From Candidatus Omnitrophota bacterium (GTDB taxonomy: Bacteria > Omnitrophota > Gorgyraeia > Gygaellales > Profunditerraquicolaceae): 64,000 nt of DNA. The notes under the pieces are model-generated. The model was not told the origin of the DNA and did not search any database. It saw nothing but the letters and a program-made list of their open reading frames with translations. Below, one piece after another: positions 1 through 64,000 of the stretch (positions are counted from its first letter, which is position 1; the number at the start of each line of letters is the position of its first letter). Made by a program: the position numbers and the translations under genes. Location of the stretch: contig JAQTQJ010000007.1 in assembly GCA_028712255.1 (NCBI GenBank), forward strand, positions 10,425 to 74,424. Direction: 5' to 3'.

Positions 1-617
1 TAATAGAGGAGCAATATGTAAACGAAAAAATCTTATCTCTAACTTGTGACATTATAAATAGCCATATAAAAGATTATGATTTGGTTATTGTGATGGATTT
101 TGGACATGGTTTTATGCAGGAGAAAGTACGCGAACTTGTCCAAAAGAAGTCATCGTTTCTTGCCCTTAATTGCCAGACCAATAGTTATAATTACGGTTTT
201 AATATAATCGATAAACAATATCAACGCGTAGATTCATTTTCATTGGATGAGACAGAGTTAACTTTGGCCTGTGGTAAGCGTAATCTTGATTTTTCTGAAG
301 AGTTAAAAAAGTTACAGCTCAGATTATCCGCTGGCTACGGCTGGTTAACCCGTGGCGCCACGGATACGATTGGAATAAAAAGCGGGCATCCGGAATGTGA
401 ATGCATGCCTTTTGAAAAATCTGTAGTTGATGCCGTGGGTGCCGGTGACGCATTTTGTTCCGTAGCTTCTTTGGCGGCTGTAAAAAATTTACCGATAGAA
501 TTAGCTACTTTTATGGGCCAACTTGCGGGAGCGCAGGCGGTGCGCATTATCGGCAATGCGGATTCAATCAAAAAAGATAAATTCTTAAAAGGCGGAATGA
601 CTTTACTTAGTTTCTAA
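1..617 (+). CDS. PfkB-family carbohydrate kinase, 5'-truncated by window edge (RfaE domain I / heptose-7-P kinase-like)
   Basis: The reading frame is open to nt 1 with no upstream stop. The C-terminal 'DAVGAGDAF' matches the PfkB/ribokinase DTxGAGD signature. Confidence 0.6.
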   Translation, partial: IEEQYVNEKILSLTCDIINSHIKDYDLVIVMDFGHGFMQEKVRELVQKKSSFLALNCQTNSYNYGFNIIDKQYQRVDSFSLDETELTLACGKRNLDFSEELKKLQLRLSAGYGWLTRGATDTIGIKSGHPECECMPFEKSVVDAVGAGDAFCSVASLAAVKNLPIELATFMGQLAGAQAVRIIGNADSIKKDKFLKGGMTLLSF

Positions 618-634
618 AGTAAAAAAGGAGGCAT

Positions 635-1576
635 ATGAATATTCTGTTGTTGGGAGGTTGTGGTTTCGTAGGGACAGTTTTAACTCAGGAACTTTTAGCG
701 CAAGGCCATCAAGCCACCGTAGTAGATATTCAATGGTTTGGCAATTATTTGGCTAAGCATAAAAATCTTAAAGTCATTAAAGAAGATATACGTAATGTTG
801 ATAATATTCCGATGCAGGGAATAGACGCGGTTATGCATCTGGCTAATATTGCCAATGATCCTTGCGGTGAATTAAATTCTAAATTGGCATGGGAGGTTAA
901 TGTTTTAGCAACCATGCGTTTAGTGGAGCGGGCGATAGAACATAAGGTAAAACAGTTTATCCTTGCCAGTTCAGGCAGTGTTTACGGAGTCAAGGATGAG
1001 CCGTTGGTTACTGAGGATCTTTCTCTTATTCCGATATCTGATTACAACAAAACCAAAATGATTAGTGAGCGGGTATTAATGAGCTATCAGGATAGAATAT
1101 GTATTCAAATTTTACGCCCGGCAACGGTCTGCGGATATTCTCCACGCATGCGTTTGGATCTTTCTGTAAATATGTTAACTATGCAAGCGTTAGCCAATGG
1201 AAAAATTACCGTATTAGGTGGTAATCAGACTCGCCCGAATATCCATCTGAAAGATATGATTGGAGTTTACCTGCATTTTCTTGGTAAGGGTACCAAGTTA
1301 AATGGTGTCTTTAACGCCGGTTTTGAGAATATTTCTATCATTGATATAGCCAATAAAGTGGTTAAGCATGTTCCCGCTGAGATTATTATCAGCGAATCCA
1401 ATGATCCGCGCTCCTACAGGCTTTGTTCTCAGAAATTACTAGATACAGGTTTTAAGCCAAGGTACTGCGTTGATGATGCTATTAAGGAAATTGCGCTGCA
1501 TTTTAAATCGGGAAATCTTAAAAATGAGGATAAATATTATAACATTAAAACAATGAAGAATCTTAAACTGCAATAG
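635..1576 (+). CDS. NAD-dependent epimerase/dehydratase (extended SDR)
   Basis: N-terminal Rossmann 'LLLGGCGFVGTVL' and a YxxxK motif ('DYNKTK'). An RBS 'aaaggagg' lies at 623-630. Confidence 0.8.
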   Translation: MNILLLGGCGFVGTVLTQELLAQGHQATVVDIQWFGNYLAKHKNLKVIKEDIRNVDNIPMQGIDAVMHLANIANDPCGELNSKLAWEVNVLATMRLVERAIEHKVKQFILASSGSVYGVKDEPLVTEDLSLIPISDYNKTKMISERVLMSYQDRICIQILRPATVCGYSPRMRLDLSVNMLTMQALANGKITVLGGNQTRPNIHLKDMIGVYLHFLGKGTKLNGVFNAGFENISIIDIANKVVKHVPAEIIISESNDPRSYRLCSQKLLDTGFKPRYCVDDAIKEIALHFKSGNLKNEDKYYNIKTMKNLKLQ

Positions 1577-1579
1577 GCC

Positions 1580-2554
1580 ATGAAAATAGATAAGAAAATA
1601 GCTGTTTTTTTATATTATCATATGTTACGCATCCGTATGATAGAGGAGAAAATCGCCCAGCTCTACGCAGAACAACAGATGCGTTGCCCTGTTCATTTAT
1701 GTATTGGTCAGGAGGCAATTGCTGTGGGTGTTTGCGCTAACCTCTTGAAGAAAGATTATCTTTTAAGCAATCATCGTTCACATGGGCATTATCTGGCTAA
1801 GGGTGGTAATTTAAAACAGATGCTCGCCGAAATTTACGGCAAATCTACTGGATGTTCTAAGGGTAAAGGCGGGTCAATGCACTTAGTCGATTTAACGGTA
1901 GGCATATTAGGCACGACTCCTATTGTTGGTGGAATTATACCTGTAGCCACCGGAGTTGCTTTTGGCACGCAGATGAAGGAAAAAGATAATCTAACGGCTG
2001 TCTTTTTTGGGGATGCGGCGACAGAGGAGGGTGTATTTTTTGAGAGTTTAAATTTTGCTTCTTTAAAAAAACTACCGGTACTTTTTATCTGTGAAAATAA
2101 TTTTTTCTCGGTTTATTCTCCTTTAGCTGTGCGCCAACCTAAAGAAAGGGATAATTTAGCTTTAGTTCGATCATTGGGTATTAAGGGCAGTAAAGGTGAT
2201 GGTAATAATGTATTTGAGGTATATGCATTGGCAAAAAAAGCAGTAGCAGATATCCGTAAAGGAAAAGGGCCTTATTTTCTTGAGTTTGATACCTATCGCT
2301 GGAGAGAGCACTGTGGGCCTAATTTCGATAATGATTTAGGGTATAGGACAGAAGAAGATTTTTTAAAATGGAAAAAGAAATGTCCGCTTGATTCATTAGA
2401 AGATAAATTGATCAAAGGCAACATTTTGAGTCTTTCGCGGATTGAAAGTTTTAAGCGAAATATCCAGGCAGAGATAAATCGCGCAATCAGTTTTGCCAAG
2501 AATAGCCCTTATCCGGAAACTGAAGAGATGCTCTCGGATGTGTATGCAAAATAA
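1580..2554 (+). CDS. ThDP-dependent dehydrogenase E1 component alpha subunit-like
   Basis: Carries 'HLCIGQEAIAVGV', 'HRSHGHYLAKGGN' and a ThDP-binding 'GDAATEEGVFFESLNFA' segment typical of pyruvate/acetoin dehydrogenase E1 alpha. Confidence 0.8.
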   Translation: MKIDKKIAVFLYYHMLRIRMIEEKIAQLYAEQQMRCPVHLCIGQEAIAVGVCANLLKKDYLLSNHRSHGHYLAKGGNLKQMLAEIYGKSTGCSKGKGGSMHLVDLTVGILGTTPIVGGIIPVATGVAFGTQMKEKDNLTAVFFGDAATEEGVFFESLNFASLKKLPVLFICENNFFSVYSPLAVRQPKERDNLALVRSLGIKGSKGDGNNVFEVYALAKKAVADIRKGKGPYFLEFDTYRWREHCGPNFDNDLGYRTEEDFLKWKKKCPLDSLEDKLIKGNILSLSRIESFKRNIQAEINRAISFAKNSPYPETEEMLSDVYAK

Positions 2555-2619
2555 GTAAAAATTAGTGTCATTGCGAGGGAGCAAAGCGACCGAAGCAATC
2601 TCTAATCAACTTTTAATCT

Positions 2620-3675
2620 ATGAATAGACAAATAAATTTAGCGCAAGCAGTTCTTGAAGCAACAGCCCAATGTATGCAGGATGATGGCTCAGTTTATATT
2701 ATGGGCCTGGGTGTTACCGACCCTAAAGGGGTTTTTGGAACTACTCTTGGGCTTGAAAAAAAATTCGGCGCAAAAAGAGTTTTGGATATGCCGGTAGCTG
2801 AAAACGGAATGACTGGTATTGCTATTGGCTCTGCTTTAGTTGGAATGCGCCCTATCTTGACTCACCAACGTATTGATTTTATGCTTTTATCCCTGGATCA
2901 GATAATCAATAATGCCGCAAAATGGCACTATATGTTTGGTGGAAAAATGAAGATACCGATAGTGATCCGTTTGTTAGTGGGCCGCGGGTGGGGGCAAGGG
3001 CCGCAGCATTCGCAAAGCCTGCAGGCGCTTTTTGCGCATATTCCGGGTTTAAAAGTAGTTATGCCGGCAACTCCCTATGATGCTAAAGGTTTATTGGTTT
3101 CTGCCGTTGAGGATAATAATCCGGTTATTTTTATTGAACATCGCTGGCTGCATAATACTTTGGGTAATGTCCCTTTAGAAAAATACAGGATTCCTTTAGG
3201 CAAGGCAAAAGTTGTAAAGGAGGGCAAGGATCTGACGATTATTTCTTCATCCTATACGACATTAGAAGCAATAAAGGTAGCTGAACTGTTTAAAAATGAA
3301 GGTATAAATATTGAAGTTGTAGATCTAAGGACAATTAAACCGCTGGACGAACTTACGATTATAAAATCGGTGAAGAAAACCAGAAGGTTAATTGTAATTG
3401 ATAGTGCCTGGAGGAGCTTTTCTGTTGCCTCAGAGATATTGGCACAGGTTGCAGAAAAAGCGTATCAGTCTCTCAAGTGTGCGCCAGTACGCATTACCTT
3501 TCCGGATGCTCCGACTCCGACCGGCTGGGCATTGTCTAATCATTATTATCCTCAGATTGAGGATATAATAAATACTGTTAAAAAAATGTTAAAAATTAAT
3601 AAACCACAACGATCAGAGAAAGTTTTAGATAAACCCTTGGACGTTCCTGATGCGACTTTTAAGGGGCCTTTTTAA
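2620..3675 (+). CDS. ThDP-dependent dehydrogenase E1 component beta subunit-like (transketolase pyrimidine-binding and C-terminal domains)
   Basis: 'GIAIGSALVGMRPI' and overall E1-beta/transketolase-C architecture. It lies directly downstream of the E1 alpha-like gene. Confidence 0.8.
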   Translation: MNRQINLAQAVLEATAQCMQDDGSVYIMGLGVTDPKGVFGTTLGLEKKFGAKRVLDMPVAENGMTGIAIGSALVGMRPILTHQRIDFMLLSLDQIINNAAKWHYMFGGKMKIPIVIRLLVGRGWGQGPQHSQSLQALFAHIPGLKVVMPATPYDAKGLLVSAVEDNNPVIFIEHRWLHNTLGNVPLEKYRIPLGKAKVVKEGKDLTIISSSYTTLEAIKVAELFKNEGINIEVVDLRTIKPLDELTIIKSVKKTRRLIVIDSAWRSFSVASEILAQVAEKAYQSLKCAPVRITFPDAPTPTGWALSNHYYPQIEDIINTVKKMLKINKPQRSEKVLDKPLDVPDATFKGPF

Positions 3676-3678
3676 ATT

Positions 3679-5169
3679 ATGTTAATTAAGCCTAAACAAA
3701 TAAAGAAGATACTTTTAACTCAGCCTAATTATGCCTGGCTTTCTAAGAGGACCTGGCAATTTCCTCCCTATACTTTGTGCTTGTTGAAAGCGATTATTAA
3801 AGATCAGACTAAGGTGGTAGTATTTGATCCAAATTTTAAGAATTTGTCTGAACAGGAAGCAAGGGCTTTTCTACAAAAAACCAAGCCCGATTTGGTCGGA
3901 GTAAGCTCGATTTCAACGGAATATTTTAATGTTACCCGGCATACGATAGCCCTTATTCGTAAGTGCCTACCGAAAGCTGTAATTGTTTTAGGTGGTGTAA
4001 TTCCTACGGTTATGATTCAAGAAGCGATGAAAGATAAAAATATTGATTATTGGATTATGGGAGAAGGAGAGCAATCATTTCCGTCTTTGATTGAGAAAAT
4101 ACGCTCAGACTCTAAAGATCTTACCGGTATTAGCGGCCTGGCGTATTGGCAGGGAAATAAGCCAGTCATCAATAAAGTGGAATTTATTACTGATCTTGAC
4201 GCAATTCCTTTTCCTGATTATTCGGCTGTCGTTGGCGCCTCCCTGCAGGATTATGGCAATATCAAATTTAAATATGCTCCGGGGCTCCTGGCGCGTAATT
4301 ACCCTGCGGCAGTTACGATTACTTCCAGAGGCTGTCCTTACAGGTGCATATTTTGCGCAGGAAGGACTGTAAGCGGCCAGAAAGTGCGCTTTAGAAGCGC
4401 GGAAAATGTGCTTAAAGAAGTTGATAGTTTATATAAACAGGGAATTCGGGAAGTTATTTTCTTAGACGACCATTTTTTAGCCAATCGAGGCCGGGCAATG
4501 AAAATAATGAATGGTATCTTAAATAACTATAAAGGCTTTAGCTGGAAGTGCGTTAATGTCACTGCCTGGCTGTTGGATGAAGAAATCTTAAATCTCATGT
4601 ATAAAAGCGGCTGCACGCATATAACTGTTTCTATTGAATCCGGGAATCAGGATGTGCTTACGAATATTGTCAAAAAACCGATCAGGCTGGATATTATTCC
4701 GGAAAAACTAACCTTGGCTAGGTCAATTGGTTTTGATGTAATTGCAAATTTTGTTATCGGTTTTCCGGGGGAAACCTGGGAGCAGATTCGGGATACATTT
4801 AAATATGCCCAGAAGCTTAATGTCGATATGGTAAATTTTCATATTGCTACTCCATTACCGAAAACCGAATTAATGGATGTTTGTTTAGAGAATAAATTAT
4901 TACCCGATGACTATGTAAAAAATATTTCTAAATATTCCGGTTACGGGAAAGGGTTAATTACAACTAAAGAATTTACTCCTTTTGAACTGGAAGTTTTGAG
5001 GTCTTTTGAATGGGACAGGATAAATTTCTCATCTCCTGAAAGAAGGGAAAAAATTGCCAGGATGCATGGGATAACTATGGAAGAATTAGGAGATTGGCGG
5101 ATAAATACAAGGCGTAACCTTGGCGTAAACAGCAAGGTTAAGAACATAATGTCGGCTGCAAAAAGATAG
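3679..5169 (+). CDS. B12-binding domain radical SAM enzyme
   Basis: N-terminal cobalamin-binding-like Rossmann region ('VGVSSIST', 'VLGGVIPT'). Radical SAM CxxxCxxC motif 'SRGCPYRCIFC'. Confidence 0.85.
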   Translation: MLIKPKQIKKILLTQPNYAWLSKRTWQFPPYTLCLLKAIIKDQTKVVVFDPNFKNLSEQEARAFLQKTKPDLVGVSSISTEYFNVTRHTIALIRKCLPKAVIVLGGVIPTVMIQEAMKDKNIDYWIMGEGEQSFPSLIEKIRSDSKDLTGISGLAYWQGNKPVINKVEFITDLDAIPFPDYSAVVGASLQDYGNIKFKYAPGLLARNYPAAVTITSRGCPYRCIFCAGRTVSGQKVRFRSAENVLKEVDSLYKQGIREVIFLDDHFLANRGRAMKIMNGILNNYKGFSWKCVNVTAWLLDEEILNLMYKSGCTHITVSIESGNQDVLTNIVKKPIRLDIIPEKLTLARSIGFDVIANFVIGFPGETWEQIRDTFKYAQKLNVDMVNFHIATPLPKTELMDVCLENKLLPDDYVKNISKYSGYGKGLITTKEFTPFELEVLRSFEWDRINFSSPERREKIARMHGITMEELGDWRINTRRNLGVNSKVKNIMSAAKR

Positions 5170-5172
5170 AAT

Positions 5173-6012
5173 ATGGAGAGAAAAAAAGAAGTTAAAAAGA
5201 ATGTTTTTATCCTAGGAATAGGCTCAGATATAGGAGCTCAGCTGGCATTGCGTTATCTGAATCAGGGATATGCTGTTATGGGAACTTATAGGCACAGGGG
5301 CAGCGTAAGGAGCCTGGCGCAAAAAGGTATTTGTCTTTTTCAGTGTGATGTCGCAAAAAAGCCAGAGATAAAAGAATGTATTAATAAAATTAAGAAAACA
5401 GCTAAGCCTTGGGATATTTTTATTTCTTGTGTAGGGACAATGGAGCCTATTGGTAAATTTTTTGATGTTAATTTTAATGAATGGGAAAATTCTATAATTG
5501 TTAATTCCACATCGCAACTGCGTTTTCTTCATGAATTATATCCTTATAGGCGTAAAAATACCTTAAATCATGTTGTGTTTTTCGCAGGAGGCGGAACGAA
5601 CAATCCTTTTACCAATTATTCGGCTTATTGTGTTTCAAAAATTATGCTGATTAAGATGTGCGAACTTCTGGATGATGAAAATAATGACCTACATACGTTT
5701 ATCGTTGGACCGGGAGTAGTAAAGACCAAGATCCATGCAGAGACGCTGCGGAATCGCTTGGCAGCCGGATCTAATTACAGCCGGACAAAACAATTTTTAA
5801 AATCGAATATCCTGGGAACTGACTATAAGGATATCTTTGACTGCATTAATTGGTGTATTGATCAGGGCCGTGAAGTTTCCGGAGGCCGCAATTTTTCTGT
5901 TGTTCACGATGCCTGGAAGAAGAGAGGGGAATCTTTTGTGCGACAGCTACGAGCTGATTCCAATAAATTTAAATTAAGAAGATTTAAGAACAGTAATAAT
6001 AAAGGAGGATAA
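5173..6012 (+). CDS. Short-chain dehydrogenase/reductase family protein
   Basis: 'ILGIGSDIGAQLA' glycine-rich motif and a YxxxK motif ('YCVSK'). Confidence 0.6.
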   Translation: MERKKEVKKNVFILGIGSDIGAQLALRYLNQGYAVMGTYRHRGSVRSLAQKGICLFQCDVAKKPEIKECINKIKKTAKPWDIFISCVGTMEPIGKFFDVNFNEWENSIIVNSTSQLRFLHELYPYRRKNTLNHVVFFAGGGTNNPFTNYSAYCVSKIMLIKMCELLDDENNDLHTFIVGPGVVKTKIHAETLRNRLAAGSNYSRTKQFLKSNILGTDYKDIFDCINWCIDQGREVSGGRNFSVVHDAWKKRGESFVRQLRADSNKFKLRRFKNSNNKGG

Positions 6013-6013
6013 A

Positions 6014-6715
6014 GTGAAAAGTAGTAAAGTTAATAAATCAGCTAAAAAACTCTATAAAGAAGGAACAGGATACCAGTTTGATACCCAGGAGCTAAGGTTG
6101 GGACCCTGGACATCATACAGTTTGATTAATGACCCAAAGCATATGTGTTTTGTACTCTCTAGATATAAATTCTGCGCGAAAATTTTAGAAGGTAAAAATA
6201 CTGTTATGGAGATAGGCTCAGGAGATGGTTTTGGCTTGCCGATTATAGCTCAGGCAGTAAAAAAGATATACGCAGTGGACTGGGATAAACGTTTACTCGA
6301 GGGTAATGCTGGACGTCTCAAACACTTAAAGAATGTAGAATATCTACATGTGGATTTTAATAAAGAATCTCCCAGCATTAAGGTGGATGGAATATACCTT
6401 ATTGATGTAATTGAGCATTTAGACAAAAAAACTGAAAAAGTATTTTTGGATAACATCGCAAAATGCCTTAAGCCCACGGGAGTTTTAATTATTGGTACGC
6501 CTAACGTAACTGCTTCTGAGTATGCTACTCCTAGAAGTAGCATACAACATATTAATTTAAAAAGTAATAAAACTTTGCGAGAACTAATGGAGAAGTATTT
6601 TGAGAATGTATTTATGTTTGGAATGAATGATGAGGTTTTACATACCGGTTATGCTCCGATGTGCCATTATCTCTGGGCAGTGGGAGCAGGTTTACGTTTA
6701 AAAACAGGAAAATAA
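6014..6715 (+). CDS. Class I SAM-dependent methyltransferase
   Basis: GTG start preceded by RBS 'aaaggagga'. Motif I 'VMEIGSGDGFG'. Confidence 0.7.
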   Translation: MKSSKVNKSAKKLYKEGTGYQFDTQELRLGPWTSYSLINDPKHMCFVLSRYKFCAKILEGKNTVMEIGSGDGFGLPIIAQAVKKIYAVDWDKRLLEGNAGRLKHLKNVEYLHVDFNKESPSIKVDGIYLIDVIEHLDKKTEKVFLDNIAKCLKPTGVLIIGTPNVTASEYATPRSSIQHINLKSNKTLRELMEKYFENVFMFGMNDEVLHTGYAPMCHYLWAVGAGLRLKTGK

Positions 6716-6717
6716 CG

Positions 6718-8499
6718 ATGAAGCTTTCGGATTATGTAGCCAAATTTTTGGTAGGACAAGGCATAAAACATGTATTTGTTATTACCGGCGGAGCATCTGC
6801 GCACCTGATTGATTCTATTGCTAAGACTCCTGGGATAAAATATATTTGTCCGCAGCATGAACAAGCAGGGGCAATGGCTGCCGATGCCTATGCTAGAGTT
6901 ACTGGAAAATTAGGAGTGGCAATAGCCACCAGCGGACCGGGTGCCACCAATATGCTTACCGGGGTCTGTTGTTCATTCTATGATTCGATTCCGACGCTCT
7001 ATATCACTGGACAGGTTTCAACCTTTCGTTCAAAAGGAAATGCCGGAATAAGGCAGTTGGGTTTTCAGGAAACAGATGTTACTGCAATATTTAGGCCTAT
7101 CACTAAATATGCCGTAAGAATCAGGGATCCTAAAGAGATCAGGTATGAATTTGAAAAAGCTGTTCATATTGCGCATTCAGGAAGGCCGGGGCCAGTATTA
7201 ATAGATATACCCGATAATTTACAAAGAATGGATGTCCAACCAAGATTATTAAAACCATTTATACCTGAAGATGGTAGAAATGATTCTCGTCGTTTGGATT
7301 CGCAGGTAATAAAGTGCATAGATTTACTTCGGCATGCAAAGAGGCCGGTTGTTATTCTTGGTTGGGGGATAAATCTTTCCGGCGCAGAAAAAGAAGTTTT
7401 AAAATTTGTGGAGAAGTCAGGATTACCGGTAGCGCCTACCTGGGGCCTAAGATATCTATTTCCGGCTAGCCATCCGCAATTAATCGGCGCATTCGGTACT
7501 CACGGCACACGTTACGGTAATTTTGCGGTACAAAATGCCGACTTTATTTTATCTATCGGGGCGCGCCTGGATACCCGTCAGGCAGGTTCACCTCACTGGA
7601 CATTTGCCAGAGGTGCTAAAAGGATAGTTGTTGATATCGATCCTTGCGAGCTGAAGAAATTTAAGAAATTAAAAATGAAAATAGATTTGGAAGTCAATGC
7701 GGATGCCAAGGATTTTCTAGAGCTGCTTAACCGTAAAATTACCGGTATAAAACTCCCCCAGATATCGGCTTGGCAGAAGAAAATTGCTCAATGGAAAGAA
7801 AAATTTCCTGTTTTCAGGAAGGAATATTTTAAAGAGAGCGGTGTAAATCCGTATGTTTTCATAAAAATGCTTTCCGACCAGGCTTTACCGGGAGATGTTA
7901 TTTTTGCTGATACTGGTTGTAGTCTAGCTTGGGTTTTGCAGTCTTTTGAATTCAAAAAAGGGCAGAAGCTTTTTAGCGCTTTTAACAACACGCCGATGGG
8001 ATATTCTTTACCGGCAAGTATCGGCGCCTCTTTTGCCATTAATAAAAAACCCGTGATCTGTGTAACCGGAGACGGTGGTTTACAGATGAATATTCAGGAG
8101 CTCATAACGGCTCTAAAGCATAAACTCCCAATAAAAATCTTTCTTTTTAATAATCACGGTTATGGCATGATTCGTCAAACTCAAGACCAGTGGTTTTGTT
8201 CGCGATATGAGGCCTCTACCATAGAAAGCGGGCTAGCTTTCCCGGATTTTATTAAGGTAGCCAAAGCCTACGGTTATAAAACAGTTAATATATTAAAAGC
8301 AAAAGATATGCATAAAGGTATTAGTGAAACTCTGCATTCAAAAGGCCCTGTTTTGTGTAATATCGAGATGCACTTAGGCCATAGCGTAATTCCACAGGTT
8401 AAATTCGGAAGGGCCCTGGAAGATGGGGAGCCTTTGTTGGAAAGAAAGCATTTTTTTGAATGTATGATTGTTAAGCCGCATAAAGCATCGCTTAAATAG
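6718..8499 (+). CDS. ThDP-dependent acetolactate-synthase-large-subunit-like enzyme (YerE-like candidate)
   Basis: N-terminal 'ITGGASAHLIDSI' pyrimidine domain and the ThDP GDG...N motif 'VTGDGGLQMNIQEL'. ATG 6718 is chosen over the upstream in-frame extension from 6661, which would overlap the previous gene. Confidence 0.8.
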   Translation: MKLSDYVAKFLVGQGIKHVFVITGGASAHLIDSIAKTPGIKYICPQHEQAGAMAADAYARVTGKLGVAIATSGPGATNMLTGVCCSFYDSIPTLYITGQVSTFRSKGNAGIRQLGFQETDVTAIFRPITKYAVRIRDPKEIRYEFEKAVHIAHSGRPGPVLIDIPDNLQRMDVQPRLLKPFIPEDGRNDSRRLDSQVIKCIDLLRHAKRPVVILGWGINLSGAEKEVLKFVEKSGLPVAPTWGLRYLFPASHPQLIGAFGTHGTRYGNFAVQNADFILSIGARLDTRQAGSPHWTFARGAKRIVVDIDPCELKKFKKLKMKIDLEVNADAKDFLELLNRKITGIKLPQISAWQKKIAQWKEKFPVFRKEYFKESGVNPYVFIKMLSDQALPGDVIFADTGCSLAWVLQSFEFKKGQKLFSAFNNTPMGYSLPASIGASFAINKKPVICVTGDGGLQMNIQELITALKHKLPIKIFLFNNHGYGMIRQTQDQWFCSRYEASTIESGLAFPDFIKVAKAYGYKTVNILKAKDMHKGISETLHSKGPVLCNIEMHLGHSVIPQVKFGRALEDGEPLLERKHFFECMIVKPHKASLK

Positions 8500-8508
8500 G
8501 AGGAATAG

Positions 8509-9168
8509 TTGAAAAGAGAAATAAACCTATTAGATTCACATCCTAAAACTGTCCGTGATTATGATAAGCGCGCCAAAGAAAAAACTCCGGAAATTGTTGC
8601 TATAGCTAAGCAATTTGGAAAGGATTTTTTTGATGGTGATAGGAAGTGCGGTTATGGCGGGTATAAATATGATGGGCGCTGGAAATCGGTAGTAAAAAGA
8701 TTCAAAGATTATTATCACTTGGCAGATAACTGTGCAATCCTGGATATTGGATGCGGGAAAGGTTTTATGCTTGCTGATTTTAAAGAACTTATGCCGCAGG
8801 CAACTATTGCCGGAATAGATGTTAGTGAATACGCAATTGAAAACGCTATGCCGCAAGTAAAACCGTATTTAGAGATCGCTAGCGCTGAGAAGTTACCGTA
8901 TCCTGACAAATCTTTCGATCTGGTTATTTCTATTAACTCGATTCATAATCTTCCACTTCAGCGGCTTAAAATTGCTTTAAAGGAGATTCAGCGTGTCTGT
9001 CGCGGGGATAGTTATATCACTATCGATGCCTGGCGTAATGAAATGGAACGCGATAATTTATTTAAATGGGTGCTTACTGCTGAAACGATGATGCATGTTG
9101 ATGATTGGAAAAAGCTGTTTTTAGAAACTGGTTATACCGGTGACTACTGGTGGTTTATTGCAGATTGA
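8509..9168 (+). CDS. Class I SAM-dependent methyltransferase
   Basis: TTG start after RBS 'aggagg'. Motif I 'ILDIGCGKGF'. Confidence 0.7.
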   Translation: MKREINLLDSHPKTVRDYDKRAKEKTPEIVAIAKQFGKDFFDGDRKCGYGGYKYDGRWKSVVKRFKDYYHLADNCAILDIGCGKGFMLADFKELMPQATIAGIDVSEYAIENAMPQVKPYLEIASAEKLPYPDKSFDLVISINSIHNLPLQRLKIALKEIQRVCRGDSYITIDAWRNEMERDNLFKWVLTAETMMHVDDWKKLFLETGYTGDYWWFIAD

Positions 9169-9578
9169 AGAAGCCTGATGTTGAGACAGCGCACGCTATC
9201 TTATTGCTTTCGGGTAAGTATGTTATGCAATTGCGCGATGATAAACCGGGTATAGCTGCTCCAGGCCAATGGTCCCTCTTTGGAGGTAAGATTAACCTTG
9301 GGGAGACTCCTTTAGCAGCAGTTAAGCGGGAGCTTTTTGAAGAGCTTTTAATTCAGCCGGAGTTTAAGTTTTTCCAGCGTGCGGATTATTATTATGATTT
9401 TGTGAAGGGTAATGTCAGGACATGGTTTTTTGTATCAAATATTGATACTGTTTGGGATGCTCATAAACTTAGAGAAGGTAAGGCCGTAGATATTTTTTCT
9501 TTTGCTGAGCTTGAAAAATTAGATATTCCTGATGTTATAAGGCAAGCTTTAAATCGGTACAATTCTAAAAAGAAATAG
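9150..9578 (+). CDS. Nudix hydrolase
   Basis: Nudix box 'GGKINLGETPLAAVKRELFEELLIQ'. Start is uncertain (GTG 9150 or TTG 9165). Confidence 0.7.
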   Translation: MVYCRLKKPDVETAHAILLLSGKYVMQLRDDKPGIAAPGQWSLFGGKINLGETPLAAVKRELFEELLIQPEFKFFQRADYYYDFVKGNVRTWFFVSNIDTVWDAHKLREGKAVDIFSFAELEKLDIPDVIRQALNRYNSKKK

Positions 9579-9598
9579 GCTCAAACTTTTAGGCGCGG

Positions 9599-10516
9599 AT
9601 GAATACTGATATTCCAAAGACAGCAATAATTGGGGCTAGCGGATTTTTGGGGCGCTATTTTTTACCGGCATATCGTAAAATTTATCCGGATTGTATTGCC
9701 ACGGTAAAAAATGGTTCTGTTGAGGATCAGCATATGTATGATCTCGATCTCTATAAGCCTAATATAGCTGGGCTTCAATTGGCTAAAAGGCATTATAAAG
9801 AGGCGCTTATTTTTGCCGCGATTACCAGAGTTAATATTACTGAGAAAGAGAAAGTAGAAGTCAGGAAAGCCAATGTTGACGGTACTTTTGAACTTATTCG
9901 TCAGCTTACCGAAGAAGGCGTAAAACCAGTTTTTTTTTCAAGTTCCTATGTTTTTGACGGTAAGACAGGTAGCTATACAGATCAATCTCCTGTAAACCCA
10001 ATAATTGAATATGGTAAGCAAAAAGCTGAGGTAGAAGCGCAGATATCCGCTATAACCAAAGAGAATTTTTTAGTAATAAGATTATGTAAAATATTTTCTC
10101 TTGTTAAAGAAGATAAGACATTTCTTGATGAAATTGCGGGAATTTTGTCATCGGGCGGCACTTATCGGGCCGCGTATGATCAGATATTTTGTCCGACTCT
10201 CGTAACAGATGTTATTGCTGCGGTTAGTTTGCTTCAATCTCAAGGCTCAACAGGGATTATTAATGTGTGTTCTCCTGAAGTGTGGTCAAGATATGATTTG
10301 GCTATTGTTTTGGCTAGGTTAATGGGGGTAAGTACAGATAAAGTAATTAGGGCTTCCTTGGATGAAATTATGATAAGCCCAAGATATCCGAAAAACACAA
10401 GTATGATATCGGGGATTGTATTAAAGCCAGTTAGCGATTTTACTCCCATATCTATTTGTCTTGAGCAGACAGCAAGGCACTGGACAAATCAGATATTAAA
10501 AACTAATAAACAATAA
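9599..10516 (+). CDS. NAD(P)-dependent sugar reductase/epimerase (RmlD-like)
   Basis: 'AIIGASGFLGRYF' Rossmann motif and YxxxK 'YGKQK'. Length is about that of RmlD. Confidence 0.65.
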   Translation: MNTDIPKTAIIGASGFLGRYFLPAYRKIYPDCIATVKNGSVEDQHMYDLDLYKPNIAGLQLAKRHYKEALIFAAITRVNITEKEKVEVRKANVDGTFELIRQLTEEGVKPVFFSSSYVFDGKTGSYTDQSPVNPIIEYGKQKAEVEAQISAITKENFLVIRLCKIFSLVKEDKTFLDEIAGILSSGGTYRAAYDQIFCPTLVTDVIAAVSLLQSQGSTGIINVCSPEVWSRYDLAIVLARLMGVSTDKVIRASLDEIMISPRYPKNTSMISGIVLKPVSDFTPISICLEQTARHWTNQILKTNKQ

Positions 10517-10522
10517 AAATAA

Positions 10523-11578
10523 ATGATGAAAATATTGGCAGCAGTATTATCGGAAATCAATAAACCATTGATAATTGAAGAACTTTTGCTTCCGGATTTA
10601 TTAGCCGGGCAGGTGCTGGTAAAAATTGCCTATAGTGGGATTTGTCATACTCAGCTAAATGAGATGCGCGGGTTAAAAGGTAAGGATAAGTTTCTTCCGC
10701 ATACCTTAGGGCATGAAGGCTCTGGAGTAGTTGAGGCTATTGGCGCTGGAGTAAAAAAAATCAAGATAGGAGATAGGGTAGTATTAACTTGGATTAAAGG
10801 TAACGGTTCTGATATTCCATCTGCTTCATATAAAAGAAATGATAACACAATTGTTAATTCCGGGGCAATTTCTACCTTTATGACAAAAGCAGTTATTTCT
10901 GAAAATCGCCTGGTTAAAATTCCGGATGCAATGCTACTTCGTGAGGCTGCGCTTTTGGGATGCGCTATTCCTACGGGTGCAGGTATCGTGATGAATACAA
11001 TGGATATTTCTGAAAATAAAAGTATTGCGATTTTTGGCATGGGAGGCATCGGTTTAAGCGCATTGCTGGCTGCTAAAGCCCGTGGGGCATCGAAAATTAT
11101 CGCTATAGATATATCCGAAGATAGGCTTAAGCAATCAACTATACTTGGAGCCACACATGCATTAAACGCTAAGAAGGATAACATTATTGAAGCAATCATG
11201 AAGATTACGGATAGCAAGGGTGTTGATTATGCGATTGAATCTGCCGGCAAAAAGGAATCTATGGAGATAGCTTTTAAATCAGTCCGGGATAATGGCGGGT
11301 TGTGCGTTATAGCGGGTAACCTTTCTTTTGGCGAAAAGATTCAAATTAACCCTTTTGATTTGATTAAGGGTAAACGCATAATCGGTACCTGGGGAGGCCA
11401 AACTCAACCGGATAGAGATATACCCATGTATGCGGATTGGGTTATCTCTGGAAAATTTAATTTGAGAGAATTAGTCTGCCGTATTTTTGCGCTAAAAGAT
11501 ATCAACGAAGCTGTTGAATATATGGAACAGAGTGCGGTAGGGCGCGTTTTGATTGATATGGGGCTAACGCAAGGATAA
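10523..11578 (+). CDS. Zinc-dependent alcohol dehydrogenase family (MDR) oxidoreductase
   Basis: 'GICHTQLNEMRG', 'GHEGSGVVEAIGAGV' and Rossmann 'IFGMGGIGLSALLAA'. Confidence 0.8.
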   Translation: MMKILAAVLSEINKPLIIEELLLPDLLAGQVLVKIAYSGICHTQLNEMRGLKGKDKFLPHTLGHEGSGVVEAIGAGVKKIKIGDRVVLTWIKGNGSDIPSASYKRNDNTIVNSGAISTFMTKAVISENRLVKIPDAMLLREAALLGCAIPTGAGIVMNTMDISENKSIAIFGMGGIGLSALLAAKARGASKIIAIDISEDRLKQSTILGATHALNAKKDNIIEAIMKITDSKGVDYAIESAGKKESMEIAFKSVRDNGGLCVIAGNLSFGEKIQINPFDLIKGKRIIGTWGGQTQPDRDIPMYADWVISGKFNLRELVCRIFALKDINEAVEYMEQSAVGRVLIDMGLTQG

Positions 11579-14167
11579 ATGCAAGCTATATTACATAAAT
11601 CACGTAAATTACTGCGTAAGATCGAAGTTGACAGGGCGGTGTTATTCGGGGTGTTATCTAAATTCTGGAGTGTTTTCGCCGGGCCCGTAACTGCTTTACT
11701 GATAGTTGTAAAATTTACTCCTGAATATCAGGGGTATTACTATACTTTTGCTAGTCTTTTGGCTTTGCAGGTTTTTGTGGAATTAGGGTTAGGTACCGTT
11801 ATTATACAGTTTGCCAGTCATGAATGGTCTAAATTAGGGATCGATGAAGGTGGCAATATTACCGGAGATAAAGATGCGTTATCGCGGCTGAGAAGTTTGG
11901 CTAGTATTACTTCTAAATGGTATATGGTGGGTGCAGCGATTATCGCTTTGGGGTTAAGTGTAGCTGGCTATATGTTTTTTATAAAGTCACACAACGCCGG
12001 TGTAAACTGGGTATTCCCATGGTTCTCCTTGTGTTTTCTTACTGCGGTCACGATATGTTTTATTCCGGTTTGGGCTTTGCTTGAAGGCTGTAATCAGGTG
12101 TCTAATGTATATACTTACCGTTTTTTTCAAGGGATTATTACCAGTTTATCTGTTTGGGTAGCAATTTTCATTGGCGCTAAGCTTTGGGCAGCATCTATTT
12201 CGGTTGTATCGGTATTGTTGTGCTCGGTAATATTTTTAGGATTTAGATACCGCAATTTTATTAAAAGTCTTTTTTTGCGTAATATTTCGGGTGTTCGCAT
12301 AGATTGGCGTAAAGAAATTTTTCCTATGCAGTGGAGAATAGCGCTTAGTTGGATCACTGGATATTTTGTTTTTTCGCTATTCACTCCTGTTCTTTTTCGT
12401 TATCACGGCCCAATTATTGCGGGTCAATTTGGCATGACCTGGACTATTATTGGGGGAATAGGAGCAATTGCCGGTTCATGGTTATCACCTAAGATACCGC
12501 AGTTTGGCATGTTGATTGCGCGTAAAGAATACCAAAAGCTTGATCAGCTTTTTTGGCGTATTACGAAAATATTTATTTTTATTATTTTGGCCCTTTCAGT
12601 ATTCGTCTGGATAGCTATTTATGTTCTTTACCAGACAGCCAATCCTTTTTCTCAGCGCATTCTTCCACCGCTTCCTGCAGGATTATTCCTTATTGCCCAG
12701 ATTATTTCAATATTATCTTTCCCTTTTTCATTTTATCTGAGGGCACATAAGAAAGAACCACTTTTGTATTTTTCTGTTCTCTTGGGGGTAGTCACTGGCT
12801 TGTCTACTTTTATACTTGGTAAGAATTTTGGTATTAATGGGATGGCTTTTGGTTATTTAATTATTAATATTATTTTTATACCTTTTGTGGTTCTAATCTG
12901 GCATAACTGTCGCCGTTTTTGGCACGCTAATATTGATTCCGATAAGAAAATATTTTTTTGGATAGGGTACATTCATAGCAAAATACAAAACAAAGCATTA
13001 TTTTGCTATATTAAAGAGAATGTCCGCAGGTTATATTTAATAATTATTTCTAATCTGTGCGGTATTATTGCCTATCCGTTTTGTTTATTAATGCGGATCA
13101 GATTTCTGGTTTTATTGGAGGGTGCTATTGGACATCTCTGTGTTGAACTGGATTGCTATATTAAAGAAGGAATATTAGGATTACACCGAAGAGAGAAGGC
13201 TATTTTATTGGCCTCTTCCGCTAAAATATGTAATATGCATTTTTTGGGTTATTGGAAGCGGTATTTTACAATCATTAGTTCTCCATGGCTTTGCGCGATA
13301 TTAGAACCGTTAGCGAGAAATAGATTTACCGGTTATTCATCTTATCGGTTTGCTGTTTCTTTTGAAGCCGCATATTTTCCTGAAATTCAAAAAAGATTTG
13401 CCGGTAGGCCTGCGTTACTTTCTTTGAAACAGGATGATATTGTACGTGGTTGGGAGGTTTTATACAAGATGGGATTGAAAAAAGGAGATTGGTTTGTTTG
13501 TTTTCATTGCCGGGAGGATGGTTCTTTCGGAAAGCCTGATTGTTCTCCTCGCAATGCCAATATCGAAAATTATTTTTCTGCAATAGAATCAGTAGTTAGC
13601 CGCGGCGGTTGGGTAATCCGCATGGGAGATGAGGCTATGAAGTCTCTGCCGCCCATGAGGCAGGTAATTGACTATGCTCATTCAGAATTTAAAAGTGACT
13701 GGATGGATGTTTTTCTTTGTGGTAGTACTAAGTTTTTTCACGGTAGCCATTCTGGATTAAGTGCTTTGCCTTCGATATTTGGCGTTCCTGTGGCGATAAC
13801 CAACTATGCGCATATGTCCGGTGTTTTACCTTATGGAGTTGAAGATATATGTATGCCTAAGCTGACTTGGTCGGATAAGCAGAACCGTTATCTTCATTTT
13901 AAAGAAGTCTCACTTATCCCGCTTAGGAAGATCTGGCAGGACTATGAATCATTGGAATTGCGTTTGGTCGATAATGATCCGGAGGATATTAAAAATCTGA
14001 CTGATGAGATGTTCGCTAGAATCGAAGGGAAAATGGTATATACCGAAGAAGACAATATCCTACAGCAGCGTTTTAAATCACTCATGAATCCTAGCCATTT
14101 TTCCTATGGGAGTGTTTCACGTATTGGCAGGGATTTTTTACGTAAATACTCATATTTAGTTTTATGA
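11579..14167 (+). CDS. Fusion protein: N-terminal Wzx/PST-family polysaccharide flippase-like multi-TM domain plus C-terminal ~400-aa GT-B-like domain of unknown function
   Basis: The N-terminal ~440 aa is hydrophobic with multiple predicted TM helices and a flippase-like start. The C-terminal half is paralogous to the downstream ORF ('GHLCVE.DCYIKEG', 'GGWVIRMGD', identical C-terminal 'QQRFKSLMNPSHFSYGSVSRIGRDF'). Confidence 0.6.
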   Translation: MQAILHKSRKLLRKIEVDRAVLFGVLSKFWSVFAGPVTALLIVVKFTPEYQGYYYTFASLLALQVFVELGLGTVIIQFASHEWSKLGIDEGGNITGDKDALSRLRSLASITSKWYMVGAAIIALGLSVAGYMFFIKSHNAGVNWVFPWFSLCFLTAVTICFIPVWALLEGCNQVSNVYTYRFFQGIITSLSVWVAIFIGAKLWAASISVVSVLLCSVIFLGFRYRNFIKSLFLRNISGVRIDWRKEIFPMQWRIALSWITGYFVFSLFTPVLFRYHGPIIAGQFGMTWTIIGGIGAIAGSWLSPKIPQFGMLIARKEYQKLDQLFWRITKIFIFIILALSVFVWIAIYVLYQTANPFSQRILPPLPAGLFLIAQIISILSFPFSFYLRAHKKEPLLYFSVLLGVVTGLSTFILGKNFGINGMAFGYLIINIIFIPFVVLIWHNCRRFWHANIDSDKKIFFWIGYIHSKIQNKALFCYIKENVRRLYLIIISNLCGIIAYPFCLLMRIRFLVLLEGAIGHLCVELDCYIKEGILGLHRREKAILLASSAKICNMHFLGYWKRYFTIISSPWLCAILEPLARNRFTGYSSYRFAVSFEAAYFPEIQKRFAGRPALLSLKQDDIVRGWEVLYKMGLKKGDWFVCFHCREDGSFGKPDCSPRNANIENYFSAIESVVSRGGWVIRMGDEAMKSLPPMRQVIDYAHSEFKSDWMDVFLCGSTKFFHGSHSGLSALPSIFGVPVAITNYAHMSGVLPYGVEDICMPKLTWSDKQNRYLHFKEVSLIPLRKIWQDYESLELRLVDNDPEDIKNLTDEMFARIEGKMVYTEEDNILQQRFKSLMNPSHFSYGSVSRIGRDFLRKYSYLVL

Positions 14168-15429
14168 AAAATAATAAATTTAATTTTCAAATTGAACTTC
14201 AATACAAATATGAGATTTTGGCTGCTCTTTTGCATAGGATTAAAGAGAAGGGGATTTTTTTCTGCATAAGAAGAGGTTTTAAAAAATTACTATATGATGT
14301 AATTTTTTGTCAGATTGCAGGATTTATTGCTTGGCCATTTTGTAGTTTATTCAATGTAAAATTCATTAGCCCTCTTGAATGCGGTATTGGCCATCTTTGT
14401 GTCGAGCCGGATTGCTATATTAAAGAAGGGATGTTGTGCCTTCGGCCACAATTTAAAATTATTATGTTGGTTCCTAAAAATAAAATTTATAACCGGCATC
14501 TTTTAACTTACTGGGAAAAATATATAAAAATTATTACTTCACCTTTGTTTTGCTTGTTATTTGATCCACTGCAAAAAAATAAATTTACTTTAGCTCAAAC
14601 TCATCGTTTTGTTTTTTCACCCAATAGCGCCTACTTTCCCCAGATTCAAAAAAAGTTTTCAGATAGGCCGGCGCTTTTGATTTTACGAGATGAAGACCTT
14701 AAGCGTGGTTGGGCCGTTTTATATGATTTGGGGATGAAAAAAGATGATTGGTTTGTCTGTGTTCACTGCAGAGAAGATGGATGTTCAGGAAGAATCGAAC
14801 CTACGCGTAATGCCGATATCCATAATTATTTTCCTGCCATGGATGATATTGTTCAGCGTGGCGGCTGGGTGATTCGTATGGGGGATAAATCCATGAAGCA
14901 AATTCCATCTATGAAAGGTGTTATTGATTACCCTCACCTGGGGATTAAAAGTGAATGGATGGATGTTTTTCTTTGCGCAGCTTCTAAGTTTTTTCTCGGT
15001 AGTCATTCAGGATTGTGCCATGTAGCTAATATATTCGGTGTGCCTGTGGCTATAGCAAATTCCGCACATATGGCAGGCGTACTTCCTTATGGAGCCAAAG
15101 ATATAGCTATACCGAAATTGACCTGGTCAGATAAAGAAAACAGGTATCTTCATTTTAAAGAGGTCTTTGATTCTGCTTTAAGCCATTCTTGCCTTAGTCA
15201 GCTATATGAATCTTCACAGTTACGCCTGGTTGAGAATTCACCCGAAGATATAAAGAAACTGGCGGAAGAGATGTTTGATAGAATTGAAGGTAAACTTAAT
15301 TATGCTCAGGTAGATGAAGAACTTCAGCAGCGTTTTAAATCACTGATGAATCCCAGTCATTTTTCCTATGGGAGTGTTTCACGTATTGGCAGAGATTTTT
15401 TACATAAATACTCAAATTTAATTTTATGA
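14164..15429 (+). CDS. Stand-alone paralog of the C-terminal domain of the upstream fusion protein (putative GT-B-like transferase, function unknown)
   Basis: High amino-acid and nucleotide similarity to 12960-14167. Nucleotide identity is near-complete over the last ~100 nt. Confidence 0.6.
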   Translation: MKNNKFNFQIELQYKYEILAALLHRIKEKGIFFCIRRGFKKLLYDVIFCQIAGFIAWPFCSLFNVKFISPLECGIGHLCVEPDCYIKEGMLCLRPQFKIIMLVPKNKIYNRHLLTYWEKYIKIITSPLFCLLFDPLQKNKFTLAQTHRFVFSPNSAYFPQIQKKFSDRPALLILRDEDLKRGWAVLYDLGMKKDDWFVCVHCREDGCSGRIEPTRNADIHNYFPAMDDIVQRGGWVIRMGDKSMKQIPSMKGVIDYPHLGIKSEWMDVFLCAASKFFLGSHSGLCHVANIFGVPVAIANSAHMAGVLPYGAKDIAIPKLTWSDKENRYLHFKEVFDSALSHSCLSQLYESSQLRLVENSPEDIKKLAEEMFDRIEGKLNYAQVDEELQQRFKSLMNPSHFSYGSVSRIGRDFLHKYSNLIL

Positions 15430-16346
15430 AGAAGATTTTAGTTACCGGGGCAACCGGTTTTATTGGTAGGCATTGTTTACCTTTGTTAATAGAAAAAGGT
15501 TATCAGGTACATGCCGTATCATTTTCCAAAAATGATTTTAGTTGCCCGGGTGTACGTTGGTGTCAGGTTAACCTGTTAAATTCTAAAGACACTGATAGCC
15601 TGGTCTCTTCAGTTAGAGCCACGCATCTTTTACATTTAGCTTGGTATACCGAACATAAGAAATATTGGACTGCTTTAGAGAATCATGATTGGGTGCGGGC
15701 TAGTTTTGATTTGGTAAAATCCTTTCGTACTCAAGGCGGGCAAAGAGCCGTAATCGCAGGAACCTGCGCCGAATATGATTGGAGTCAAGGAAGGTGTTCT
15801 GAGGATACTACACCTTTGTTGCCTGCTACTTTATATGGTAATTGCAGAAATGAATTAAGAAAGAAAGTTGAGGTTCTCTCTAAAGAAACTGGCTTAAGCA
15901 GTGTTTGGGCAAGGATATTTTTTGCTTATGGGCCAGCTGAGCATCCTAATCGTTTAGTATCCTCAGTTATTGCTTCACTTCTTAAAGGTAAACAGATTCC
16001 TTGTTCAGAAGGCAACCAAAAGCGTGATTTTTTGTATGTCGAGGATGTTGCTTTGGCTTTTGTGGCTTTACTGGAAAGTAACTTTTGCGGCGCGATAAAT
16101 ATCGGTTCCGGGGTTCCGGTATCGATTAAAGAATTAATTAATATTATTTCGGCAAAATTAGGCCGGTCGGATTTAGTCCAATTTGGTAAAATAACCGCAA
16201 ATACGAACGAGCCGGAGCTTTTAGTTGCAGACGTGAAGAAGATTCAAGATATAATCGGCTGGTTTGCACGGTATGACCTTAACCATGGGCTGGATAAAAC
16301 TATTGCATGGTGGAAGGATTATTTAAAAAAGGAAAATAGTAATTAA
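15426..16346 (+). CDS. NAD-dependent epimerase/dehydratase
   Basis: 'ILVTGATGFIGRH' Rossmann motif. Confidence 0.75.
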   Translation: MKKILVTGATGFIGRHCLPLLIEKGYQVHAVSFSKNDFSCPGVRWCQVNLLNSKDTDSLVSSVRATHLLHLAWYTEHKKYWTALENHDWVRASFDLVKSFRTQGGQRAVIAGTCAEYDWSQGRCSEDTTPLLPATLYGNCRNELRKKVEVLSKETGLSSVWARIFFAYGPAEHPNRLVSSVIASLLKGKQIPCSEGNQKRDFLYVEDVALAFVALLESNFCGAINIGSGVPVSIKELINIISAKLGRSDLVQFGKITANTNEPELLVADVKKIQDIIGWFARYDLNHGLDKTIAWWKDYLKKENSN

Positions 16347-16347
16347 A

Positions 16348-17304
16348 ATGAAATTACCAGCTGAAGTTATAAATTTATTAAGTTGTCCGGTATGTAAAAG
16401 CAAGCTTAAATTGCAAGGGGATTTATTCAAATGTATCAATCTGGATTGTAATTTGGCATATCCTGTTGTAAATGATATTCCGGTATTGATTAATGAGAAA
16501 AACAGCCTTTTTTCAATCAATGATTTCGTGAATAGTAAATCAACTTATTTTCCTAAGAGCTATCATTCCCGGATTAGGAAAATTATTAAAGGAATAATTC
16601 CGGGCATTGGCGTAAACATTAAGGCGCGTCAAAATCTGGCTAAATTTAGCGAATTAGCATTAAAACAATCTAAATCTCCAAAAATACTGGTTATCGGCGC
16701 AAGTATTGTTGGGCCAGGAATGGATAGTTTGATTAAAAATGGATCGATGCAATTAATAGAAAGCGATATTTCGTTTGGCCCGAGAACAATGTTGATTTCT
16801 GATGCTCATGATATACCTTTCGATGATTGTTCGTTTGACGGAGTAATAATACAGGCAGTGCTTGAGCATGTAATAGACCCATATTTATGCGTGAGTGAGA
16901 TTTTTAGAGTTTTGAAAAATGATGGCCTTGTTTACGCAGAAACACCGTTTATGCAGCAAGTGCATGGTAAGCAGTTTGATTTTACCAGATTTACTTATTT
17001 AGGGCATAGGCGCTTGTTCAGGAGGTTTCAGGATATCTCAAGCGGAGCTGTTTCCGGACCGGGCATGGCACTTGCCTGGTCATGGCGATTTTTTCTTACA
17101 AGTTTTACAAAAAATGAAATTATTAAAAATATTTTATTAGTTTTTGCGCATCTTACTTCGTTTTATTTTAAATATTTTGATTATATTTTGATCAGAAAAA
17201 GAGCAGCATTAGATGCTGCTTCGGCTTATTATTTTATGGGCCGTAAAAGCGAGGAGATTCTTTCCGATAGAGAATTAATCGGTTTATATAACAGAAAAAA
17301 ATAA
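16348..17304 (+). CDS. Trm112-like zinc-ribbon fused to class I SAM-dependent methyltransferase
   Basis: N-terminal 'CPVCKSKLK...CINLDCNLAYPVVNDIPVLI' (Trm112/DUF343-like). Methyltransf_11-like 'VLEHVIDPYLCVSEIFRVLKNDGLVY'. Confidence 0.65.
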   Translation: MKLPAEVINLLSCPVCKSKLKLQGDLFKCINLDCNLAYPVVNDIPVLINEKNSLFSINDFVNSKSTYFPKSYHSRIRKIIKGIIPGIGVNIKARQNLAKFSELALKQSKSPKILVIGASIVGPGMDSLIKNGSMQLIESDISFGPRTMLISDAHDIPFDDCSFDGVIIQAVLEHVIDPYLCVSEIFRVLKNDGLVYAETPFMQQVHGKQFDFTRFTYLGHRRLFRRFQDISSGAVSGPGMALAWSWRFFLTSFTKNEIIKNILLVFAHLTSFYFKYFDYILIRKRAALDAASAYYFMGRKSEEILSDRELIGLYNRKK

Positions 17305-17306
17305 AT

Positions 17307-18197
17307 ATGAAAACACAGTGTCCGGTTTGCAAAATAAACTCAGGATCAGCATTTACAACTAAAGATTGGAATAGGAGGGTTTCTACCGAAGTCTTTAAAT
17401 ACCAGAAATGCATGAAATGCGGTTTAATTTTTTTAGCCAATCCGCCGGTTGATTTGGGAGTTTATTATGGGGAAAGTTATTACTGCCGGCCGCTATTTAA
17501 AAAAATAGAAAACGTCGCAAAAAAAACAAGCTTTCAGCTTGCGATGATTAAACGGTTTGTCAAAGATGGCCGTCTTTTAGAGGTGGGGCCAGGTTATGGT
17601 GTATTTGCGCTTCAGGCAAAAAAAGGCGGCTTTGAGGTGGATGTTATCGAAAGAGAAGGAAAATGCTGCGATTTTTTAGCAAAAATTATTGGTGTTAAGG
17701 TCATTAAAAGTGATAAGCCTCATGAGGTTATTGAATCGGCAAAAGAATATGATGTTATTGCGCTTTGGCAGGTTATCGAACATTTAACTGACCCTTGGGA
17801 ATTTTTGAAGAAGGCTGCAAAAAATTTAAAACCAAACGGAGTAATTTTAATCGCGGCTCCTAACCCTGCGGCTTTTCAGTTCAAGCTGCAGGGCGCGCAA
17901 TGGCCGCATGTGGATGCCCCGAGGCATTTATGGCTTATTCCGGTTGAGCTGCTAATCAATTATGTAGAACCTTTTGGCCTAGAGCCTGTGATGGTAACTT
18001 TTAATGATAAAGGGGCAAGAGCTTGGAACAGATTTGGTTGGCAGCGTTATTTAATGAATAAATCCTCTAATAAATTGTTTCAAACAGCTGCTTTTATTAT
18101 GGGGCATTTTATTTCATTAGCGGTGGGTGTTTTTGAAACCAAGAAGGATAATGGAAGTGCTTATACTATTATTTTAAAGAAAAGAGCGAGTGTATGA
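17307..18197 (+). CDS. Zinc-ribbon-containing class I SAM-dependent methyltransferase
   Basis: 'CPVCK...CMKCG' followed by motif I 'LLEVGPGYGVFAL' and 'VIEHLTDPWEFLKKAAKNLKPNGVIL'. Confidence 0.65.
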   Translation: MKTQCPVCKINSGSAFTTKDWNRRVSTEVFKYQKCMKCGLIFLANPPVDLGVYYGESYYCRPLFKKIENVAKKTSFQLAMIKRFVKDGRLLEVGPGYGVFALQAKKGGFEVDVIEREGKCCDFLAKIIGVKVIKSDKPHEVIESAKEYDVIALWQVIEHLTDPWEFLKKAAKNLKPNGVILIAAPNPAAFQFKLQGAQWPHVDAPRHLWLIPVELLINYVEPFGLEPVMVTFNDKGARAWNRFGWQRYLMNKSSNKLFQTAAFIMGHFISLAVGVFETKKDNGSAYTIILKKRASV

Positions 18198-19363
18198 AAT
18201 TTTCAGTATTACTGCCAACCCGTAACGGGGGAAAGTATTTAAGAAATTGTATAACTTCGATATTGCTTGAGCCATATCAGGATATGGAATTGGTTGTTTC
18301 GGATAATGCCAATACCGATGAAACCCAAGAAATATTAAAATCTTTTTCTAGCGACTCACGTTTAAAGGTGGTGAGGTTCTCTGAGCCTGTCTGTGTGACA
18401 GAGAATTGGAATAATGCTCTTTTAGCCAGTAAAGGCGATTATGTCCTGATGATGGGGGATGATGATGGCCTTTTGCCAGGGTATTTTAACCGTATGGAGG
18501 AAATTTTAAAAAGATACAATAATCCCGATTGCGTTACCTATAATGCTTATAGTTATATGGCGCCCTATTCAATCGGCCAAGACAGGCAAAGTTATTACAA
18601 AGATCCTTTTTATTCTTTTGGTAAGGAATTTGAGAAAGAAAAAATAATACAAAAAGAGGAACGTTTTCTTATTGTTAGAGATATGTTTCGTTTTCATAAT
18701 CGTCTTCCGCTTAATATGCAAACTACTTTGATGTCTAGAGTAGCTATGAATCAGATTAGGGGAGGCGCGTTTCAGCCGCCGTTTCCGGACCACTATGCGA
18801 TAAATTCGCTTTTATTGACAGCAATGTCCTGGGTCTTTGTGCCTGAAAAATTATTGGTTGTTGGCGTATCTTCTAAATCATTCGGTCATTTCGCATACAA
18901 TAATAAGCAGGAGGAAGGGAAAAAATACCTGGGAATTAATCCGGATTTTAAAGGCCAGCTTCCCGGTGCAGATATGAATAATTGTATGCATATCTGGCTG
19001 TCGCTTTTAAAAATAAATCATGCGGATTTATTAAAAAAAATAAAAATCAGCCGTTGTCAGTATATCCGGCATCAGGTTTATTCATGGTTTGCCCAGTATA
19101 AGTCAGGTATTTTACCTTTAAATGATTTAGGTAAGCGTTTTCTTATGCTTAATATGTTTGATTGGTGTTATTTATTATTTACAGTTTTTGATAAAAAAAG
19201 CTGGAAACATTTTTTGAATAGGTCTTCTAAGGGTGGTAAAGCTACACAAATTCAGAAAATATGGCCTGGGGCTATGTTTCTTGAGGGTGTTTCTAATATC
19301 AATGAATTTTCCAGTTGGATTAATAAACAGAATAATGAACAAAATATGCGAGGTATGAAATGA
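18194..19363 (+). CDS. Glycosyltransferase family 2
   Basis: 'FSVLLPTRNGGKYL', 'VVSDNANTD' and DxD-like 'MGDDDG'. Confidence 0.7.
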   Translation: MKFSVLLPTRNGGKYLRNCITSILLEPYQDMELVVSDNANTDETQEILKSFSSDSRLKVVRFSEPVCVTENWNNALLASKGDYVLMMGDDDGLLPGYFNRMEEILKRYNNPDCVTYNAYSYMAPYSIGQDRQSYYKDPFYSFGKEFEKEKIIQKEERFLIVRDMFRFHNRLPLNMQTTLMSRVAMNQIRGGAFQPPFPDHYAINSLLLTAMSWVFVPEKLLVVGVSSKSFGHFAYNNKQEEGKKYLGINPDFKGQLPGADMNNCMHIWLSLLKINHADLLKKIKISRCQYIRHQVYSWFAQYKSGILPLNDLGKRFLMLNMFDWCYLLFTVFDKKSWKHFLNRSSKGGKATQIQKIWPGAMFLEGVSNINEFSSWINKQNNEQNMRGMK

Positions 19364-20403
19364 AGGTTCTTGTGACCGGAGACAGAGGATATATTGGGGG
19401 CGTTTTGGTAAAGATGCTATTGGAGAAAGGGCATAAGGTCAGTGGTTTTGATATTAATTACTATGAAGAAAATTTGCTGTATCCGTTGGATTACTCCTAT
19501 CCTTTTGTAACCAAGGATATTAGAGATGTTACCTTTGAGGATGTACAAGGTTTTGATGCAATAATCCATTTGGCTGGCCTTTCAAATGACCCATTAGGAG
19601 CATTGGATCCACGTCTTACCGAAGAGATTAATTATGAGGGGACTGTAAAACTGGCAACTTTAGCAAAAATGGCTAAGGTAAAGAGATTTATTTATTCATC
19701 ATCTCAGAGTATGTATGGAGTTTCTAATAATAAAGAAGAGTTGGATGAAGAGAATAGCGAAAAGAATCCTATTACTGTTTATGCCAAAACAAAATGGAAG
19801 GCGGAATTGAAATTAAGAGAGTTGGGAAATGATGAGTTTATAGTTGTGGCATTTCGTCCTTCGACGGTATTCGGAGTCAGCCCCAGATTACGATGCGATA
19901 TAGTTTATAATAATTTAGTTGGTTGTGCTTATACAACAGGTAAAATTGAAATCAAAAGCGATGGCACCCCTTGGAGGCCGGTAGTACATATCCGGGATGT
20001 TTCAAGTGCTTTTATTGCAGGATTGGAGGCGCCGCAGGAGCTAGTTGCCAATCAATCTTTTAACGTGGGTATCCCCAACGGTAATTTTACGGTAAGGGAT
20101 TTAGGGGAAGCTGCGCAGCAAGTAGTTAAGGGGAGTAAATTGATTTTTACCGGCGAACATGGAACAGATTCCAGGACTTATCGCGTAAGTTTTAAGAAGA
20201 TTCTGACGGTTTTAAAAGATTATTTCAAACCGGAATGGAATCTATTGCGCGGAGGCGAGGAATTAGTCAAGTTTTTTAAAGAGATAGATTTTAATGAAGA
20301 ATATTTCAGGGGAAGGATGACCAATCGATTAAAGCAGCTGGAATATTTACGCGGATCCGGCCAGATTAATTTAGAATTGCGTCGTGCTAAAGGAGAGCGA
20401 TGA
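19360..20403 (+). CDS. NAD-dependent epimerase/dehydratase
   Basis: 'VLVTGDRGYIGGVL' and YxxxK 'YAKTK'. Confidence 0.75.
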   Translation: MKVLVTGDRGYIGGVLVKMLLEKGHKVSGFDINYYEENLLYPLDYSYPFVTKDIRDVTFEDVQGFDAIIHLAGLSNDPLGALDPRLTEEINYEGTVKLATLAKMAKVKRFIYSSSQSMYGVSNNKEELDEENSEKNPITVYAKTKWKAELKLRELGNDEFIVVAFRPSTVFGVSPRLRCDIVYNNLVGCAYTTGKIEIKSDGTPWRPVVHIRDVSSAFIAGLEAPQELVANQSFNVGIPNGNFTVRDLGEAAQQVVKGSKLIFTGEHGTDSRTYRVSFKKILTVLKDYFKPEWNLLRGGEELVKFFKEIDFNEEYFRGRMTNRLKQLEYLRGSGQINLELRRAKGER

Positions 20404-21647
20404 ATAACTCGTTACATAAGACAATCGAAGTTTGCCGTATATGCGGCAGTAATAGGATAGAAACATTTCTTGAGCTTGGGTTGCAACCTCCGGCTAATAG
20501 CCTCAGGAATAATTTAGTTGAAAAGCTTCCGCTAATTCCGCTTTCTCTTTGCCGTTGCTCAGAATGTTCAACTGTGCAGTTGACTGAAACAGTTGAGCCA
20601 GAGCATCTTTTTAAACATTATGTTTGGGTCACAGGAACATCATCTACCGCTAAAAATTACGCTAATTTATTCTGCCAGGAGGCTTGCAAAAGGTTAAACA
20701 CTAAAAGCCCGTTTGTTGTTGAGGTTGCAAGCAATGACGGAACATTTTTAAAAGTATTTAAAGATAAAGGTTTTGAAGTCCTTGGGGTAGATCCTGCCGA
20801 AAATATAGTTAAGATGGCTAATGATAGCGGTATTCCTACAATTGCTGCATTTTTTGGCGAAAAAATTGCTAAGAAAATAGTCTCTGATAAGAGGAAAGCG
20901 GATTTTATTTTTGCGCGTAATGTTATTCCTCATGTTGCCAATGTGCATGATGTTGTTGCCGGCATGAAGCATTGTTTAGCTGCCGATGGAGTAGGAGTAA
21001 TTGAATTTCACTATGCTGGGGTTATTGTTGACGGGCTTCAATACGATTCGATTTACCACGAGCACCTTTTTTATTTTTCGTTAAAAAGTATGCAGTATTT
21101 ACTCAAGAAACATGGTTTGCAAGCTTTTGATTTGTTAGAAAGCCCGATTAGCGGCGGATCTTTAGCGCTTTATTTTTCTCATAAAGGCGCGAATAAGCCT
21201 ATTGAGCAAAGATTAAAGCAGAAAATTGATGCTGAAGAGAAGAGTGGGTTAAATAGCAAAGAAGTTTGGGATAAATTTTCTAAAGATTGCCAGAAGCATA
21301 AAAATAAATTTGTCGAACTCATTCTAAAGGAAAAATCAGAAAATAAGAGATTGGTTGGGTATGGCTCTTCTGCAAGGAGTTCTACTTTGCTTAACTATTG
21401 TAACATTAATAAAGAACATTTAATTTGTATAGCTGATCAGAATCCATTAAAACACAATAAGTATGCTGCCGGTTCCGATATACTCATTATTTCTCCCGAG
21501 GAGGCTTTTTCCAAAGGGCCTGATATAATTGTTTTACTGGCGTGGAATTTTAAAACAGAGATAATTTCACTTTTAAAAAATAAGTATCATTTTTGCGGAA
21601 AAGTAATTGCGCCGTTTCCCAATTGCCCGCAGATGCTACAACTTTAA
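20400..21647 (+). CDS. NDP-hexose/heptose C-methyltransferase (TylC3-type: Zn-binding N-domain plus C-methyltransferase domain)
   Basis: N-terminal 'CRICGSN...CRCSECS' zinc-binding domain followed by the SAM motif 'VVEVASNDGTFL'. Length of ~415 aa is typical of this family. Confidence 0.75.
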   Translation: MNNSLHKTIEVCRICGSNRIETFLELGLQPPANSLRNNLVEKLPLIPLSLCRCSECSTVQLTETVEPEHLFKHYVWVTGTSSTAKNYANLFCQEACKRLNTKSPFVVEVASNDGTFLKVFKDKGFEVLGVDPAENIVKMANDSGIPTIAAFFGEKIAKKIVSDKRKADFIFARNVIPHVANVHDVVAGMKHCLAADGVGVIEFHYAGVIVDGLQYDSIYHEHLFYFSLKSMQYLLKKHGLQAFDLLESPISGGSLALYFSHKGANKPIEQRLKQKIDAEEKSGLNSKEVWDKFSKDCQKHKNKFVELILKEKSENKRLVGYGSSARSSTLLNYCNINKEHLICIADQNPLKHNKYAAGSDILIISPEEAFSKGPDIIVLLAWNFKTEIISLLKNKYHFCGKVIAPFPNCPQMLQL

Positions 21648-21649
21648 AT

Positions 21650-22189
21650 ATGAAATTCTACGAACAAAAAATAAAAGGTGTTTGGATTATTGAGGCTGAG
21701 CCTTTTAAGGATAGCCGCGGGATGTTTTTTAGGCATTTCTGCCAGAAAGAATTTTTAAAAAACGGCTTAGAATCTAAGATCCTGCAGACTAATGTTTCCA
21801 AGAATAATCAAAAATATACTTTACGGGGCATGCATTATCAGCTCAAACCTTTTGGCGAGCACAAAACAATGTTATGCGTCTCTGGGGCCATTTATGACAT
21901 TATTGTTGATTTAAGGCCCGAATCGGAAACATTTTTAAAATGGATATCCGTTGAATTGAATTCTCAAGCTCCTTTGAGTTTGCATATTCCTGCCGGATGC
22001 GCTAATGGATATCTTACTTTAAAGGACGATACTACTATTCTTTATTATATGTCTGAATTTTATTCGCCAGATGCTTATCGTGGTTTCCGTTATAATGATA
22101 AGCTATTTGATTTTAAATGGCCTGCCGAACCGGCGATTATTTCGGACAAAGACCGTACTTATCCTGATTTTGATCCTAGGGGTTGCTGA
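21650..22189 (+). CDS. dTDP/GDP-sugar 3,5-epimerase (RmlC-like cupin)
   Basis: 'GVWIIEAEPFKDSRGMFF', 'LRGMHYQ' and 'YDIIVDLR' are RmlC-family hallmarks. ATG 21650 is chosen so as not to overlap the upstream gene. Confidence 0.8.
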   Translation: MKFYEQKIKGVWIIEAEPFKDSRGMFFRHFCQKEFLKNGLESKILQTNVSKNNQKYTLRGMHYQLKPFGEHKTMLCVSGAIYDIIVDLRPESETFLKWISVELNSQAPLSLHIPAGCANGYLTLKDDTTILYYMSEFYSPDAYRGFRYNDKLFDFKWPAEPAIISDKDRTYPDFDPRGC

Positions 22190-23409
22190 TGGATATCCCT
22201 AAACAAGCTGTAATTCTTTGCGGAGGATTGGGGGAGCGTTTGCGTCCTCTAACTGATTTAGTGCCTAAGCCAATGGTTCTGGTTAATGGCGCACCTTTTT
22301 TATGGTATCTTTTGGAGCAGCTTAAAGATAATGGTATTAAAGAAGTTATTTTGTTAACCGGGTATCGGGGAGAACAGATCTGTGAATATTTTAAAGACGG
22401 CAACCAGCTAGGGCTATCTATACGATATTCTCACGGGCCTGTAGAGTGGGAAACCGGGAGGCGCCTTTTTGAAGCCAAGGAGTTACTCGATGAACATTTT
22501 TTACTTTTATACAGCGATAATTTTTTACCTTTTAACTTAAAAAAAATCGTAAAGTTTTATAATGAACAGAAAAAGTTGTTGAGTTTTATTGTGCAACCTA
22601 AAGAGAAAGGCAATATCCGTATGGGTGAGGCAGGAGTTGTCCAGGTTTATGATAAAACTCGTTCTGCTGCAGGTTTGGGCTTTGTTGAATTAGGATATAT
22701 GATCGTAAACAAGAAAGTATTTGAATTTTATAGCGATAAAGATGTTAGTTTCTCTGATATAATCAACAAATTGGTTTCGGTGGGCCAAGTGGCTGGTTTT
22801 ACTGTTTTGGATACTTATTATAGTATTTCAGATGTACAACGCTTAAGGATGATGGAGAAATATCTCCAACCCAAGAAGATATTACTTATTGATAGAGATG
22901 GAGTGATCAATAAGAAGGCGCCAAGAGGTGAATATATTGGTTCTTGGGAAGATTTCTCTTTTATCCAAGAAAATATCGAAGGAATGAAAAAGCTGAGTCA
23001 GGCAGGTTTTTCATTTATCGTTATCTCCAATCAGGCCGGTATTGCTCGAGGTATGGTGACGGCTGAAGCTGTTGAATTTATTCATCAACGGATGAAAGAG
23101 GCATTGAATGGTGAAGGAATAAGTATTTTAGATATTTATCTTTGTCCGCACCATTGGGATGAAAAGTGTTTCTGTCGTAAACCTGAGCCGGGGCTTTTCT
23201 TTGAGGCTGCGCGTAAGTGGAGTTTCCGCTTGGATAAGGCATATTTTATAGGAGATGATCCCAGGGATTGTCAGGCGGCTTATCGAGCTGGTTGCGGATG
23301 TGTTTATACTGGCCAAAACGATGATTTAAAGGATTTAGGCTTTGAAGAAAAACCTGAATTTGTAGTTAAGAATTTAAACGAAGCAGTACCTTTTTTGGAG
23401 AAAATATGA
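22183..23409 (+). CDS. Bifunctional sugar-1-phosphate nucleotidyltransferase (HddC-like) / D,D-heptose 1,7-bisphosphate phosphatase (GmhB-like)
   Basis: N-terminal 'AVILCGGLGERLRPLT..PKPMV' NTP-transferase motif. C-terminal HAD 'LLIDRDGVINK', 'ISNQAGIARG' and GmhB Zn-site 'CPHHWDEKCFCRKPEPG'. Confidence 0.75.
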   Translation: MLMDIPKQAVILCGGLGERLRPLTDLVPKPMVLVNGAPFLWYLLEQLKDNGIKEVILLTGYRGEQICEYFKDGNQLGLSIRYSHGPVEWETGRRLFEAKELLDEHFLLLYSDNFLPFNLKKIVKFYNEQKKLLSFIVQPKEKGNIRMGEAGVVQVYDKTRSAAGLGFVELGYMIVNKKVFEFYSDKDVSFSDIINKLVSVGQVAGFTVLDTYYSISDVQRLRMMEKYLQPKKILLIDRDGVINKKAPRGEYIGSWEDFSFIQENIEGMKKLSQAGFSFIVISNQAGIARGMVTAEAVEFIHQRMKEALNGEGISILDIYLCPHHWDEKCFCRKPEPGLFFEAARKWSFRLDKAYFIGDDPRDCQAAYRAGCGCVYTGQNDDLKDLGFEEKPEFVVKNLNEAVPFLEKI

Positions 23410-24398
23410 TTATTTCAAGGACTCCTTTTCGGATTAGTTTTGCTGGAGGCGGGACCGATCTGCCGGAATTTTATTTAAAAGATGAAGGCCAGGTAATTTC
23501 TACCGGCATAGATAAGTATATTTACGTGGCGGTTAAACGCCAGACAGCTATCTCAGAATATAAATTCCGGATAAATTGGAGCAAGGTGGAGTTTAAAGAT
23601 AAGATTGAGGATATTGAGCATCCGATTGTCCGTGAAGCCTTAAAGATGATGGATATGGATATCCCGCTTGAAATTTCCACATTTGCGGATATTCCTGCAA
23701 ATACCGGATTGGGATCTTCTAGCTCTTTTGCTGTCGGATTATTACATGCGCTTTTTGCACTTAAAGGAAAAATGGTTACTAAAGGTGTGTTAGCTGGTAT
23801 GGCCTCGCATCTTGAAATCGATAAGTTAAAGCGCAAGATCGGTAAGCAGGATCATTATGCTGCTGCATATGGCAGCCTTAATATTTTTACTTTTCATACT
23901 GATGGAACTGTTTCTGTGGATCCGGTTTTTTACAAGCCTGAAATAAAAGAATCTTTGGAGAGCCATCTAATGCTGTTTTATACTGCCATAAAAAGAGATG
24001 CTCATAAAATTTTACGCGTTCAACACATGAAGACGCAAGAAAAACGCCATGTGCTTGCCGAGATGAAAAGTCTGGTGGCTCCCTTCGGGGAGTTGCTTTC
24101 TTCCGGAGCCAATCTACGGGAGTTTGGCCGCCTCCTGCATCGCGGTTGGTTGCTTAAGAAAAGCATTACGGATGAAATCTCATCTAAGGAAATCGACGGC
24201 TATTATGACCGCGCTATGGCAGCTGGAGCCCTTGGGGGAAAACTTTTAGGCGCAGGCGGGGGAGGATTTTTACTTTTCTTTGTCGAGCCGAAAAAGCAGA
24301 AAGCAGTGGCTGGTGCGCTTTCGAGCCTTTATCGCTTGCCGTTTAAATTTGAAAACGCAGGCACAAGGATTACTTATTATGACCAATCTCTGGTTTAG
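23406..24398 (+). CDS. GHMP-family sugar kinase (HddA-like D-glycero-D-manno-heptose 7-phosphate kinase)
   Basis: 'MIISRTPFRISFAGGGTD' N-terminus and GHMP ATP-binding motif 'PANTGLGSSSSFAVGLL'. Confidence 0.75.
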   Translation: MIISRTPFRISFAGGGTDLPEFYLKDEGQVISTGIDKYIYVAVKRQTAISEYKFRINWSKVEFKDKIEDIEHPIVREALKMMDMDIPLEISTFADIPANTGLGSSSSFAVGLLHALFALKGKMVTKGVLAGMASHLEIDKLKRKIGKQDHYAAAYGSLNIFTFHTDGTVSVDPVFYKPEIKESLESHLMLFYTAIKRDAHKILRVQHMKTQEKRHVLAEMKSLVAPFGELLSSGANLREFGRLLHRGWLLKKSITDEISSKEIDGYYDRAMAAGALGGKLLGAGGGGFLLFFVEPKKQKAVAGALSSLYRLPFKFENAGTRITYYDQSLV

Positions 24399-24432
24399 TT
24401 TATTAGTTGTTTGTGGATAAAGTATAAATTAT

Positions 24433-25536
24433 ATGAATTTTTCTAAATTAAAAATTGGTTATGTCCCTTTTGGTAAGCCGAAATTTCATCCTTTTGATTT
24501 AAGGAATTTTGTTTATTATGCGAATAAACGGAATATTAATTTTGAGATAGCGAATCCGAACGATGAATACGATGTTATCGTATTAACTCCCGGAGTTGAT
24601 GTGAGTGCTTGGAGCCGTTTTCCCAGAGGGCGTACGAAAATAATTTATATATCTGTTGATGCTTACCTGGCTGTACCGCGATTTGATCTTCGGGGTGCCT
24701 TAAGAGGGCTGGCTAAGTTTCTTGCGGGAGAACATAAATTTTTAAAACTTAATTATGTTAATGCCATTAAGGATATGTGTAAGAGGGCTGATGCTGTTAT
24801 CTGTGCGACTTTAGAACAGGAGAAAGATATCCAGATGTATTGCAAGAATACACATATTATTCTGGAGTTTCATCAGAATGTATTACGTGATGTTAAGACT
24901 GATTATGTTGCCAATGGTACGATCAATTTAGTTTGGGAAGGTAGGCCTGAAACTGTTAGAAGCTTAAAACAGATTAAGGAAGTTTTAGTTAAACTTAATA
25001 AGAAATATCCATTAATTTTGCATGTCATCACGGATCTTGAATATGGAAGATATATGAGTAAATTCAAGAGAATCTCAATTGTAGACGAGATAAAACAAAT
25101 TTTTGGGCACCGCTATTATGCTAATACTGTAAGCGGTAATAAATCTTTGGTTCATTTATATCAGTGGAACAGGGAATTGTTGTCTACTTTGATAACCGCT
25201 TGTGACATAGCCGTTATTCCTTTAAACGACACTGATGCTTTGATGCATGGAAAACCTGAAAATAAGTTAGTATTTTTCTGGAGAGCAGGTTTACCTACTG
25301 TTGTCTCAGCTGCACCGGCATATGTGCGCACAATGGAAAAGTGTAAATTACCGCTTTATTGTAGGAATGAAGAAGATTGGTATAAGAATCTGGAAAGATT
25401 AATTCTAGATCCGGAAACTAGAAAACTAGCTGGTATTCAGGGTAAAGAGATTGCGGATACATTATATAGTGAAGAGCAGTATCTGAAGCAGTGGGATAAA
25501 CTGTTTCAGAGTGTATTGGGAGATCGTTTATCATGA
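24433..25536 (+). CDS. Hypothetical protein (possible GT-B-fold glycosyltransferase)
   Basis: Clear ORF in cluster context. The weak C-terminal 'FFWRAGLPTVVSAAPAY' resembles a GT-B nucleotide-sugar-binding helix. No firm family assignment. Confidence 0.35.
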   Translation: MNFSKLKIGYVPFGKPKFHPFDLRNFVYYANKRNINFEIANPNDEYDVIVLTPGVDVSAWSRFPRGRTKIIYISVDAYLAVPRFDLRGALRGLAKFLAGEHKFLKLNYVNAIKDMCKRADAVICATLEQEKDIQMYCKNTHIILEFHQNVLRDVKTDYVANGTINLVWEGRPETVRSLKQIKEVLVKLNKKYPLILHVITDLEYGRYMSKFKRISIVDEIKQIFGHRYYANTVSGNKSLVHLYQWNRELLSTLITACDIAVIPLNDTDALMHGKPENKLVFFWRAGLPTVVSAAPAYVRTMEKCKLPLYCRNEEDWYKNLERLILDPETRKLAGIQGKEIADTLYSEEQYLKQWDKLFQSVLGDRLS

Positions 25537-26423
25537 AAATATTTATGACGGGTTGTGGTAGTTTTATCGGCAAAGAAGTTTTACGGCTTGCTAAAGTTAA
25601 GGGGATTCAGGTAACCGGAGTGGATTTAGTTGAGACAGGCCAGGATGGATGTTCGGTTGCGGATATTCGTTCTCCGAAAATAGCCGAAAAGATACCTTTA
25701 GATGTTGATGCTGTTATTCACCTTGCGGCTTTGTCTCGCGATGCAGATTGTCGGAATAAAGCTTATTCGTGTTTTGATGTCAATGTTATGGGAACACTAA
25801 ATCTAATTGAGGCGGCTCAGGGTAGAGGAGTAAAGCAGTTTATTTTTGCTTCGTCTGAATGGGTATATGACCGCTTTGAAGAGGGCATAGCTAAAAAAGA
25901 GGAGGATGTTATCGATATAGCTGGCCTTACTTCCGAATATGCCTTATCGAAATTAGTTAGCGAAGCAAATCTTCGCCAAAAATATCAGCGTGGATTTTGT
26001 CCGGTAACTATTTTAAGATTCGGTATTGTTTATGGGCCGCGTAAGGATAACTGGTCAGCGGTAGAGTCTATTTTTAATGCGGTTAGTACTCAAGATGAGG
26101 TAACTATTGGTTCTTTGAAAACCGGACGCCGCTTCGTTCATGTTTCCGATATTGCATTAGCGGTAATTGCCGCAATCGGATTAACCGGTTTTGAGATTAT
26201 TAATATTCAGGGGAGGCAGATGGTTACTCTCGGCGATATTATAGAAACTACTAAGTCGCTGCTTAATAAAAATCCAAAGGTAATCCAGCGTACTCCTGAA
26301 CAAATAAGCCTACGTACTGTTAGTGATGTTAAAGCCAAGCAATTGCTTAAGTGGCGTGCAGAAATTAGCTTGCAGGATGGGCTTAAATCAGTGTGTGATT
26401 TTTTAGGAACAAAGATTGCTTAA
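25533..26423 (+). CDS. NAD-dependent epimerase/dehydratase
   Basis: 'IFMTGCGSFIGKEV' and 'YALSK'. Confidence 0.7.
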   Translation: MKIFMTGCGSFIGKEVLRLAKVKGIQVTGVDLVETGQDGCSVADIRSPKIAEKIPLDVDAVIHLAALSRDADCRNKAYSCFDVNVMGTLNLIEAAQGRGVKQFIFASSEWVYDRFEEGIAKKEEDVIDIAGLTSEYALSKLVSEANLRQKYQRGFCPVTILRFGIVYGPRKDNWSAVESIFNAVSTQDEVTIGSLKTGRRFVHVSDIALAVIAAIGLTGFEIINIQGRQMVTLGDIIETTKSLLNKNPKVIQRTPEQISLRTVSDVKAKQLLKWRAEISLQDGLKSVCDFLGTKIA

Positions 26424-26439
26424 ACTAGAAAAGGTGAAA

Positions 26440-27366
26440 ATGGCTATTAAGCTTGATAAAAGGGTTGCTCAGGAAGTTTTACGTATCCGTTTTAGTCAAA
26501 TGATTGTTAATCAGGGCAATAAAGACAAGCAATTTAAATGTCCTGTGCATCTGGCATTTGGACATGAAGCTATAGCTGTAGCTGTTTCTGCCTGTATGAA
26601 GGATAAGGATGGTTTGTTATTGACGCACCGTAATATTCATTACAATTTGGCTAGAAGCAGGTCTCTGAAAAAAAAGATCGATGAATATCTTTGTAAAGAA
26701 ACCGGTGAAGCTAACGGACAATTGGGTTGTATGAATCTGTATAACGAAGATGCGGGAGTTTTATATACATCGAGTATTCTAGGCAATCAAATGGCTGTGG
26801 CAACAGGAGTGGCTTTAGGTAATCGTGTTAAAAAATCAAACGGAGTAGCAATTGTTGTTATCGGTGACGGGGCTATTGAGGAAGGAATATTCTATGAGAG
26901 CCTGGTCATGATGAAGACATATCGCCTTTCATCTTTGATCATTGTTGAGAATAACGGCTGGTCACTGGCGACTCAGATCCATGAGCGCCGCTGTGATATA
27001 AAACTTGATCTATACGCATCTGCTTTGGGTATACCTTACTATCGCCTGGAGGGCAATGATGTTTATGGGTATATCCGGTTATTGGAAGAGGCACGTTCAA
27101 AAGCCCTGACTGATGAGACCCCGATTATTGTGGAGGTTGCTTTACATACATTGGGAGATTGGGTTATGAAGACTGAAGAGCATTCGGCTGGTAAATATAT
27201 TAATTATCATGCCGGTGCGGCTCCTAACGTTGGGCTTATTGATTGGCCGGTTATCGAAGAAAGCGATTTTGATCCTGTACATGTTTTGAAAAAATACTTT
27301 GAATTTAGTTTTCTAAAAGAGTTGGCTGAGAAAGTCTTTAAGGGCCTACGTGAGGAATTAGCATGA
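26440..27366 (+). CDS. ThDP-dependent dehydrogenase E1 alpha subunit-like (second copy)
   Basis: 'CPVHLAFGHEAIAVAV', 'THRNIHYNL' and 'VIGDGAIEEGIFYESL' (ThDP motif). ATG 26440 has an RBS 'aaggtg'; the TTG at 26416 is an alternative start. Confidence 0.75.
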   Translation: MAIKLDKRVAQEVLRIRFSQMIVNQGNKDKQFKCPVHLAFGHEAIAVAVSACMKDKDGLLLTHRNIHYNLARSRSLKKKIDEYLCKETGEANGQLGCMNLYNEDAGVLYTSSILGNQMAVATGVALGNRVKKSNGVAIVVIGDGAIEEGIFYESLVMMKTYRLSSLIIVENNGWSLATQIHERRCDIKLDLYASALGIPYYRLEGNDVYGYIRLLEEARSKALTDETPIIVEVALHTLGDWVMKTEEHSAGKYINYHAGAAPNVGLIDWPVIEESDFDPVHVLKKYFEFSFLKELAEKVFKGLREELA

Positions 27367-28307
27367 ATTATATTACGCATATCAATGCTTTAATTAGATC
27401 AAGGGTTGCTGAAAAATCTCCTCTAGTAATGTTTGGACAAAATATCGCAGCGGGTAGCTGTATTAGTGGTTTGACAAAGGGGCTTAAAAGCGATGGTGGC
27501 CATTATGTCTTGAATACTCCGAATTGTGAAAACACTCTTGTGGGAATGGGGTTTGGATTGATGTTAAACGGAGTTTCTTCAATATTTTTCATGAAACAAC
27601 AGGATTTTTTATTACTGGGAATAGATCAACTCGTTAATACTTATAATATTATGCGTTGTCGTAAAATTGAGAGTTCATTTACGATTGTTAATGTAATCGT
27701 GGATAGCGGTTATGAAGGGCCACAATCTTCACTGAATAATTTCTATGATTTTTGTTCTATAGCCCGTATTCCAGGCTATGCTGTTTCCAATAAACATGAT
27801 TCTGAGGTTATCATAGAGAAGCATTTGATAGCTCCAGGATTTCGTATTATCGGTATTAGCCAACGGTTGTGCCGACAGGAGATTATACAAGTTGATGAAG
27901 AGGTTTCTTTTGATAAGAATGGGGAGATATTCCAGTATTCTGACGGTGGAGATCTTTCGGTGGTTTGTTTTAACTATGCGTTCCCTCAGGGCTTGGAGTT
28001 ATGCAATAATTTCAAGAAACATAATATAAATGCCTCTTTATTTTCTGTTAATGCCATACTCCCTGTGGATTGGAAGAAGATCCTGGATAATGTAAAGATG
28101 ACTGGTAAACTCGTAGTCCTTGATGATTCAAAAAGCGTAAATTCACCCGCGCAACATTTTGTTATTGCTGCCCAACAGGAAATTGTGCCGGGCAATGTAG
28201 TATATTTTTCTCGTAAGGATAAGGATTTAATCCTCGGTCCGAATGCCGATCAGTTTACTATTGATCATGGCGTTGTGATGTCAAAATTAGGATTTAATTC
28301 TAAATGA
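27363..28307 (+). CDS. ThDP-dependent dehydrogenase E1 beta subunit-like (second copy)
   Basis: Transketolase pyrimidine/C-terminal domain architecture. The start overlaps the upstream gene (ATGA). Confidence 0.7.
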   Translation: MNYITHINALIRSRVAEKSPLVMFGQNIAAGSCISGLTKGLKSDGGHYVLNTPNCENTLVGMGFGLMLNGVSSIFFMKQQDFLLLGIDQLVNTYNIMRCRKIESSFTIVNVIVDSGYEGPQSSLNNFYDFCSIARIPGYAVSNKHDSEVIIEKHLIAPGFRIIGISQRLCRQEIIQVDEEVSFDKNGEIFQYSDGGDLSVVCFNYAFPQGLELCNNFKKHNINASLFSVNAILPVDWKKILDNVKMTGKLVVLDDSKSVNSPAQHFVIAAQQEIVPGNVVYFSRKDKDLILGPNADQFTIDHGVVMSKLGFNSK

Positions 28308-29251
28308 GTTTAAAAAAGATTTGGTTAACAGGTTCCCGCGGATTCATCGGTAATGCAGTTGTTTCGTCTCTTAACAAATCCGAAGCAGAATTATTCTGTT
28401 TTACGAATAAGTCCTCAAAAGAAGAGAAGGCGCATTCGCAAGCAGTGCGTGTCTTGTGTATGGATTATCTGGATGCGCAGGATATCAAGGCGAAGGTTAA
28501 TTCTTATGGCCTACCGGATATTTTTATTCATTTAGGCTGGGGGGATATGACAAAACCCGATTCTTCTTTGCATTTGGGAGAGAATGTACAGGCAGGCAAA
28601 AATTTGATAGGTACGTTATTTAAGCTTGGTCTCAAGAAGTTCATATTTGTAGGCTCGATGAATGAGTATGGCGCGCGGATTGGTATGCTTTCTGAAGATA
28701 TGGCTCCGCAAGGCAGGCTTACAAACTATGCTAAAGGGAAAATAGAGGTGGCTAAATTTGGGTTTGAATACGCAAAGAAACTGGATAGGGTATTTATTCA
28801 CGTACGGCCGTTTTATGTGTATGGCGCAGGCCAACGGCAGGGTTCGTTGATCAATCAGTTGTATCAATCTTATTGCAAGGATACCAGTATTGATTTGAGC
28901 CCGTGTGAACACTATAGGGATTATATCCACGTGTCGGCTGTAGCAGAAGGGATACGCAGGGTTTGTGACGCAGAAGAATCCGTGACGGTTAATCTAGGTA
29001 GCGGCATGGCAGTAAAAGTCAAAGATTTCGTCCTTCTTTTTTGGAAACTGCTTGGTGGAGATATGAAAAAATTGAATTTTGGTGCCAGAAGTTTAGGTAG
29101 TAACGAACCTGAACAACCTAGAAGCTACGCTGATTTAAGCCGTTTAAAGAACCTCACGAATTGGGCTTCGATACTTTCGCTTGAAGAGGGGATTAAGATA
29201 ACAATTAAGGAATTAGAAAATAGTTCTTCTAATATGGTAAAAAGGCAATAA
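28304..29251 (+). CDS. NAD-dependent epimerase/dehydratase
   Basis: 'IWLTGSRGFIGNAV' and 'YAKGK'. Confidence 0.7.
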   Translation: MSLKKIWLTGSRGFIGNAVVSSLNKSEAELFCFTNKSSKEEKAHSQAVRVLCMDYLDAQDIKAKVNSYGLPDIFIHLGWGDMTKPDSSLHLGENVQAGKNLIGTLFKLGLKKFIFVGSMNEYGARIGMLSEDMAPQGRLTNYAKGKIEVAKFGFEYAKKLDRVFIHVRPFYVYGAGQRQGSLINQLYQSYCKDTSIDLSPCEHYRDYIHVSAVAEGIRRVCDAEESVTVNLGSGMAVKVKDFVLLFWKLLGGDMKKLNFGARSLGSNEPEQPRSYADLSRLKNLTNWASILSLEEGIKITIKELENSSSNMVKRQ

Positions 29252-30630
29252 TGTCCAATATTAAAATAAAAGATATTTTATCGAATATCCGAAATATTTT
29301 CTCTAAAAGAATTATTTTTTGGATTTGTATTAGCGTAGGCATTATTTTATTAGTAAATTATTTTTTGAACCTAGTTGTAGTATTAGGGCACCATGTTCCC
29401 GTTAGATCGATTAGAATTGAATATACCTTTGCAAATAAGGTTTTGTCCGGGTGGCGCTATTTTTCGGTGCAATGGCTTAAAATTGATTATATTTATGGAT
29501 TGTTTTGGGGGATTATTTTGGGCTTAAGTATTTTTATCTGGCCAATACGCCAAAAAGATAAAAAAGCTGTTTTTATTGCCTGGTGTATTAAATTATTTGT
29601 GGTCTTATTCCTGATGCTTTTTTATGAATGGCATTATTATTGTTTGGATTCTTATGGCTATTATAATGCCACTTTTTACAATAGATCAGAATGGCCTTTT
29701 ATGAGTATTCAGGGCTCTATTTTTGCTATGGTTAACCTTATTTGGTTGCAACAGCAAATTATACCTTCTTTTCACGCTGTGAAAGTTAGTTTTGCTATGC
29801 TTGGCCTAGTAGCTATCTATATCTTCTATCGCGGGATAGTTATTTTTTTAAAACAGGAGAAAATAAGTTTATTCTATATTCTTGTTTTTTTCCCTTCTAT
29901 TCTGTTTTGGTCATCAATATTGGGCAAGGACCCAATATCATTTTTAGGTATGGCTTTGTATGTTTATGGTGCTATTGGATGGTATTGTCGTAGGAAGAGG
30001 TTATATCTTTTGATTCTGATATTAGGCCTTCTAGTATCAATTTACATAAGAGCTTGGCTTGGCTTAATTTTGCTTGTACCTTTTATAGCATTATTCTTTT
30101 TAGGTTTAAAAAAATCAGGTAAAATATGGTTTTTGTTATCAGTTACGGGTTTTATTGTTTTATTTAAGAATATGCTAATTAAATTCTTCCAGCCCCAAAG
30201 TTTGGATAAATTAGTTAAAACAGCTAATCAAATGAGCTATGGTTTTGATGCAGGAGGTAGCGCCCTGAGATCACATGAACATTTTTCGGATATAATCCAG
30301 ATGCTGTTTTATATTCCAAGAGGTATGTTTACCGCTTTATTCCGTCCTCTGCCTGGAGAAGTGCATAATCTTTTTGGTTTTTTAGCAGGAATAGAAAACA
30401 TTTTAATTTTAATAATTTTGCTGTTTGCGATACGCAAGCTTCGTTGGGCAGACCTAAAAGAGCCGTTATTTATTTGGGCAATCTTATTGATTTTGGCCTG
30501 GGGGAGTGTTTATTCATTCTTAGCGTATAATCTGGGAACGATATCGCGTTATCGGTTTCAAATTATGCCTATTTTGTTAATTCTAATATTGTACCCGTTT
30601 AGAAAAAGACATGTAACAGAGAAAGGCTAG
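29251..30630 (+). CDS. Integral membrane protein (multi-TM; putative polymerase or GT-C-like transferase)
   Basis: Highly hydrophobic 459-aa ORF with many predicted TM segments. No assignable motif. Confidence 0.4.
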   Translation: MSNIKIKDILSNIRNIFSKRIIFWICISVGIILLVNYFLNLVVVLGHHVPVRSIRIEYTFANKVLSGWRYFSVQWLKIDYIYGLFWGIILGLSIFIWPIRQKDKKAVFIAWCIKLFVVLFLMLFYEWHYYCLDSYGYYNATFYNRSEWPFMSIQGSIFAMVNLIWLQQQIIPSFHAVKVSFAMLGLVAIYIFYRGIVIFLKQEKISLFYILVFFPSILFWSSILGKDPISFLGMALYVYGAIGWYCRRKRLYLLILILGLLVSIYIRAWLGLILLVPFIALFFLGLKKSGKIWFLLSVTGFIVLFKNMLIKFFQPQSLDKLVKTANQMSYGFDAGGSALRSHEHFSDIIQMLFYIPRGMFTALFRPLPGEVHNLFGFLAGIENILILIILLFAIRKLRWADLKEPLFIWAILLILAWGSVYSFLAYNLGTISRYRFQIMPILLILILYPFRKRHVTEKG

Positions 30631-30635
30631 TTCTA

Positions 30636-31637
30636 ATGAAAATGTATTATTCAGATAAAATTGCCTTACTTAAGGATATTTTTGGCACTGATCATTGTGA
30701 GTTGAAAGACGATCGGTTGGTAATTTCCGGAAAAGAATTCCCTATTATTAATGATGTTATTATACTTTTAGAGCCGTCAAAATGGCCGGCAACTCTTAGA
30801 AAAAAAGTACAGATTGGTAAAACCGATAATTCTGAATTTATCTCTGATTTTGCGGAAGACATCCAATTTACTTTTGGTGCAGAATGGGTTAAATACCCTC
30901 ATATTCTGGCTGAACATGAGAAGGAATTCCTGTTAAATTTCGAACTTATTGATTTAAGCAGCCTCAAAAACTCTCGAGTTTGTGATTTAGGCTGTGGGAT
31001 AGGAAGATGGAGCTATTTTCTCTATGATAAATGCCGTGAACTTGTTATGATTGATTTTTCTGAGGCGATTTTTGTGGCCCGCGAAAATTTAAGAAAATCC
31101 GATAATACAGTTTTTATAATGGGAGATTTAACAAATTTACCGTTAAAGGAGAAATTTGCGGATTTTCTGTTTTGCATAGGGGTATTGCATCATCTGCCGT
31201 TTAACGCCTTGGATATGGTTAGAAAATTAAAAAAGTATTCTTCGCAGATATTGATCTATCTGTATTATTCTTTAGATAACCGGCCTTGGTTTCATCGTGT
31301 TTTACTTTCTATTGTAACTGCTGTACGTAGCTTGGTTACAAAAATTCGAGCTCCTGTTTTTCGTTCCATATTTGTGGAATTAGTGGCAATACTGGTTTAT
31401 TGTCCGTTTATTCTGTTGGGTAAAATCTTTAATTTATTCGGTTGGGCGCATTATATCCCGCTTGAGTATTATAAGGGGATGAGCCTTAAGCGGATTCGTC
31501 AAGACGTATATGACCGTTTTTTTACCCGCATAGAGCAGCGTTTCAGCCGGAAAGAGATTATGGTTTTAAGAGATACTTTTAAAGATGTCAAGGTATCAGA
31601 AAATCTTCCTTATTGGCATTTCTTGTGTATAGATTAA
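30636..31637 (+). CDS. Class I SAM-dependent methyltransferase with C-terminal hydrophobic segment
   Basis: Motif I 'VCDLGCGIGRWSYF'. The C-terminus 'VELVAILVYCPFILLG' is hydrophobic. Confidence 0.6.
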   Translation: MKMYYSDKIALLKDIFGTDHCELKDDRLVISGKEFPIINDVIILLEPSKWPATLRKKVQIGKTDNSEFISDFAEDIQFTFGAEWVKYPHILAEHEKEFLLNFELIDLSSLKNSRVCDLGCGIGRWSYFLYDKCRELVMIDFSEAIFVARENLRKSDNTVFIMGDLTNLPLKEKFADFLFCIGVLHHLPFNALDMVRKLKKYSSQILIYLYYSLDNRPWFHRVLLSIVTAVRSLVTKIRAPVFRSIFVELVAILVYCPFILLGKIFNLFGWAHYIPLEYYKGMSLKRIRQDVYDRFFTRIEQRFSRKEIMVLRDTFKDVKVSENLPYWHFLCID

Positions 31638-31676
31638 AGTCTGTGATTATAATTTTTTTCGGTAAAATTGGAGGAA

Positions 31677-33062
31677 ATGATGTTGCATCAAATTAGTGAT
31701 TTTATAAAAAAGATAAGTTTAACTGAAAAGCTATTATATTTGTATATTATTCTGATTCCCGTAATGAGAGTGCCATATTTGCCGTTTGTAGGGCAGAAAA
31801 TACAGTATTCTGATATAGTTTTTTTACTTTTATTTTTCATTTGGCTAGTTCAGTTAATTAAAGGTGGGAGATCTTTTTTAAACTTGCCTCTAAAGTTTTC
31901 TCTTGGAGGTATGTTGATAGTTTTTCTTTTTTCCTTTGTCCATACAGAACATTTGGCCAGAAGCGGCCTTGAATATGCGGGGATTTTATATTTGGTTAGT
32001 TTATATGTTGTATTGTGTCAAACGGTTGATTCTCAAGCAGTATGGTGGCGTTTAATTAAATGTTGGTGTCTGGTTAGTTTGTTGATTGCCCTGACTGGCA
32101 TCGGCGCTTATTTTATTTCTGTAATCAGCGGACATCCTAACTTTTTAGTGGTTGATCATGAGTTTCTTGGCAATGCCAATCAAGAATTGGTTTTGCGTTT
32201 AGCTTCTATTTTTCGTCATCCTGCCATGTTGACTATGTATTTACATACCACTATTGTTTTTGGTTTTGTTCTTGCAGCTAGGAAAAATAATGGTAAATGG
32301 TGTTTCTGGGGGTATTCAATAGTCGTTTTATGTTTTATCGCTGCCCTTTTAACAAAAACTAGGTGTAATGCAGGAATTGCTTTTACCATATTTTGCGGAT
32401 TAGCTTTTATGCCCAAAGAAAACATTTATATTTTAATATTGCGCTATGCGTCTTTTATCTATGCTTTAGTCCTTATGATTGCAGTAGTTTTTCTAACTGT
32501 ATGGTGGATTTTTCCGGTTCATGTACAAAGAAATTTAGAGCGCCAAACCGTAACTATCGAATTAAACTCCGCGCATCAGCCTTATTTTATGCAACATATG
32601 ATAGAGACCAAAATTATTAGGGATTTTCCTTGGGTAGGCGTTGGGATGGGTATGTCGAACGATAAGGCAATCGATTATATACACTATCGTGATATTGAGA
32701 AACCATTTCGTATGTTATATCCTGATTTAAGGGAAGATCAAGTAAGTAGGTATAAAACAAGCATTGATCCTCATTCAATGTATTTAGGTATTGCTGCTGA
32801 AACTGGTTTATTGGGTTTAACTGCTTTGCTATTCTTTTTATTTAGAACTGTATGTTTTTTTTGTAAAGCAATAAAACAAGAGATTAATATTGAGAATAGG
32901 TATATTAATCAGATAATTCTGGCAGGGCTGGGAGGTTTTTTGTTTAATGCTTTGTATGTGGATATGCTTACGGTGCGTTCTTTTTGGTTCTTGATCGCTA
33001 TGGGCGTGATTTATATAAGCATAAGTAGGCATAAAGAAACCGGGTTAGAAGAGCGGGGATAA
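31677..33062 (+). CDS. O-antigen ligase/polymerase-like (Wzy_C-type) membrane protein
   Basis: Multi-TM protein with a periplasmic-loop region and 'GIAAETGLLGLTALLFFLF' typical of the Wzy_C family. RBS 'ggagg' upstream. Confidence 0.6.
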   Translation: MMLHQISDFIKKISLTEKLLYLYIILIPVMRVPYLPFVGQKIQYSDIVFLLLFFIWLVQLIKGGRSFLNLPLKFSLGGMLIVFLFSFVHTEHLARSGLEYAGILYLVSLYVVLCQTVDSQAVWWRLIKCWCLVSLLIALTGIGAYFISVISGHPNFLVVDHEFLGNANQELVLRLASIFRHPAMLTMYLHTTIVFGFVLAARKNNGKWCFWGYSIVVLCFIAALLTKTRCNAGIAFTIFCGLAFMPKENIYILILRYASFIYALVLMIAVVFLTVWWIFPVHVQRNLERQTVTIELNSAHQPYFMQHMIETKIIRDFPWVGVGMGMSNDKAIDYIHYRDIEKPFRMLYPDLREDQVSRYKTSIDPHSMYLGIAAETGLLGLTALLFFLFRTVCFFCKAIKQEINIENRYINQIILAGLGGFLFNALYVDMLTVRSFWFLIAMGVIYISISRHKETGLEERG

Positions 33063-33069
33063 TTTTATT

Positions 33070-34845
33070 ATGTGTGGTATAGCCGGAAAAATAAATTGGA
33101 ACTCGGCCGTGGGTACAGAAGTAGTAACCAAGATGTGCGATATGATGCGGCATCGCGGTCCAGATGACCACGGTATTGTTAGTCTGGGTAATATTACCCT
33201 TGGGCATAGAAGGCTTTCTATTATTGATCTGTCGGAAAATGCGCGCCAACCTATGGTGTCTTCCGATTCCCGGTATTTTATTGTTTATAATGGCGAGGTA
33301 TATAATTTCAAGGAGTTAAAGAAAGAGCTAGAGGAGCTAGGTGTTAGTTTTCGTTCATTATCTGACACTGAAGTAGTCCTTTATGCGTATATACATTGGG
33401 GTATAAAGTGCCTGGATAAGTTTAACGGCATGTTTGCTTTTGCTGTCTGGGATAATTATCGCAAGGAGTTGTTTATGGCCAGAGATAGGTTTGGTAAAAA
33501 ACCACTCTATTATTATAAAGATAGGAATAGATTGATTTTTGCTTCGGAGTTAAGCGCGCTTATCTGTGATAGCGATATTCCCCGTGAGATTTCTTATGAA
33601 GCCTTGAATTCTTATCTGGCCTTAGGTTATATTCTTTCACCGTTAACGATGTATAAAAATATATTTAAACTTGAAGCCGCTACGTACATGAGTATATCTG
33701 ATTCGGGAAAAACCTTAAAAAAAACCAGGTATTGGAACTATGCGGATCAATTTAGAGTAAAAACAAACTTAAGTGAAGATGATATCGCTTCAAGAGTTTT
33801 AAGCTTGCTTGAAAATGCGATTAAAAAGCGTATGGTAAGTGATGTACCGATAGGTGCGTTTTTGAGTGGTGGTATTGACTCTAGCTCGGTTACAAGTCTT
33901 ATGAAGAAATACCATAAAGGCCAGCTTCATACATTTAGTATGGGTTTTGACCAGCCAAGTTATAGTGAAATTAAAGATGCCGCTCGTGCAGCGCGTTGGA
34001 TCGGCACGATTCATCATGAAAAAATATGTAAGGCTGGAGAAAGTATTAATCAGATTAATGACGCTATCGGTGTTTACGATGAACCGTTTTCAGACACTTC
34101 GCTTATTCCGACATTTGAACTCTCAAGGTTAACTTCTTCTTATGTCAAAGTCGCTTTATCCGGGGACGGAGCCGATGAAATATTTGCCGGATATGTAACT
34201 TATATGGCTGATCGCTATTATGGATACGCAAAGATTCTACCTGTATTCCTAAAGAGGTTGTTATCGCGTATGCCTGAATTGTTGCCTAGTTTCAGGCATA
34301 GAAAAATGAGTTTTGGTTATAGGCAAAAGCAGTTTTTTTATGGCTCACTGCATCCGGCCCAGCAGGCGCATTATTTATGGCGGATTATTTTTAATCCTGA
34401 GGAAAGGATCCGGATATTGGGTCAAGGACACCGGGAGTTAGTCTATGATACTGATCCCTATTTGACTTTTAAGAAATATTATGCCCAAGCGCAAGATTTA
34501 CATTGGTTAGATAGGTATCTTTATGTTGATGCTATGACTTGGTTGACTGATGATATCCTTGTTAAGGTTGATCGGGCATCGATGAGAAATAGCCTTGAGG
34601 TTAGATCGCCGTATCTTGATGTAGATTTAGTAAGTTTTGCGGCTTCAATTCCTGCGGATTTAAAATTAAGGGGATTTAATACAAAATATATTCTAAAAAA
34701 AGCGCTTCGAAATACTTTACCTGATTTTATACTTAAAAAGAAAAAGAGCGGTTTTAGCGCTCCCGTAGGGAGTTGGATTGGTTACGACGGAATCGATGAA
34801 TTTAAAGCTTTTAATCAGTTTGTTTTTGGTAAGTTCGTTTCTTAA
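33070..34845 (+). CDS. Asparagine synthetase (glutamine-hydrolysing) family amidotransferase
   Basis: N-terminal 'MCGIAG' Ntn-cysteine and PP-loop 'FLSGGIDSS'. Confidence 0.85.
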   Translation: MCGIAGKINWNSAVGTEVVTKMCDMMRHRGPDDHGIVSLGNITLGHRRLSIIDLSENARQPMVSSDSRYFIVYNGEVYNFKELKKELEELGVSFRSLSDTEVVLYAYIHWGIKCLDKFNGMFAFAVWDNYRKELFMARDRFGKKPLYYYKDRNRLIFASELSALICDSDIPREISYEALNSYLALGYILSPLTMYKNIFKLEAATYMSISDSGKTLKKTRYWNYADQFRVKTNLSEDDIASRVLSLLENAIKKRMVSDVPIGAFLSGGIDSSSVTSLMKKYHKGQLHTFSMGFDQPSYSEIKDAARAARWIGTIHHEKICKAGESINQINDAIGVYDEPFSDTSLIPTFELSRLTSSYVKVALSGDGADEIFAGYVTYMADRYYGYAKILPVFLKRLLSRMPELLPSFRHRKMSFGYRQKQFFYGSLHPAQQAHYLWRIIFNPEERIRILGQGHRELVYDTDPYLTFKKYYAQAQDLHWLDRYLYVDAMTWLTDDILVKVDRASMRNSLEVRSPYLDVDLVSFAASIPADLKLRGFNTKYILKKALRNTLPDFILKKKKSGFSAPVGSWIGYDGIDEFKAFNQFVFGKFVS

Positions 34846-34858
34846 AGGGATCTAAGCA

Positions 34859-35926
34859 ATGAATCTATCCGCAATCTATGAAAATATCCTGAATTGCCAC
34901 GGGCTTTTGGCGTATCTTTATGGTAATGGAATGGCATTTGCACCTTTACGGATTCAGTTAGAAGTAACCGGAATGTGTAATCTAAGATGCGAATTTTGCT
35001 GCCAGGATCAGGATTATAAGTGCGGCAAAGAAGAACTAACCCTTTCAGAAATCAAATCAGTTATCGACCAGGTGCCGAGGTTTACTCTACTAACGTTCTC
35101 AGGAGGAGAACCGCTTTTAAGGAAAGATATCAAAGAGATAATAAGTTATGCATTAGAGAGGAAGCATTTCTGTAATATAAGCACTAATGGCGTTTTGCTT
35201 AATAATGAGATTATTGAATTATTGGTAAGAAAAGGATTTTTGGCAATTAGTGTCTCTTTGGATGGTATGGGTGAAATCCATGATAAGTTACGTGGAGTTC
35301 CACAGACATTTAGTAAAGTAAAGAATAATCTTATTGCCCTTTCTAGATCTAAAAAAGAGCAGAAGAAAAAATTTCCATTGCTGGATATTAAAACTATCAT
35401 TACCGATAAGAACATTGATGAGCTTGTTAAACTGTATTCTTTTTGCGAAAGTATAAGCGCAGATTTCTTTACTCTTTCATTGCTTAAGATAAATCAGGCT
35501 CAATTTAATCCATCCTCGCTTAAAGATAATATTGAAGATGAATTTTTTTATCGCCGAGGTTCAAGAGTTAATTTAGAGACAAGTAGGTTAATAAGTGCTT
35601 TAGAACAGCTGGAAAAATTAAAAGGAAAGACTAAGATTAGGCTTTATCCCCGTTTTAGGTCTTTGAAAGAACTCCAGAATTTTTTAGCCGGTAAATGCGG
35701 TTCTCAGGTGAGCACCTCTGCTTGTCTTGAACCATGGTCATCATTTCAGATTAATGCTTTTGGCCGGGCTTATCCATGTTTATCATATAAAGTAGGCAAC
35801 GTAAAGGAACAGACATTAAAAGAAATATGGGGATCGGAGCGTTTTGTTTCTTTTAGAAGGCGATTGAAAAAGATTAAACTTTTTCCTTCATGCGATGGCT
35901 GCTGTTATTTAAAGATGAGGATTTAA
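34859..35926 (+). CDS. Radical SAM enzyme with C-terminal SPASM/twitch-like Cys-rich domain
   Basis: 'VTGMCNLRCEFCCQ' (CxxxCxxC) and C-terminal 'CLSY...PSCDGCCY'. Confidence 0.75.
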   Translation: MNLSAIYENILNCHGLLAYLYGNGMAFAPLRIQLEVTGMCNLRCEFCCQDQDYKCGKEELTLSEIKSVIDQVPRFTLLTFSGGEPLLRKDIKEIISYALERKHFCNISTNGVLLNNEIIELLVRKGFLAISVSLDGMGEIHDKLRGVPQTFSKVKNNLIALSRSKKEQKKKFPLLDIKTIITDKNIDELVKLYSFCESISADFFTLSLLKINQAQFNPSSLKDNIEDEFFYRRGSRVNLETSRLISALEQLEKLKGKTKIRLYPRFRSLKELQNFLAGKCGSQVSTSACLEPWSSFQINAFGRAYPCLSYKVGNVKEQTLKEIWGSERFVSFRRRLKKIKLFPSCDGCCYLKMRI

Positions 35927-35937
35927 CCTAAAAACTA

Positions 35938-36711
35938 ATGGCTCAGCTAAAACAAAGCGAATGGCATAAACAATGGGAAATATTCCGGGATGAAGAGTTG
36001 TTTCTTTTTCAGGATTGGATTTATCCGGTAAGACTGGAAGATTTTCAGGGTAAAGATGTCCTGGAGTGTGGATGCGGCGGCGGCCAGCACACATCATTCA
36101 TTGCTCCTTATGCTAAAAGTATTACCGCAGTAGATCTCAATACCGTCGATATTGCAGTCAAGAGAAATAAGGATTTTAAAAATATTGAGTTTATAGAAGC
36201 CGATATTGCTTCAATGGATCTGGGTAAAAAATTCGATATAGTATTTTCTATTGGCGTAGTGCATCATACAGAGAATCCTGATAAGGTAGTAGAAAATCTT
36301 AAGAGGCACGTTTTACCGGGAGGAAGATTGATTCTTTGGGTCTATTCCCAGGAAGGGAATTTTTTAGTATCTAATATTGTTGAGCCACTTAGAAAAGTAT
36401 TTTTGCGGCACCTAAATAAACGAGTACTTATGTTTTGTTCTAAGGTGATTACCTTATTGTTGTATCCTATTGTCTATTCTCTATATCGGTTTCCTTTGCA
36501 CTGGTTGCCTTATTATGAGTATTTTGAGAATTTCCGCAAATTATCTTTGACCAGAAACTGCCTTAATGTTTTTGATAAGCTTAACGCTCCGCAGGTAGAA
36601 TTTATTTCGAAAAAGAGAATAACGGATTGGTTTCCCATGGAAGATTTTAAAAATGTTCATATTTCTTCTTATAAGGGGGTTAGCTGGAGAGGTAGCGCAG
36701 CAAAAATATGA
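35938..36711 (+). CDS. Class I SAM-dependent methyltransferase
   Basis: Motif I 'VLECGCGGGQH'. Confidence 0.7.
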   Translation: MAQLKQSEWHKQWEIFRDEELFLFQDWIYPVRLEDFQGKDVLECGCGGGQHTSFIAPYAKSITAVDLNTVDIAVKRNKDFKNIEFIEADIASMDLGKKFDIVFSIGVVHHTENPDKVVENLKRHVLPGGRLILWVYSQEGNFLVSNIVEPLRKVFLRHLNKRVLMFCSKVITLLLYPIVYSLYRFPLHWLPYYEYFENFRKLSLTRNCLNVFDKLNAPQVEFISKKRITDWFPMEDFKNVHISSYKGVSWRGSAAKI

Positions 36712-38156
36712 AAAAACTAAAGATTCTTCTTCAAGAGCCTTTTGTTCCCAGAGAGGTTACCTATGGTAAGTTTGCAAAAGGCGCTGGTACCAATACATTC
36801 TCTTACGGTATGGCTTGTCTTGCTACTTATATTAAGGAGCGAGGTTATGATGTTTATTTTCTTGATCCTAACCTAAAAGGGATGAACCAAGCAGAATATA
36901 AGGAGTTTTTGGAATTTAATAAATTTGACGTAATTGGTATCGGTTCTACAACATTACAAATAGATTATGCTTTAGAATGTTTTAAGGTTATAAAAAGCAT
37001 TTTTCCACGCACAATTACCGTATTAGGCGGCGTTCACGCTACGCTTATGCCGCAAGAAACCATTTGTGCTAGCGCAGATATAGATTATCTGATATTGGGG
37101 GAAGGTGAAAAGCCTTTTTATCATCTGTTAGAGAAATTGATAAAAGGCGATATTGCTGCTATCAAAAATATTTCCGGGGTTTGTTATAAATCAGAAACTA
37201 ACATTATTTTTAATATGCCGAATGAGGATGATTTTTTGGCTCCGGAAGAGATACCGCTTCCGTATTTTGATATATTTTCAATGCGGGAGTATGTGCCTCA
37301 AGTAACTTTTGCTAAAGCTTTTCCGTCATACACAGTCATTGCTTCTCGGGGGTGTCCGTTTCAGTGCGCCTTTTGTAATGCTAGTGCTACCGTGGGTAAG
37401 AAAGTCAGGTTAAGGCAGCCAGAGTCCTTATTGGAAGAAATACGTATCCTTAAAGAAAAATACGGGGCTAAGGGGATAATGTTCCTAGATTCTACATTTA
37501 CGATCAATAAATCCTGGCTTACGCAATTCTGCCGGGCCTATATTCAATCGGGATTAAATTTACCCTGGGCTGCTAATAGCCGCGTGGATACTGTAGATAA
37601 GGATCTTTTGATGCTTATGAAAGAAGCCGGGTGCTGGAATATTACTTTTGGTATCGAATCAGCAAATCAGAAATCGCTGGATCTTATTGATAAGGGGACG
37701 ACCGTCCAACAGAATACGTCAGCTATTCAAATGGCTTTAAGGATAGGGTTTAATGTTTATACCAGCCATATAATTTGCCTGCCCGGGGAAACAGAGGATG
37801 ATGCCGATAACACAATCCGTTATGCCCGCAGTATGGGCAATCACATGGCGATGTTTTACCTACCCGTGCCTTTTCCTAAGACAAAACTAAATCAGATATG
37901 TAGGGATACCGGGGGGTTAAGGGAAGGGGCTGCCTGGCGAGATTATAACGCATGGGATTATTCGAAACCGGTATATGTAAGCCCGATTCTGGGTAAAGAA
38001 AAAATGTTTGAGCTTTACAAGAAAGCCTATATAAGTTTTTATTCTAATCCTGTTGTCTGGTACCGTAATGCCAAAGATATGGTATTATTGAAGCAAAACC
38101 CCTATCGTTTTTGGCTAGGTTTAAAGTCATTCTTTTCTTTTATCTTTCACAGGTAA
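36708..38156 (+). CDS. B12-binding domain radical SAM enzyme
   Basis: N-terminal B12-binding-like Rossmann ('VIGIGSTT', 'VLGGVHAT'). CxxxCxxC motif 'SRGCPFQCAFCNAS'. Confidence 0.85.
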   Translation: MKKLKILLQEPFVPREVTYGKFAKGAGTNTFSYGMACLATYIKERGYDVYFLDPNLKGMNQAEYKEFLEFNKFDVIGIGSTTLQIDYALECFKVIKSIFPRTITVLGGVHATLMPQETICASADIDYLILGEGEKPFYHLLEKLIKGDIAAIKNISGVCYKSETNIIFNMPNEDDFLAPEEIPLPYFDIFSMREYVPQVTFAKAFPSYTVIASRGCPFQCAFCNASATVGKKVRLRQPESLLEEIRILKEKYGAKGIMFLDSTFTINKSWLTQFCRAYIQSGLNLPWAANSRVDTVDKDLLMLMKEAGCWNITFGIESANQKSLDLIDKGTTVQQNTSAIQMALRIGFNVYTSHIICLPGETEDDADNTIRYARSMGNHMAMFYLPVPFPKTKLNQICRDTGGLREGAAWRDYNAWDYSKPVYVSPILGKEKMFELYKKAYISFYSNPVVWYRNAKDMVLLKQNPYRFWLGLKSFFSFIFHR

Positions 38157-38169
38157 TCAGGAGGCCTAA

Positions 38170-39048
38170 ATGATTAGCGTTATCGTTCCGGTGTATAACG
38201 AAGAGAAAGCAATAATAAAGACTCTAAATGAACTCCAGGTGGTTTTAGAAGATGAATTTAAGGATTACGAGATCATTGTTGTTAATGACGGTTCAACCGA
38301 TACAACTTCCGATAGGATTAGGGAATGTGGAATAAAAGATTTGGTTTTGATTAATCATATCGAAAATCTCGGATACGGTAAATCATTGCTCGACGGGATT
38401 TTGATTGCCCGGAATAATTGTATTGGAATCATTGATGGTGATAATTCCTACAACCCAAAAGATATAAAAAAATTATACAGCTATTTTGGCCAATATGATA
38501 TGGTTGTAGGTGCGCGCCAAGGAAAAGAATACAGCCGCGGAGTATTGAAGCGACCTGCAAGATTGTTTTTTAAAATGCTGGCCGAATATGCTTCAGGAAG
38601 GAAAATACCTGACGTGAATTCGGGTCTACGCCTATTTAAAAAAGAGATTGTTTTAGATTTTCAGGGTTCATTGTGTACAGGTTTTTCTTTTACTACGACT
38701 CTGACTCTTATTTTTCTGCTCAATCATTATTTCGTTAAATACGTTTCTATCGAATACGTAAAACGTGCAGGAAAAAGTAAAGTTAATCATATTCGCGATA
38801 CTCTTTTTGTCGGACAGATTATTGTCGAAGCGATTCTTTACTATGATCCTCTCAAACTTTTTTTTCTTTTGGCTTCATGCAATGCCACTTTCGGACTACT
38901 CTTGGGTTTATTTAATTTTTTGATTTTTAAGACCTTCTTTTTTTCGTTGTTAGCAGTTATCTGTATCGCAAGTTTCATACCGGTTTTCTCCCTTGGGTTG
39001 ATTGCAGATCAGCTTAAAAAGGTCTACAATCTAAATAAAAAAACATGA
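38170..39048 (+). CDS. GT2 glycosyltransferase, polyprenyl-phosphate sugar transferase-like (ArnC/GtrB/DPM1-like)
   Basis: 'ISVIVPVYNEE', 'VVNDGSTDTT' and 'DGD', plus C-terminal TM helices. Confidence 0.75.
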   Translation: MISVIVPVYNEEKAIIKTLNELQVVLEDEFKDYEIIVVNDGSTDTTSDRIRECGIKDLVLINHIENLGYGKSLLDGILIARNNCIGIIDGDNSYNPKDIKKLYSYFGQYDMVVGARQGKEYSRGVLKRPARLFFKMLAEYASGRKIPDVNSGLRLFKKEIVLDFQGSLCTGFSFTTTLTLIFLLNHYFVKYVSIEYVKRAGKSKVNHIRDTLFVGQIIVEAILYYDPLKLFFLLASCNATFGLLLGLFNFLIFKTFFFSLLAVICIASFIPVFSLGLIADQLKKVYNLNKKT

Positions 39049-40472
39049 AAATATTGGCTATAATTATACCGCACAGCGATAGACATAGTGGTGATTATTC
39101 AATGCTTAACTTTCCTATAGGCATGGCGTATGTGATTGCTTCGGTGCGGGAGAAGATTAAGGGGGCCAGTATAGTTGTCTCTGATTTTAGCGTTGACCAC
39201 ATAGTCTCAGAAGAGTCGATCAAAGATAGGTTACGAAGCGTAAGCATTGATTTTAAGCCCGATTACGTTATATATGGTTCAATGATTACGAGGTTTTCGT
39301 ATATAAAGTCTCTCAGTCGGATTATAAAAGAGATTTTTCCTTCAGCAAAGCAGGTTTTAGGAGGATCTGCGGCTGGCAGCGGATATAAATTTTTCTTAGA
39401 CGATGGCATAATAGACTTTTTGGTTGCAGGAGAAGGTGAAGAAGCAATGGTGGATATTTTGTCTGATAACTGGCAGAATAATCCTTCTATCATTGGCCCG
39501 GGCGGTAGAATTGTTCCGGAGAAAAGGGCTATAAAAGATATAAACTCCCTACCAATGCCATCGTATAAAGATTTCAATGTGAAAGCTTATATAGATAATA
39601 ACTTTCTGAATACTGGATGGCGGTATATGCCCATTATTACTAGCCGCGGTTGTCCTTTTGCGTGTAATTTTTGTTACCCAAACTTCGGTAATGTCGTACG
39701 TTTACGTTCGGAGGATATGGTAATTGACGAGATAAAATATCTGAATAAGAATTATGGCATAGAGGCGGTATACTTTTGGGATGAGATTCAGTTTCTTAAT
39801 AAAGAGTGGGTAGAAAGTTTTTGCCGTAAGCTTCTGGATAAGAAAATAAATATAAAATGGGTATGCGCAGGCCGCGCGTCACTGTTGCAGAAAAATGATC
39901 TGTCTCTTTTGCGACTGGCAAAGAAGGCCGGTTGCCTTAGAATATCTATAGGTATTGAATCTGGTAATCAGGGTATTCTTGATATGATGAACAAGAATAC
40001 GAAAGTTAAACAGATAGAGGATTCTATAAGGATTATAAGAGCGGCCGGTATAAAAGCTACAGGGACAATTCTTGCCGGGTACCTTGGGGAGACTCGTGAA
40101 ACACTTCATGATACGATTAAGTTCGCCAATAGGAATCTATTGAAGACAGCGTTCTGTTGTCTTATACCTTTGCCCGGATCTAAAATATATGACTATTGCA
40201 TTTCTAAAAATCTGATAAAAGATGAGTACGCGTATCTTAAAAAAGTATCCTTAGAAGGTGGCGATGCATCGCATATTGTTTTTAATCTTACCAAGATGGA
40301 TGATCAGGCATATATTCGTGAGATCGGTATAGCAAATGAGAAAGTCGGTAGGATTAGGCTGAAAAGCATATTTGATTATTATGGATTAGGCATGGGCTTG
40401 ATAAAATACTTTGATAATTTACGCAGGGCTATCCTCATGAGAGTGCAAGGTAGGAGATTTGAGACCATGTGA
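39045..40472 (+). CDS. B12-binding domain radical SAM enzyme
   Basis: CxxxCxxC motif 'TSRGCPFACNFCYP' with an N-terminal B12-binding-like region. Confidence 0.85.
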   Translation: MKILAIIIPHSDRHSGDYSMLNFPIGMAYVIASVREKIKGASIVVSDFSVDHIVSEESIKDRLRSVSIDFKPDYVIYGSMITRFSYIKSLSRIIKEIFPSAKQVLGGSAAGSGYKFFLDDGIIDFLVAGEGEEAMVDILSDNWQNNPSIIGPGGRIVPEKRAIKDINSLPMPSYKDFNVKAYIDNNFLNTGWRYMPIITSRGCPFACNFCYPNFGNVVRLRSEDMVIDEIKYLNKNYGIEAVYFWDEIQFLNKEWVESFCRKLLDKKINIKWVCAGRASLLQKNDLSLLRLAKKAGCLRISIGIESGNQGILDMMNKNTKVKQIEDSIRIIRAAGIKATGTILAGYLGETRETLHDTIKFANRNLLKTAFCCLIPLPGSKIYDYCISKNLIKDEYAYLKKVSLEGGDASHIVFNLTKMDDQAYIREIGIANEKVGRIRLKSIFDYYGLGMGLIKYFDNLRRAILMRVQGRRFETM

Positions 40473-40485
40473 TGTGTTGAGTTGA

Positions 40486-40516
40486 GAATAAGATCTTATG
40501 ATGAAGTAACTATAAT
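40486..40516 (+). promoter_or_regulatory. Candidate sigma70-like promoter elements (TTGAGA ... TATAAT) in the only ~90-nt intergenic gap
   Basis: 'ttgaga' at 40482-40487 and 'tataat' at 40511-40516, with non-ideal 23-nt spacing. A strong RBS 'ggagggg' at 40552-40558 precedes GTG 40563. Confidence 0.25.
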
Positions 40517-40562
40517 TGCGATAGTTTAATCAGTGTAATATTAGAAAAAACGGAGGGGAAGG

Positions 40563-41531
40563 GTGAAATTTACCATAGGTTTTGAAAAAGATGATGCAAA
40601 GATATTACACAAATATTGGGACGAGATTATAGAAACGCAGAAATGGTCAGAAGGAAAATTTACTTCCTTATTTGAAGAAAAGTGGTCAAGAAGCAATGGT
40701 TTATCAGCTGTTTCTTTCTCAAGTTGGGGAGGAGCTGCATTGGCTGCGCTTGAATTCTTTGATTTAAAAGGTAAAACAGTTTTGTGTCCGTCTAATACCT
40801 TTATGGCAACGCCACTTAGCGTTATTAAAGCTGGTGGAAATGTTGAATTTGTAGATTGCAATAAGGATGATTTATGTATATCTCTGGATGATCTTAAGGA
40901 GAAAGTAGGGAAATATAGGCCGGCAGCTGTTTGGATTGTTCATATCGGTGGTCATATAGCGTTTCAGATTGAAGCGATAGCTAAGTATTGTAAAGAAAAG
41001 AGAATTATTTTATTAGAAGATTGTGCACATGCGCACGGCGCAGAATGGAATGGTAAAAAGCCTGGACAATGGGGTGACGCTGGCGTTTATTCATTTTATG
41101 CGACAAAGACAATTTCAACCGGAGAAGGCGGAATGCTGGTTACTGATAATAGCGGTTTGATAGAATTTGCAAAAAAATACAGGAATTACGGTAAATTCGA
41201 ATATAAGGTGGAGGGTTTGAATTACAGAATGAATGAATTTATCGCTGCTATTGGATGCGTACAGGCCGATAGGCTTAAAGATATAGTGGCATGGAAGAAT
41301 ACCTATGCAAAAAAACATCTTGATCCAAAATTCTCAAAAAGGCTTGTTTTTCCGGATGGAATGATTTCGGGTTATTATAAATACATAATTTTTGAGCAAG
41401 TAGAAAAATCAACAGGTAAGGTTTATGACATGCCTTGCCATCGTATCATGGGCAAAGATTATGAGCTTCCCAATACGGAATGGGTTACAAAGAATCATTG
41501 GTGCGTACCCATTTATTATAAGGGCGAATAA
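40563..41531 (+). CDS. DegT/DnrJ/EryC1/StrS-family PLP-dependent sugar aminotransferase
   Basis: 'SWGGAALAALEFF', 'CPSNTFMATPL' and the PLP-lysine region 'YATKTISTGEGG'. GTG start with RBS. Confidence 0.8.
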   Translation: MKFTIGFEKDDAKILHKYWDEIIETQKWSEGKFTSLFEEKWSRSNGLSAVSFSSWGGAALAALEFFDLKGKTVLCPSNTFMATPLSVIKAGGNVEFVDCNKDDLCISLDDLKEKVGKYRPAAVWIVHIGGHIAFQIEAIAKYCKEKRIILLEDCAHAHGAEWNGKKPGQWGDAGVYSFYATKTISTGEGGMLVTDNSGLIEFAKKYRNYGKFEYKVEGLNYRMNEFIAAIGCVQADRLKDIVAWKNTYAKKHLDPKFSKRLVFPDGMISGYYKYIIFEQVEKSTGKVYDMPCHRIMGKDYELPNTEWVTKNHWCVPIYYKGE

Positions 41532-41552
41532 TATTAAATAGGAGGGATAGTT

Positions 41553-42497
41553 ATGAAAGTTTTAGTGACAGGTGGTTCCGGTTTTATTGGTTCACATGTG
41601 GTAGATAAACTAAGAGATAAAGGTGTAGAGGTAAGGGTTTATGATGGTATTATGCCTTCTTTTCGTAAGGATATTGAGTTTTACCAGGGGAGTATCCTTG
41701 ATAAAACTTCTCTTGGTTTTGCTCTTAACGGAGTGGATGCGATATTTCATTTGGCTGCGGTTGCAGACGTAAAGGATGTTTATAACAATCCGTATGACTC
41801 AGAGGCAATTAATGTTCGCGGCACGATTAATGTATTGGAAGCCGCGCGTAATACTAATGTTAGAAGGATTGTTTATGGAAGTACTACTTGGGTTTATAGT
41901 GAAGCTTCTTCTAATAATGTTGATGAATCAACCCCGCTTCATGCGCCTACACACCTTTATACTGCTACAAAGTTAACCGGAGAATATTACTGCCAATCTT
42001 ACAGTAAGCTTTATGGTATGGAAGTAACCATTCTCCGTTATGGCATTCCATATGGCCCTCGTGCAAGAGACGGTGCGGTCATCCCGATTTTTGTAAGGAA
42101 GGCTATTAATGGAGAGCCACTTACTATTGCAGGTGATGGCTCACAATTTAGGAAATTTATATATGTTGAAGATTTAGCTGAAGGTAATGTTTTGGGCCTA
42201 AAAAATATTGCCAAGAATAAAATCTACAATTTAGACGGTAAGGAAAAGGTTACGATTAAACAGATAGCTGAGACTATTAAAAAGATTCTAGGCAATGTAA
42301 AGATTGAATATACTCCTGCTAGGCCGGGAGATTTTTCCGGTAAAGAGGTCTCTAGTGAATTGGCGGCAGAAGAGTTAAGCTGGGAACCAAAAATTAGCTT
42401 TGAAGAAGGGGTAGGTAGATATATAAAATGGTATAAAGAGCGAGATGAGAAACGTAAAGCTGATTGGGATCAAATTGACGGAATATTGAAAAAATAA
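41553..42497 (+). CDS. NAD-dependent epimerase/dehydratase (PseB/UDP-sugar 4,6-dehydratase candidate)
   Basis: 'VLVTGGSGFIGSHVV' and YxxxK 'YTATK'. RBS 'aggaggg' upstream. Confidence 0.75.
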   Translation: MKVLVTGGSGFIGSHVVDKLRDKGVEVRVYDGIMPSFRKDIEFYQGSILDKTSLGFALNGVDAIFHLAAVADVKDVYNNPYDSEAINVRGTINVLEAARNTNVRRIVYGSTTWVYSEASSNNVDESTPLHAPTHLYTATKLTGEYYCQSYSKLYGMEVTILRYGIPYGPRARDGAVIPIFVRKAINGEPLTIAGDGSQFRKFIYVEDLAEGNVLGLKNIAKNKIYNLDGKEKVTIKQIAETIKKILGNVKIEYTPARPGDFSGKEVSSELAAEELSWEPKISFEEGVGRYIKWYKERDEKRKADWDQIDGILKK

Positions 42498-42506
42498 GAG
42501 GACAAA

Positions 42507-43181
42507 ATGGCAAAGCATAAAGTCTTAATTATCGCTGCCCACATGGATGATGAAGTACTTGGGTGTGGTGGAATAATCTGTAAGCATAAAGCTGCAGGGG
42601 ATAAGGTTACTGTAATTTTTGTTGCCCATCGGATTTACAATCATTGTTTTAATAAAGAAGAGAATGGGGTTGAGGAAAAGCATGCTTTAAAAGCAAAGAA
42701 AGCGTTAGGATATGATAACGTGGTATTTTTAGGTTTAAATGATGAAAGGCTTGATGCCTGCCTGCAGGATCTTATTATACCCATGGAAAAGCATGTTAAA
42801 GCCATAAAACCTGATATTGTTTATTTACCCTTTAGACAGGATAATAATCAGGATCATCGTGCTGTTTTTGATGCTGCCAGAGTTGCCCTAAGACCTGCTG
42901 TAACTCCTTTTATAAAAGAAATTAATATGTATGAAGTTTCTTCTTCTACGGAGCAATCCCCTCCGTTAATTGAAACTGCATTCTTGCCCAATTTTTATGT
43001 AAATATTAGCCATTTTATCAACAAGAAGATAAAAGGGTTGGCATGTTATGAAACAGAAAGCAGATTGTATCCTCATCCTAGGTCAGAAAAAGCTCTCAAA
43101 GCTTTGGCTCAGAAAAGAGGTACGGAAATCGGCTATGATTATGCTGAAGCTTTTGTTAGTATAAGGAGGAAATGGGAATGA
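42507..43181 (+). CDS. PIG-L/LmbE-family N-acetylglucosaminyl deacetylase
   Basis: 'VLIIAAHMDDEVLGCGG' is the PIG-L signature. Confidence 0.8.
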   Translation: MAKHKVLIIAAHMDDEVLGCGGIICKHKAAGDKVTVIFVAHRIYNHCFNKEENGVEEKHALKAKKALGYDNVVFLGLNDERLDACLQDLIIPMEKHVKAIKPDIVYLPFRQDNNQDHRAVFDAARVALRPAVTPFIKEINMYEVSSSTEQSPPLIETAFLPNFYVNISHFINKKIKGLACYETESRLYPHPRSEKALKALAQKRGTEIGYDYAEAFVSIRRKWE

Positions 43182-43801
43182 TACTGGGGATAACTCCTGC
43201 TCGTGGTGGTAGCAAAGGCATTCCAAGAAAAAATATAAAAATGATTGCCGATAAACCTTTACTTGCCTGGACGATTGAGGCAGCGAAAAAATCAAAACTT
43301 ATAGATAAATATGTTGTGTCAACAGAAGATAAAGAAATAGCCGAAGTAGCTCAAAGGTTCGGGGCAGAGGTTCTTTTACGTCCTGTTGAACTTGCTACAG
43401 ATGAAGCTTCAACTGAAAGCGTTTTAAAACACGCCGTGGATTCTCTTAAATGCGATACCTTAGTTCTTTTACAGGCAACATCCCCAATAAGAAAATCCGG
43501 ATTAATTGATGAATGTGTTAAGGAGTTTATTGATGGCGGTTACGACTCTTTAGCTACAGGTTTTATGTGTAAATATAAGGAATATGGTAAAAATCATTTA
43601 CGCAGGCAGGATATTGAAGGATTTTTTTACGATGATGGCAACGTTTATGTGATGAAGTCTGATTTCGTAAAAAGTGGCGACCGTTATGGTAAAAAAATCG
43701 CAAGGAAGTTTATTAGCCGTTTTGAGAATGTAGAAATTGATGATGAGTTTGATTTTTGGCTAGCGGAGAAAATATTACAAGAGCAAAAGAATGAGGATTA
43801 A
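43172..43801 (+). CDS. Acylneuraminate cytidylyltransferase family (CMP-nonulosonic acid synthetase, NeuA/PseF/LegF-like)
   Basis: 'ILGITPARGGSKGIPRKN' N-terminal CTP-transferase motif. Confidence 0.8.
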   Translation: MGMILGITPARGGSKGIPRKNIKMIADKPLLAWTIEAAKKSKLIDKYVVSTEDKEIAEVAQRFGAEVLLRPVELATDEASTESVLKHAVDSLKCDTLVLLQATSPIRKSGLIDECVKEFIDGGYDSLATGFMCKYKEYGKNHLRRQDIEGFFYDDGNVYVMKSDFVKSGDRYGKKIARKFISRFENVEIDDEFDFWLAEKILQEQKNED

Positions 43802-44852
43802 TAAAGACCAGATCTGTATTTCCGAACGGAAAGATTTAAAGTTTAATTATCTCCGCGGCCGCGGGCATTTGGTTGCTTACCTGTTGAATCGTTGGCAGTG
43901 GTATAATCTTCCCCGATTTCATCATGTTTCTAAATTTCCTATTCATCTGGACATAGAGACATCGGCTTTATGTAATATGCAGTGCCCGATGTGTTTTACT
44001 ACTACTGGTGATTTTAGGCAGAAGGTAGACAAAGGATTCATGGATTTTTCGTTATTTAAGAAAATTATCGATGAGGCGGTTAGTTATAAGATATATTCCA
44101 TACGCCTAAGCCACCGTGGTGAGCCGTTTATTAATCCGCAGATAGTTGATTTTATCTCTTATGCTAAAAGAGCCGGAGTAAAAGAGGTATCATCTTTGAG
44201 TAATATTCTAGCCTTGACTCCTGAACTTTTCGAAAAATCAATGAAGGCTGGGCTCGATTGGTTGACCATTTCTTTTGACGGCTTAAAAGAAAATTATGAA
44301 AAAATAAGAAAGCCGGCTGTTTTTGAAGAGTCGGTGCAGAAGATAAAAGAATATAAGCGTATAAAAGAGGCTGCCAAATCAAGTAAACCGGTTATAAAAA
44401 TACAATCAGTTTGGCCGGCAATTAAGGACTGCGCGGATGAATACATAGACTTATTTGATCCATATGTCGATGCCATTACTTCTAACCCTCTTATTGATTA
44501 TTTGCATAATGATGAACTTGAAAAAATAGAGTATTGGGAGAATTTTGATTGCCCGGTACCTTATCAAAGGTTAACTATTCTTTTTGATGGTTTGGTTCCG
44601 TATTGTCATAACGATGAATTCAATACATTTATTATTGGTGATATAAAGCTGGATAAGGTTTACAATATTTGGAACGGACTTCATATGACAAAAGTACGCC
44701 AAAGCCACAGAGAACATAAGGGAGTAGAATTATTAAGTGCCTGTAAACGTTGTTTTTTACCTCGGAAGGTCGAACCTATTGTGGAAAATTTTGGTGGTAA
44801 GAAGGTTATTGTTGAGAAATATACAAAACGGATTGAAGAGATTGGTAAATAA
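43791..44852 (+). CDS. Radical SAM enzyme
   Basis: 'ETSALCNMQCPMC' CxxxCxxC motif. The C-terminal 'CKRC' may be an auxiliary cluster. Confidence 0.7.
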   Translation: MRINKDQICISERKDLKFNYLRGRGHLVAYLLNRWQWYNLPRFHHVSKFPIHLDIETSALCNMQCPMCFTTTGDFRQKVDKGFMDFSLFKKIIDEAVSYKIYSIRLSHRGEPFINPQIVDFISYAKRAGVKEVSSLSNILALTPELFEKSMKAGLDWLTISFDGLKENYEKIRKPAVFEESVQKIKEYKRIKEAAKSSKPVIKIQSVWPAIKDCADEYIDLFDPYVDAITSNPLIDYLHNDELEKIEYWENFDCPVPYQRLTILFDGLVPYCHNDEFNTFIIGDIKLDKVYNIWNGLHMTKVRQSHREHKGVELLSACKRCFLPRKVEPIVENFGGKKVIVEKYTKRIEEIGK

Positions 44853-44855
44853 CAG

Positions 44856-45572
44856 ATGATTGTTACTATTCATCAGCCGGAACATCTGCCTTGGCTGGGG
44901 TTTTTTCACAAGCTCAATATGGCTGAAACTTACGTTGTCCTTGATAACGTTCAGTATCGCCGCAGGTATTTTCAGAACAGAAATAAAATTCGCACCAAAA
45001 ATGGCTGGAAATGGATAGGTATTTCACTTATAAAGGAGGCAAGGGATAATTTACTGATAAAAGATGTAAAGATTTTTAAGGAAGATATTGAGTGGAGGTC
45101 AGATAACCTTAAGACAGTTCATCAGAGTTATTCTAAAGCTAAATATTTTGATTTTTTTTGGCCTGAATTTCAGAAAATTTACTCTTCAGATTATGATCAT
45201 CTAATTGATTTAAATATTGCTTTCATAAAGCTTATCTTAAAGAAACTGGGGATAGTAAGGGAAGTTATACTTGCTTCTCAATTGAATGTAGATGGAGAAA
45301 AAGGGGATTTGATATTTAATATCACTAAAACATTGAACGCCAAAACTTATGTTTCAGGAATTTCCGGTAAGGATTATCTCGATATGAAAAAGTTCAGTGA
45401 AAATGGAATAAAAGTTATAATTCAGGAGTTTCACCATCCAGTTTATTCTCAGTTACTTACTCCTTTTTTACCATGCATGTCGGTGATTGATCTTTTATTT
45501 AATTATGGTCCTGGGAGTCTGGATATTATCAATGGCATCGGTGTCCCAATTTTGGAGGAAGTTTTTTTATAA
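44856..45572 (+). CDS. WbqC-like family protein
   Basis: N-terminal 'IVTIHQPEHLPWLGFFHKL...VVLDNVQYRRRYFQNRNKI' is characteristic of the WbqC-like family. Confidence 0.7.
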   Translation: MIVTIHQPEHLPWLGFFHKLNMAETYVVLDNVQYRRRYFQNRNKIRTKNGWKWIGISLIKEARDNLLIKDVKIFKEDIEWRSDNLKTVHQSYSKAKYFDFFWPEFQKIYSSDYDHLIDLNIAFIKLILKKLGIVREVILASQLNVDGEKGDLIFNITKTLNAKTYVSGISGKDYLDMKKFSENGIKVIIQEFHHPVYSQLLTPFLPCMSVIDLLFNYGPGSLDIINGIGVPILEEVFL

Positions 45573-46459
45573 TGAAAAAAGCTACGTATGAGACTTTAAT
45601 CATCGCGGAGATAGGGGAATGTTTTAATGGTGATTTTACTATAGCCAAGGAATTGATGCGGGAGGCGAAAAAATCCGGCTGTGATATAGTTAAATTTCAG
45701 ACTCTTGATTATGAAAATATTTCCTTAAGCGACCCGGAAAAAGAATGGTTTTTAAAGATTGCATTAAACCCAGAAAAAATAAGAAAGCTGATTGCTTATG
45801 CAAGAAAAATAAGGATTCGCATACTTTTTAGCCCGGAAAATATAAAGACCTGTCAGTGGCTTCTGGACGCAGGCTTAGAAGACGTAAAGATTGCAAGTAG
45901 CTCGATAACTGACGTAGAGTTAATTAGTTTTGTAAATAAGAATTTCAGATGCGTCTTTATTTCAACGGGAATGGCTTCTTTGAAAGAAGTAAGAGAAATT
46001 GTGCATAATCTGAAGAATGTCTATGAGTTATATATAATGCATTGCGTCTCTGAATATCCAACCGGTCCGCTGCTTAAGAGGAGAGGATTATGTGCGCTTG
46101 CTCCGGAGGATGTCCATTTAAATATGATGAAGATTCTAATGCAGATATTCCCTCATTACAAGATAGGATATTCCGATCATACTGCCGGAATATTTGCTCC
46201 TTTAGTGGCTGTTGCCGCTGGAGCTGAGGTTATAGAAAAACATATTACCTTAGATAGAAAAGTTCCACTTCGTAATTATAATACTGGCAAAGAATACCTC
46301 GGTACGGATCATGTATTGTCGCTTGAACCATTCGAGCTCAAGGAGATGGTTTGTAAAATTCGCGAAATAGAACACATGCTAGGTAAGTGGAAGTGGGAAC
46401 GTTCTGAGGGCGAAAAATTGTTAAGAGGATTCTTACGGAAAAGGTTTTCGGGTGTATAA
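45572..46459 (+). CDS. NeuB-family nonulosonic acid synthase (N-acetylneuraminate/pseudaminate synthase-like), lacking the C-terminal SAF domain
   Basis: 'LIIAEIGECFNGDFTIAKELMREAKKSGCDIVKFQT' is the NeuB TIM-barrel N-terminus. At 295 aa it is shorter than typical NeuB/PseI (~340 aa). Confidence 0.75.
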   Translation: MKKATYETLIIAEIGECFNGDFTIAKELMREAKKSGCDIVKFQTLDYENISLSDPEKEWFLKIALNPEKIRKLIAYARKIRIRILFSPENIKTCQWLLDAGLEDVKIASSSITDVELISFVNKNFRCVFISTGMASLKEVREIVHNLKNVYELYIMHCVSEYPTGPLLKRRGLCALAPEDVHLNMMKILMQIFPHYKIGYSDHTAGIFAPLVAVAAGAEVIEKHITLDRKVPLRNYNTGKEYLGTDHVLSLEPFELKEMVCKIREIEHMLGKWKWERSEGEKLLRGFLRKRFSGV

Positions 46460-47474
46460 GGCGAGAATTGTTATAAAAACTAAAGGAAGTCATTCTCAGG
46501 GCATGGGGGATCTTATTTCTTCTCTTGATTTGGGGAGAGAATTAAGAAAGCTGAACAAAAACATATTTTTCTTGGTAAATAAAGATAAGATAGCCTCAAA
46601 TTTTATTCGGAATAATGGTTTTCCGGTAAAAGAAATCGATAGTTTGAGCGATCTTGGGTTATTTTTAAAGGAAAAGTTTTTCGATATTTCTATTTTGAAC
46701 CAGCTTAATACAGAGAGCAGAGAAGTAATTCTGTTTAAGAAGCATTCAAGGAGATTGGTAACGATTGAAGATGTTGGAAAATCTAGCCTATTAGCTGATC
46801 TGAGGTTCAATATTCTTTATCCTCAGCCTAAGGCCATAACAGAATTGAGTTTCTTGCCTTTATCTAAAGTTTTTCAAGAAAAACATACTTTACTTAAACA
46901 GATAAAGAAAAAAGCTAAGAACATCCTTGTTTTGCAGGGGGGCAGTGATACCTATGGTTTTACACCTAAAATTATTAAATCACTAAATTCGGTTGATCCG
47001 CAAATAAAAATTAATGTTGTACTTGGACCATATTTTTCTCATTTTAAAGAATTAGATATCGTTCTACGTAATTCTTCTAGGGAGTTCGATATTATTTCTA
47101 ATTGCAGTGATTTATCTTTTCTTATGACGGAAGCTGACATTGCTATTAGTGCTGCAGGCAATACTCTTTTTGAATTAGCCTGTCTTGGCGTGCCGACTAT
47201 GGTAGTTTGTGCAGAAAAATTTGAGGAGATTACGGCAAAGATATTAGAAGAGAAAGGTTTTTGTATTAATTTAGGCTATGGTTCTGATATAAAGGAAAAA
47301 GATATTTTTGCCACTTTGGATAGATTAACAGCTAATTATAAGTTACGTTTTTCCATGAGCAAGAGAGGGAAGGAATTGATAGATGGAGCAGGTATCAAGC
47401 GTATTGTAAATCGTATTGAAAAATTGATTGATAGTATTGACAATAATGAGAAGAGAGGGAAACAAAATGCTTAG
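46452..47474 (+). CDS. PseG-like UDP-sugar hydrolase (GT28 C-terminal-like)
   Basis: N-terminal 'RIVIKTKGSHSQGMGDLISSLDL' and C-terminal 'ISAAGNTLFELACLGVPTMVV'. GTG start overlaps the upstream stop. Confidence 0.65.
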   Translation: MYKARIVIKTKGSHSQGMGDLISSLDLGRELRKLNKNIFFLVNKDKIASNFIRNNGFPVKEIDSLSDLGLFLKEKFFDISILNQLNTESREVILFKKHSRRLVTIEDVGKSSLLADLRFNILYPQPKAITELSFLPLSKVFQEKHTLLKQIKKKAKNILVLQGGSDTYGFTPKIIKSLNSVDPQIKINVVLGPYFSHFKELDIVLRNSSREFDIISNCSDLSFLMTEADIAISAAGNTLFELACLGVPTMVVCAEKFEEITAKILEEKGFCINLGYGSDIKEKDIFATLDRLTANYKLRFSMSKRGKELIDGAGIKRIVNRIEKLIDSIDNNEKRGKQNA

Positions 47475-48474
47475 TAATTCTAAACTTCGAAGTCTCATCA
47501 AGAATTTTTCTGAACTATATTGGCTCAAGCCCATGGATATTATTTGGGATGCTGTTACTGCTTACCATGTACAAGGATGGGTAAAAAAGAGCGATGTTTT
47601 AATGGATTTGGGTTGTGGTGATGGATATTTTAGTGCTTTGATGTTTGGTGCAAAAATACCATTAACCCATGATAGGTTTCTTAACGTGGTTGCTTCTAAT
47701 CAAAAAATAAAAACCAACCAATCTGGTGATATATACAGAAATCAACAGCAGCTTTTAAAATTTGAAAAGGCACCATGGAGAAGAGTAGATTTCGGTTTGG
47801 AACTAAAACCCCATCATATAAGAGTTGCCGATTCGCTAGGTATTTATAAAAAAATTATCAAAGGGATTTTTGAAGAAACAAGTTTGAATGAGAGAAGCAT
47901 AGATAAAGTATATTCTATCTTTGCTTTTTATTGGGGCAGAAATCTGGATAGGCAAATTAACGAAATATATCGTATCTTGAGAGAAGATGGTGAATTTATA
48001 GTTACCTTGCCTAGCGAGCATCTTTCTGGTATGCATATATGTAAAAGGTTGGCAGATGAAGAGAAGAGTAAAAAAGTAAGGTTATATCTTGAAAATCTTG
48101 ATGGGGGCAGGAAGGATTTAACGACCCGTCACTCTAGAAGTGAAAAAGGATGGAAGGATTGGTTTGAGTATCATAACTTTAAAGTTTTAAATATGATACC
48201 AGTCGTTAATAAGGTTATGTTTTTACATCAAGATATTTCACAGAGAGTATTCTTGCCGATTTTGTTTAAAATGTCCAATTCGGAAGATTTTAAGAGATTA
48301 CGTTCTATAGTCAAAAAATATGTTTGTGAAAAGCTATATCCGGATCTGTTAAGCGAGCTGTTAAAATTTGAGTCGGATCATGAGGTGGAACACGCGTATT
48401 ATCTTTTTAGAGTTAAAAAGATAGCAAAAAATAGCGCTGCTAAATTTAACAGAGAATGTCAAAAGCCAGATTAA
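47467..48474 (+). CDS. Class I SAM-dependent methyltransferase
   Basis: Motif I 'VLMDLGCGDGYF'. ATG 47467 is chosen to avoid a 47-nt overlap with the upstream gene. Confidence 0.6.
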   Translation: MLSNSKLRSLIKNFSELYWLKPMDIIWDAVTAYHVQGWVKKSDVLMDLGCGDGYFSALMFGAKIPLTHDRFLNVVASNQKIKTNQSGDIYRNQQQLLKFEKAPWRRVDFGLELKPHHIRVADSLGIYKKIIKGIFEETSLNERSIDKVYSIFAFYWGRNLDRQINEIYRILREDGEFIVTLPSEHLSGMHICKRLADEEKSKKVRLYLENLDGGRKDLTTRHSRSEKGWKDWFEYHNFKVLNMIPVVNKVMFLHQDISQRVFLPILFKMSNSEDFKRLRSIVKKYVCEKLYPDLLSELLKFESDHEVEHAYYLFRVKKIAKNSAAKFNRECQKPD

Positions 48475-50000
48475 TAGGAAAAAACATAAGTTTTATCGTA
48501 TTGAGTAGGGCCGTCTTTATGCTGATATCATTTATGCTCTTTCCTTTCATAGTGGCGCATGTTGGAAAAGAGGTATACGGTGTTTACTTAATTGTTATAA
48601 GTGTTACTGGCTACTTCGGTGTGATTGATTTTGGCATGATGTCAGCGCTCATGAAATATGTATCCGAATATCATGGTAAAGGCGACTTTAAGGGTATTAA
48701 CCGGATTATTAATGCGTCGTTTTCGTTCTATGTCGTTGCTGGCGTTGTTATTTCAGTATTATTATTTTTGAGTTCAAAGTATTTTACTTATTTTTTCAAG
48801 ATTGATCCCGCAAATATTCAGGTTATGAGGAATCTGTTTATTGTAGCATCGGTATCCTCTTTATTCATATGGCCGATGAGTACCTTTCGCGGGGCTATTC
48901 AAGGATTAAATATGTGGGGAACCGATGTAGTGGTTAGTATTTCTAGCCAGATCTTGCTGGCGTTAGCTACTTTTTTCATGCTTAGTAAAGGATATGGCAT
49001 CGTTCGACTTTTTATCGCTATGCAGGTGCTGACTGTTATTGGTAATTTTGTTCTTTATTGCATGGTGCGCAAGCGTATTGGTTTACGGATACTTTTTCCA
49101 TATACGGAGATACGCACGTTCAAATTTATATTTAATTTCAGTTTTTTTATGTTCCTTAGTTCATTAATAATGATATTTATTTCTCAAGTACATAATATCA
49201 TTATTGGTTATTTTATCTCTATGTCCGCAGTGTCTATATATGCCGTTGCTTATAACTTACAAAATTATTTTCGTGTTATAAATTCAACGATAGGTGGGCC
49301 TTCTTGGATAGTTACCTCAGAAATGGAAGGCGCATATGATTATGAGCGCCAAAAGCAGATTTTACTCAAAGGCACGAAGTTTATGTCCGCCGTATTTTTG
49401 CCTATTATAATAATTGTTTTTGTCTTTATTGAGCCGTTCATTTATTTTTGGATGGGCCCGGCCTTTGGCGATAGTATTATTCCTGCGAGGATAATCATAG
49501 TATGTTGGCTTTTTAACGGTACTTCCGAACTGGCTACTGGGTTACTTTCCGCTAAAGGTATTGTGCGTCAGCCACTCATGATTCTGTTGGTTGCTGCGGT
49601 TGTGAATCTGTTGGTTAGTATTACTTTTATTAAGGCGTTAGGCATAATTGCTGTAGCTTTGGGGATGGCTATTTCAATTATTTTTATAGCTTTCCCCTTG
49701 TTTTTACGATTGGCGTTAACTACCTTAAAGATATCTTTTGCAGAATATTTTAATAGAAGTATAAAAGTAAATTTATTACTATATCTGTTTGTGGTTGTAT
49801 TGTCCACGGTAGTCTTGTTTTGTTTCCATCCAATTAATTTTGCTTTTACTCTTTTTGAAATGTCATTGGTATATATTATTTCGTTAATTTTTTATTATTT
49901 TTGGCTACTAAAGCCTATTGAAAGGGAAGATATAAAAAAAGTTATTGGTTTTGATGCGCTTTATCGGCAAATTACCCTAGTAAAAGGGATATTTGGATAA
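48456..50000 (+). CDS. wzx: Wzx-type polysaccharide flippase (MOP superfamily)
   Basis: 514-aa multi-TM protein with a typical Wzx N-terminus 'LSRAVFMLISFMLFPFIVAHVGKEVYGVY'. Confidence 0.7.
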   Translation: MSKARLIGKNISFIVLSRAVFMLISFMLFPFIVAHVGKEVYGVYLIVISVTGYFGVIDFGMMSALMKYVSEYHGKGDFKGINRIINASFSFYVVAGVVISVLLFLSSKYFTYFFKIDPANIQVMRNLFIVASVSSLFIWPMSTFRGAIQGLNMWGTDVVVSISSQILLALATFFMLSKGYGIVRLFIAMQVLTVIGNFVLYCMVRKRIGLRILFPYTEIRTFKFIFNFSFFMFLSSLIMIFISQVHNIIIGYFISMSAVSIYAVAYNLQNYFRVINSTIGGPSWIVTSEMEGAYDYERQKQILLKGTKFMSAVFLPIIIIVFVFIEPFIYFWMGPAFGDSIIPARIIIVCWLFNGTSELATGLLSAKGIVRQPLMILLVAAVVNLLVSITFIKALGIIAVALGMAISIIFIAFPLFLRLALTTLKISFAEYFNRSIKVNLLLYLFVVVLSTVVLFCFHPINFAFTLFEMSLVYIISLIFYYFWLLKPIEREDIKKVIGFDALYRQITLVKGIFG

Positions 50001-50018
50001 ATTTTGTAGGAGTCTGAA

Positions 50019-51785
50019 ATGGGTTCGGGTCGACAATTTTTAGCTACAACGGGAATTTCTGAATTTTGGAATACCGATGAAGCAATTCTTCTTCTAGGGC
50101 CATGGTGTCTTATGGGGGAGAAAAGCAGGAAATTGATTGATACCAAGACTTATCCTATTGTTCCTTCTCCGTGGAAGCCTGCCAAAAAGGTAAAGAATGC
50201 GGCAGATTTGTGCCATGATATTTATGAAAACGTGCTACCTGAATTGTCTGAACAATTAAATTTAGTCCATGACGTCGGTTATTCGGAGAAATATTGGAGA
50301 GTGCTTATTGGGCCATGGCTGACTCAGTTTATAGAGGTGCTTTATGAGAGATGTGTCAGAGTAGATAATGCATTTGCGCTTTTTCCGGATACCTATACTT
50401 ACATTTTGCCCGGGTCTCTTTCTAAGTCATTGTCTTTAGAAACATATGATTCTATTTCTGCTCAGTGCGTGGAAGATGATTTTTATAATTTAAAATTATT
50501 TAGTCAGATAATACGCAATCTTTATCCTGAAAAGGCCGTAGAAAAGAATATTACTATATCTATTTCCGATAGGAGGAGCATTCAAAATACTAAATTTATT
50601 AAAAAGGCTTTTTATGGCATAAAAAAAATAAGAAACATATTCAAGCATCCATCTATAATTTTAAGTGATATGTATCATTTTGATTTTATGCAGATATTAT
50701 CTTTAGAATCAAGATTGTATTTGAATCCAGTTATCTTTGAGAATTTTGATAATGCGATTAATGTGGTGAGTTCTAGCGGATATTCGGAAGAAAAAAGAAA
50801 GAAAATAAGATTTGAAAAAGTATCTGGTAAATTTCCTAGTTTATTGCGACAATTATTGCCTATTGCAATACCAAAGTCTTATATCGAGAATTTTAATGAA
50901 TATAAAAAAGGAGTAAAGCCTAAAAATATAAAAGCTATTGGTTCGGCAGTGGGTTGGTATCATAACGAAAATTTTAAATTTTTTGCTGCAGAAGCTGCTT
51001 TGACAGATGCGAAGCTTTTAAGTTTTCAGCAGGGAGGTGGTTATGGTATGGCCCTGACTTGCCCTGTTGTAAATACCGGAGTGGAGAATAGTATATTTTA
51101 TGCTTGGGGATGTAATTCAAGGATTAATAAAACCAGAACATTACCGAGCCCGCACCTTTCCAAATTAGTAGATAGTCATTTCACCCTATCTGATAAAATC
51201 ATATTTGTTGGAACAAGCGTGCCTAAGTATCAATATAGATTTAATTCTACTCTATTTCCTGATGACATGACGAAATATTTTGAAGATAAGCGGATTTTTT
51301 TAAAATCTTTACCAGAACGTCTTAAGGATAGGATTTTTTATCGTCCGTACCATTATGAATATGGTTGGGGAGAAAAGGAATTTATTAAGAATATTTTACC
51401 TAATGTTATTTTTTTGTCGAAAGGTAATTTGACTAAATATATGCAGCAGGCAAAATTAGTCGTAATCGATCATCCGCATACTTCTTTTTTGGAAGCACTT
51501 ACCATTAATGTTCCTTCTGTTTTTTATTGGGATCACAAGGTCCACCTAATGCTACCCGAAGCGGAGGAATATTTTGATTTGTTGAGGATTGTGGGAATTT
51601 TGTATCAAGATCCTGTTAGCGCCGCGAAAAAAGTAAATGAAATCATTGATAATCCCATGGATTGGTGGTTAAAAAAAGAAGTTCAAAACGCAAGATCAAG
51701 ATTCTGTGAATATTTTGCTTGTGCACGAGAAAACTGGCTAGATACATGGACCTGCGAACTTAACAATATAGTAACACAGGGATGA
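50019..51785 (+). CDS. Large hypothetical protein (possible GT-B-like transferase)
   Basis: 588-aa soluble ORF. C-terminal 'LEALTINVPSVFYWDH' is GT-B-like. No firm family assignment. Confidence 0.35.
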   Translation: MGSGRQFLATTGISEFWNTDEAILLLGPWCLMGEKSRKLIDTKTYPIVPSPWKPAKKVKNAADLCHDIYENVLPELSEQLNLVHDVGYSEKYWRVLIGPWLTQFIEVLYERCVRVDNAFALFPDTYTYILPGSLSKSLSLETYDSISAQCVEDDFYNLKLFSQIIRNLYPEKAVEKNITISISDRRSIQNTKFIKKAFYGIKKIRNIFKHPSIILSDMYHFDFMQILSLESRLYLNPVIFENFDNAINVVSSSGYSEEKRKKIRFEKVSGKFPSLLRQLLPIAIPKSYIENFNEYKKGVKPKNIKAIGSAVGWYHNENFKFFAAEAALTDAKLLSFQQGGGYGMALTCPVVNTGVENSIFYAWGCNSRINKTRTLPSPHLSKLVDSHFTLSDKIIFVGTSVPKYQYRFNSTLFPDDMTKYFEDKRIFLKSLPERLKDRIFYRPYHYEYGWGEKEFIKNILPNVIFLSKGNLTKYMQQAKLVVIDHPHTSFLEALTINVPSVFYWDHKVHLMLPEAEEYFDLLRIVGILYQDPVSAAKKVNEIIDNPMDWWLKKEVQNARSRFCEYFACARENWLDTWTCELNNIVTQG

Positions 51786-51794
51786 AGAATATTT

Positions 51795-53300
51795 ATGGCA
51801 GAATTTAACGTGTTATTTATTTATCCCAATCTGCGTGGTATGAATATGCTGCCACCTGCTATCGCTATTTTTTCACGGATCTTAAAGGATAATGATTTTA
51901 ATGTGGCATTATTTGATACTACTTATTATCGGGTAGGAGAGTTTGATTCTGATAAGGAGAAGGAAAAAAATCTCCAGGTGCGGCCGTTTGATATGTCCGG
52001 ACAGGTTACCCTTAAGACTACAGACCCGCTTGATGACCTTGACCAACTTGTGCGTTCATGTCAACCTGATTTAATCGCATTGTCTGCGACAGAGGATATT
52101 TTCCCGGGAGGATTAAAGCTGCTAAAACATATAGATAAGTATAATATCCTTACGATTACCGGTGGAGTCTATCCTACTTTTGCTCCTGAGAAAGTAATTA
52201 GTCATAAAGAGGTTGATATTGTCTGTATTGGTGAGGGGGAAGAGGCTCTCTTAGAATTGTGTACACGATTACGCCAGGGTGTGGATTTTTCTAATATTCA
52301 TAATTTGTGGGTAAAAAATAAAGATGGGGAAATTATCCGTAATCCTTTAAAGTATCTTCAAGATATCAATAACGAACAATTACCGGATTTTACGTTGTTT
52401 GAAGAAGCCCGTTTCTATAGGCCTATGGCGGGTAAGGTATACCGCATGTTTCCCGTTGAAACACATAGAGGCTGTCCTTATCAATGCACCTATTGTAATG
52501 CTCCGGTTCAGAGAAAATTATATTCCGACGCCGGAGTTGGCAACTTTCTGCGCAAGAAAAAAATAGGCTTAGTGAAAAAAGAGCTTGAGTTTTACCGTGA
52601 TAAATGGAAGGCTGAGTATTTTTATTTCTGGGCAGAGACATTTCTTACCTATACGGATTCGGAGTTTGATGAATTTATTAAGATGTATAAGGATATCGAG
52701 ATTCCGTTTTGGTGCCAAACTAGGCCGGAGACAGTCAGCGAATACAGGATCAGTAAACTCAAGAATGTTGGTCTCCACAGGATTTCTATCGGTATTGAAC
52801 ATGGTAATGAAGAGTTTAGAAGGAAATATATTAAAAGAAATATTACCAATGATGCTATTGTGGAAGCGATCAATATTATTGCTGAGTGTAGCTTGCCTGC
52901 CGGCATCAGTGTTAATAATATTGTCGGTTTTCCGGATGAAACGCCTGAATTGGCAATGGATACTATTGAACTTAATCGTAGAATCGCGGATAAGGTTGAT
53001 ACGATGAATTGTTATGCGTTTGTTCCGTATCACGGCACCGGACTTCATGCATTATCAGTTAAGCGTGGCTTTATCAATGACGATACGCCTACCTCATGCC
53101 TTACCGGTGAGCCTGTGTTGGATATGCCACAGTTTCCTAAAGAGCGGGTTAAAGGTATTATACGTACCTTTTCTCTGTACGTAAAATTTGACAAATCGAG
53201 GTGGCCGGAAATTAAAATGGCGCAAAGTTATACTCCTGAGGGAAATAGGATATTCGAGGGATTACGCAACGAATATGTTAAGAAATATTTTTTTAAATGA
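51795..53300 (+). CDS. B12-binding domain radical SAM enzyme
   Basis: 'ETHRGCPYQCTYCNAP' CxxxCxxC motif. N-terminal B12-binding-like region 'LIALSATED', 'ITGGVYPT'. Confidence 0.85.
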   Translation: MAEFNVLFIYPNLRGMNMLPPAIAIFSRILKDNDFNVALFDTTYYRVGEFDSDKEKEKNLQVRPFDMSGQVTLKTTDPLDDLDQLVRSCQPDLIALSATEDIFPGGLKLLKHIDKYNILTITGGVYPTFAPEKVISHKEVDIVCIGEGEEALLELCTRLRQGVDFSNIHNLWVKNKDGEIIRNPLKYLQDINNEQLPDFTLFEEARFYRPMAGKVYRMFPVETHRGCPYQCTYCNAPVQRKLYSDAGVGNFLRKKKIGLVKKELEFYRDKWKAEYFYFWAETFLTYTDSEFDEFIKMYKDIEIPFWCQTRPETVSEYRISKLKNVGLHRISIGIEHGNEEFRRKYIKRNITNDAIVEAINIIAECSLPAGISVNNIVGFPDETPELAMDTIELNRRIADKVDTMNCYAFVPYHGTGLHALSVKRGFINDDTPTSCLTGEPVLDMPQFPKERVKGIIRTFSLYVKFDKSRWPEIKMAQSYTPEGNRIFEGLRNEYVKKYFFK

Positions 53301-53331
53301 TTTAGTTTTTAATTGATTAAGGAGGCCTAAT

Positions 53332-54117
53332 ATGAAAAAAACATCTTTGAAAGACAGGCTAAAAAGCGGTGAAATACTTTTAGGGTCCTGGAATATAATT
53401 CCTTCTGCGGCTTTAGTTGAAATCATCGGCTATAGCGGATTAGACTTTATCGTTATTGATTCCGAACACGGCTCTGTTAATATTGAATCCGCTGAGAATC
53501 TAATCCGAGCTGCTGAGATCACAGGAATGCCGTCAATATTACGTGTTCCCTGTAACGAGCCTAATTTTATATTGCGGGCACTTGATATTGGTGCTTGCGG
53601 TATACAAATACCGCATGTTTCTACAGAAGCTCAAGCTCGGTTAGCCGTGGAATCCGCAAAATACCATCCGAAAGGTAAGAGGGGGTTTTCTCCTTTTACC
53701 CGGGCAGCCCGTTATGGTTTAGACGCCCAAGGCTATACTAACAGGTCTAATGATAAGACTACTATTGTCCTGAATATAGAAGGTATTGATGGAGTAAGAA
53801 ACTTGAAAAAAATTGTAAAGGTTGTGGATATTGATGTTATTTTTATTGGGCCTTATGATTTATCCCAGTCTTTAGGCAAGCCCGGGCAGATTGAAGATAA
53901 GGAAATCATAAAATACATTCGACAGAGCGTAAAAACCGCAGAGGCCCAAGGCTTAGCTTGTGGCTCTTTTGCGCCAGATATGAAGTATTTAGAGATCCTG
54001 CTTGATTGCGGCGTTCGCTATTTGACATATATGGTTGATTCAGATTTAATTTTAAATAGTTATAAAACTATGCATGAGTCTATTCAACGTAAGATTACTC
54101 AAAAAATGAGCCGATAG
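53332..54117 (+). CDS. HpcH/HpaI-family class II (pyruvate-specific) aldolase
   Basis: 'ILLGSWNIIPSAALVEIIGYSGLDFIVIDSEHG' matches the HpcH/HpaI/citrate-lyase-beta family N-terminus. RBS 'aaggagg' upstream. Confidence 0.75.
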   Translation: MKKTSLKDRLKSGEILLGSWNIIPSAALVEIIGYSGLDFIVIDSEHGSVNIESAENLIRAAEITGMPSILRVPCNEPNFILRALDIGACGIQIPHVSTEAQARLAVESAKYHPKGKRGFSPFTRAARYGLDAQGYTNRSNDKTTIVLNIEGIDGVRNLKKIVKVVDIDVIFIGPYDLSQSLGKPGQIEDKEIIKYIRQSVKTAEAQGLACGSFAPDMKYLEILLDCGVRYLTYMVDSDLILNSYKTMHESIQRKITQKMSR

Positions 54118-55875
54118 ATGAATATTGCCAAGACTTCAAATTTTCAAATATTAGACTGTACTATTAGAGACGGGGGATACCTTAATAGTTGGAAATTTGA
54201 AAAAAAATTGGTTAGGGAATTGTATCGCGCCTTATCAAAATCAGGAGTTGATTATATTGAGATAGGTTATCGGGGCTCGACAAAACATTTCAATAGCGAT
54301 GATTATGGGATATGGAGATTTAGCCCTGAAGAGACGATCCGTGAAGTTGTTTCTAATATTGATGGCGCAAAATTAGCTTTAATGGTTGATTACGGCAAAA
54401 TTGAGCCAGAGGATTTTTGTGATGCTGGTGATAGCATGGTTGAGCTTGTCCGTTTAGCGGCGAATAAGGACTGTTTTAAAGAAGCCATTGCATTGTTAGA
54501 ACAGATCAAAGTAAAGGGTTATAAGGTATCGTTAAATCTAATGAATTATAACAACTTTTTAGAAAATGAACGTAATGAACTTATTACAATGCTTAAAGGT
54601 ACTGGTATCGATTATATTTATGTCGTTGATAGCTATGGTTCATTATTTCCGCATCAGATTGGTTCAATCGTAGAGCCTTTATTGAGTATTCCGAAAATTA
54701 AAGTTGGTTTTCATCCGCATAATAGTTTGCAGATGGCTTTTGCCAATTCTCTGGAAGCGGTGCGTTGCGGTGTTCATATACTTGATTCCACTGTTTATGG
54801 TATGGGCAGGGCTGCCGGCAATCTACCGACGGAGATCATGATTGCTTTTCTTGAAAAAGAGAAGAAAGACAGGTACAATTCCATACCTTTGCTTAATATT
54901 ATTGATAGGTATTTTGTTAACCTGTTTAATGAAAACAAATGGGGATATCAATTGCCCTATATGTTATCCGGAATGTTCCAGTGTCATCCTAATTATGCCA
55001 AAACTTTAGTGGAAACTCACGAATATACTATTGAGGATATTTGGAAGGCTATGGAATATATTCATCTTAAAAAGCCTGTGGGGTTTTCAAAGAAAATTTT
55101 AGATGATCTTATGAGTGAGGGGATCATGCGCGGCCCTGATAATCAAAATACAAGAAGTGCGCCGAAGAAGACAGGAAGTAATTCTCGCACAGACAGGTAT
55201 ACTCAAGTTGAAATTTCGTATATTAATCGTCATAAAGATCGCGACTTTCTTATTCTTGCCAATGGCCCCTCTCTTAATGAATATAAAGATAAGATAAATA
55301 CATTTATAGAAAAGTATGACCCTGTTGTTCTTGGCGCAAATTATATGGGAGGGCTTTTTAAACTTCATTACCATGCATTTACTAATAAACGTAGATTTGA
55401 TTCTTATATTGATACCGTTGATCCGGATTCAAAATTATTAATTGGCCGTTCAATATCAGAGGAGTTGATTCGGGAATATACCGATAGAGTTTATGAACGG
55501 CTGTCTTATATTGATGCGCTTGATCCCCACTTTGATATTCAAGATGGCCTTATTACTACAAATTGTCGTACCGTTGCCATTTTACTTTTGGCTCTGGCGA
55601 TAGTTATGGGAGCCCGGAGAATATTTGCCGTAGGTATGGATGGTTATATTCAGAATCAAACAAGTGAAAATATGCATTTTTACAAAGAAAAGGACGAAAA
55701 AGAGGACCGGGGGATGATTCTTGAGATGCATCGTTGGTGCCAGTATTTTCTTGAACAAATTGACGCTTACTTGATTGCCAGAGGAAAAGAGGGTATACAT
55801 ATTCTTACTCCTACTAATTACCGAGCATTTTATAAGGGCCTGGAGAATTATATTGGGAAAACGAAAGATAAATAA
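54118..55875 (+). CDS. Fusion: N-terminal DRE-TIM metallolyase (HMGL-like / 4-hydroxy-2-oxovalerate aldolase-like) domain plus C-terminal DUF115 (MptE/Maf-like) domain
   Basis: 'ILDCTIRDGGY' DRE-TIM signature at the N-terminus. C-terminal 'FLILANGPSL...VVLGANYMGG...FAVGMDGY' resembles DUF115. Confidence 0.55.
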   Translation: MNIAKTSNFQILDCTIRDGGYLNSWKFEKKLVRELYRALSKSGVDYIEIGYRGSTKHFNSDDYGIWRFSPEETIREVVSNIDGAKLALMVDYGKIEPEDFCDAGDSMVELVRLAANKDCFKEAIALLEQIKVKGYKVSLNLMNYNNFLENERNELITMLKGTGIDYIYVVDSYGSLFPHQIGSIVEPLLSIPKIKVGFHPHNSLQMAFANSLEAVRCGVHILDSTVYGMGRAAGNLPTEIMIAFLEKEKKDRYNSIPLLNIIDRYFVNLFNENKWGYQLPYMLSGMFQCHPNYAKTLVETHEYTIEDIWKAMEYIHLKKPVGFSKKILDDLMSEGIMRGPDNQNTRSAPKKTGSNSRTDRYTQVEISYINRHKDRDFLILANGPSLNEYKDKINTFIEKYDPVVLGANYMGGLFKLHYHAFTNKRRFDSYIDTVDPDSKLLIGRSISEELIREYTDRVYERLSYIDALDPHFDIQDGLITTNCRTVAILLLALAIVMGARRIFAVGMDGYIQNQTSENMHFYKEKDEKEDRGMILEMHRWCQYFLEQIDAYLIARGKEGIHILTPTNYRAFYKGLENYIGKTKDK

Positions 55876-55882
55876 TTCTGAT

Positions 55883-56896
55883 ATGAATAGAGCAAGATAT
55901 AACAGGCTAAAGAAAATTCTACAACAAAGAAAGTTATTTAAGTTAGTTTGTGGAGCAGGTAACGAAGATCCTGAGGAGGTAAAGCGGCTAGCGTTTATAT
56001 TTACTCTTGCCGGTTCGACCATGCTTGATTTATCGGCGAATGCCGATATTGTTGATGCTGCAGCAGAAGGCATACGTAAAGCTTATGAAATTGCACCGTT
56101 ATTAGGTAGAGATATAAGAGTAAAACCATATTTAAATGTAAGTATTGGCCTTAAAGGTGATCCGCATGTTCGCAAGGCCCAGATTAATTTAGATAACTGC
56201 AGTAAATGCGGCCTATGCATAACAGTATGCCAGCAGAAAGCAATAAGTGATGATTGCAAGGTGGTGAAATATCGATGTATTGGTTGCGGGCATTGTGAAA
56301 CGATTTGTCCGAAGGCAGCAATACAATATATAAGCAAAAGATTGGATTTTAATAAGATACTTCCTTTATGTATTCAGAGGGGAGTTGAAACCTTAGAGTT
56401 GCATGCTGCCATAGATGATGATAAGGCATTTTTAGCGGATTGGAAAATCATTAATAATTTAATTCAAGGTAATTTTATCAGTTTATGTATCGATCGATCT
56501 CTTTTATCGGATGAGCATCTTATTGATAGAATCAAGATGGCATATGTATTAACAGGGGAACGCCTGATAATTCAAGCTGATGGTATTCCGATGAGCGGCA
56601 GTGAAAATGATGATTATAATAATACGCTGCAAGCTATTGCTTGTGCTGATATAGTTGGAAAAAGCAAGATACCGGTTAAGATTGTTTTGTCAGGGGGAAC
56701 AAACCGTAAAACCGGATTATTGGCTAAACAATGTGCTGTGGGCGTTCATGGAGTGGCAATTGGCAGCTTTGCCAGGAAAATTGTGAAAGAGTTTATATCT
56801 CAGGATAAATTTTACGATAATAAATCATTAATAAAGAAAGCGGTATCAGTTGCGGATGAATTGATACGTGTTAATTTAGAGGCGATAGGTGATTAA
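55883..56896 (+). CDS. 4Fe-4S dicluster (ferredoxin-type) domain-containing protein of unknown function
   Basis: Two CxxCxxCxxxCP motifs ('CSKCGLCITVCQ', 'CIGCGHCETICP') embedded in an alpha/beta-rich protein. ATG 55883 is chosen to avoid overlap. Confidence 0.6.
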   Translation: MNRARYNRLKKILQQRKLFKLVCGAGNEDPEEVKRLAFIFTLAGSTMLDLSANADIVDAAAEGIRKAYEIAPLLGRDIRVKPYLNVSIGLKGDPHVRKAQINLDNCSKCGLCITVCQQKAISDDCKVVKYRCIGCGHCETICPKAAIQYISKRLDFNKILPLCIQRGVETLELHAAIDDDKAFLADWKIINNLIQGNFISLCIDRSLLSDEHLIDRIKMAYVLTGERLIIQADGIPMSGSENDDYNNTLQAIACADIVGKSKIPVKIVLSGGTNRKTGLLAKQCAVGVHGVAIGSFARKIVKEFISQDKFYDNKSLIKKAVSVADELIRVNLEAIGD

Positions 56897-57644
56897 TTTA
56901 AAGGTTAACGATAGAATAATAGAAAAAGTGAGGCTGGTGATTTTTGACAAGGATGGAACTCTTATGAATCTTTACCATTATTGGTCAAATATGGTTGATT
57001 ATAGGGTTGAATTTGCTAGAAAAAGACTCGGGTTTAATTTAAAACAAAAATCAGAGATTATGTTTTTGATGGGGGTTGATTTTGCGAACGAACGGTTAAG
57101 AAATGATGGTCCGGTTGGGATTAAGAAGCGGGAAATTGTTATGGCGGCAATGGAGAAAGCTCTCTTAGCTATAGGTTTTGTTGATACTCATGATCTTTGT
57201 TTGAAAGCCTTTAAAGAAGCTGATGAAATAAGCTTGCAACATTTGAATGAAATAATAAGGCCGGTAAATGGCATGAAGGAACTTATTAATTTCTTGAGTA
57301 AATGCGGATGTAGCATTGCATTGGCCACTACTGATAAGACCCAGCGTGCGAAATTAGCACTTGATGTGCTAGGGATATCCGATAAAGTTGATATTGTTGT
57401 TGGCGAGGATATGGTTAAGAATTACAAGCCGCACCCTGATATGATCAATTTTATTCTGGATAAGCTTTCAGTGGATAAGGTCAATGCCGTAATGGTAGGG
57501 GATGCAATTACGGATATCGAGATGGGAAATAACGCTAAGCTTAAAGCTTCGATAGCTGTTTTGAGTGGAATAGCTTCAAAAGAAGAGTTTGTTGGAAAGA
57601 CAGAATATATTATTTCGGATATATCTCAAATAACCGTAGTTTAA
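56889..57644 (+). CDS. HAD-superfamily hydrolase (phosphatase)
   Basis: Motif I 'VIFDKDGTLM' and motif IV 'VGDAITDIEMG'. GTG start. Confidence 0.7.
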   Translation: MINLKVNDRIIEKVRLVIFDKDGTLMNLYHYWSNMVDYRVEFARKRLGFNLKQKSEIMFLMGVDFANERLRNDGPVGIKKREIVMAAMEKALLAIGFVDTHDLCLKAFKEADEISLQHLNEIIRPVNGMKELINFLSKCGCSIALATTDKTQRAKLALDVLGISDKVDIVVGEDMVKNYKPHPDMINFILDKLSVDKVNAVMVGDAITDIEMGNNAKLKASIAVLSGIASKEEFVGKTEYIISDISQITVV

Positions 57645-57661
57645 TTATTAGGGAAATTACT

Positions 57662-58402
57662 ATGAAAATAATAGGGATAATACCAGCTAGGATGAAGTCA
57701 TCGCGGTTTCCGGGAAAGCCGCTCGTGGATATTTTAGGCATGCCGATGGTGATTCATGTGCTTAAAAGAGCTCAGTTAAGTAAAAAATTAGCAGAGGTTT
57801 TTGTCGCTACTGATTCCCGGGAGATATTTGATTGCGTATCAAGTTATGGTGGTAAAGCAGTTATGACATATGCTGTGCATCAGACTGGTACAGACAGGAT
57901 AGCGGAAGCTTCTGATAAATTAACATGTGATATAGTTGTAAATATTCAAGGAGATGAGCCTTTGGTTAAGCCGAAGGATATTGATAAGTTAGTTGAGTCT
58001 ATGGTGGTTGAGCCGGCAGTCAATTTTGCGACCTTGGTATGCAAAACACCGCAATTTGGTGAAATAACAGAATGCAAGGTAGTAATGGATCGTAATAAAG
58101 ATATTATGTATATGTCCCGTTCGGATATACCATCAAGTACCAGGTTACAAGTTTCATATTTATATAAGCTTTATTGTGTAGTAGCTTTCCGTAAGAAGTG
58201 GCTAAAGAAATTTTCTTCTTGGCCGCAAACAAAGCTAGAGAAAATTGAATATATCGAGTATTTACGTATTCTTGAAAATGGCTATAACTTTAGAGGTGTT
58301 GTAACCGATGAGTATACTACTTCCGTCGACACTCCAGAAGATTTAAAGGTTATTCTTAAAATTATGAAAAAGGATACCATTAAGTTTAAGTACCTAAAAT
58401 AA
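57662..58402 (+). CDS. KdsB-like cytidylyltransferase (CMP-3-deoxy-ulosonate synthetase family)
   Basis: 'IIPARMKSSRFPGKPLVDILGMPMVIHV' is the CMP-Kdo synthetase N-terminal signature. Confidence 0.75.
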   Translation: MKIIGIIPARMKSSRFPGKPLVDILGMPMVIHVLKRAQLSKKLAEVFVATDSREIFDCVSSYGGKAVMTYAVHQTGTDRIAEASDKLTCDIVVNIQGDEPLVKPKDIDKLVESMVVEPAVNFATLVCKTPQFGEITECKVVMDRNKDIMYMSRSDIPSSTRLQVSYLYKLYCVVAFRKKWLKKFSSWPQTKLEKIEYIEYLRILENGYNFRGVVTDEYTTSVDTPEDLKVILKIMKKDTIKFKYLK

Positions 58403-58423
58403 TACCTGCCGGAAAAGATTATC

Positions 58424-60289
58424 ATGAGAAAAGAAGAAGTTATAATTTCCACTCCTTACGTTAATTTAAGAAAAATTAAAGTTTTGCTGAAGGGGCGGCA
58501 AGGTAAAAGGTGGGTGTATTTTGGAAGTAATTTTAAGGTATTAACTTATATTGAGCAACAATTAGCCGACAACTTTGCCTGTATTGATATAATAGAAATT
58601 CACAAAAGCATAGCGGATAGCATAAAAGCTGAGTATGTGTCGTGGGTAGATGAACTTAATAGAAAATATGGTAACGAGCTAGACTGGTGGTTAGGAGCGG
58701 TGTTTTCAAGAAATAATTATACAAGTGACTTATTTCAGTTTACATGTTACTTAGAAATATTAAAACGATTATTACTTAGAGATGGTGTTTTGCCTGATTT
58801 AGTATTTGTTGAATCAGCAGGGTTTGCTAAAGATTTAGGAAATTGGGCTAAGAAAAATGGCATTAGTGTCATAATTAAACATAAATCATTTAGTATTGTT
58901 TCTGTTGCAAGTTTATTTAAGCCGTTACTAGATTGGTTGAGATTTATTATAATTTCTACTATCCGTAATTTTGCTGCTTTTATTACCAGAGGTATTTCTA
59001 AAAAAGATGAATGTTTCTTTAAAAATTCTACGCTTATCCATACATTTATTTTCAAAAATTCTTTAACCAAAGATGGTATTCTAACTGATCGTACTTTGCC
59101 TTTCCTCCATGATTATGCTTTTCGTCATGGTTTGAATATTGTTATTCATCCGATTCTTTATGGTTTTAATTGTTCATATCTCGCTGTTTATAGAAAAATG
59201 CGCAGCAGCAGGACTCCTTTTATAATCAAAGAAGATTTTCTGCGATTCACGGATTATTTGCTGGCTTTTACATATCCGTTCAGATCCTTGAGAAAGAAAA
59301 TAGAATTTAAAGATTTTAGATCCTGCAGTTTTTTTAATAGTATACAAGAGATGAGATCGAAAGAATGTTTTTCACCCGCGATGGAAGCAGTATTGGCATA
59401 TCAATTGTTCTTAAGGTTAAGCAAAACCGCCTTTGACCCGTGCTATTTTGTGCTTTGGTTTGAAAACCAGGTTATTGATAAAGCGCTTATAGCTGGGATC
59501 AGGAAATTTTTTCCTAAAGTAAGAATATCCGGTGCTCAAATGTTTTTACACCCACCAAATTTATTAAGTGTTTTTCCTTGTCAATCTGAGATAGAAGCTG
59601 GAACTGCTCCGGATTCAATAGTTGAAACGAGTCAATATCAATGCAAAAGGGCAAGCATTTTTACCAGCTCTATTTCTTGCAGAGTAGGTGGAGCATTAAG
59701 GTATGATCATATATTTAGACAGGTTAGGGATTTTCAGCTAGTGCGGAATAAAGAAAAGATTATTTTTGTCGCCCTTCCTTTTCATATACCGAATGTAATA
59801 GAAATACTTTTTATGTTAAAAGGCTCGCTAACTTACATAAAACACAATGTGGTTATATTGATAAAAACTCATCCTGATTATGATGAAAAAACAATTAAAA
59901 AATTATTTGTTGGATCAGGGTGGCCGAAAGTCTTTCAGATATATAAGGCAAGTGTGGCCGAAGGGTTAAAAAATGCATCCTTAATGATATCCGCTAACTC
60001 AAGTGTTATGATAGAAGCTATTTCATATGGCATTCCCTCAATTTATATCGGGAGCAGAATAATGATTAACCAGAACATTTTAAAAGATATTGATACGCCT
60101 ATTTCGCGTGAGTGCTACTCTTCAGAAGAATTAGCGCAAGCGGTAAATGCTTATATTGACGTTTTGCCTTTTAAGAGTGAAGAATTTAAGAAAATCGGGG
60201 AGAAAATACGAGATTTATATTTCACTCCCGTATCTGATGATACTTTGGCATCATTTTTTGAATTAACGGAAAAAAATAAAACACTATAG
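58424..60289 (+). CDS. Hypothetical large protein, GT-B-like (possible KpsC/KpsS-type ulosonic-acid transferase)
   Basis: 621 aa. C-terminal 'ASLMISANSSVMIEAISYGIPSIYIGS' is GT-B-like. Its position immediately after the KdsB-like gene supports a transferase role. Confidence 0.35.
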   Translation: MRKEEVIISTPYVNLRKIKVLLKGRQGKRWVYFGSNFKVLTYIEQQLADNFACIDIIEIHKSIADSIKAEYVSWVDELNRKYGNELDWWLGAVFSRNNYTSDLFQFTCYLEILKRLLLRDGVLPDLVFVESAGFAKDLGNWAKKNGISVIIKHKSFSIVSVASLFKPLLDWLRFIIISTIRNFAAFITRGISKKDECFFKNSTLIHTFIFKNSLTKDGILTDRTLPFLHDYAFRHGLNIVIHPILYGFNCSYLAVYRKMRSSRTPFIIKEDFLRFTDYLLAFTYPFRSLRKKIEFKDFRSCSFFNSIQEMRSKECFSPAMEAVLAYQLFLRLSKTAFDPCYFVLWFENQVIDKALIAGIRKFFPKVRISGAQMFLHPPNLLSVFPCQSEIEAGTAPDSIVETSQYQCKRASIFTSSISCRVGGALRYDHIFRQVRDFQLVRNKEKIIFVALPFHIPNVIEILFMLKGSLTYIKHNVVILIKTHPDYDEKTIKKLFVGSGWPKVFQIYKASVAEGLKNASLMISANSSVMIEAISYGIPSIYIGSRIMINQNILKDIDTPISRECYSSEELAQAVNAYIDVLPFKSEEFKKIGEKIRDLYFTPVSDDTLASFFELTEKNKTL

Positions 60290-60298
60290 AGTATTGTT

Positions 60299-60316
60299 AT
60301 TTGGTAATACCCAAAT
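60299..60316 (+). terminator. Weak hairpin (atttgg-taatac-ccaaat) in a 69-nt intergenic gap
   Basis: Perfect 6-bp inverted repeat with a 6-nt loop. It is AT-rich with no clean T-tract, so a terminator role is doubtful. Confidence 0.15.
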
Positions 60317-60358
60317 TAAAAATTAAGGAACGTTTAATTAAAAGAAAACAGCTACTGA

Positions 60359-61813
60359 ATGAAAATAAATAAAATTCTTCTTATTAATCCTCCTTATTAT
60401 ATTGCGAAGAGTCAAATGAATTATTGGCCTTCATTTCCATTGGGCATGGGATATATTGCTGCTTATTTGGAGAAAAAAGGTTATTCGGTACAGATTATAG
60501 ATGCTTTTGGAGAAGGTTATAACAATAAAGTTGCCCATGGAGAAAACCATTTTTGTGTCGGCCTTTCATATAGCGAGATTATTTCTAAAATATCTGATTA
60601 TGCACCGGATATCATCGGTATCTCGAATCTTTTTTCAGCACAGCACTACTCGATGCACTCCATGGCTAAGGTCATAAAATGTCATGATAACACTATCCCC
60701 GTTGTAGTTGGCGGGCCGCATGTTTCAGCAGTGCCAGAATTGGTTATGATGGATTCAAATATAGATTATGGAATTCTTGGCGAGGGGGAGTATGTATTTT
60801 TTGAGTTAATAAGCGCATTAAACAACGCTAGGGATTTAAAGGAAGTTGCAGGGATTGCATATCGTGATAATGGCGCGATTAGGTTGAACAGGCCACAGGA
60901 GTTCATTGAAAAATTGGATCAAATACCATATCCGGCGTGGCATTTGTTTAAAATGGATAAGTACTTATATCAGAAAATGTCACATGGCGGTTCAGTAAAA
61001 AGACATCCTTTTATGACCATGCTTACCTCCAGAGGATGCCCTTATAATTGTTTTTTCTGTAGCGTTCGTGACACCTGGGGAAGGAACTTGAGAACTCGGT
61101 CTCTTGATAATGTAATTGGAGAAATTACCCTACTGCGAGAAAAATTCGGGGTGAAAGAATTGATTATTGTTGATGATAATTTTAATTTCGACACTGACAG
61201 ATTACACGGAATCCTTGATTACTTAATTAAAAAAAGAATGGATTTGACATTTGAAATCCCAAACGGTCTGTTTATTAAAAAACTGGACGAGGCTATTTTA
61301 GCTAAGATGAAGGCAGCTGGTGTTAAGCGCATATTTTTCCCGATTGAATCTGGTAACGAGCATGTGAGAAATAATATTATTAAAAAACCGCTGGATATTG
61401 AAGCTGTTAAAGAACTTGTGGCGTATTGTCGTAAGATTAACCTTGAGTCTTGCGCGTATTTTATAGTAGGTCTCCCAGAAGAAACAAGGAAGCAGATTGA
61501 AGATACCTTTCAATTGGCGCGAAAGTTAAAAATAATGTGTTATTTTTCTGTGGCTACCCCATTCCCAGGTTCCGCGCTTTATAATTATGTAAAAGAAAAG
61601 GGACTATTGAGATCATATGAGATTGAGCAGTGTTCTGATGAGTACAATATTCTCGGTTCCGATTGGAGCGCTGATGAATTGAGGAAAATGGTATTTTATG
61701 AATCGCTAAAGATTAATTATAAAGCTAAGTTATTGACCTGTTTGAAAGAGCCTTTTAGTATTCCGGGAAGAGCTTGTAAGTATCTAAATAAGAATATTTT
61801 TTATAAAACCTAA
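60359..61813 (+). CDS. B12-binding domain radical SAM enzyme
   Basis: 'TSRGCPYNCFFCSV' CxxxCxxC motif. N-terminal B12-binding-like 'IIGISNLFS', 'VVGGPHVS'. Confidence 0.85.
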   Translation: MKINKILLINPPYYIAKSQMNYWPSFPLGMGYIAAYLEKKGYSVQIIDAFGEGYNNKVAHGENHFCVGLSYSEIISKISDYAPDIIGISNLFSAQHYSMHSMAKVIKCHDNTIPVVVGGPHVSAVPELVMMDSNIDYGILGEGEYVFFELISALNNARDLKEVAGIAYRDNGAIRLNRPQEFIEKLDQIPYPAWHLFKMDKYLYQKMSHGGSVKRHPFMTMLTSRGCPYNCFFCSVRDTWGRNLRTRSLDNVIGEITLLREKFGVKELIIVDDNFNFDTDRLHGILDYLIKKRMDLTFEIPNGLFIKKLDEAILAKMKAAGVKRIFFPIESGNEHVRNNIIKKPLDIEAVKELVAYCRKINLESCAYFIVGLPEETRKQIEDTFQLARKLKIMCYFSVATPFPGSALYNYVKEKGLLRSYEIEQCSDEYNILGSDWSADELRKMVFYESLKINYKAKLLTCLKEPFSIPGRACKYLNKNIFYKT

Positions 61814-61880
61814 ATTTATTCCAGAACTATTTATTTTCAAGCTTATTATGAGGGACTGATCACATTATCAATAAATTATC

Positions 61881-63380
61881 ATGAAAAAGATAAAAAAAGT
61901 TTTATTATTTATTCCACCAGCCATAACCTTTAAAGATAGGATAGACATAAATCCTCTGCCGCCATTAGGGTTGGGATATTTGGGAGCAATTCTTGAAGAA
62001 AATGGCATTGGAGTAAAAATAGTTGATTGTTTGATTGAGGGTTGGGATAACCGAATTAAAGTAACAGATGACTTAATACGGATTGGCCTTTCGTTTGAAG
62101 ATATTGAAAAGATCATCCGGCATTATTCTCCGGATATAGTAGGGGTTAATAATTTATTTACGAAACAACGTGAAAATGCGCATAAAATCTATTCAATCGC
62201 TAAAAAAGTTAACAGGGATATTATAACGGTTGCTGGAGGAGCGCATCCTACGGTGATGCCAGAGTTGGTTCTTGCTGATAAGAATGTTGATTATGTGGTT
62301 ATAGGAGAGGGAGATTGGACTATAATTGAGCTTGTACATTTGATTGAAGGAGAAGCTGATATTCTTGCTCTCGATGGGGTTGGTTATAGAGAAAACGGAG
62401 AAATTAAAATTATACCCAAAACCAGGTTTATTGAAAATTTAGATATTTTGCCTTTTCCAGCTTGGCATCTTTTAAACATGGAAAAGTATTTTGGATTAGA
62501 AGCTTCTCATGGTAACCGTAGGAGAAAACGATTCTCGCCTATTATAACGTCGCGTGGTTGTCCGGCGCAATGCACATTTTGTTCTGCTTATGCGGTTTGG
62601 GGCAGGGGTTTTCGCTACCGGTCAGCGGAAAATGTCATTCAGGAGCTTAAACGACTAAAACAAACATATGGTATCGAAGAGATAATGTTTGAAGATGATA
62701 ACTTAACTTTAAATCCGAAGCGTGCAGAGGAGATATTTGATTTAATGATCAGTGAACATTTGAATATGGAATGGGATACTCCTAATGGCATTGCCGCATG
62801 GACACTTAATGAAAATCTTCTTGATAAGATGAAAGCAAGCGGCTGTCGTGGTTTAAATTTTGCTCTCGAATCCGGGAATCAGTATGTTTTAGACACAATT
62901 ATTAAAAAGCCATTAAATCTTGGAAAGGTCAAGCCGCTCGTACGATATGCTAAAAGAATAGGTTTGGATGTTGGTATATTTTTAGTTGTTGGTATGCCCG
63001 GTGAAACCGAAGAACAGATATGGGATAGTTTTCGGATGGCAGCAGAACTGGGCATTTATACGCCTCATATTTCAATCGCAACACCATATCCTGGTTCAGA
63101 GCTGTATGACTTGTGTAAAGAAAGGCAATTATTTCGTCCAGATTTTTCTCTAGATGATCTTTATATCAGGAGCTTTTCAATATCAACAGATGGATTAGGT
63201 ACCCAAAAGCTCAAAAAAATACTTGCGGACGGTCAGCAGTTTCTATTAATATCTTTTTTGAAAAATAAACCCTTCGTCTTTTTTAAGGTTTGTATGGTAA
63301 AATTATTAAGAAATCCGGGAGTTTTTATAAAAAAGATATTAAATTTTATCCGGTTAAAGGATTGGGCTAAATTGAGATGA
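61881..63380 (+). CDS. B12-binding domain radical SAM enzyme
   Basis: 'TSRGCPAQCTFCSA' CxxxCxxC motif. N-terminal 'IVGVNNLFT', 'VAGGAHPT'. Paralog of 60359-61813. Confidence 0.85.
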   Translation: MKKIKKVLLFIPPAITFKDRIDINPLPPLGLGYLGAILEENGIGVKIVDCLIEGWDNRIKVTDDLIRIGLSFEDIEKIIRHYSPDIVGVNNLFTKQRENAHKIYSIAKKVNRDIITVAGGAHPTVMPELVLADKNVDYVVIGEGDWTIIELVHLIEGEADILALDGVGYRENGEIKIIPKTRFIENLDILPFPAWHLLNMEKYFGLEASHGNRRRKRFSPIITSRGCPAQCTFCSAYAVWGRGFRYRSAENVIQELKRLKQTYGIEEIMFEDDNLTLNPKRAEEIFDLMISEHLNMEWDTPNGIAAWTLNENLLDKMKASGCRGLNFALESGNQYVLDTIIKKPLNLGKVKPLVRYAKRIGLDVGIFLVVGMPGETEEQIWDSFRMAAELGIYTPHISIATPYPGSELYDLCKERQLFRPDFSLDDLYIRSFSISTDGLGTQKLKKILADGQQFLLISFLKNKPFVFFKVCMVKLLRNPGVFIKKILNFIRLKDWAKLR

Positions 63381-64000
63381 AAAAAAATATCAGGCTTTCA
63401 AAATCAGTGGTTGGTTTGTTAGAGAAAAAGGCATTAAGTAAAGTAATTGATGATTCTTATCTTGGGATGGGAAGTTTTGTCAGGGATTTTGAAAAGTCTA
63501 TCGAAAAATATATCGGCGCAGGTAAAGCTATTTGTGTTAACTCCGGAACTGCCGCGTTACACCTTGCCCTGATGAGTATTGGCCTTGTTCCTGGTGATGA
63601 AGTTTTGGTACAATCGCTTACTTTTGTGGCTTGTTTTCAGGCAATAAGCGCTGTAGGAGCTGTCCCTGTAGCTTGTGAAGTTATACCGGAAACCTGTATG
63701 ATAGATTTGAAAGACGCCAAAAAGCGAATTACTAAAAGAACTAAAGCAATTATGCCAGTTCATTATGCCAGCAGAACCGGTAATCTTGAAGAAGTCTATA
63801 GATTTGCAAAAGAACATGGGCTCAGGGTTATAGAAGATGCTGCGCATGCTTTTGGGACAGTATATAAAGGTAAAAAGGTCGGTTCATTTGGCGATGTAAT
63901 TTGTTTTAGTTTTGATGGTATTAAGAATATCACTTGTGGTGAAGGAGGGGCAGTTGTAACTAAAGATGCAAAAGTAGCTGAATTTGTGATGGATGCCAGG
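63377..64000 (+). CDS. DegT/DnrJ/EryC1/StrS-family sugar aminotransferase, 3'-truncated by window edge
   Basis: 'VNSGTAALHLALMSIGLVPGDEVLVQSLTFVA' is the DegT N-terminal signature. The ORF runs to the window end. Confidence 0.8.
   Translation, partial: MKKNIRLSKSVVGLLEKKALSKVIDDSYLGMGSFVRDFEKSIEKYIGAGKAICVNSGTAALHLALMSIGLVPGDEVLVQSLTFVACFQAISAVGAVPVACEVIPETCMIDLKDAKKRITKRTKAIMPVHYASRTGNLEEVYRFAKEHGLRVIEDAAHAFGTVYKGKKVGSFGDVICFSFDGIKNITCGEGGAVVTKDAKVAEFVMDAR

Follow-up and report, generated by a model that had tools for sequence, protein, structure and literature searches.

What ThDP-dependent enzymes resembling the E1 component of 2-oxo acid dehydrogenases do among genes for sugar synthesis is the question raised by a 64-kb stretch of DNA from a Candidatus Omnitrophota MAG (the window). 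The window reads as one glycan locus encoded on a single strand and is a portion of a very large Omnitrophota surface-glycan locus. An initial annotation had described three independent ThDP systems, two E1 alpha/beta pairs and one enzyme resembling YerE and the acetolactate synthase (ALS) large subunit, and had predicted that they branch sugars. All three were recovered at the positions given there or a few codons away, with scores far above chance. Rather than being independent, they fall into two conserved sugar-nucleotide tailoring cassettes, each centred on a stand-alone E1-type ThDP enzyme, with E1 pair 1 and the YerE-like enzyme in the same cassette. By analogy with known sugar-branching enzymes, we think it rather probable that these proteins are stand-alone carboligases that add C2 (or longer) acyl branches to NDP-keto-heptoses.

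Gene content and conservation of the two cassettes

Pfam searches identified SDR epimerase/dehydratase-type enzymes, reductases, methyltransferases, nucleotidyltransferases, kinases and glycosyltransferases between and around the ThDP systems. Cassette 1 (1-11578) comprises a GmhA/HldE-like activation set, an SDR of C4-oxidising type, pair 1, a candidate ketoreductase, methyltransferases, a Zn-dependent alcohol dehydrogenase (Zn-ADH) and often a YerE-like enzyme. Within the window its genes, assigned with Pfam, are:

1..617, + strand: gene truncated by the window start, of which the 3' part remains; encodes the PfkB kinase domain of an HldE-like protein with swapped domain order (PfkB)
635..1576, + strand: extended SDR immediately upstream of pair 1 (Epimerase, 111 bits)
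1580..2554, + strand: E1 alpha of pair 1, ThDP diphosphate-binding subunit (E1_dh, 212 bits, E 1e-62)
2620..3675, + strand: E1 beta of pair 1 (Transket_pyr, 121 bits; Transketolase_C, 114 bits)
3679..5169, + strand: B12-binding radical SAM enzyme in a variable slot
5173..6012, + strand: classical SDR (adh_short)
6014..6715, + strand: SAM methyltransferase, at the same position in L004 and L150
6718..8499, + strand: putative YerE/JanthE-like ThDP carboligase with the ALS large-subunit fold (TPP_enzyme_N/M/C, 116/117/144 bits)
8509..9168, + strand: SAM methyltransferase, the accessory gene most regularly present in the cassette
9150..9578, + strand: NUDIX hydrolase, also in Azospirillum L013 and L150
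9599..10516, + strand: RmlD-like reductase (RmlD_sub_bind; 95 bits on rmlD, below cut-off)
10523..11578, + strand: Zn-ADH

The truncated first gene has a frame open to base 3, and its best NCBIfam matches are HldE domains, below cut-off. At the same position an 86%-identical relative from another Omnitrophota locus (L150) encodes a 513-aa CTP_transf_like+PfkB protein, with the nucleotidyltransferase N-terminal and the kinase C-terminal, preceded by GmhA and an RmlB-like SDR. Among 29 long loci containing the pair 1 family (family 1), HldE-like genes occur in 24 and GmhA in 19. The SDR at 635, whose best solved relative is 6vo6/6vo8 (115 bits), has homologues in 24 of these loci and is proposed to make the keto-sugar acceptor via C4 oxidation. 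Homologues of the classical SDR at 5173 are present in 12/29 loci and adjoin the ThDP enzymes in L004, L150 and L151, making it a candidate ketoreductase for the acyl branch, the role of YerF. The methyltransferase at 8509 (21/29, median 59% identity) and the Zn-ADH (18/29, median 54%) recur widely, whereas the slot at 3679..5169 varies and elsewhere is filled by an aminotransferase or by an SDR together with a C-methyltransferase (variation seen across L002, L004, L006, L013 and L150). Gene order is the same in Omnitrophota L150 and Syntrophales L004, and the cassette is also found in a CPR bacterium (L151), Nitrospirota (Nitrospirae L002), Schekmanbacteria (L006) and on a plasmid of cultured Azospirillum oryzae (L013).

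The mechanical ORF of the YerE-like gene opens at GTG 6661, and the likely start is ATG 6718, immediately after the preceding gene ends (stop at 6715). Its product scores 435 bits on NCBIfam acolac_lg, below the cut-off of 538, and is closer to the solved YerE-like enzymes 8rph (JanthE, 343 bits) and 5ahk (331 bits), its best PDB matches, than to true AHAS (plant enzyme, 301 bits), bearing out the YerE-like assignment. Domain annotation of the ORFs found no AHAS small subunit or ilv genes in the 64-kb window. YerE-like homologues accompany pair 1 in 11/29 long loci (median 60% identity); their gene order is unchanged in L150 and L004, and they adjoin each other in L151, which places pair 1 and the YerE-like enzyme in one conserved cassette.

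Cassette 2 (19360-29251) contains HddA, HddC-GmhB, an RmlC-like epimerase, a sugar C-methyltransferase, SDRs and pair 2. Counts below refer to 37 long loci of the pair 2 family (family 2), each from a different species:

19360..20403, + strand: extended SDR, first gene of the cassette (Pfam; 33/37; same order in L018 and L062)
20400..21647, + strand: NDP-sugar C-methyltransferase of TylC3-type architecture (Methyltransf_13 + Methyltransf_14; 26/37)
21593..22189, + strand: RmlC-like 3,5-epimerase, a cupin (dTDP_sugar_isom, 188 bits; 32/37)
22183..23409, + strand: fusion of an HddC-like sugar-1-phosphate nucleotidyltransferase and a GmhB-like phosphatase (Pfam; NCBIfam GmhB 150 bits and HddC 102 bits, both below cut-off; 26/37)
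23406..24398, + strand: GHMP kinase, HddA-like (heptose-7-phosphate kinase type; Pfam; NCBIfam HddA 149 bits, below cut-off; 33/37)
24433..25536, + strand: 367-aa protein with no Pfam match; homologue in one locus only (1/37, Omnitrophota L018)
25533..26423, + strand: extended SDR, nearly always before pair 2 (Pfam; 36/37, median 54% identity; best PDB match 6zl6, 70 bits)
26416..27366, + strand: E1 alpha of pair 2 (Pfam E1_dh, 113 bits); likely start ATG 26440, the ninth codon of the ORF
27363..28307, + strand: E1 beta of pair 2, very diverged (phmmer and structure model; 'hypothetical protein' in the NCBI annotation)
28304..29251, + strand: extended SDR that follows pair 2, a reductase candidate (Pfam; 25/37)

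The alpha subunit is present in all 37 loci and GmhA in 20. The cassette is found in 52 species, among them CPR bacteria, Thaumarchaeota and Magnetospirillum sp. SS-4, and its gene order is identical on a Methylophilaceae chromosome. The sugar-nucleotide setting described initially thus extends across many phyla, as the neighbourhoods of both pairs are conserved sugar-nucleotide tailoring regions. Also in the 64-kb window are genes for Wzx-like and Wzy-like proteins, glycosyltransferases, NeuB and numerous tailoring enzymes.

Carbon branching and other possible reactions

For both E1 families and the YerE-like subfamily, carboligation is the best reading of gene context and analogy. In the biosynthesis of aldgamycin, kosinostatin and kibdelomycin, keto-sugars receive C2 units from pyruvate through E1 alpha/beta enzymes of the alphaKADH2 class, and KbDH-alpha/beta has been assayed in vitro (PMC12247030), while YerE-like enzymes branch CDP-4-keto-sugars in LPS (PMC9306805). 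In Campylobacter, 4-keto intermediates of GDP-heptose are formed by a C4-dehydrogenase or 4,6-dehydratase and are then processed by RmlC-like epimerases and C4-reductases (PMC10680097). Because the associated genes are GmhA/HldE-like and HddA/HddC-GmhB-like, the acceptors here are likely heptose-type nucleotide sugars. The HldE, GmhA, HddA, HddC and GmhB assignments are best matches that all score under curated cut-offs, and so the sugar may be a relative of heptose, not heptose proper.

From this context we infer a donor, acceptor, branching position and step order for each cassette. In cassette 1, the GmhA/HldE-like set would activate a heptose-type sugar to a nucleotide sugar, which the SDR at 635 would oxidize to an NDP-keto-sugar. 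Using ThDP, pair 1 would decarboxylate a 2-oxo acid (pyruvate being the most likely one), and the acyl-anion equivalent formed would be added to the sugar ketone, leaving a tertiary alcohol that bears a C-acetyl branch. This branch would then be altered by the classical SDR, a step that may fall to an aminotransferase, a B12 radical SAM enzyme or methyltransferases in other lineages. The YerE-like enzyme at 6718 could perform a second carboligation in the same pathway, targeting either the newly made side-chain ketone or a different keto group, possibly with a longer 2-oxo acid as donor. In cassette 2, HddA and GmhB-HddC, probably with a GmhA from outside the cassette, would produce a GDP-heptose-type sugar, and the SDR at 25533, the proposed source of the keto-sugar acceptor, would form a 4-keto intermediate that may also be 6-deoxy. 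The RmlC-like epimerase and C-methyltransferase would work on this activated intermediate, after which pair 2 would attach a C2 branch that a flanking SDR would reduce.

Gene context fixes the pathway but not the reaction, and it is possible, if clearly less likely, that the ThDP enzymes act in glycan pathways without adding acyl branches to a ring ketone. They might, for example, decarboxylate a 2-oxo acid derived from a sugar, cleave acyloins or ketols, shorten or lengthen the heptose side chain by transketolase-like transfer, or extend the chain by carboligation to a sugar aldehyde. Acyloin cleavage is known for E1-type enzymes, one example being the acetoin-cleaving Ao:DCPIP oxidoreductase (PMC12247030), split transketolases occupy a similar position in the related loci L002 and L006, and the window has genes for 2-oxo acid producers (an HpcH aldolase, an HMGL-like enzyme and NeuB). 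All characterised E2/E3-free E1 alpha/beta enzymes in sugar clusters, however, are C2-branching (PMC12247030), and both cassettes have an SDR of C4-oxidising type directly before the E1 pair and a reductase after it. Transketolase-type cleavage between C5 and C6 would also be chemically awkward, given the pyranose ring oxygen at C5. Acyl branching of a keto-sugar is the reading we retain.

Relation of the E1 pairs to 2-oxo acid dehydrogenases

Judged by its sequence, pair 1 is an ordinary E1, with only gene context arguing against a dehydrogenase role. Alpha 1 contains the motif GDAATEEG...ENN and the conserved His in YRWREHC, and beta 1 keeps the equivalents of Glu59 and His128 (G. stearothermophilus numbering, by alignment), such that the pair retains both active-site His and all canonical catalytic residues. 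Its identity to reference E1s is 34-41%, compared to 36-45% among the references themselves. Beta 1 passes the NCBIfam PDH-beta subfamily cut-off (332 vs 321 bits), and public annotations name these genes PDH or acetoin dehydrogenase E1. These features would suit one or both pairs being the genuine E1 of a pyruvate, acetoin or branched-chain 2-oxo acid dehydrogenase with E2/E3 encoded elsewhere and an incidental position in the glycan locus, which we nevertheless consider very improbable.

Pfam found no lipoyl, E2 catalytic or E3 domain in any ORF of at least 100 aa in the 64-kb window, and tblastn of the window with three E2 and two E3 proteins returned nothing better than E = 0.027. No E2/E3 was found in the 37 long family-2 loci, the 29 long family-1 loci or any of the 146 homologous loci, while the same queries detected E2/E3 in true PDH/acetoin loci of Sphingobium, Burkholderia and L. 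fermentum. Alpha 1 (314 bits on NCBIfam PDH_E1_alph_y, cut-off 394), alpha 2 (138 bits, same cut-off) and beta 2 (51 bits, cut-off 321) are all under curated PDH cut-offs. Consistent with the initial expectation that these proteins would not cluster with primary-metabolism E1s, both families form separate clades apart from four reference PDH/acetoin E1s (NJ bootstrap 195-200 out of 200). Beta 1 also bears an additional conserved, family-specific C-terminal tail (...DVPDATFKGPF) that ends in GPF in 75/75 complete homologues. Sugar-nucleotide synteny is kept from CPR bacteria to Alphaproteobacteria and archaea, and tiny-genome CPR bacteria hold these pairs within glycan loci.

Pair 2 departs further from dehydrogenase E1s. 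Alpha 2 has the motif GDGAIEEG...ENN and a family-specific insertion of ~17 aa ahead of the conserved His in NYHAG. Beta 2, whose start overlaps the alpha 2 stop codon (ATGA), scores only 25 bits on Transketolase_C, under the Pfam cut-off. Despite this score, phmmer matched it to the T. thermophilus E1 beta 1um9_B (E 4e-17), and its AlphaFold model (pLDDT 87) has E1 beta subunits as best structural matches (TM 0.72-0.79), and these matches identify it as an E1 beta. The ThDP-activating Glu59 equivalent is present in 52/52 pair-2 betas, whereas the His128 equivalent (same numbering, read off the alignment) is Ser in 51/52 and Ala in 1/52. In PDH/BCKDH E1 beta this His is tied to reductive acylation, a role that the titles of PDB entries 1ols and 1olx give for the His pair, and beta 2 has lost the residue serving lipoyl reductive acylation. 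We give almost no credence to pair 2 being a degenerate, inactive relic that acts only as a scaffold or regulator, as its 19-22% identity to known E1, sub-threshold beta subunit and missing active-site His might suggest, since GDG...ENN, the ThDP/Mg motif, is kept across sampled alphas (one END variant), the activating Glu is invariant, the structure model is confident, and sequences within the family share 35-100% identity with one another in bacteria and archaea and keep many residues invariant, as expected of an enzyme under selection.

Comparison with yersiniose and aldgarose pathways

We know of no glycan carrying a C-acyl-branched heptose. The sugar branching predicted initially from known deoxysugar pathways agrees with the E2/E3-free sugar-tailoring context of both cassettes but differs in its acceptors, which are 3,6-dideoxyhexoses in yersiniose and likely heptose-type nucleotide sugars here. 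The order of putative C4 oxidation, ThDP enzyme and reductase in both cassettes matches the layout of the YerE/YerF and aldgarose-type pathways.

ThDP-dependent enzymes and their cofactor sites

A Pfam scan covering all ORFs of at least 100 aa in the window found two E1 alpha/beta pairs and one ALS-like enzyme, so that the three ThDP-dependent systems named in the initial annotation are real. The five genes and their domain matches are as follows.

1580-2554, + strand: E1 alpha 1, E1_dh at 212 bits
2620-3675, + strand: E1 beta 1, Transket_pyr and Transketolase_C
6718-8499, + strand: ALS-like enzyme, TPP_enzyme N, M and C domains
26416-27366, + strand: E1 alpha 2, E1_dh at 113 bits; an internal ATG at 26440 is the more likely start
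27363-28307, + strand: E1 beta 2, barely detected by Pfam (25 bits)

The two pairs are only 36% identical in their alpha subunits and 26% in their beta subunits, and their relatives form separate sets, here called families 1 and 2. Beta 2 matched the solved E1 beta 1um9_B with an E value of 4e-17, and its AlphaFold model (pLDDT 87) was closer to E1 beta than to split transketolase, DXS or transketolase. Reading pair 2 as a split-gene transketolase was rejected on Pfam, PDB and fold scores: alpha 2 scored 113 bits against E1_dh versus 33 bits against DXP_synthase_N, and 65 bits to solved E1 alpha versus 33 bits to the split transketolase 6yak, while the beta 2 model gave TM scores of 0.67-0.69 to split transketolase versus 0.72-0.79 to the E1 beta subunits of PDH and BCKDH.

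The ThDP motif reads GDAATEEG...ENN in alpha 1 and GDGAIEEG...ENN in alpha 2, and both beta subunits retain the ThDP-activating glutamate (Glu59 of G. stearothermophilus E1 beta in alignment numbering). The alpha/beta E1 fold, the ThDP motif and the activating glutamate are present in both pairs according to Pfam and PDB matches and motifs, and the cofactor sites of both are intact. Both glycan-type alpha families carry GD(G/A)xxEEG within this motif (window 1997-2020 and 26881-26904), where four reference E1 alphas have GDGxxNQG, SQG or GRG.

The best solved matches of the ALS-like enzyme were 8rph (343 bits), which is the YerE-like enzyme JanthE, and 5ahk (331 bits), which we take to be PpYerE, followed by plant AHAS (301 bits) and yeast AHAS (271 bits); JanthE and PpYerE are the two YerE-like enzymes with structures. 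On the acolac_lg model the protein reached 435 bits, under the AHAS equivalog cut-off of 538. No AHAS small subunit or ilv genes lie near its gene in the window, and a short-chain reductase adjoins it in a glycan-cluster setting. By these scores the ALS-like enzyme is closer to YerE-like enzymes than to AHAS, by a modest margin, and its initial description as YerE-like was borne out by the rank of JanthE and 5ahk ahead of AHAS among its nearest solved relatives.

Relation to 2-oxoacid dehydrogenase complexes

A true 2-oxoacid dehydrogenase E1 would be expected to have E2 and E3 partners, and the initial annotation had called for a check of their absence near the E1 pairs. Lipoyl, 2-oxoacid_dh (E2 catalytic) and Pyr_redox (E3) domains were not found by Pfam in the ORFs of the 64-kb window. 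For tblastn, the queries were E2 and E3 proteins of true E1-E2-E3 operons on annotated plasmids (Sphingobium pdhA-pdhB-E2-lpdA, Burkholderia acoXABC with a lipoate ligase, and L. fermentum pdhA-E2-lpdA), and these recovered one another in the control loci. The same queries returned no E2 or E3 in the window (best E value 0.027) and none at E<=1e-5 in 146 related loci, so the absence held in the window and in these loci, with positive controls.

Three of the four E1 subunits scored below the NCBIfam PDH cut-offs (alpha 1, 314 versus 394 bits; alpha 2, 138 versus 394; beta 2, 51 versus 321), and beta 1 alone passed one, at 332 versus 321 bits on a subfamily model. In neighbour-joining trees with 200 bootstraps, which held only four reference PDH/acetoin E1s and no characterised sugar-branching E1, each family was isolated from the references, with support of 199 (family 1) and 200 (family 2) in the alpha tree and 195 and 200 in the beta tree. 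Family 1 is 34-41% identical to the reference E1s, approximately the same distance as the references are from one another, and family 2 is much more distant at 19-22%. The expected separation of both pairs from primary-metabolism E1s was therefore recovered, within a neighbour-joining comparison to four PDH/acetoin references only.

Residue-level comparison further distinguished family 2. At the position of His128 of G. stearothermophilus E1 beta (elHsds in 1w85_B), 51 of 52 family 2 beta subunits have serine and the remaining one alanine; in a differently sampled earlier alignment, 1 of 23 members had histidine there. This residue forms a pair with a histidine of the alpha subunit, and the PDB titles of 1ols and 1olx name the human BCKDH equivalents of the pair as linked to lipoyl reductive acylation. 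The histidine reportedly acts as a proton donor (described by Fries et al. in 2003 and Wynn et al. in 2003). Pair 2 keeps only the alpha histidine. Since family 2 retains the activating glutamate and the ThDP motif and lacks the beta histidine, it should be able to form the ThDP enamine minus the residue for handover to lipoamide; as judged from the alignments, what is needed for the enamine is kept and one residue specific to lipoamide transfer is lost. Both histidines are kept in pair 1 and in family 1, so the argument against a dehydrogenase role for pair 1 comes from gene context only. Membership among PDH-type E1s fails for the absence of E2/E3, for the cut-offs and, for pair 2, for the beta histidine.

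Each family also has a segment of its own. Family 1 beta subunits have an added C-terminal segment of ~25 residues ending in ...DVPDxxFxGPF (window 3601-3675), which is absent from the reference PDH/acetoin E1 betas. Among complete family 1 beta homologues (from L070-L149, L002, L004, L006 and L013 of the related loci), 75 of 75 end in GPF and 70 of the 75 match the full motif. Family 2 alpha subunits, alpha 2 among them, have an insertion of ~17 residues ahead of the conserved histidine, LGDWxMKTEEYPEGKxINYHAG.

Conserved cassettes and the surrounding glycan locus

MAGs of Omnitrophota, Nitrospirae, Syntrophales, Deltaproteobacteria and Schekmanbacteria commonly encode relatives of alpha 1 (64-88% identity). 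The neighbourhoods of these relatives usually hold a GmhA-like isomerase, an HldE-like kinase/nucleotidyltransferase and an extended SDR followed by E1 alpha and E1 beta, together with a single variable slot occupied by an aminotransferase, by a B12 radical SAM enzyme, or by an SDR together with a C-methyltransferase. Other usual members of this set, which in the window occupies 1-11578 (cassette 1), are a classical SDR, methyltransferases, a Zn-ADH and often an ALS-like enzyme. The locus of an 86% identical Omnitrophota relative (L150) matches the window in gene order, and comparison with it shows that the gene truncated at the window start encodes the HldE-like protein, of which the PfkB half remains, with GmhA and an RmlB-like SDR upstream. 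A metagenome scan returned 80 family 1 loci, and gene content was counted in those of at least 13 kb.

Gene content of 29 family 1 loci of at least 13 kb
HldE-like protein: 24/29
SDR like that starting at 635: 24/29
Methyltransferase like that starting at 8509: 21/29 (median 59% identity)
GmhA: 19/29
Zn-ADH: 18/29
adh_short: 12/29
ALS-like enzyme: 11/29 (median 60% identity)
E2 or E3: 0/29

On a CPR (Nomurabacteria-type) contig, the ALS-like gene directly adjoins E1 alpha and E1 beta. The initial annotation had regarded the three ThDP systems as independent, a view that must be given up: pair 1 and the ALS-like enzyme share one conserved cassette, and because they recur together in family 1 neighbourhoods they point to one pathway and not to independent systems. 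Azospirillum oryzae KACC 14407, a cultured bacterium, likewise carries cassette 1 on a plasmid, the sole close family 1 member in the plasmid collection, in the order SDR, SDR, HldE-like, SIS, SDR, E1 alpha, E1 beta, two DegT aminotransferases, radical SAM, NUDIX and glycosyltransferases; its E1 genes are HUE56_RS00825 and HUE56_RS00820.

Several features of these loci were seen in passing. In the HldE-like protein the nucleotidyltransferase domain precedes the PfkB kinase domain, the reverse of E. coli HldE, and the protein scores far under the HldE cut-off (L150 7495-9036; Azospirillum L013 11774-13309; Syntrophales L004 497-2023; window 1-617). A HicA/HicB toxin-antitoxin pair sits inside the Syntrophales cassette 1, between methyltransferases and the Zn-ADH (L004 14978-15417). 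Besides the E1 pair, the Nitrospirae and Schekmanbacteria loci encode one or two transketolases split over two genes (Transketolase_N plus Transket_pyr/Transketolase_C), with SDRs and methyltransferases as neighbours (L002 3539-5324 and 18031-19757; L006 15156-16858), a third class of ThDP enzyme in such loci. To our knowledge, the miharamycin and amipurimycin pathways of Streptomyces are so far the only ones in which such a role has been proposed for split transketolases.

Relatives of beta 2 in a 90%-identity clustered database number at least 1,195 and are mostly named 'hypothetical protein' at NCBI, and an exhaustive profile search against 50%-identity representatives gave 130 clusters at E<=1e-30. 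When one genome per species was scanned, 52 species proved to carry family 2. Bacterial hosts include Omnitrophota, Desulfobacteraceae, Nitrospirae, Planctomycetes, Acidobacteria, Chloroflexi, Bacteroidota, many CPR lineages, and Alpha- and Betaproteobacteria, among them Magnetospirillum sp. SS-4 and a Methylophilaceae chromosome; archaeal hosts are Thaumarchaeota and Methanosarcinales. No close member was found in the plasmid collection. Between 19360 and 28307, a stretch that makes up most of cassette 2 (19360-29251), the window agrees in gene order with an Omnitrophota locus (L018) and with the Methylophilaceae chromosome (L062).

Gene content of 37 family 2 loci of at least 14 kb
E1 alpha 2: 37/37
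SDR like that starting at 25533: 36/37 (median 54% identity)
HddA-like kinase: 33/37
SDR like that starting at 19360: 33/37
RmlC-like epimerase: 32/37
HddC-GmhB fusion: 26/37
C-methyltransferase: 26/37
GmhA: 20/37
ALS-like enzyme: 0/37
E2 or E3: 0/37

The activation genes of both cassettes had heptose families as their best matches, all under the cut-offs (HddA, 149 versus 600; GmhB, 150 versus 178; HddC, 102 versus 300; HldE, 117-153 versus 521; GmhA, 90-123 versus 209), and with best hits below the curated cut-offs we call them likely heptose-type. The best solved relative of the SDR at 635 is 6vo6/6vo8, of which 6vo6 is presumably Cj1427. Active-site motifs of this SDR and of that at 25533 were ambiguous by eye and their PDB matches are C4-oxidising SDRs in general; from sequence, either may be a C4-dehydrogenase or a 4,6-dehydratase. 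Septacidin was considered as a precedent for an ADP-4-keto-heptose and dropped, as SepI is a GMC flavoenzyme acting after heptose transfer to adenine.

The cassettes lie within one unbroken array of ~60 genes, all on the + strand, with a G+C content of 34-40%. Protein matches that are exact or nearly so assign the window to a Candidatus Omnitrophica/Omnitrophota MAG, on an 81.5-kb NCBI contig. By Pfam the window encodes many extended SDRs, methyltransferases and glycosyltransferases, a Wzy-like and a Wzx-like protein, an AsnB homologue and a NeuB-type nonulosonic-acid module, and judging by this content it is a very large surface-glycan locus. Its radical SAM enzymes include six that bind B12 (3679-5169, 36708-38156, 39045-40472, 51795-53300, 60359-61813 and 61881-63380) and two of the SPASM type (34859-35926 and 43791-44852), a density unusually high for one glycan locus that suggests many C-methylations or other radical sugar modifications. 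The nonulosonic-acid type module (40563-47474) consists of a short DegT aminotransferase (322 aa), a PseB-like SDR, a PIG-L deacetylase, a CMP-transferase, a SPASM radical SAM enzyme, WbqC, NeuB and a GT28-like protein. Further on, 53332-58402 encodes an HpcH/HpaI-type aldolase, an HMGL-like domain fused to an MptE-like domain, an LdpA-like Fe-S protein, a HAD phosphatase and a second CMP-transferase; these genes could serve to produce and activate an unusual 2-oxo acid sugar or, like the ErwE-pathway aldolases, could provide the ThDP enzymes with longer 2-oxo acids as donors. Between cassette 1 and the following SDR (11579-15429) are two large ORFs of 862 and 421 aa without a Pfam match, the larger of which encodes a protein whose N-terminal half resembles a multi-pass membrane protein.

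Proposed chemistry and comparison with known systems

Taking the chemistry of the alphaKADH2 class of E1-type branching enzymes, of YerE and of the Campylobacter heptose pathways together with the gene content of the cassettes, we propose by analogy that both E1 pairs and the YerE-like enzyme would act as carboligases independent of E2, attaching acyl branches to NDP-keto-heptose-type intermediates, for which we infer donor, acceptor, regiochemistry and step order. Cassette 1 would combine HldE/GmhA-type activation and the 6vo6/6vo8-like SDR with pair 1, branch-modifying enzymes and the YerE-like enzyme, and cassette 2 would correspond to the Campylobacter GDP-heptose scheme with a C-methyltransferase and E1 pair 2 added.

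We see an even chance that the two families are unrecognised, widespread, lipoyl-independent and stand-alone E1-type carboligases, family 1 being marked by the GPF tail of its beta subunit and its frequent pairing with a YerE-like enzyme, and family 2 by its 'hypothetical protein' annotation, the loss of the beta histidine and the alpha insertion. On this reading they would define new nucleotide-heptose branching pathways, leading to undescribed C-acyl- or hydroxyalkyl-branched (and C-methylated) higher-carbon sugars in the envelopes of Omnitrophota, CPR, Nitrospirota, Proteobacteria and ammonia-oxidising archaea. Known enzymes for the ThDP-dependent C-branching of sugars are one LPS type, YerE, and the E1-like pairs of actinomycete antibiotic pathways. 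New elements here would be the hosts (many uncultured phyla, CPR bacteria and archaea), an apparent substrate class of heptose-type nucleotide sugars destined for surface glycans, a cassette in which an E1 pair is coupled to a YerE-like enzyme, and a strongly diverged, mis- or unannotated E1 lineage in family 2.

If the proposal is true, ThDP branching would be common and conserved in the surface-glycan biosynthesis of many mostly uncultured bacterial and archaeal phyla, and would act on heptose-type sugars to give products new to structural glycobiology. Routine annotation would need mending, as family 1 is labelled pyruvate/acetoin dehydrogenase E1 and family 2 beta hypothetical, and the family 1 label would inflate the central metabolism inferred for CPR and Omnitrophota MAGs. 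Two cultured bacteria, Azospirillum oryzae KACC 14407 with its plasmid and Magnetospirillum sp. SS-4, would offer entry points for experiments, and the families would be new ketone-accepting carboligases for biocatalysis of tertiary alcohols. The main practical value would lie in better annotation of MAG metabolism and in a testable route to unknown branched sugars.

Compared with PDH, acetoin and BCKDH E1, both pairs are alike in their heterotetramer-type alpha and beta subunits, ThDP motif and activating glutamate, and pair 1 also in the histidine pair. They differ in that, unlike the controls, they have no E2/E3 or lipoate ligase nearby and sit in sugar cassettes, and in that family 2 is without the beta histidine and family 1 beta has an extra C-terminal tail.

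In Campylobacter, GDP-heptose is converted to the 4-keto form by a C4-dehydrogenase or a 4,6-dehydratase and then processed by RmlC-like epimerases and C4-reductases (PMC10680097). Cassette 2 appears to follow the same logic as the C. jejuni genes (HddA/GmhB/HddC, Cj1427 or DmhA, Cj1430/MlghB and Cj1428/MlghC), with a kinase, a phosphatase, a nucleotidyltransferase, a 4-keto SDR, an RmlC-like epimerase and SDR reductases, whereas the Campylobacter pathways have neither a ThDP enzyme nor a C-methyltransferase and yield unbranched heptose epimers and deoxyheptoses (PMC10680097).

In the aldgamycin, kosinostatin, kibdelomycin and related pathways, E1 alpha/beta enzymes belonging to the alphaKADH2 class move a C2 unit from pyruvate onto keto-sugars; KbDH-alpha/beta has been assayed in vitro, and later steps reduce, transaminate, methylate or oxidise the branch (PMC12247030). 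In this class (AlmDI/DII of aldgamycin, AviB1/B2 of avilamycin and KbDH-alpha/beta of kibdelomycin), an E1 pair free of E2/E3 lies in a deoxysugar cluster beside SDRs that make keto-sugars. Cassettes 1 and 2 have the same layout, with a follow-up slot for a ketoreductase, aminotransferase, methyltransferase or radical SAM enzyme, and by analogy both pairs would belong to this branching group on architecture and gene context. The alphaKADH2 examples come from Actinobacteria and act on 2,6- or 4,6-dideoxyhexoses in secondary metabolites; families 1 and 2, in contrast, occur in Omnitrophota, CPR, Proteobacteria, Nitrospirota, Thaumarchaeota and others, in surface-glycan settings with heptose-type activating genes. 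Family 2 stands further apart from the alphaKADH2 class through its low identity to reference E1 and its lost beta histidine.

YerE-like enzymes carry out the same branching of keto-sugars in LPS, some with longer, aldolase-made 2-oxo acids (PMC9306805). The window enzyme has the three-domain ALS/POX fold common to these carboligases (YpYerE, PpYerE, ErwE, MMAR_2332 and JanthE), and its gene lies beside a short-chain reductase in a glycan cluster, as YerE does beside YerF. YerE works alone on CDP-3,6-dideoxy-4-keto-glucose, whereas the window enzyme shares its cassette with an E1-type enzyme and heptose-like activation genes, and its ThDP motif is the canonical GDG where that of JanthE is CDG. 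Taken together, the likeness of these cassettes to the alphaKADH2 and YerE branching systems looks like a functional one.

Follow-up and report, generated by a model that had tools for sequence, protein, structure and literature searches.

The window analysed here, a 64,000-nucleotide stretch of DNA from an uncultured and presumably anaerobic Omnitrophota bacterium, appears to hold most of a surface-glycan super-locus of >64 kb. The explanation that we favour, with moderate confidence, is that radical SAM enzymes tailor its sugars in a cassette-specific manner, mostly through methylation by six B12-domain enzymes. On this view, five or more sugar-precursor cassettes, each self-contained, would follow one another through the locus, interspersed with Wzx, Wzy_C and glycosyltransferase genes. 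They would supply a TPP-branched heptose-type sugar, an NDP-heptose/6-deoxy sugar, a Pse/Leg-like nonulosonic acid, a Kdo-like CMP-ulosonic acid (with pyruvate aldolases and KdsB) and, from a cassette beginning at the window end, a CDP-4-amino-6-deoxyhexose. All eight radical SAM genes would lie within these cassettes, each in one of them.

Eight radical SAM genes in a Wzx/Wzy-type glycan locus

The original prediction placed six B12-binding and two further radical SAM enzymes in one Wzx/Wzy polysaccharide locus, and both parts of this description were confirmed. An ORF check of the window recovered all eight reading frames exactly where they had been predicted, all on the plus strand, and a motif scan found a single CxxxCxxC in each protein. 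The B12-type enzymes are B1 (3679..5169; 496 aa, CPYRCIFC at residue 219; B12-binding 59 bits, Radical_SAM 88 bits), B2 (36708..38156; 482 aa, CPFQCAFC at residue 216), B3 (39045..40472; 475 aa, CPFACNFC at residue 203; B12-binding 41 bits, Radical_SAM 87 bits), B4 (51795..53300; 501 aa, CPYQCTYC at residue 227), B5 (60359..61813; 484 aa, CPYNCFFC at residue 227) and B6 (61881..63380; 499 aa, CPAQCTFC at residue 227). Pfam searches found the B12-binding domain, the absence of which had been considered beforehand, in 6/6 (PF02310, 41–77 bits; gathering score 32.1), together with Radical_SAM (PF04055, 80–90 bits; gathering score 29.5). Their CxxxCxxC motifs (residues 203–227) lie C-terminal to the Rossmann domain, and the GG and GEGE-type motifs of that domain were seen in all six sequences. 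The other two enzymes, S1 (34859..35926; 355 aa, CNLRCEFC at residue 40; Radical_SAM 80 bits, SPASM 52 bits) and S2 (43791..44852; 353 aa, CNMQCPMC at residue 61; Radical_SAM 53 bits, SPASM 37 bits), combine Radical_SAM with PF13186 SPASM.

Judging from pairwise identities of 22–33% (40% for B5 and B6), B1–B6 appear to be six old, distinct lineages; they are thus paralogs, as they had been called, in a loose sense and not as recent duplicates. The reading frames are genuine genes rather than chance ORFs: homologue searches, carried out for B1, B2 and B6 among the B-type proteins, returned hundreds to thousands of homologues each, up to 86–89% identical, from other metagenome assemblies.

The eight genes lie among ~58 co-directional (plus-strand) genes of a Wzx/Wzy-type surface-glycan locus in the Omnitrophota MAG. 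Annotation of ~50 neighbouring genes by Pfam and NCBIfam identified Wzx, Wzy_C, glycosyltransferase, heptose, nonulosonic-acid and Kdo-like CMP-sugar genes, as well as three TPP-dependent sets. Cassette A (635..11578), around B1, encodes an SDR epimerase, TPP E1 alpha/beta, B1, a further SDR, a methyltransferase and an AHAS/YerE-like TPP enzyme, and also a methyltransferase, a NUDIX protein, an RmlD-like reductase and a Zn-ADH (Pfam, NCBIfam and ORF evidence). It is followed by two TIGR04372-family glycosyltransferases (11579..15429; NCBIfam, 197 and 217 bits versus a cut-off of 45), the first of which (start 11579; 862 aa) begins with a membrane region resembling Wzx (WZX_like 46 bits), while the second (start 14164) is a tandem paralogue of the C-terminal half of the first (59% identical by blastp). 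Downstream of a GT2 glycosyltransferase (start 18194), the genes at 20400..24398 encode a TylC3-type sugar C-methyltransferase, an RmlC-like 3,5-epimerase, an HddC-like nucleotidyltransferase–GmhB phosphatase fusion and an HddA-like heptose kinase (Pfam Methyltransf_13/14, dTDP_sugar_isom, NTP_transferase plus HAD, and GHMP kinase; partial NCBIfam matches to HddC, GmhB and HddA). A second E1 alpha/beta-like TPP enzyme pair (26416..28307; Pfam E1_dh, Transketolase_C) and a Wzy_C family membrane protein (31668..33062; 36.9 bits versus a gathering score of 31.7), which may be a polymerase, ligase or O-oligosaccharyltransferase, precede an AsnB-type glutamine amidotransferase (33070..34845; Pfam Asn_synthase/GATase_7). 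The latter heads a block comprising S1, a methyltransferase, B2, a GT2 glycosyltransferase (38170–39048) and B3.

The nonulosonic-acid (Pse/Leg-like) cassette (40563..47474; Pfam) comprises an aminotransferase, a 4,6-dehydratase-like SDR, a PIG-L deacetylase, a PseF-like CMP-transferase, S2, WbqC, a NeuB-family synthase and a PseG-like hydrolase; its PseC/LegC, PseF, NeuB/PseI and PseG matches are partial, each below the NCBIfam equivalog cut-off. After a Wzx-type (MOP) flippase (48456..50000; Pfam MatE, Polysacc_synt, Polysacc_synt_3) comes an LIC12162-family transferase (50019..51785; TIGR04331 394 bits versus a cut-off of 225), of a family whose naming goes back to the O-antigen region of Leptospira. 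In four other loci (L002, L004, L014 and L046) such a transferase is found together with an HpcH aldolase and a gene resembling KdsB. B4 then heads the Kdo-like CMP-ulosonic-acid cassette (53332..58402; Pfam, NCBIfam), which encodes an HpaI/GarL-like pyruvate aldolase (HpaI and GarL profiles ~150 bits, below cut-off), an HMGL-like aldolase with a weakly MptE-like C-terminus, an LdpA-like 4Fe-4S protein, a HAD phosphatase and a KdsB cytidylyltransferase (278 bits versus a cut-off of 255; TIGR00466, 170 versus 155). Upstream of B5 and B6 lies a 621-aa probable transferase (58424..60289) that matched no Pfam family and whose C-terminus weakly resembles a "surface carbohydrate biosynthesis protein" (TIGR04396, 20 bits). 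The window end cuts a DegT/PseC/ArnB-type sugar aminotransferase (63377..64000; assigned from its translation), which is the leading gene of the CDP-6-deoxyhexose cassette found behind B6 in other loci.

Cassette linkage across phyla

B1, B2 and B6 each belong to an orthogroup that is 50–89% identical in other phyla and linked to a specific cassette. The B1 orthogroup (57–89% identical) comes from Omnitrophota and Elusimicrobia MAGs, with one member fused to an SDR, and is linked to a TPP-branched heptose cassette (HldE, GmhA, E1alpha-beta, SDR, methyltransferase and an AHAS-like gene); the gene set of cassette A recurs in three loci (L048, L049 and L050), adjoining HldE/GmhA heptose and GT2/GtrA/PMT_2 genes. 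B2, whose orthogroup ranges over Omnitrophota, Elusimicrobia, Falkowbacteria and Aminicenantes (in the last as a sulfotransferase fusion), is linked to AsnB, a methyltransferase and a GT2, and AsnB adjoins its orthologues in L051 and L052. Apart from a distant B2 homologue in cultured Magnetospirillum sp. UT-4 (37% identity), all relatives derive from metagenome assemblies or MAGs. In L006, L008 and L054, B4 orthologues (81–92% identical) are found at the equivalent place, and the Kdo-like CMP-ulosonic aldolase/KdsB block is conserved there as well; in L012, L025 and L043, less similar ones (42–46% identical) adjoin the same Kdo-like cassette. B5 is missing at the equivalent position in the closest syntenic loci, the same L006, L008 and L054.

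Orthologues of B6 (45–88% identical; 60–88% among the orthogroup members listed) span 12 or more phylum-level groups, archaea (Methanosarcinaceae, Methanoperedens) among them. Its link to a CDP-6-deoxyhexose 4-aminotransferase cassette extends to the archaea: 25 of 39 loci have an orthologue of the DegT aminotransferase directly downstream, and 34 of 43 have one no more than 10 kb away; in relatives it is followed by a glucose-1-P cytidylyltransferase (331 bits versus a cut-off of 300), a CDP-glucose 4,6-dehydratase (451 versus 278), a 145-aa cupin and a GT2. In 14 of 38 loci the gene directly upstream of B6 encodes a homologue of the 621-aa protein, which is distantly related (E 1e-19) to the ~590-aa proteins in that position.

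Neighbourhood conservation in metagenomes, which had been put forward as a check, was thus found for B1, B2, B4 and B6, whose orthologues in other phyla have comparable neighbours. Since the radical SAM genes also lie inside cassettes, they would be pathway-specific sugar-tailoring enzymes, acting most likely on nucleotide-activated monosaccharide intermediates and possibly on lipid-linked ones.

Candidate chemistry of the radical SAM enzymes

In B1–B6, SAM would be reductively cleaved at the [4Fe-4S] cluster of the CxxxCxxC motif, and the resulting 5'-deoxyadenosyl radical would take a hydrogen atom off an unactivated carbon of the sugar. The substrate radical so formed would, in the majority of the six, be methylated by methyl-cobalamin in the manner of GenK. 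The products would be C-methyl or chain-extended sugars beyond the reach of ordinary SAM methyltransferases and TPP enzymes. For S1 and S2 the probable reaction is oxidation or epimerisation of a sugar carbon by a radical route, as with BtrN, NeoN and HygY. The original prediction held that the locus implies multiple radical C-alkylations or rearrangements, which goes further than class B architecture shows: none of B1–B6 reached a curated NCBIfam cut-off (nor did S1 or S2), their nearest matches include HpnJ, BchE and AprD4, and alkylating and non-methylating class B members are indistinguishable by sequence or structure (PMC12931638). C-alkylation of sugars by the B12-type enzymes is likeliest by prior, the majority of characterised class B enzymes being methylases and each SSN group with a characterised member including C-methyltransferases (PMC12931638).

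Some or all of B1–B6 might instead deoxygenate, deaminate or dehydrate sugars, or rearrange their skeletons, by radical chemistry, an alternative that we regard as possible if somewhat doubtful. The best partial NCBIfam matches of B1–B3 are HpnJ and BchE, both non-alkylating, and by analogy with HpnJ (glucosamine moiety) or OxsB (deoxyribose) these three could catalyse ring rearrangements. AprD4, a sugar 1,2-diol dehydratase that binds no cobalamin, is the top PDB sequence match of five of the six B12-type proteins, the exception being B5 (MgmA 9ccb, E 7e-24), and is also first by fold for B6, whose AF2 model (pLDDT 83.7) indicates a class-B fold: Foldseek gave E values of 1e-18 to 1e-22 against class-B structures, with TsrM, TokK, OxsB, MgmA and CysS scoring similarly. 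With its linked PseC/ArnB/DesI-type 4-aminotransferase, B6 could resemble DesI/DesII (amination, then radical deamination removing a hydroxyl) or AprD4/AprD3. Two aminotransferase genes near B6 in L020, L027 and L038 are reminiscent of DesI-DesII-DesV, and the B6 cassette has a CDP-glucose 4,6-dehydratase without E1/E3 deoxygenation genes. However, the similarity to AprD4 is limited to the radical SAM core and preceding linker in five of the six (that of B3 begins slightly earlier, at residue 147), the N-terminal domains align in sequence with the cobalamin enzymes TokK, MgmA, TsrM, OxsB and CysS, and the NCBIfam AprD4 model scores 51–100 bits versus a cut-off of 500. DesII, for its part, is not a B12-domain protein, and was a PDB match for S2 alone. 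The best NCBIfam match of B4 is a family of unknown function; B5 and B6 score highest against the Sden_1168 P-methyltransferase (227 and 306 bits versus a cut-off of 575), which counts in favour of methylation. B1–B6 fall into no characterised clade, alkylating or otherwise, rather than into the non-alkylating ones that had been named as a possible outcome.

Counted against our preferred reading, predominant methylation, are the non-methylating best profiles of B1–B3 and the top PDB and fold matches to AprD4, as are the lack of a cobalamin riboswitch or B12 supply genes in the 64-kb window and the metagenomic origin of all relatives but the Magnetospirillum homologue of B2. Furthermore, extra methylation is not obviously needed, since the locus already encodes eight class-I (ordinary) methyltransferases and the TylC3-type C-methyltransferase (Pfam).

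A further alternative, which we consider improbable, gives the radical SAM enzymes targets other than sugar carbons: N-acyl or amino-acid side groups carried by amino sugars, the lipid carrier, or a protein or peptide that is glycosylated. AsnB, WbqC and the PIG-L deacetylase adjoin S1, B2 and S2 and suggest N-acyl/amide remodelling, SPASM enzymes are for the most part peptide maturases, Wzy_C can also mark protein O-oligosaccharyltransferases, and one of the nearest structures is MgmA, which C-methylates protein glutamine. In NCBIfam, S1 and S2 score best against maturases of cofactors and peptides, and their distant PDB matches are SkfB, BtrN and BlsE for S1 and, weakly, BtrN (E 1e-5) and DesII (E 3e-4) for S2. 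Yet gaps of ~10–14 bp or overlaps around S1 and S2 leave no space for a precursor-peptide gene, Pfam detected no RiPP-associated protease or transporter genes in the window, and the neighbours are nucleotide-sugar enzymes, not acyl-carrier or peptide genes.

To our knowledge, all characterised sugar-active radical SAM enzymes come from natural-product clusters (GenK, GenD1, Fms7, AprD4, BtrN, DesII, MoeK5, OxsB), and avilamycin biosynthesis has TPP E1alpha-beta branching enzymes; but an aminoglycoside- or oligosaccharide-antibiotic-like cluster with well-known radical SAM tailoring, in place of a surface glycan, is highly improbable given the Wzx, Wzy_C, LIC12162-family and TIGR04372 transferase, KdsB and NeuB/PseG/PseF-like genes, the Und-P-dependent initiating transferases downstream in syntenic loci (Bac_transf or WecA/MraY-like in L054 and L008) and the absence of aminocyclitol, PKS/NRPS, resistance and regulator genes from the window (Pfam).

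Radical SAM gene number in context

Eight such enzymes had been described as far beyond any characterised LPS or capsule cluster. This holds for the literature: full-text searches, including queries naming cobalamin/B12-type enzymes, returned no O-antigen, capsule or nonulosonic-acid cluster described as containing radical SAM enzymes, and the words "polysaccharide" and "glycan" are absent from a 2026 review on radical SAM enzymes that depend on B12 (PMC12931638). Once uncultured genomes are counted, the locus is no outlier. Against its density of 1.25 radical SAM genes per 10 kb in the window, L024 has five B12-type genes within 21 kb and L052 has ~10 Radical_SAM genes within 20 kb, and ~20 of ~45 loci centred on a B6 orthologue have at least two B12-type genes. 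Multi-radical-SAM glycan loci are thus common among uncultured anaerobes, some denser than the Omnitrophota locus, so that under the modular explanation favoured here the high count would reflect locus size, modularity and an oxygen-free lifestyle rather than a single unprecedented pathway.

Eight radical SAM genes in a surface-glycan locus

The original prediction placed eight radical SAM (rSAM) enzymes in the window, and Pfam searches recovered all eight open reading frames (ORFs) with exactly matching coordinates and with the architectures proposed for them. Six proteins, B1 (3679-5169), B2 (36708-38156), B3 (39045-40472), B4 (51795-53300), B5 (60359-61813) and B6 (61881-63380), combine a B12-binding with a Radical_SAM domain, and two, S1 (34859-35926) and S2 (43791-44852), combine Radical_SAM with SPASM; all are encoded on the plus strand. 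A single CxxxCxxC motif is present in each of the eight. In B1-B6 it occupies residues 203-227, C-terminal of the Rossmann domain, and these six all carry PF02310 (B12-binding, 41-77 bits against a gathering score of 32.1) and PF04055 (Radical_SAM, 80-90 bits), so that the predicted class B (cobalamin-dependent) architecture stands. In S1 and S2, where both PF04055 and PF13186 (SPASM) exceed their gathering scores, the motif lies near the N-terminus, with Cys clusters visible toward the C-terminus.

The six B-type proteins had been called paralogs, which holds in a loose sense only: because they share just 22-33% pairwise identity (40% for B5 and B6), they represent six old lineages and not a recent expansion. 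Recent tandem paralogy is ruled out by this divergence together with the existence of 86-89% identical orthologues elsewhere (B1, B2 and B6 searched). These same three proteins are identical to NCBI entries annotated as 'MAG: radical SAM protein [Candidatus Omnitrophica bacterium]', and the identical B4-B6 stretch also appears in a Logan assembly made independently from SRR22315508.

Pfam and NCBIfam annotation of the other genes shows that the window is a surface-glycan locus. Its approximately 58 ORFs (G+C about 37%) all lie on the plus strand, with tiny intergenic gaps or overlaps; a 142-aa ORF with a NUDIX box (9150-9578) occupies the sole apparent gap. Export and assembly genes include a Wzx-type flippase of the MOP family (48456-50000; MatE, Polysacc_synt and Polysacc_synt_3), a second polytopic membrane protein (29251-30630) and, at 31668, a Wzy_C protein scoring 36.9 bits, barely over the Pfam gathering score, in a family that also takes in ligases and O-oligosaccharyltransferases. 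They are joined by GT2 glycosyltransferases at 18194 and 38170, two TIGR04372 glycosyltransferases (NCBIfam) at 11579 and 14164, a LIC12162-family transferase at 50019 and an AsnB amidotransferase at 33070. The 862-aa protein at 11579 fuses a Wzx-like polytopic N-terminus to its TIGR04372 domain, and the gene that follows is a tandem copy of the C-terminal half only, 59% identical (the pair spans 11579-15429). No initiating phosphoglycosyl transferase was detected within the window (Pfam); among the closest syntenic loci, L054 has a Bac_transf gene and L008 a WecA/MraY-like gene at 7-8 kb downstream of B6, and the locus therefore runs past the window end.

Sugar-modifying genes are equally abundant. 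Eight SDR epimerase, dehydratase or reductase genes accompany eight class-I SAM methyltransferases (at 6014, 8509, 16348, 17307, 20400, 30636, 35938 and 47428), from which very heavy methylation of the glycan is predicted; one of these (20400-21647, Methyltransf_13/14) is a TylC3-type sugar C-methyltransferase. HddA/HddC/GmhB-like heptose activation genes are found at 22183-24398. At the window edge, a 178-aa ORF (81-617) aligns with a PfkB kinase over the C-terminal third alone and may be a remnant or a mis-started gene; the corresponding region in B1 cassettes elsewhere encodes a full HldE (PfkB plus cytidylyltransferase-like domain). Three sets of TPP-dependent enzymes, two E1 alpha/beta pairs and one AHAS/YerE-like enzyme (1580-3675, 6661-8499 and 26416-28307), are no less unusual in such a locus than the rSAMs are. 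YerE and AviB1/B2 attach two-carbon branches to keto-sugars, and the three C-C bond enzymes here probably do likewise.

A Pse/Leg-like nonulosonic-acid block (40563-47474) contains the Pfam families of a NeuB synthase, CMP-transferase, aminotransferase, dehydratase and PseG-type hydrolase; every NCBIfam Pse/Leg equivalog score falls short of its cut-off, and no PseH-type acetyltransferase was found for this block in the window. A Kdo-like block (53332-58402) comprises HpaI/GarL-type and HMGL-type aldolases, an LdpA-like Fe-S protein, a HAD phosphatase and a KdsB cytidylyltransferase (57662-58402) that passes its cut-offs (278 bits versus 255 for NF009905; 170.5 versus 155.2 for TIGR00466). KdsA is absent from the window (Pfam, NCBIfam), with HpcH- and HMGL-type aldolases in its stead. 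At 54118-56896 the HMGL-like aldolase bears a weak C-terminal MptE/Maf-like domain and is followed by the LdpA-like 4Fe-4S protein; both are kept in the Kdo-like cassette of L006, L008 and L054, and the latter could be a dedicated reductase or electron donor to the adjacent rSAMs. The window contains no B12 genes, and zero Rfam matches, to a cobalamin riboswitch or any other RNA, were obtained in it.

Among known systems, the giant O-antigen (rfb) loci of Leptospira are similarly very long, with their genes co-directional on a single strand, and also harbor LIC12162- and TIGR04372-family transferases, NeuB-type genes and many methyltransferases. The locus of a Leptospira MAG (L047) differs in that its B2-like gene is only 28-29% identical and that it has no cassette in common with the window. 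A literature search found no published description of an rSAM role in Leptospira LPS.

Conserved cassettes and the number of radical SAM genes

Comparison with homologous loci fetched from other genomes and metagenome assemblies (numbered L002-L056) indicates that the rSAM genes belong to mobile, conserved cassettes. B6 has more than 2,000 relatives; the best 120 share 60-88% identity with it and belong to Omnitrophota, Chloroflexota, Clostridia, Desulfotomaculum, Thermodesulfobacteriota and Hydrogenedentota. Orthologues at 45-88% identity occur in at least 12 phylum-level groups, bacterial and archaeal. A scan of one genome per GTDB species yielded 42 B6 loci, all from MAGs, including those of Planctomycetota, Nitrospirota, Dehalococcoidia, Riflebacteria and an Olavius symbiont. 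The archaeal orthologues (50-56% identity), from Methanolobus, Methanosarcinaceae and Methanoperedens MAGs (L027, L038 and L043), are flanked by the same aminotransferase, dehydratase and GT2 set, which implies transfer of the cassette between domains.

The gene composition of this cassette is well preserved. The gene directly downstream of B6 encodes a DegT-type aminotransferase in 25 of 39 loci, and 34 of 43 loci have one within 10 kb. An SDR dehydratase is nearby in 30 of 43 and a GT2 in 27 of 43, and a homologue of the 621-aa protein at 58424 is directly upstream in 14 of 38. In the window, the truncated last ORF (63377-64000, plus strand) is this DegT-type aminotransferase. The genes that follow B6 in relatives encode a PseC/ArnB-like aminotransferase, a glucose-1-phosphate cytidylyltransferase (331 bits; cut-off 300), a CDP-glucose 4,6-dehydratase (451 bits; cut-off 278), a cupin of 145-149 aa and a GT2, which assigns B6 to a CDP-6-deoxyhexose amino-sugar cassette. 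In the closest relative, L054, a toxin-antitoxin-like nucleotidyltransferase/HEPN pair (12705-13829) splits the aminotransferase from the dehydratase. One contig classed as viral in IMG/VR (L056, IMGVR_UViG_3300033145_002563) carries a B6-like gene (48% identity) together with genes for NeuB, a CMP-transferase, an aminotransferase and a GT2; it may be a cellular fragment that was wrongly classified, or a glycan cassette carried by a phage.

The other B-type genes also travel with characteristic neighbors. The B1 orthogroup (57-89% identical) is found in Omnitrophota and Elusimicrobia, and three other contigs repeat its cassette of E1alpha, E1beta, SDR, methyltransferases, an AHAS-like TPP enzyme and a Zn-ADH, with the addition of the heptose genes HldE and GmhA and a GT2/GtrA/PMT_2 module. 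B4 orthologues head the aldolase/KdsB cassette in L006, L008 and L054 (81-92% identical), as do more distant versions (42-46%) in L012, L025 and L043. Orthologues of B2 accompany AsnB, a methyltransferase, another rSAM and a GT2. The cultured alphaproteobacterium Magnetospirillum sp. UT-4 (L053, CACVCG010000013.1) encodes a B12-domain rSAM 37% identical to B2 in a locus of heptose, methyltransferase, carbamoyltransferase and glycosyltransferase genes that also has a SPASM rSAM, making this organism a possible experimental model. The closest syntenic loci (L006, L008 and L054) have no B5 at the corresponding place, and B5 thus looks like a lineage-specific addition. Two natural fusions were also observed: protein P0134 joins a B1 orthologue to a short-chain dehydrogenase, mirroring the B1-SDR gene order of the window, and P0285 joins a B2 orthologue to sulfotransferase domains. 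Both support carbohydrate-tailoring roles.

Eight rSAMs in one locus had been described as far beyond any characterised LPS or capsule cluster. Measured against characterised clusters this holds: a full-text literature search found no published description of rSAMs in O-antigen, capsule or nonulosonic-acid loci (the Arcobacter and Omnitrophota papers it retrieved proved unrelated), and the words polysaccharide and glycan are absent from a 2026 review of B12-dependent rSAMs (PMC12931638). Measured against uncultured genomes, it does not. The rSAM density of the window is 1.25 genes per 10 kb, whereas L024 has five B12-type rSAMs within 21 kb. A Falkowbacteria-type CPR contig (L052, ERZ27254748 k141_71945, 1-19910) is also denser than the window: over 20 kb, about 10 Radical_SAM genes alternate with genes for AsnB, PMT_2, GT2 and epimerases. 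At least two B12-type rSAMs occur in about 20 of the approximately 45 fetched loci centred on a B6 orthologue, a comparison that is biased upward because the loci were found through an rSAM gene. Uniqueness of the eight-gene complement is ruled out by L024, L052 and others; the multi-rSAM pattern is not the singular anomaly first suggested. Instead, the comparison shows that the window is one instance of a pattern common in uncultured anaerobes, with the total set mainly by length.

Predicted chemistry of the radical SAM enzymes

None of the eight proteins reached a curated NCBIfam cut-off; the families matched below it were Sden_1168, PhpK, BchE, HpnJ, HpnR, KedN5, BzaD, MgmA/TIGR04014, TsrM, AprD4, ArsL and ApyD. 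The closest approach was B6 to Sden_1168 (306 bits versus 575, aligned over nearly its full length), the others falling further short. Given these scores, the multiple radical C-alkylations originally predicted are not supported as stated. Sden_1168 (SD_1168) and PhpK, cobalamin-dependent P-methyltransferases, provide the best curated profiles for both B5 (Sden_1168, 227 bits versus 575) and B6, and members of their family are listed as methyl-cobalamin-dependent methylases (PMC12931638). They differ in that the B5 and B6 scores are about half of the cut-off or less and that the context here is one of CDP- and CMP-sugar cassettes. A phosphonate pathway, suggested by these matches, was rejected, as the window has no PEP mutase or phosphonopyruvate decarboxylase. 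B1-B3 are best matched by HpnJ and BchE, non-methylating B12-domain rSAMs (131-189 bits versus cut-offs of 481-578, full-length alignments), yet are not members of these families. The HpnJ substrate is the glucosamine unit of a glycolipid; hopanoid and bacteriochlorophyll genes are absent from the window. The best partial match of B4 is the uncharacterised TIGR04013 family.

Distant PDB sequence matches of B1-B6 comprised AprD4, MgmA (9ccb), TokK, TsrM, CysS and OxsB (E 1e-10 to 1e-24). An AF2 model of B6 (pLDDT 83.7) adopted a class B fold and matched AprD4, TsrM, TokK, OxsB, MgmA and CysS at 16-21% identity, with E-values that span approximately four orders of magnitude. The PDB searches with all eight proteins and the Foldseek search with B6 confirm the fold class and do not separate methylase, dehydratase and rearrangement activities. 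AprD4 (PDB 6FD2), the rSAM 1,2-diol dehydratase of paromamine and hence an enzyme with a sugar substrate, was the top PDB sequence match for every B-type protein except B5 (E 1e-10 to 1e-24) and the top Foldseek match of the B6 model (E 3e-22, TM 0.67, 18% identity), but its NCBIfam profile scored far under the cut-off. A Rossmann-like N-terminal domain does not guarantee cobalamin binding, as shown by ArsL and by AprD4, which binds none (PMC12931638). In all B-type proteins but B3, similarity to AprD4 does not extend beyond the radical SAM core and the preceding linker (in B3 it sets in slightly sooner, at residue 147), whereas the N-terminal domains of B1-B6 align with the genuine cobalamin binders TokK, MgmA, TsrM, OxsB and CysS; this distribution favours real cobalamin binding by B1-B6, as judged from the alignments. 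All six keep the GG and GEGE-type Rossmann motifs and lack the DxHxxG histidine ligand. Solved class B enzymes bind cobalamin in the base-off/His-off mode, which this motif pattern matches.

Taken together, we consider it probable that the eight rSAMs are pathway-specific sugar-tailoring enzymes that act on nucleotide-activated intermediates within modular cassettes, cobalamin-dependent C-methylation being the likeliest reaction of most B-type members. Alkylating and non-alkylating class B enzymes are inseparable by sequence or structure, and C-methyltransferases occur in every SSN group that has a characterised member (PMC12931638), which would make C-methylation the best prior for B1-B6. A close parallel is offered by GenK, GenD1 and Fms7, cobalamin-dependent rSAM C-methyltransferases of aminoglycoside sugars, which share the two-domain layout (B12-type Rossmann domain at the N-terminus, then a radical SAM barrel with CxxxCxxC), act on amino-sugar carbons beside aminotransferase steps and have the mechanism proposed here. 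These enzymes serve pseudo-oligosaccharide antibiotics of actinomycetes, whereas B1-B6 sit in Wzx/Wzy glycan cassettes with CDP-, CMP- and heptose-sugar genes, and the C-methylase profiles KedN5, HpnR and TIGR03975 score only 40-107 bits against window rSAMs (cut-offs 280-700).

The main rival, which we hold to be clearly less likely, is that these enzymes perform non-methylating radical chemistry, such as deoxygenation, deamination or rearrangement of sugars. It is most appealing for B6: the CDP-4-keto-6-deoxyglucose pathway to which this enzyme belongs lacks E1/E3 genes, and the tight coupling of B6 to its 4-aminotransferase resembles the DesI/DesII and AprD4/AprD3 pairs. That the rSAMs modify non-sugar substituents or proteins is improbable among cassettes so rich in nucleotide-sugar genes, and a secondary-metabolite cluster is barely credible for a locus with Wzx, Wzy_C, KdsB and NeuB-like genes.

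S1 and S2 gave few structural leads. PDB sequence relatives were weak for S1 (SkfB, BtrN and BlsE) and few and very weak for S2 (BtrN and DesII, E 1e-5 to 3e-4), and their best partial NCBIfam matches were cofactor maturases. A role as RiPP maturases was rejected, as no precursor ORF fits the adjacent gaps and no NCBIfam maturase cut-off was reached; the flanking genes (AsnB, methyltransferase, CMP-transferase and WbqC) abut or overlap them. With such weak relatives and no room for a precursor gene, radical oxidation or epimerisation of a sugar would be the most economical reading. BtrN, NeoN and HygY are precedents for such reactions. Together with DesII they form a group of sugar rSAM dehydrogenases, deaminases and epimerases, several with twitch or SPASM domains, and S1 and S2 resemble them in pairing Radical_SAM with a SPASM/twitch auxiliary-cluster domain in a sugar-pathway setting; unlike them, S1 and S2 would act on a nonulosonic-acid precursor or an amidated sugar.

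Implications for surface glycans of uncultured anaerobes

Neither the enzyme classes nor the notion that rSAMs tailor sugars is new; to our knowledge, however, such tailoring has a firm basis only in antibiotics such as gentamicin, apramycin, butirosin, desosamine and oxetanocin. What appears undescribed is the systematic embedding of rSAMs in surface-glycan cassettes common to bacterial and archaeal phyla. We tentatively suggest, while regarding it as somewhat less than an even prospect, that these cassettes, above all that of B6 with its 4-aminotransferase and CDP-glucose genes, encode undescribed radical chemistry on nucleotide sugars, the candidates being cobalamin-dependent C-methylation or chain extension, or a B12-type deamination or rearrangement. 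If true, new classes of C-alkylated, branched or higher-carbon sugars would be widespread on the surfaces of uncultured anaerobes. B6 with CDP-4-amino-4,6-dideoxyhexose and B1 with a TPP-branched heptose are testable enzyme-substrate pairs, and for glycobiology there is reason to seek C-methyl, branched or deoxygenated sugars in these organisms. The cassettes suggest that radical chemistry is routine in the cell-surface glycans of anaerobic, mostly uncultured bacteria and archaea, which bears on the surface diversification of host-dependent nanobacteria such as Omnitrophota.

Follow-up and report, generated by a model that had tools for sequence, protein, structure and literature searches.

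A recurrent fusion of a Wzx-like membrane domain to a predicted TIGR04372 glycosyltransferase module, and a homogenised 3′ tail shared with its tandem paralog, in an Omnitrophota surface-glycan locus

Two long-standing questions in glycan assembly are how a Wzx-type flippase recognises its complete substrate and whether such flippases associate physically with cytoplasmic glycosyltransferases (GTs). They form the background to one gene in the 64,000-nt stretch of DNA analysed here (the window), a surface-glycan locus of 64 kb with its genes on a single strand, from a metagenome-assembled genome (MAG) of Omnitrophota. Gene A joins a membrane domain to a soluble domain, gene B repeats the soluble domain, and the 3′ ends of the two genes are nearly identical. 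Is the fusion real, how did the two tails come to be so alike, and what might the cassette do? The genes and domains concerned are:

10523..11578, + strand: upstream flank, Zn-dependent alcohol-dehydrogenase-family gene (Pfam ADH_N/ADH_zinc_N)
11579..14167, + strand: fusion gene A, MOP/Wzx-fold membrane domain plus predicted TIGR04372 glycosyltransferase module (862 aa)
11579..12943, + strand: gene A membrane domain (aa 1-455, ~12 TM helices, MOP fold)
12944..14164, + strand: GT module of gene A (aa 456-862, two family-specific N-terminal helices plus GT-B core)
14164..15429, + strand: gene B, predicted stand-alone TIGR04372 glycosyltransferase, paralog of the gene A GT module (421 aa)
15426..16346, + strand: downstream flank, NAD-dependent epimerase/dehydratase, directly 3′ of gene B

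The first-pass annotation had read ORF 11579-14167 as a Wzx-like multi-TM domain fused to a soluble domain of ~400 aa, and the two modules found agree with that reading. The predicted model of the membrane domain has the MOP fold (two 6-TM bundles, for which 12-14 TM helices are the criterion), and its matches in a predicted-structure search were MATE, WzxE, and MurJ. Topology analysis gave ~12 TM segments with both termini predicted to be cytoplasmic, and K/R-rich stretches at the N-terminus, in the TM2-3 and TM6-7 loops, and in the linker. The domain ends in a conserved IW-x-CR-x-x-WH motif. The structure models are of high confidence, and that of gene A (pTM 0.68) has a low-confidence linker and leaves the domain interface undefined. 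A Pfam scan of both proteins returned zero families at E ≤ 0.1 (including Polysacc_synt, Polysacc_synt_3, MatE, and Glyco_transf_9), only 1 of the 34 members of gene A's MOP subfamily touched Polysacc_synt, gene A scored 46 bits against the curated Wzx model NF041503 (cutoff 300), and hhalign to the window's own canonical Wzx (48456-50000) gave a probability of 0.5%. PDB sequence and profile searches with the GT and MOP modules returned nothing usable. Because similarity to the curated Wzx, MATE, and Polysacc_synt models is weak, it is from the fold alone that we infer flippase activity for this putative Wzx-like domain. It differs from Wzx O-unit flippases and other members of the MOP superfamily (WzxE, MurJ, TacF, MATE) in the missing Polysacc_synt and MatE matches, in its covalent fusion to a glycosyltransferase (relatives being fused to GT2 or another domain), and in unusually conserved polar motifs; the subfamily has a mean column identity of 48% and many invariant polar residues.

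The soluble domain is supported as a predicted TIGR04372 glycosyltransferase module that is duplicated as gene B, and the duplication at 14164-15429 had been recognised in the first pass. The NCBIfam model covers 207 positions with a cutoff of 45 bits, which both proteins far exceed (gene A: 196.9 bits, aa 637-836, 13487-14086, model positions 1-207; gene B: 216.5 bits, aa 195-395), and NCBI names both exact proteins TIGR04372 family glycosyltransferase; the family itself is defined by sequence only. Gene A aa 468-862 align to gene B aa 25-421 (59% aa and 66% nt identity), and ATGA stop/start overlaps join gene A to gene B and gene B to the next gene. The predicted fold of the module is GT-B and closest to GT9 heptosyltransferases (WaaC/WaaF among the top fold matches). 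Sequence identity to these enzymes (WaaC, WaaF, Veillonella GT9 3tov) and to TibC-type proteins is about 9-14%, the likeness of fold coming from the model, and unlike them the TIGR04372 module has no Pfam Glyco_transf_9 match and is longer by a pair of helices at its N-terminus (~60 aa) and a conserved tail at its C-terminus (~35 aa). Its predicted catalytic residues lie in a GHLC-x-E-x-DCY-x-KEG motif. A full-text literature search on the family name returned zero papers, and the searched literature contained no description for TIGR04372 of a MOP partnership, of fusions, of a GT9-like fold, or of conversion between tandem copies; the present analysis assigns the family a predicted fold (GT9-like) for the first time and links it to a partner.

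The fusion is a real, recurrent, and conserved architecture in its family; it is neither peculiar to this genome nor an artefact. Independent assemblies (JGI, ENA, NCBI, and Logan) contain at least 13 full-length homologs with the same fusion and intact reading frames, at loci labelled Omnitrophota, Planctomycetales, and Sideroxydans. Where genome representatives carry a close relative of the GT, a member of this MOP subfamily is either fused to it or encoded immediately upstream (e.g., L010-L015, L017, L019, L020, L025); other fusions join the subfamily to GT2 or to a different recurring domain. Variants of the syntenic cassette (M, MOP; G, GT; hyphen, fused; slash, separate) are M/G, M-G, M/G/G, X-M/G/G, and M-G/G. 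The N-terminal domain of the X-MOP fusions was considered as a divergent TIGR04372 module and showed zero similarity; a 417-aa unannotated gene in L001 (10515-11768), considered as a displaced paralog, was unrelated. The fusion had initially been called unusual, which holds for the literature, where full-text and broader searches for flippase-glycosyltransferase fusions found no described example, but not for genomes, where it recurs. Literature searches on Omnitrophota glycans likewise found no relevant description.

The flanks of the cassette recur as well. The alcohol-dehydrogenase gene keeps its position in L001, L004, L007, and the contig with P0006 (83% aa identity to L007), and the epimerase/dehydratase gene stands immediately 3′ of the final TIGR04372 gene in the seven syntenic cassettes examined, the Sideroxydans locus (L002/L003) being the exception. 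The epimerase shares 87% aa identity with that of L008, although for the MOP and the GT the two loci share only about 50%, and high similarity between L008 and the window begins only at the epimerase gene. We rejected the tail as the crossover of a cassette swap with L008, whose GT is uniformly divergent, the tail included (68-71% nt identity). A different mosaic of the same two GT copies is present in a related genome. The cassette changes by fusion and fission, duplication, and recombination.

The near-identity of the two 3′ ends lies in the following segments:

14063..14168, + strand: conversion tract, copy in gene A (last 35 codons plus stop/start overlap)
15325..15430, + strand: conversion tract, copy in gene B (93% identical to the gene A copy)

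The two copies, in which exact repeats reach about 35 nt, differ at 7 of 106 nt, whereas the bodies outside the tail share only 64% nt and 56% aa identity, so that divergence along the pair is not uniform. The near-identical block that the first-pass annotation placed at 14060-14167 and 15330-15429 is there, although its second copy begins a few bases earlier, at 15325; the description of the paralogs as moderately diverged over most of their length was sound, as was that of their encoded C-termini as identical, both proteins ending in the same peptide (27 aa, LQQRFKSLMNPSHFSYGSVSRIGRDFL). Synonymous differences between the genes are few in the tail and saturated in the body (Nei-Gojobori pS = 0.23 vs. 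0.71; dS about 0.27 vs. about 2.2), and pS is still 0.70-0.83 in those body windows where the protein is best conserved (74-83% aa identity). Where the two proteins share a residue, they also share its codon in 26/31 cases in the tail and in 97/190 cases in the body (P = 4e-4 by Fisher's test and 0.02 by scan permutation), and four-fold sites match at 9/12 and 19/63, respectively.

At the protein level, the C-terminal tail is the best-conserved motif of the TIGR04372 family (65-85% aa identity in all compared pairs), and this family-wide motif explains part of the amino acid identity between the C-termini of gene A and gene B. Synonymous identity in the tail, however, is unique to this pair: the identical-codon fraction is 0.84, against 0.32-0.62 in the tails of 10 cross-genome pairs. 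Of two further tandem pairs, L004 has a tail fraction of 0.40 vs. 0.55 and L005 shows a moderate rise (0.65 vs. 0.43). The tail was an outlier in none of the other tandem pairs scanned with a 35-codon window (L004, L005, L058, L072, L079), and on these grounds we rejected both a nucleotide constraint shared across the family and a hot spot for conversion in the tail. An independent 1.26-kb JGI metagenome contig (L088) reproduces the tandem junction, with a GT tail, ATGA, and an ortholog of gene B. When gene A (A), gene B (B), and the positional ortholog in L088 (X) were compared, informative sites in the body favoured BX (BX 121, AX 57, AB 42) and those in the tail favoured AB (AB 16, BX 5, AX 3). 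The switch is sharp, falling between 14058 and 14065 (Fisher P = 1e-5), and the L088 tail is equidistant from the two copies (80%).

These data support homogenisation of the last ~105 nt of gene A and gene B by gene conversion over a short tract, set in a history that is mosaic, because dS collapses in the tail of the intragenomic pair alone, the site pattern switches relative to L088, and no RNA structure accounts for the likeness. A large conversion from gene B to the position of gene A would also belong to this history. Recent recombination or gene conversion had been proposed from the start; conversion is borne out by pS and by the L088 comparison, but the tract, with a dS of about 0.27, is not very recent. 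The two GT copies are old, their synonymous sites being saturated, and the homogenised tail has its 5′ breakpoint at about 14060. The converted segment encodes the family's most conserved motif, whose conservation probably aids heteroduplex formation and retention of the tract.

Three other accounts of the pair were weighed. In a metagenome assembled from short reads, a misjoin or strain chimera at the repeated tail could create either the tandem or the fusion; the contig does come from a MAG, the exact proteins are found on one contig only, and the tract holds the exact repeats mentioned above. Such an error is nevertheless very improbable, given the fused architecture in the other proteins from independent assemblies, the same junction in L088, M/G/G tandems in L004 and L005, and the 7 mismatches, which mean that the copies were not collapsed. 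Selection might instead have kept the tails alike, acting on the C-terminal peptide or on the nucleotide sequence (ATGA translational coupling or RNA structure), and it would account for protein conservation of the tail in every compared pair and for the ATGA overlap with the next gene at the end of each tail. It is improbable and already largely refuted, however: synonymous identity is raised neither in the tails of the cross-genome pairs nor in L004, the rise in L005 is only moderate and neither tail is an outlier in the scan, body windows of similar protein conservation have higher pS than the tail (0.70-0.83 vs. 0.23), and coupling signals would span about 15-20 nt rather than 105. RNA structure was rejected as a cause because the two copies fold differently and no better than shuffles (z = -0.8 and +0.3). 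Finally, gene B could be a young duplicate of the gene A GT module whose body diverged fast by positive selection, leaving the tail as the undiverged remainder. The gene A GT module does sit on a long branch (50-54% identical to orthologous fusion GT modules, which are 62-82% identical among themselves), while its MOP domain is still 60-69% identical to those of orthologous fusions; identities of 49-59% were too uniform for a neighbour-joining tree and per-domain comparison to assign the module as an ortholog of those in other fusions. This account is scarcely credible, being already contradicted by dS: positive selection on the protein does not yield saturated synonymous sites in the body, L088 contains an ortholog of gene B itself, and a closest relative of gene B (P0122) occupies the same pre-epimerase position in L005.

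The evolutionary process behind the architecture is ordinary, and the conversion signal is nothing unusual. As in concerted evolution or conversion between tandem paralogs of surface-glycan loci, a low-dS tract lies within saturated paralogs, the pair is mosaic relative to a positional ortholog, and highly variable wzx/GT modules stand between more conserved flanks; the tract here differs in coinciding with the most conserved motif of the family. The signal illustrates the evolution of the most variable module of a surface-glycan locus, in which genes duplicate and fuse, modules are replaced, and short tracts are converted.

Taken as a whole, the locus is best explained, with a probability of roughly 0.7, as a variable flippase-plus-transferase cassette in which late sugar transfer would be coupled to flipping and the tails underwent conversion. 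Because both MOP termini are predicted to be cytoplasmic, the fused GT would lie at the inner membrane face. There, it and gene B may extend an undecaprenyl-PP-linked oligosaccharide by one or two late sugars, after which the product would be flipped by the MOP domain; fusion or tight adjacency would couple the last glycosyl transfers to export. Alternatively, the MOP-like domain might anchor the TIGR04372 transferases to the membrane or offer them a platform that binds the acceptor, flipping being left to the canonical Wzx or another exporter. The strong conservation and invariant polar residues of the subfamily, its bare similarity to Wzx, MATE, and Polysacc_synt models, and the canonical Wzx and a Wzy_C-like protein within the same window all fit this alternative, which we consider unlikely. 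Equally tentative is an extension of the coupled cassette to an obligate "glycosylate-and-flip" machine, in which the N-terminal helical hairpin and C-terminal tail of each transferase would dock on conserved cytoplasmic loops of the MOP protein such as HEWS-x-L...GD-x-x-ALSRL, only the product of docked transferases would be translocated, and tail conversion would keep both transferases compatible with a single MOP partner; if it were true, the fusions found in nature would already provide a construct for structural capture of a Wzx-GT complex.

A MOP-fold protein repeatedly fused to a GT-B transferase, GT2, or another domain, or else adjoining a GT-B gene, constitutes Rosetta-stone evidence for flippase-GT association, and MOP-GT fusions give structural and biochemical studies naturally occurring single-chain constructs. 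The MprF-type synthase-flippase fusion, a lipid-modifying enzyme joined to the translocator of its own product (bioRxiv 10.1101/2022.03.11.483950), follows the same logic of a cytoplasmic-face transferase joined to a membrane domain that moves the modified lipid. The likeness is one of analogy only, the folds and substrates being unrelated (aminoacyl-phospholipids vs. polyprenol-linked glycans).

The candidate link between the TIGR04372 module and a heptose donor, to which the GT9 heptosyltransferases among the top fold matches also point, is weak. The HddA-, HddC-, and HldE-like matches all fall below equivalog cutoffs. They comprise an HddA-like kinase and an HddC-GmhB-like fusion at 22183-24398 in the window, and HldE-like genes <5 kb from the GT in L002/L003/L025 (one Sideroxydans locus) and in 15 further loci. 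Enzymes of other sugar pathways in the loci include those for CDP-hexose, TPP-dependent enzymes, and C-methyl sugar enzymes.

Both genes proposed in the first-pass annotation appear in the ORF list:

11579-14167, + strand: gene A, 862 aa, a MOP/Wzx-fold membrane domain fused to a TIGR04372 glycosyltransferase (GT) module
14164-15429, + strand: gene B, 421 aa, a stand-alone TIGR04372 paralog

A and B meet in an ATGA stop/start overlap, as do B and the gene after it. The soluble domain of A is duplicated in B as had been claimed (A residues 468-862 vs. B 25-421: 59% amino-acid and 66% nucleotide identity), and the repeat finder also picked up the paralogous blocks. Divergence is not uniform along the copies: in an alignment anchored on the stop codons, identity is ~58-68% upstream of 14062 and then rises abruptly, with 7 mismatches in 106 nt between 14063-14168 (A) and 15325-15430 (B). 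The near-identity noted for the last ~100 nt is thus borne out, and both C-termini carry the same peptide, LQQRFKSLMNPSHFSYGSVSRIGRDFL.

Protein conservation accounts for part of this signal. The last ~35 residues (the tail) are the best-conserved part in every family pair compared, within or between genomes (65-85% amino-acid identity vs. 46-70% in the body, the bulk of the GT alignment), with the family consensus LQxRFKxLMxPxHxSYGxxSRxGRDFLRKY. Synonymous sites were also more similar in the tail: among residues identical in A and B, codons were identical at 26/31 tail vs. 97/190 body positions (Fisher P = 4e-4; scan permutation P = 0.02), and four-fold sites matched at 9/12 vs. 19/63. By the Nei-Gojobori method, pS was 0.23 (dS 0.27) in the tail vs. 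0.71 (dS about 2.2, saturated) in the body, and was still 0.70-0.83 in the most conserved 35-codon body windows (74-83% amino-acid identity). Tail codon identity in ten cross-genome comparisons was 0.32-0.62, on par with their bodies and with no tail excess, and the tail was no outlier in the other tandem pairs checked (L004, L005, L058, L072, and L079). The synonymous tail signal is therefore specific to the A/B pair. RNA structure was rejected as its cause, since folding of both copies was unremarkable (z = -0.8 and +0.3) and the structures differ.

Ranked by identity, the database protein nearest to B is P0125 (71% over its 322 residues). It sits on a 1,263-nt JGI contig, L088, where the same ATGA overlap leads into an ORF 81% (amino acid) and 84% (nucleotide) identical to the B N-terminus. 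The tandem GT arrangement is present in an independent assembly and, because the ORF across the ATGA matches B, P0125 is the positional ortholog of the GT module of A. We made a three-way codon alignment of A, B, and P0125 (X) and counted informative sites per region.

Informative sites by region (A residues)
5' part, 543-612: BX 27, AX 36, AB 38
Body, 613-826: BX 121, AX 57, AB 42
Tail, 827-862: BX 5, AX 3, AB 16

The pattern differs between tail and body (P = 1e-5), with the switch between 14058 and 14065, and also between 5' part and body (P = 5e-4). By these counts P0125 is a mosaic: its body is B-like (77-81% nucleotide identity, near the 84% between true B orthologs), its 5' end is more A-like, and its tail is equidistant from A and B, which are 92% identical there. 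Such a mosaic matches what repeated gene conversion between two tandem copies would predict. The L088 lineage would have acquired a long conversion tract, or alternatively the body of A would have been replaced in the window lineage; in addition, the window lineage would have acquired a short 3' tract. The low tail pS and the switch relative to P0125 both support the recombination or gene conversion first proposed, and we regard the mosaic history of the two GT modules as established. For tandem paralogs in a glycan locus, gene conversion is nothing out of the ordinary.

NCBI names the exact A and B proteins 'TIGR04372 family glycosyltransferase' (Candidatus Omnitrophica MAG contig, 81.5 kb), and the NCBIfam TIGR04372 domain is found in both (197 and 217 bits, cutoff 45). 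The N-terminal half of A weakly matches NCBIfam WZX_like (46 bits vs. cutoff 300), and Pfam has no match in A or B. Hydropathy indicates about 12 TM segments in A, with K/R-rich stretches at the N-terminus, TM2-3 loop, TM6-7 loop, and linker; this fits an N-in/C-in topology of the MOP domain, which would place the GT module of A in the cytoplasm. Two long helices specific to the family open the GT module; the second (A 487-505, B 42-60) is hydrophobic and may associate with the membrane. The cytoplasmic TM2-TM3 loop (aa 77-105 of A, within 11579-12943) contains a predicted beta-hairpin and a nearly invariant motif, QFASHEWS-x-L...G-x-I-x-GD-x-x-ALSRL; such conservation is unusual for a flippase, and the transferase may dock at this loop.

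Fusion of the two domains is genuine and recurrent. We found 13 other full-length fused proteins (42-60% identity) in JGI, ENA, NCBI, and Logan assemblies, with loci in Omnitrophota (L001/L010, L007, and L012), a Planctomycetales-labelled MAG (L011), and a Sideroxydans MAG (L002/L003/L025). The fusion had been called unusual, which holds in that no description of it, or of the MOP/TIGR04372 partnership, was found in the searchable literature, although the architecture recurs; both fall within Wzx-dependent glycan assembly, a familiar type of system. Gene A joins its two parts simply end to end: after the conserved MOP C-terminal motif IW-x-CR-x-x-WH come a ~20-residue linker and then residues aligning to the N-terminal helices found in stand-alone GTs. 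More commonly, MOP proteins of this subfamily are encoded on their own (about 480 aa), directly upstream of a TIGR04372 gene in L005, L008, L013, L015, L017, L019, and L020; the subfamily also occurs with a GT2 fused at its C-terminus, or with an unannotated ~370-aa domain at its N-terminus (P0019, P0026, P0027, P0029, and P0031). This ~370-aa domain, which has no Pfam or NCBIfam match and no similarity to TIGR04372, is also found repeatedly as its own gene, close to TIGR04372 genes, in other phyla (sites: L004 8001-9120, N-terminal in P0029; L014; L072 2250-3810; L057 1-849; L046/L048; L002/L003 1205-3016). Cyanobacterial GT modules carry N-terminal extensions of ~350-540 aa in place of the MOP partner. 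In Microcoleus sp. ARI1-B5 (L058 1658-6080), two tandem ~700-aa proteins with a C-terminal TIGR04372 module share a mid-domain block of codon identity 0.78-0.83 vs. about 0.55 elsewhere, a possible further conversion tract.

Five forms of the syntenic cassette flanked by the ADH-family gene and the epimerase were seen.

Cassette forms
MOP and GT as separate genes: L008
MOP-GT fusion: L001, L007, contig carrying P0006
MOP and two GTs, all separate: L005
~370-aa domain fused to MOP, then two separate GTs: L004
MOP-GT fusion, then a separate GT: window

The window ADH (10523-11578) is 83% identical to its L007 counterpart (L007 794-1840), and the window epimerase, MT318, and GT2 are 87-89% identical in amino acids to L008 (window 15426-18922 vs. 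L008 8653-13437), whereas the MOP and GT modules of L007/L008 are only 50-69% identical to those of the window. These figures make the flippase-transferase segment the hypervariable, exchangeable core of a mosaic locus in which the whole MOP/GT module was replaced; wzx and GT genes usually form such a core.

The pair comprises two predicted GT-B modules of one family, one covalently joined to a MOP-fold membrane domain, and MOP/GT adjacency or fusion is conserved across lineages. The transferases would act on a polyprenol-linked glycan at the cytoplasmic face, the MOP domain would flip their product, and the fusion would couple glycosyl transfer and flipping. In the main functional rival, the MOP-like domain serves as an anchor or a platform for the acceptor, and flipping falls to the canonical Wzx (48456-50000) that adjoins the nonulosonic-acid genes of the window. 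The GT9-like fold suggests heptose as donor sugar, as do heptose-activation-like genes, all below equivalog cutoffs, in the window, in the Sideroxydans locus (L002/L003/L025), and in 15 more of the loci retrieved; further unusual sugar pathways are encoded alongside. An HldE-like bifunctional protein with its domains in reversed order (N-terminal nucleotidyltransferase and C-terminal PfkB kinase) is encoded within 5 kb of a TIGR04372 gene in one Sideroxydans locus (L003 3034-4509) and 15 others from diverse taxa (L040, L045, L046, L048, L051, L055, L061-L063, L073-L075, L080, L083, and L087), with an adjacent NTP-transferase in most and all scores below RfaE equivalog cutoffs.

The whole 64-kb window is a single co-directional glycan-biosynthesis cluster. 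It includes SDR epimerases and dehydratases, many SAM methyltransferases, two C-methyltransferase-type genes, an HddA-like kinase, an HddC-GmhB-like fusion, a Wzy_C-like protein, and the following:

3679-5169, 36708-38156, 39045-40472, 51795-53300, 60359-61813, 61881-63380: six B12-binding radical-SAM paralogs (22-40% identical mutually)
34859-35926, 43791-44852: two SPASM-type radical-SAM enzymes
1580-3675, 6661-8499, 26416-28307: two E1-dehydrogenase/transketolase-like gene pairs and a three-domain TPP enzyme
40563-51785 and 57662-58402: second glycan module, with DegT aminotransferase, PIG-L deacetylase, WbqC, NeuB, a PseG-like gene, and two CMP-transferases (nonulosonic-acid pathway)
50019-51785: LIC12162-family transferase (394 bits), beside the nonulosonic-acid genes

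The unusually dense radical-SAM set suggests multiple sugar C-methylations or rearrangements, and the TPP-dependent enzymes among the sugar genes may form branched-chain sugars. An HMGL-like/MptE-like fusion protein (54118-55875) also lies inside the sugar cluster, and the start of an LdpA-like Fe-S protein (55775-56896) overlaps the ORF before it.
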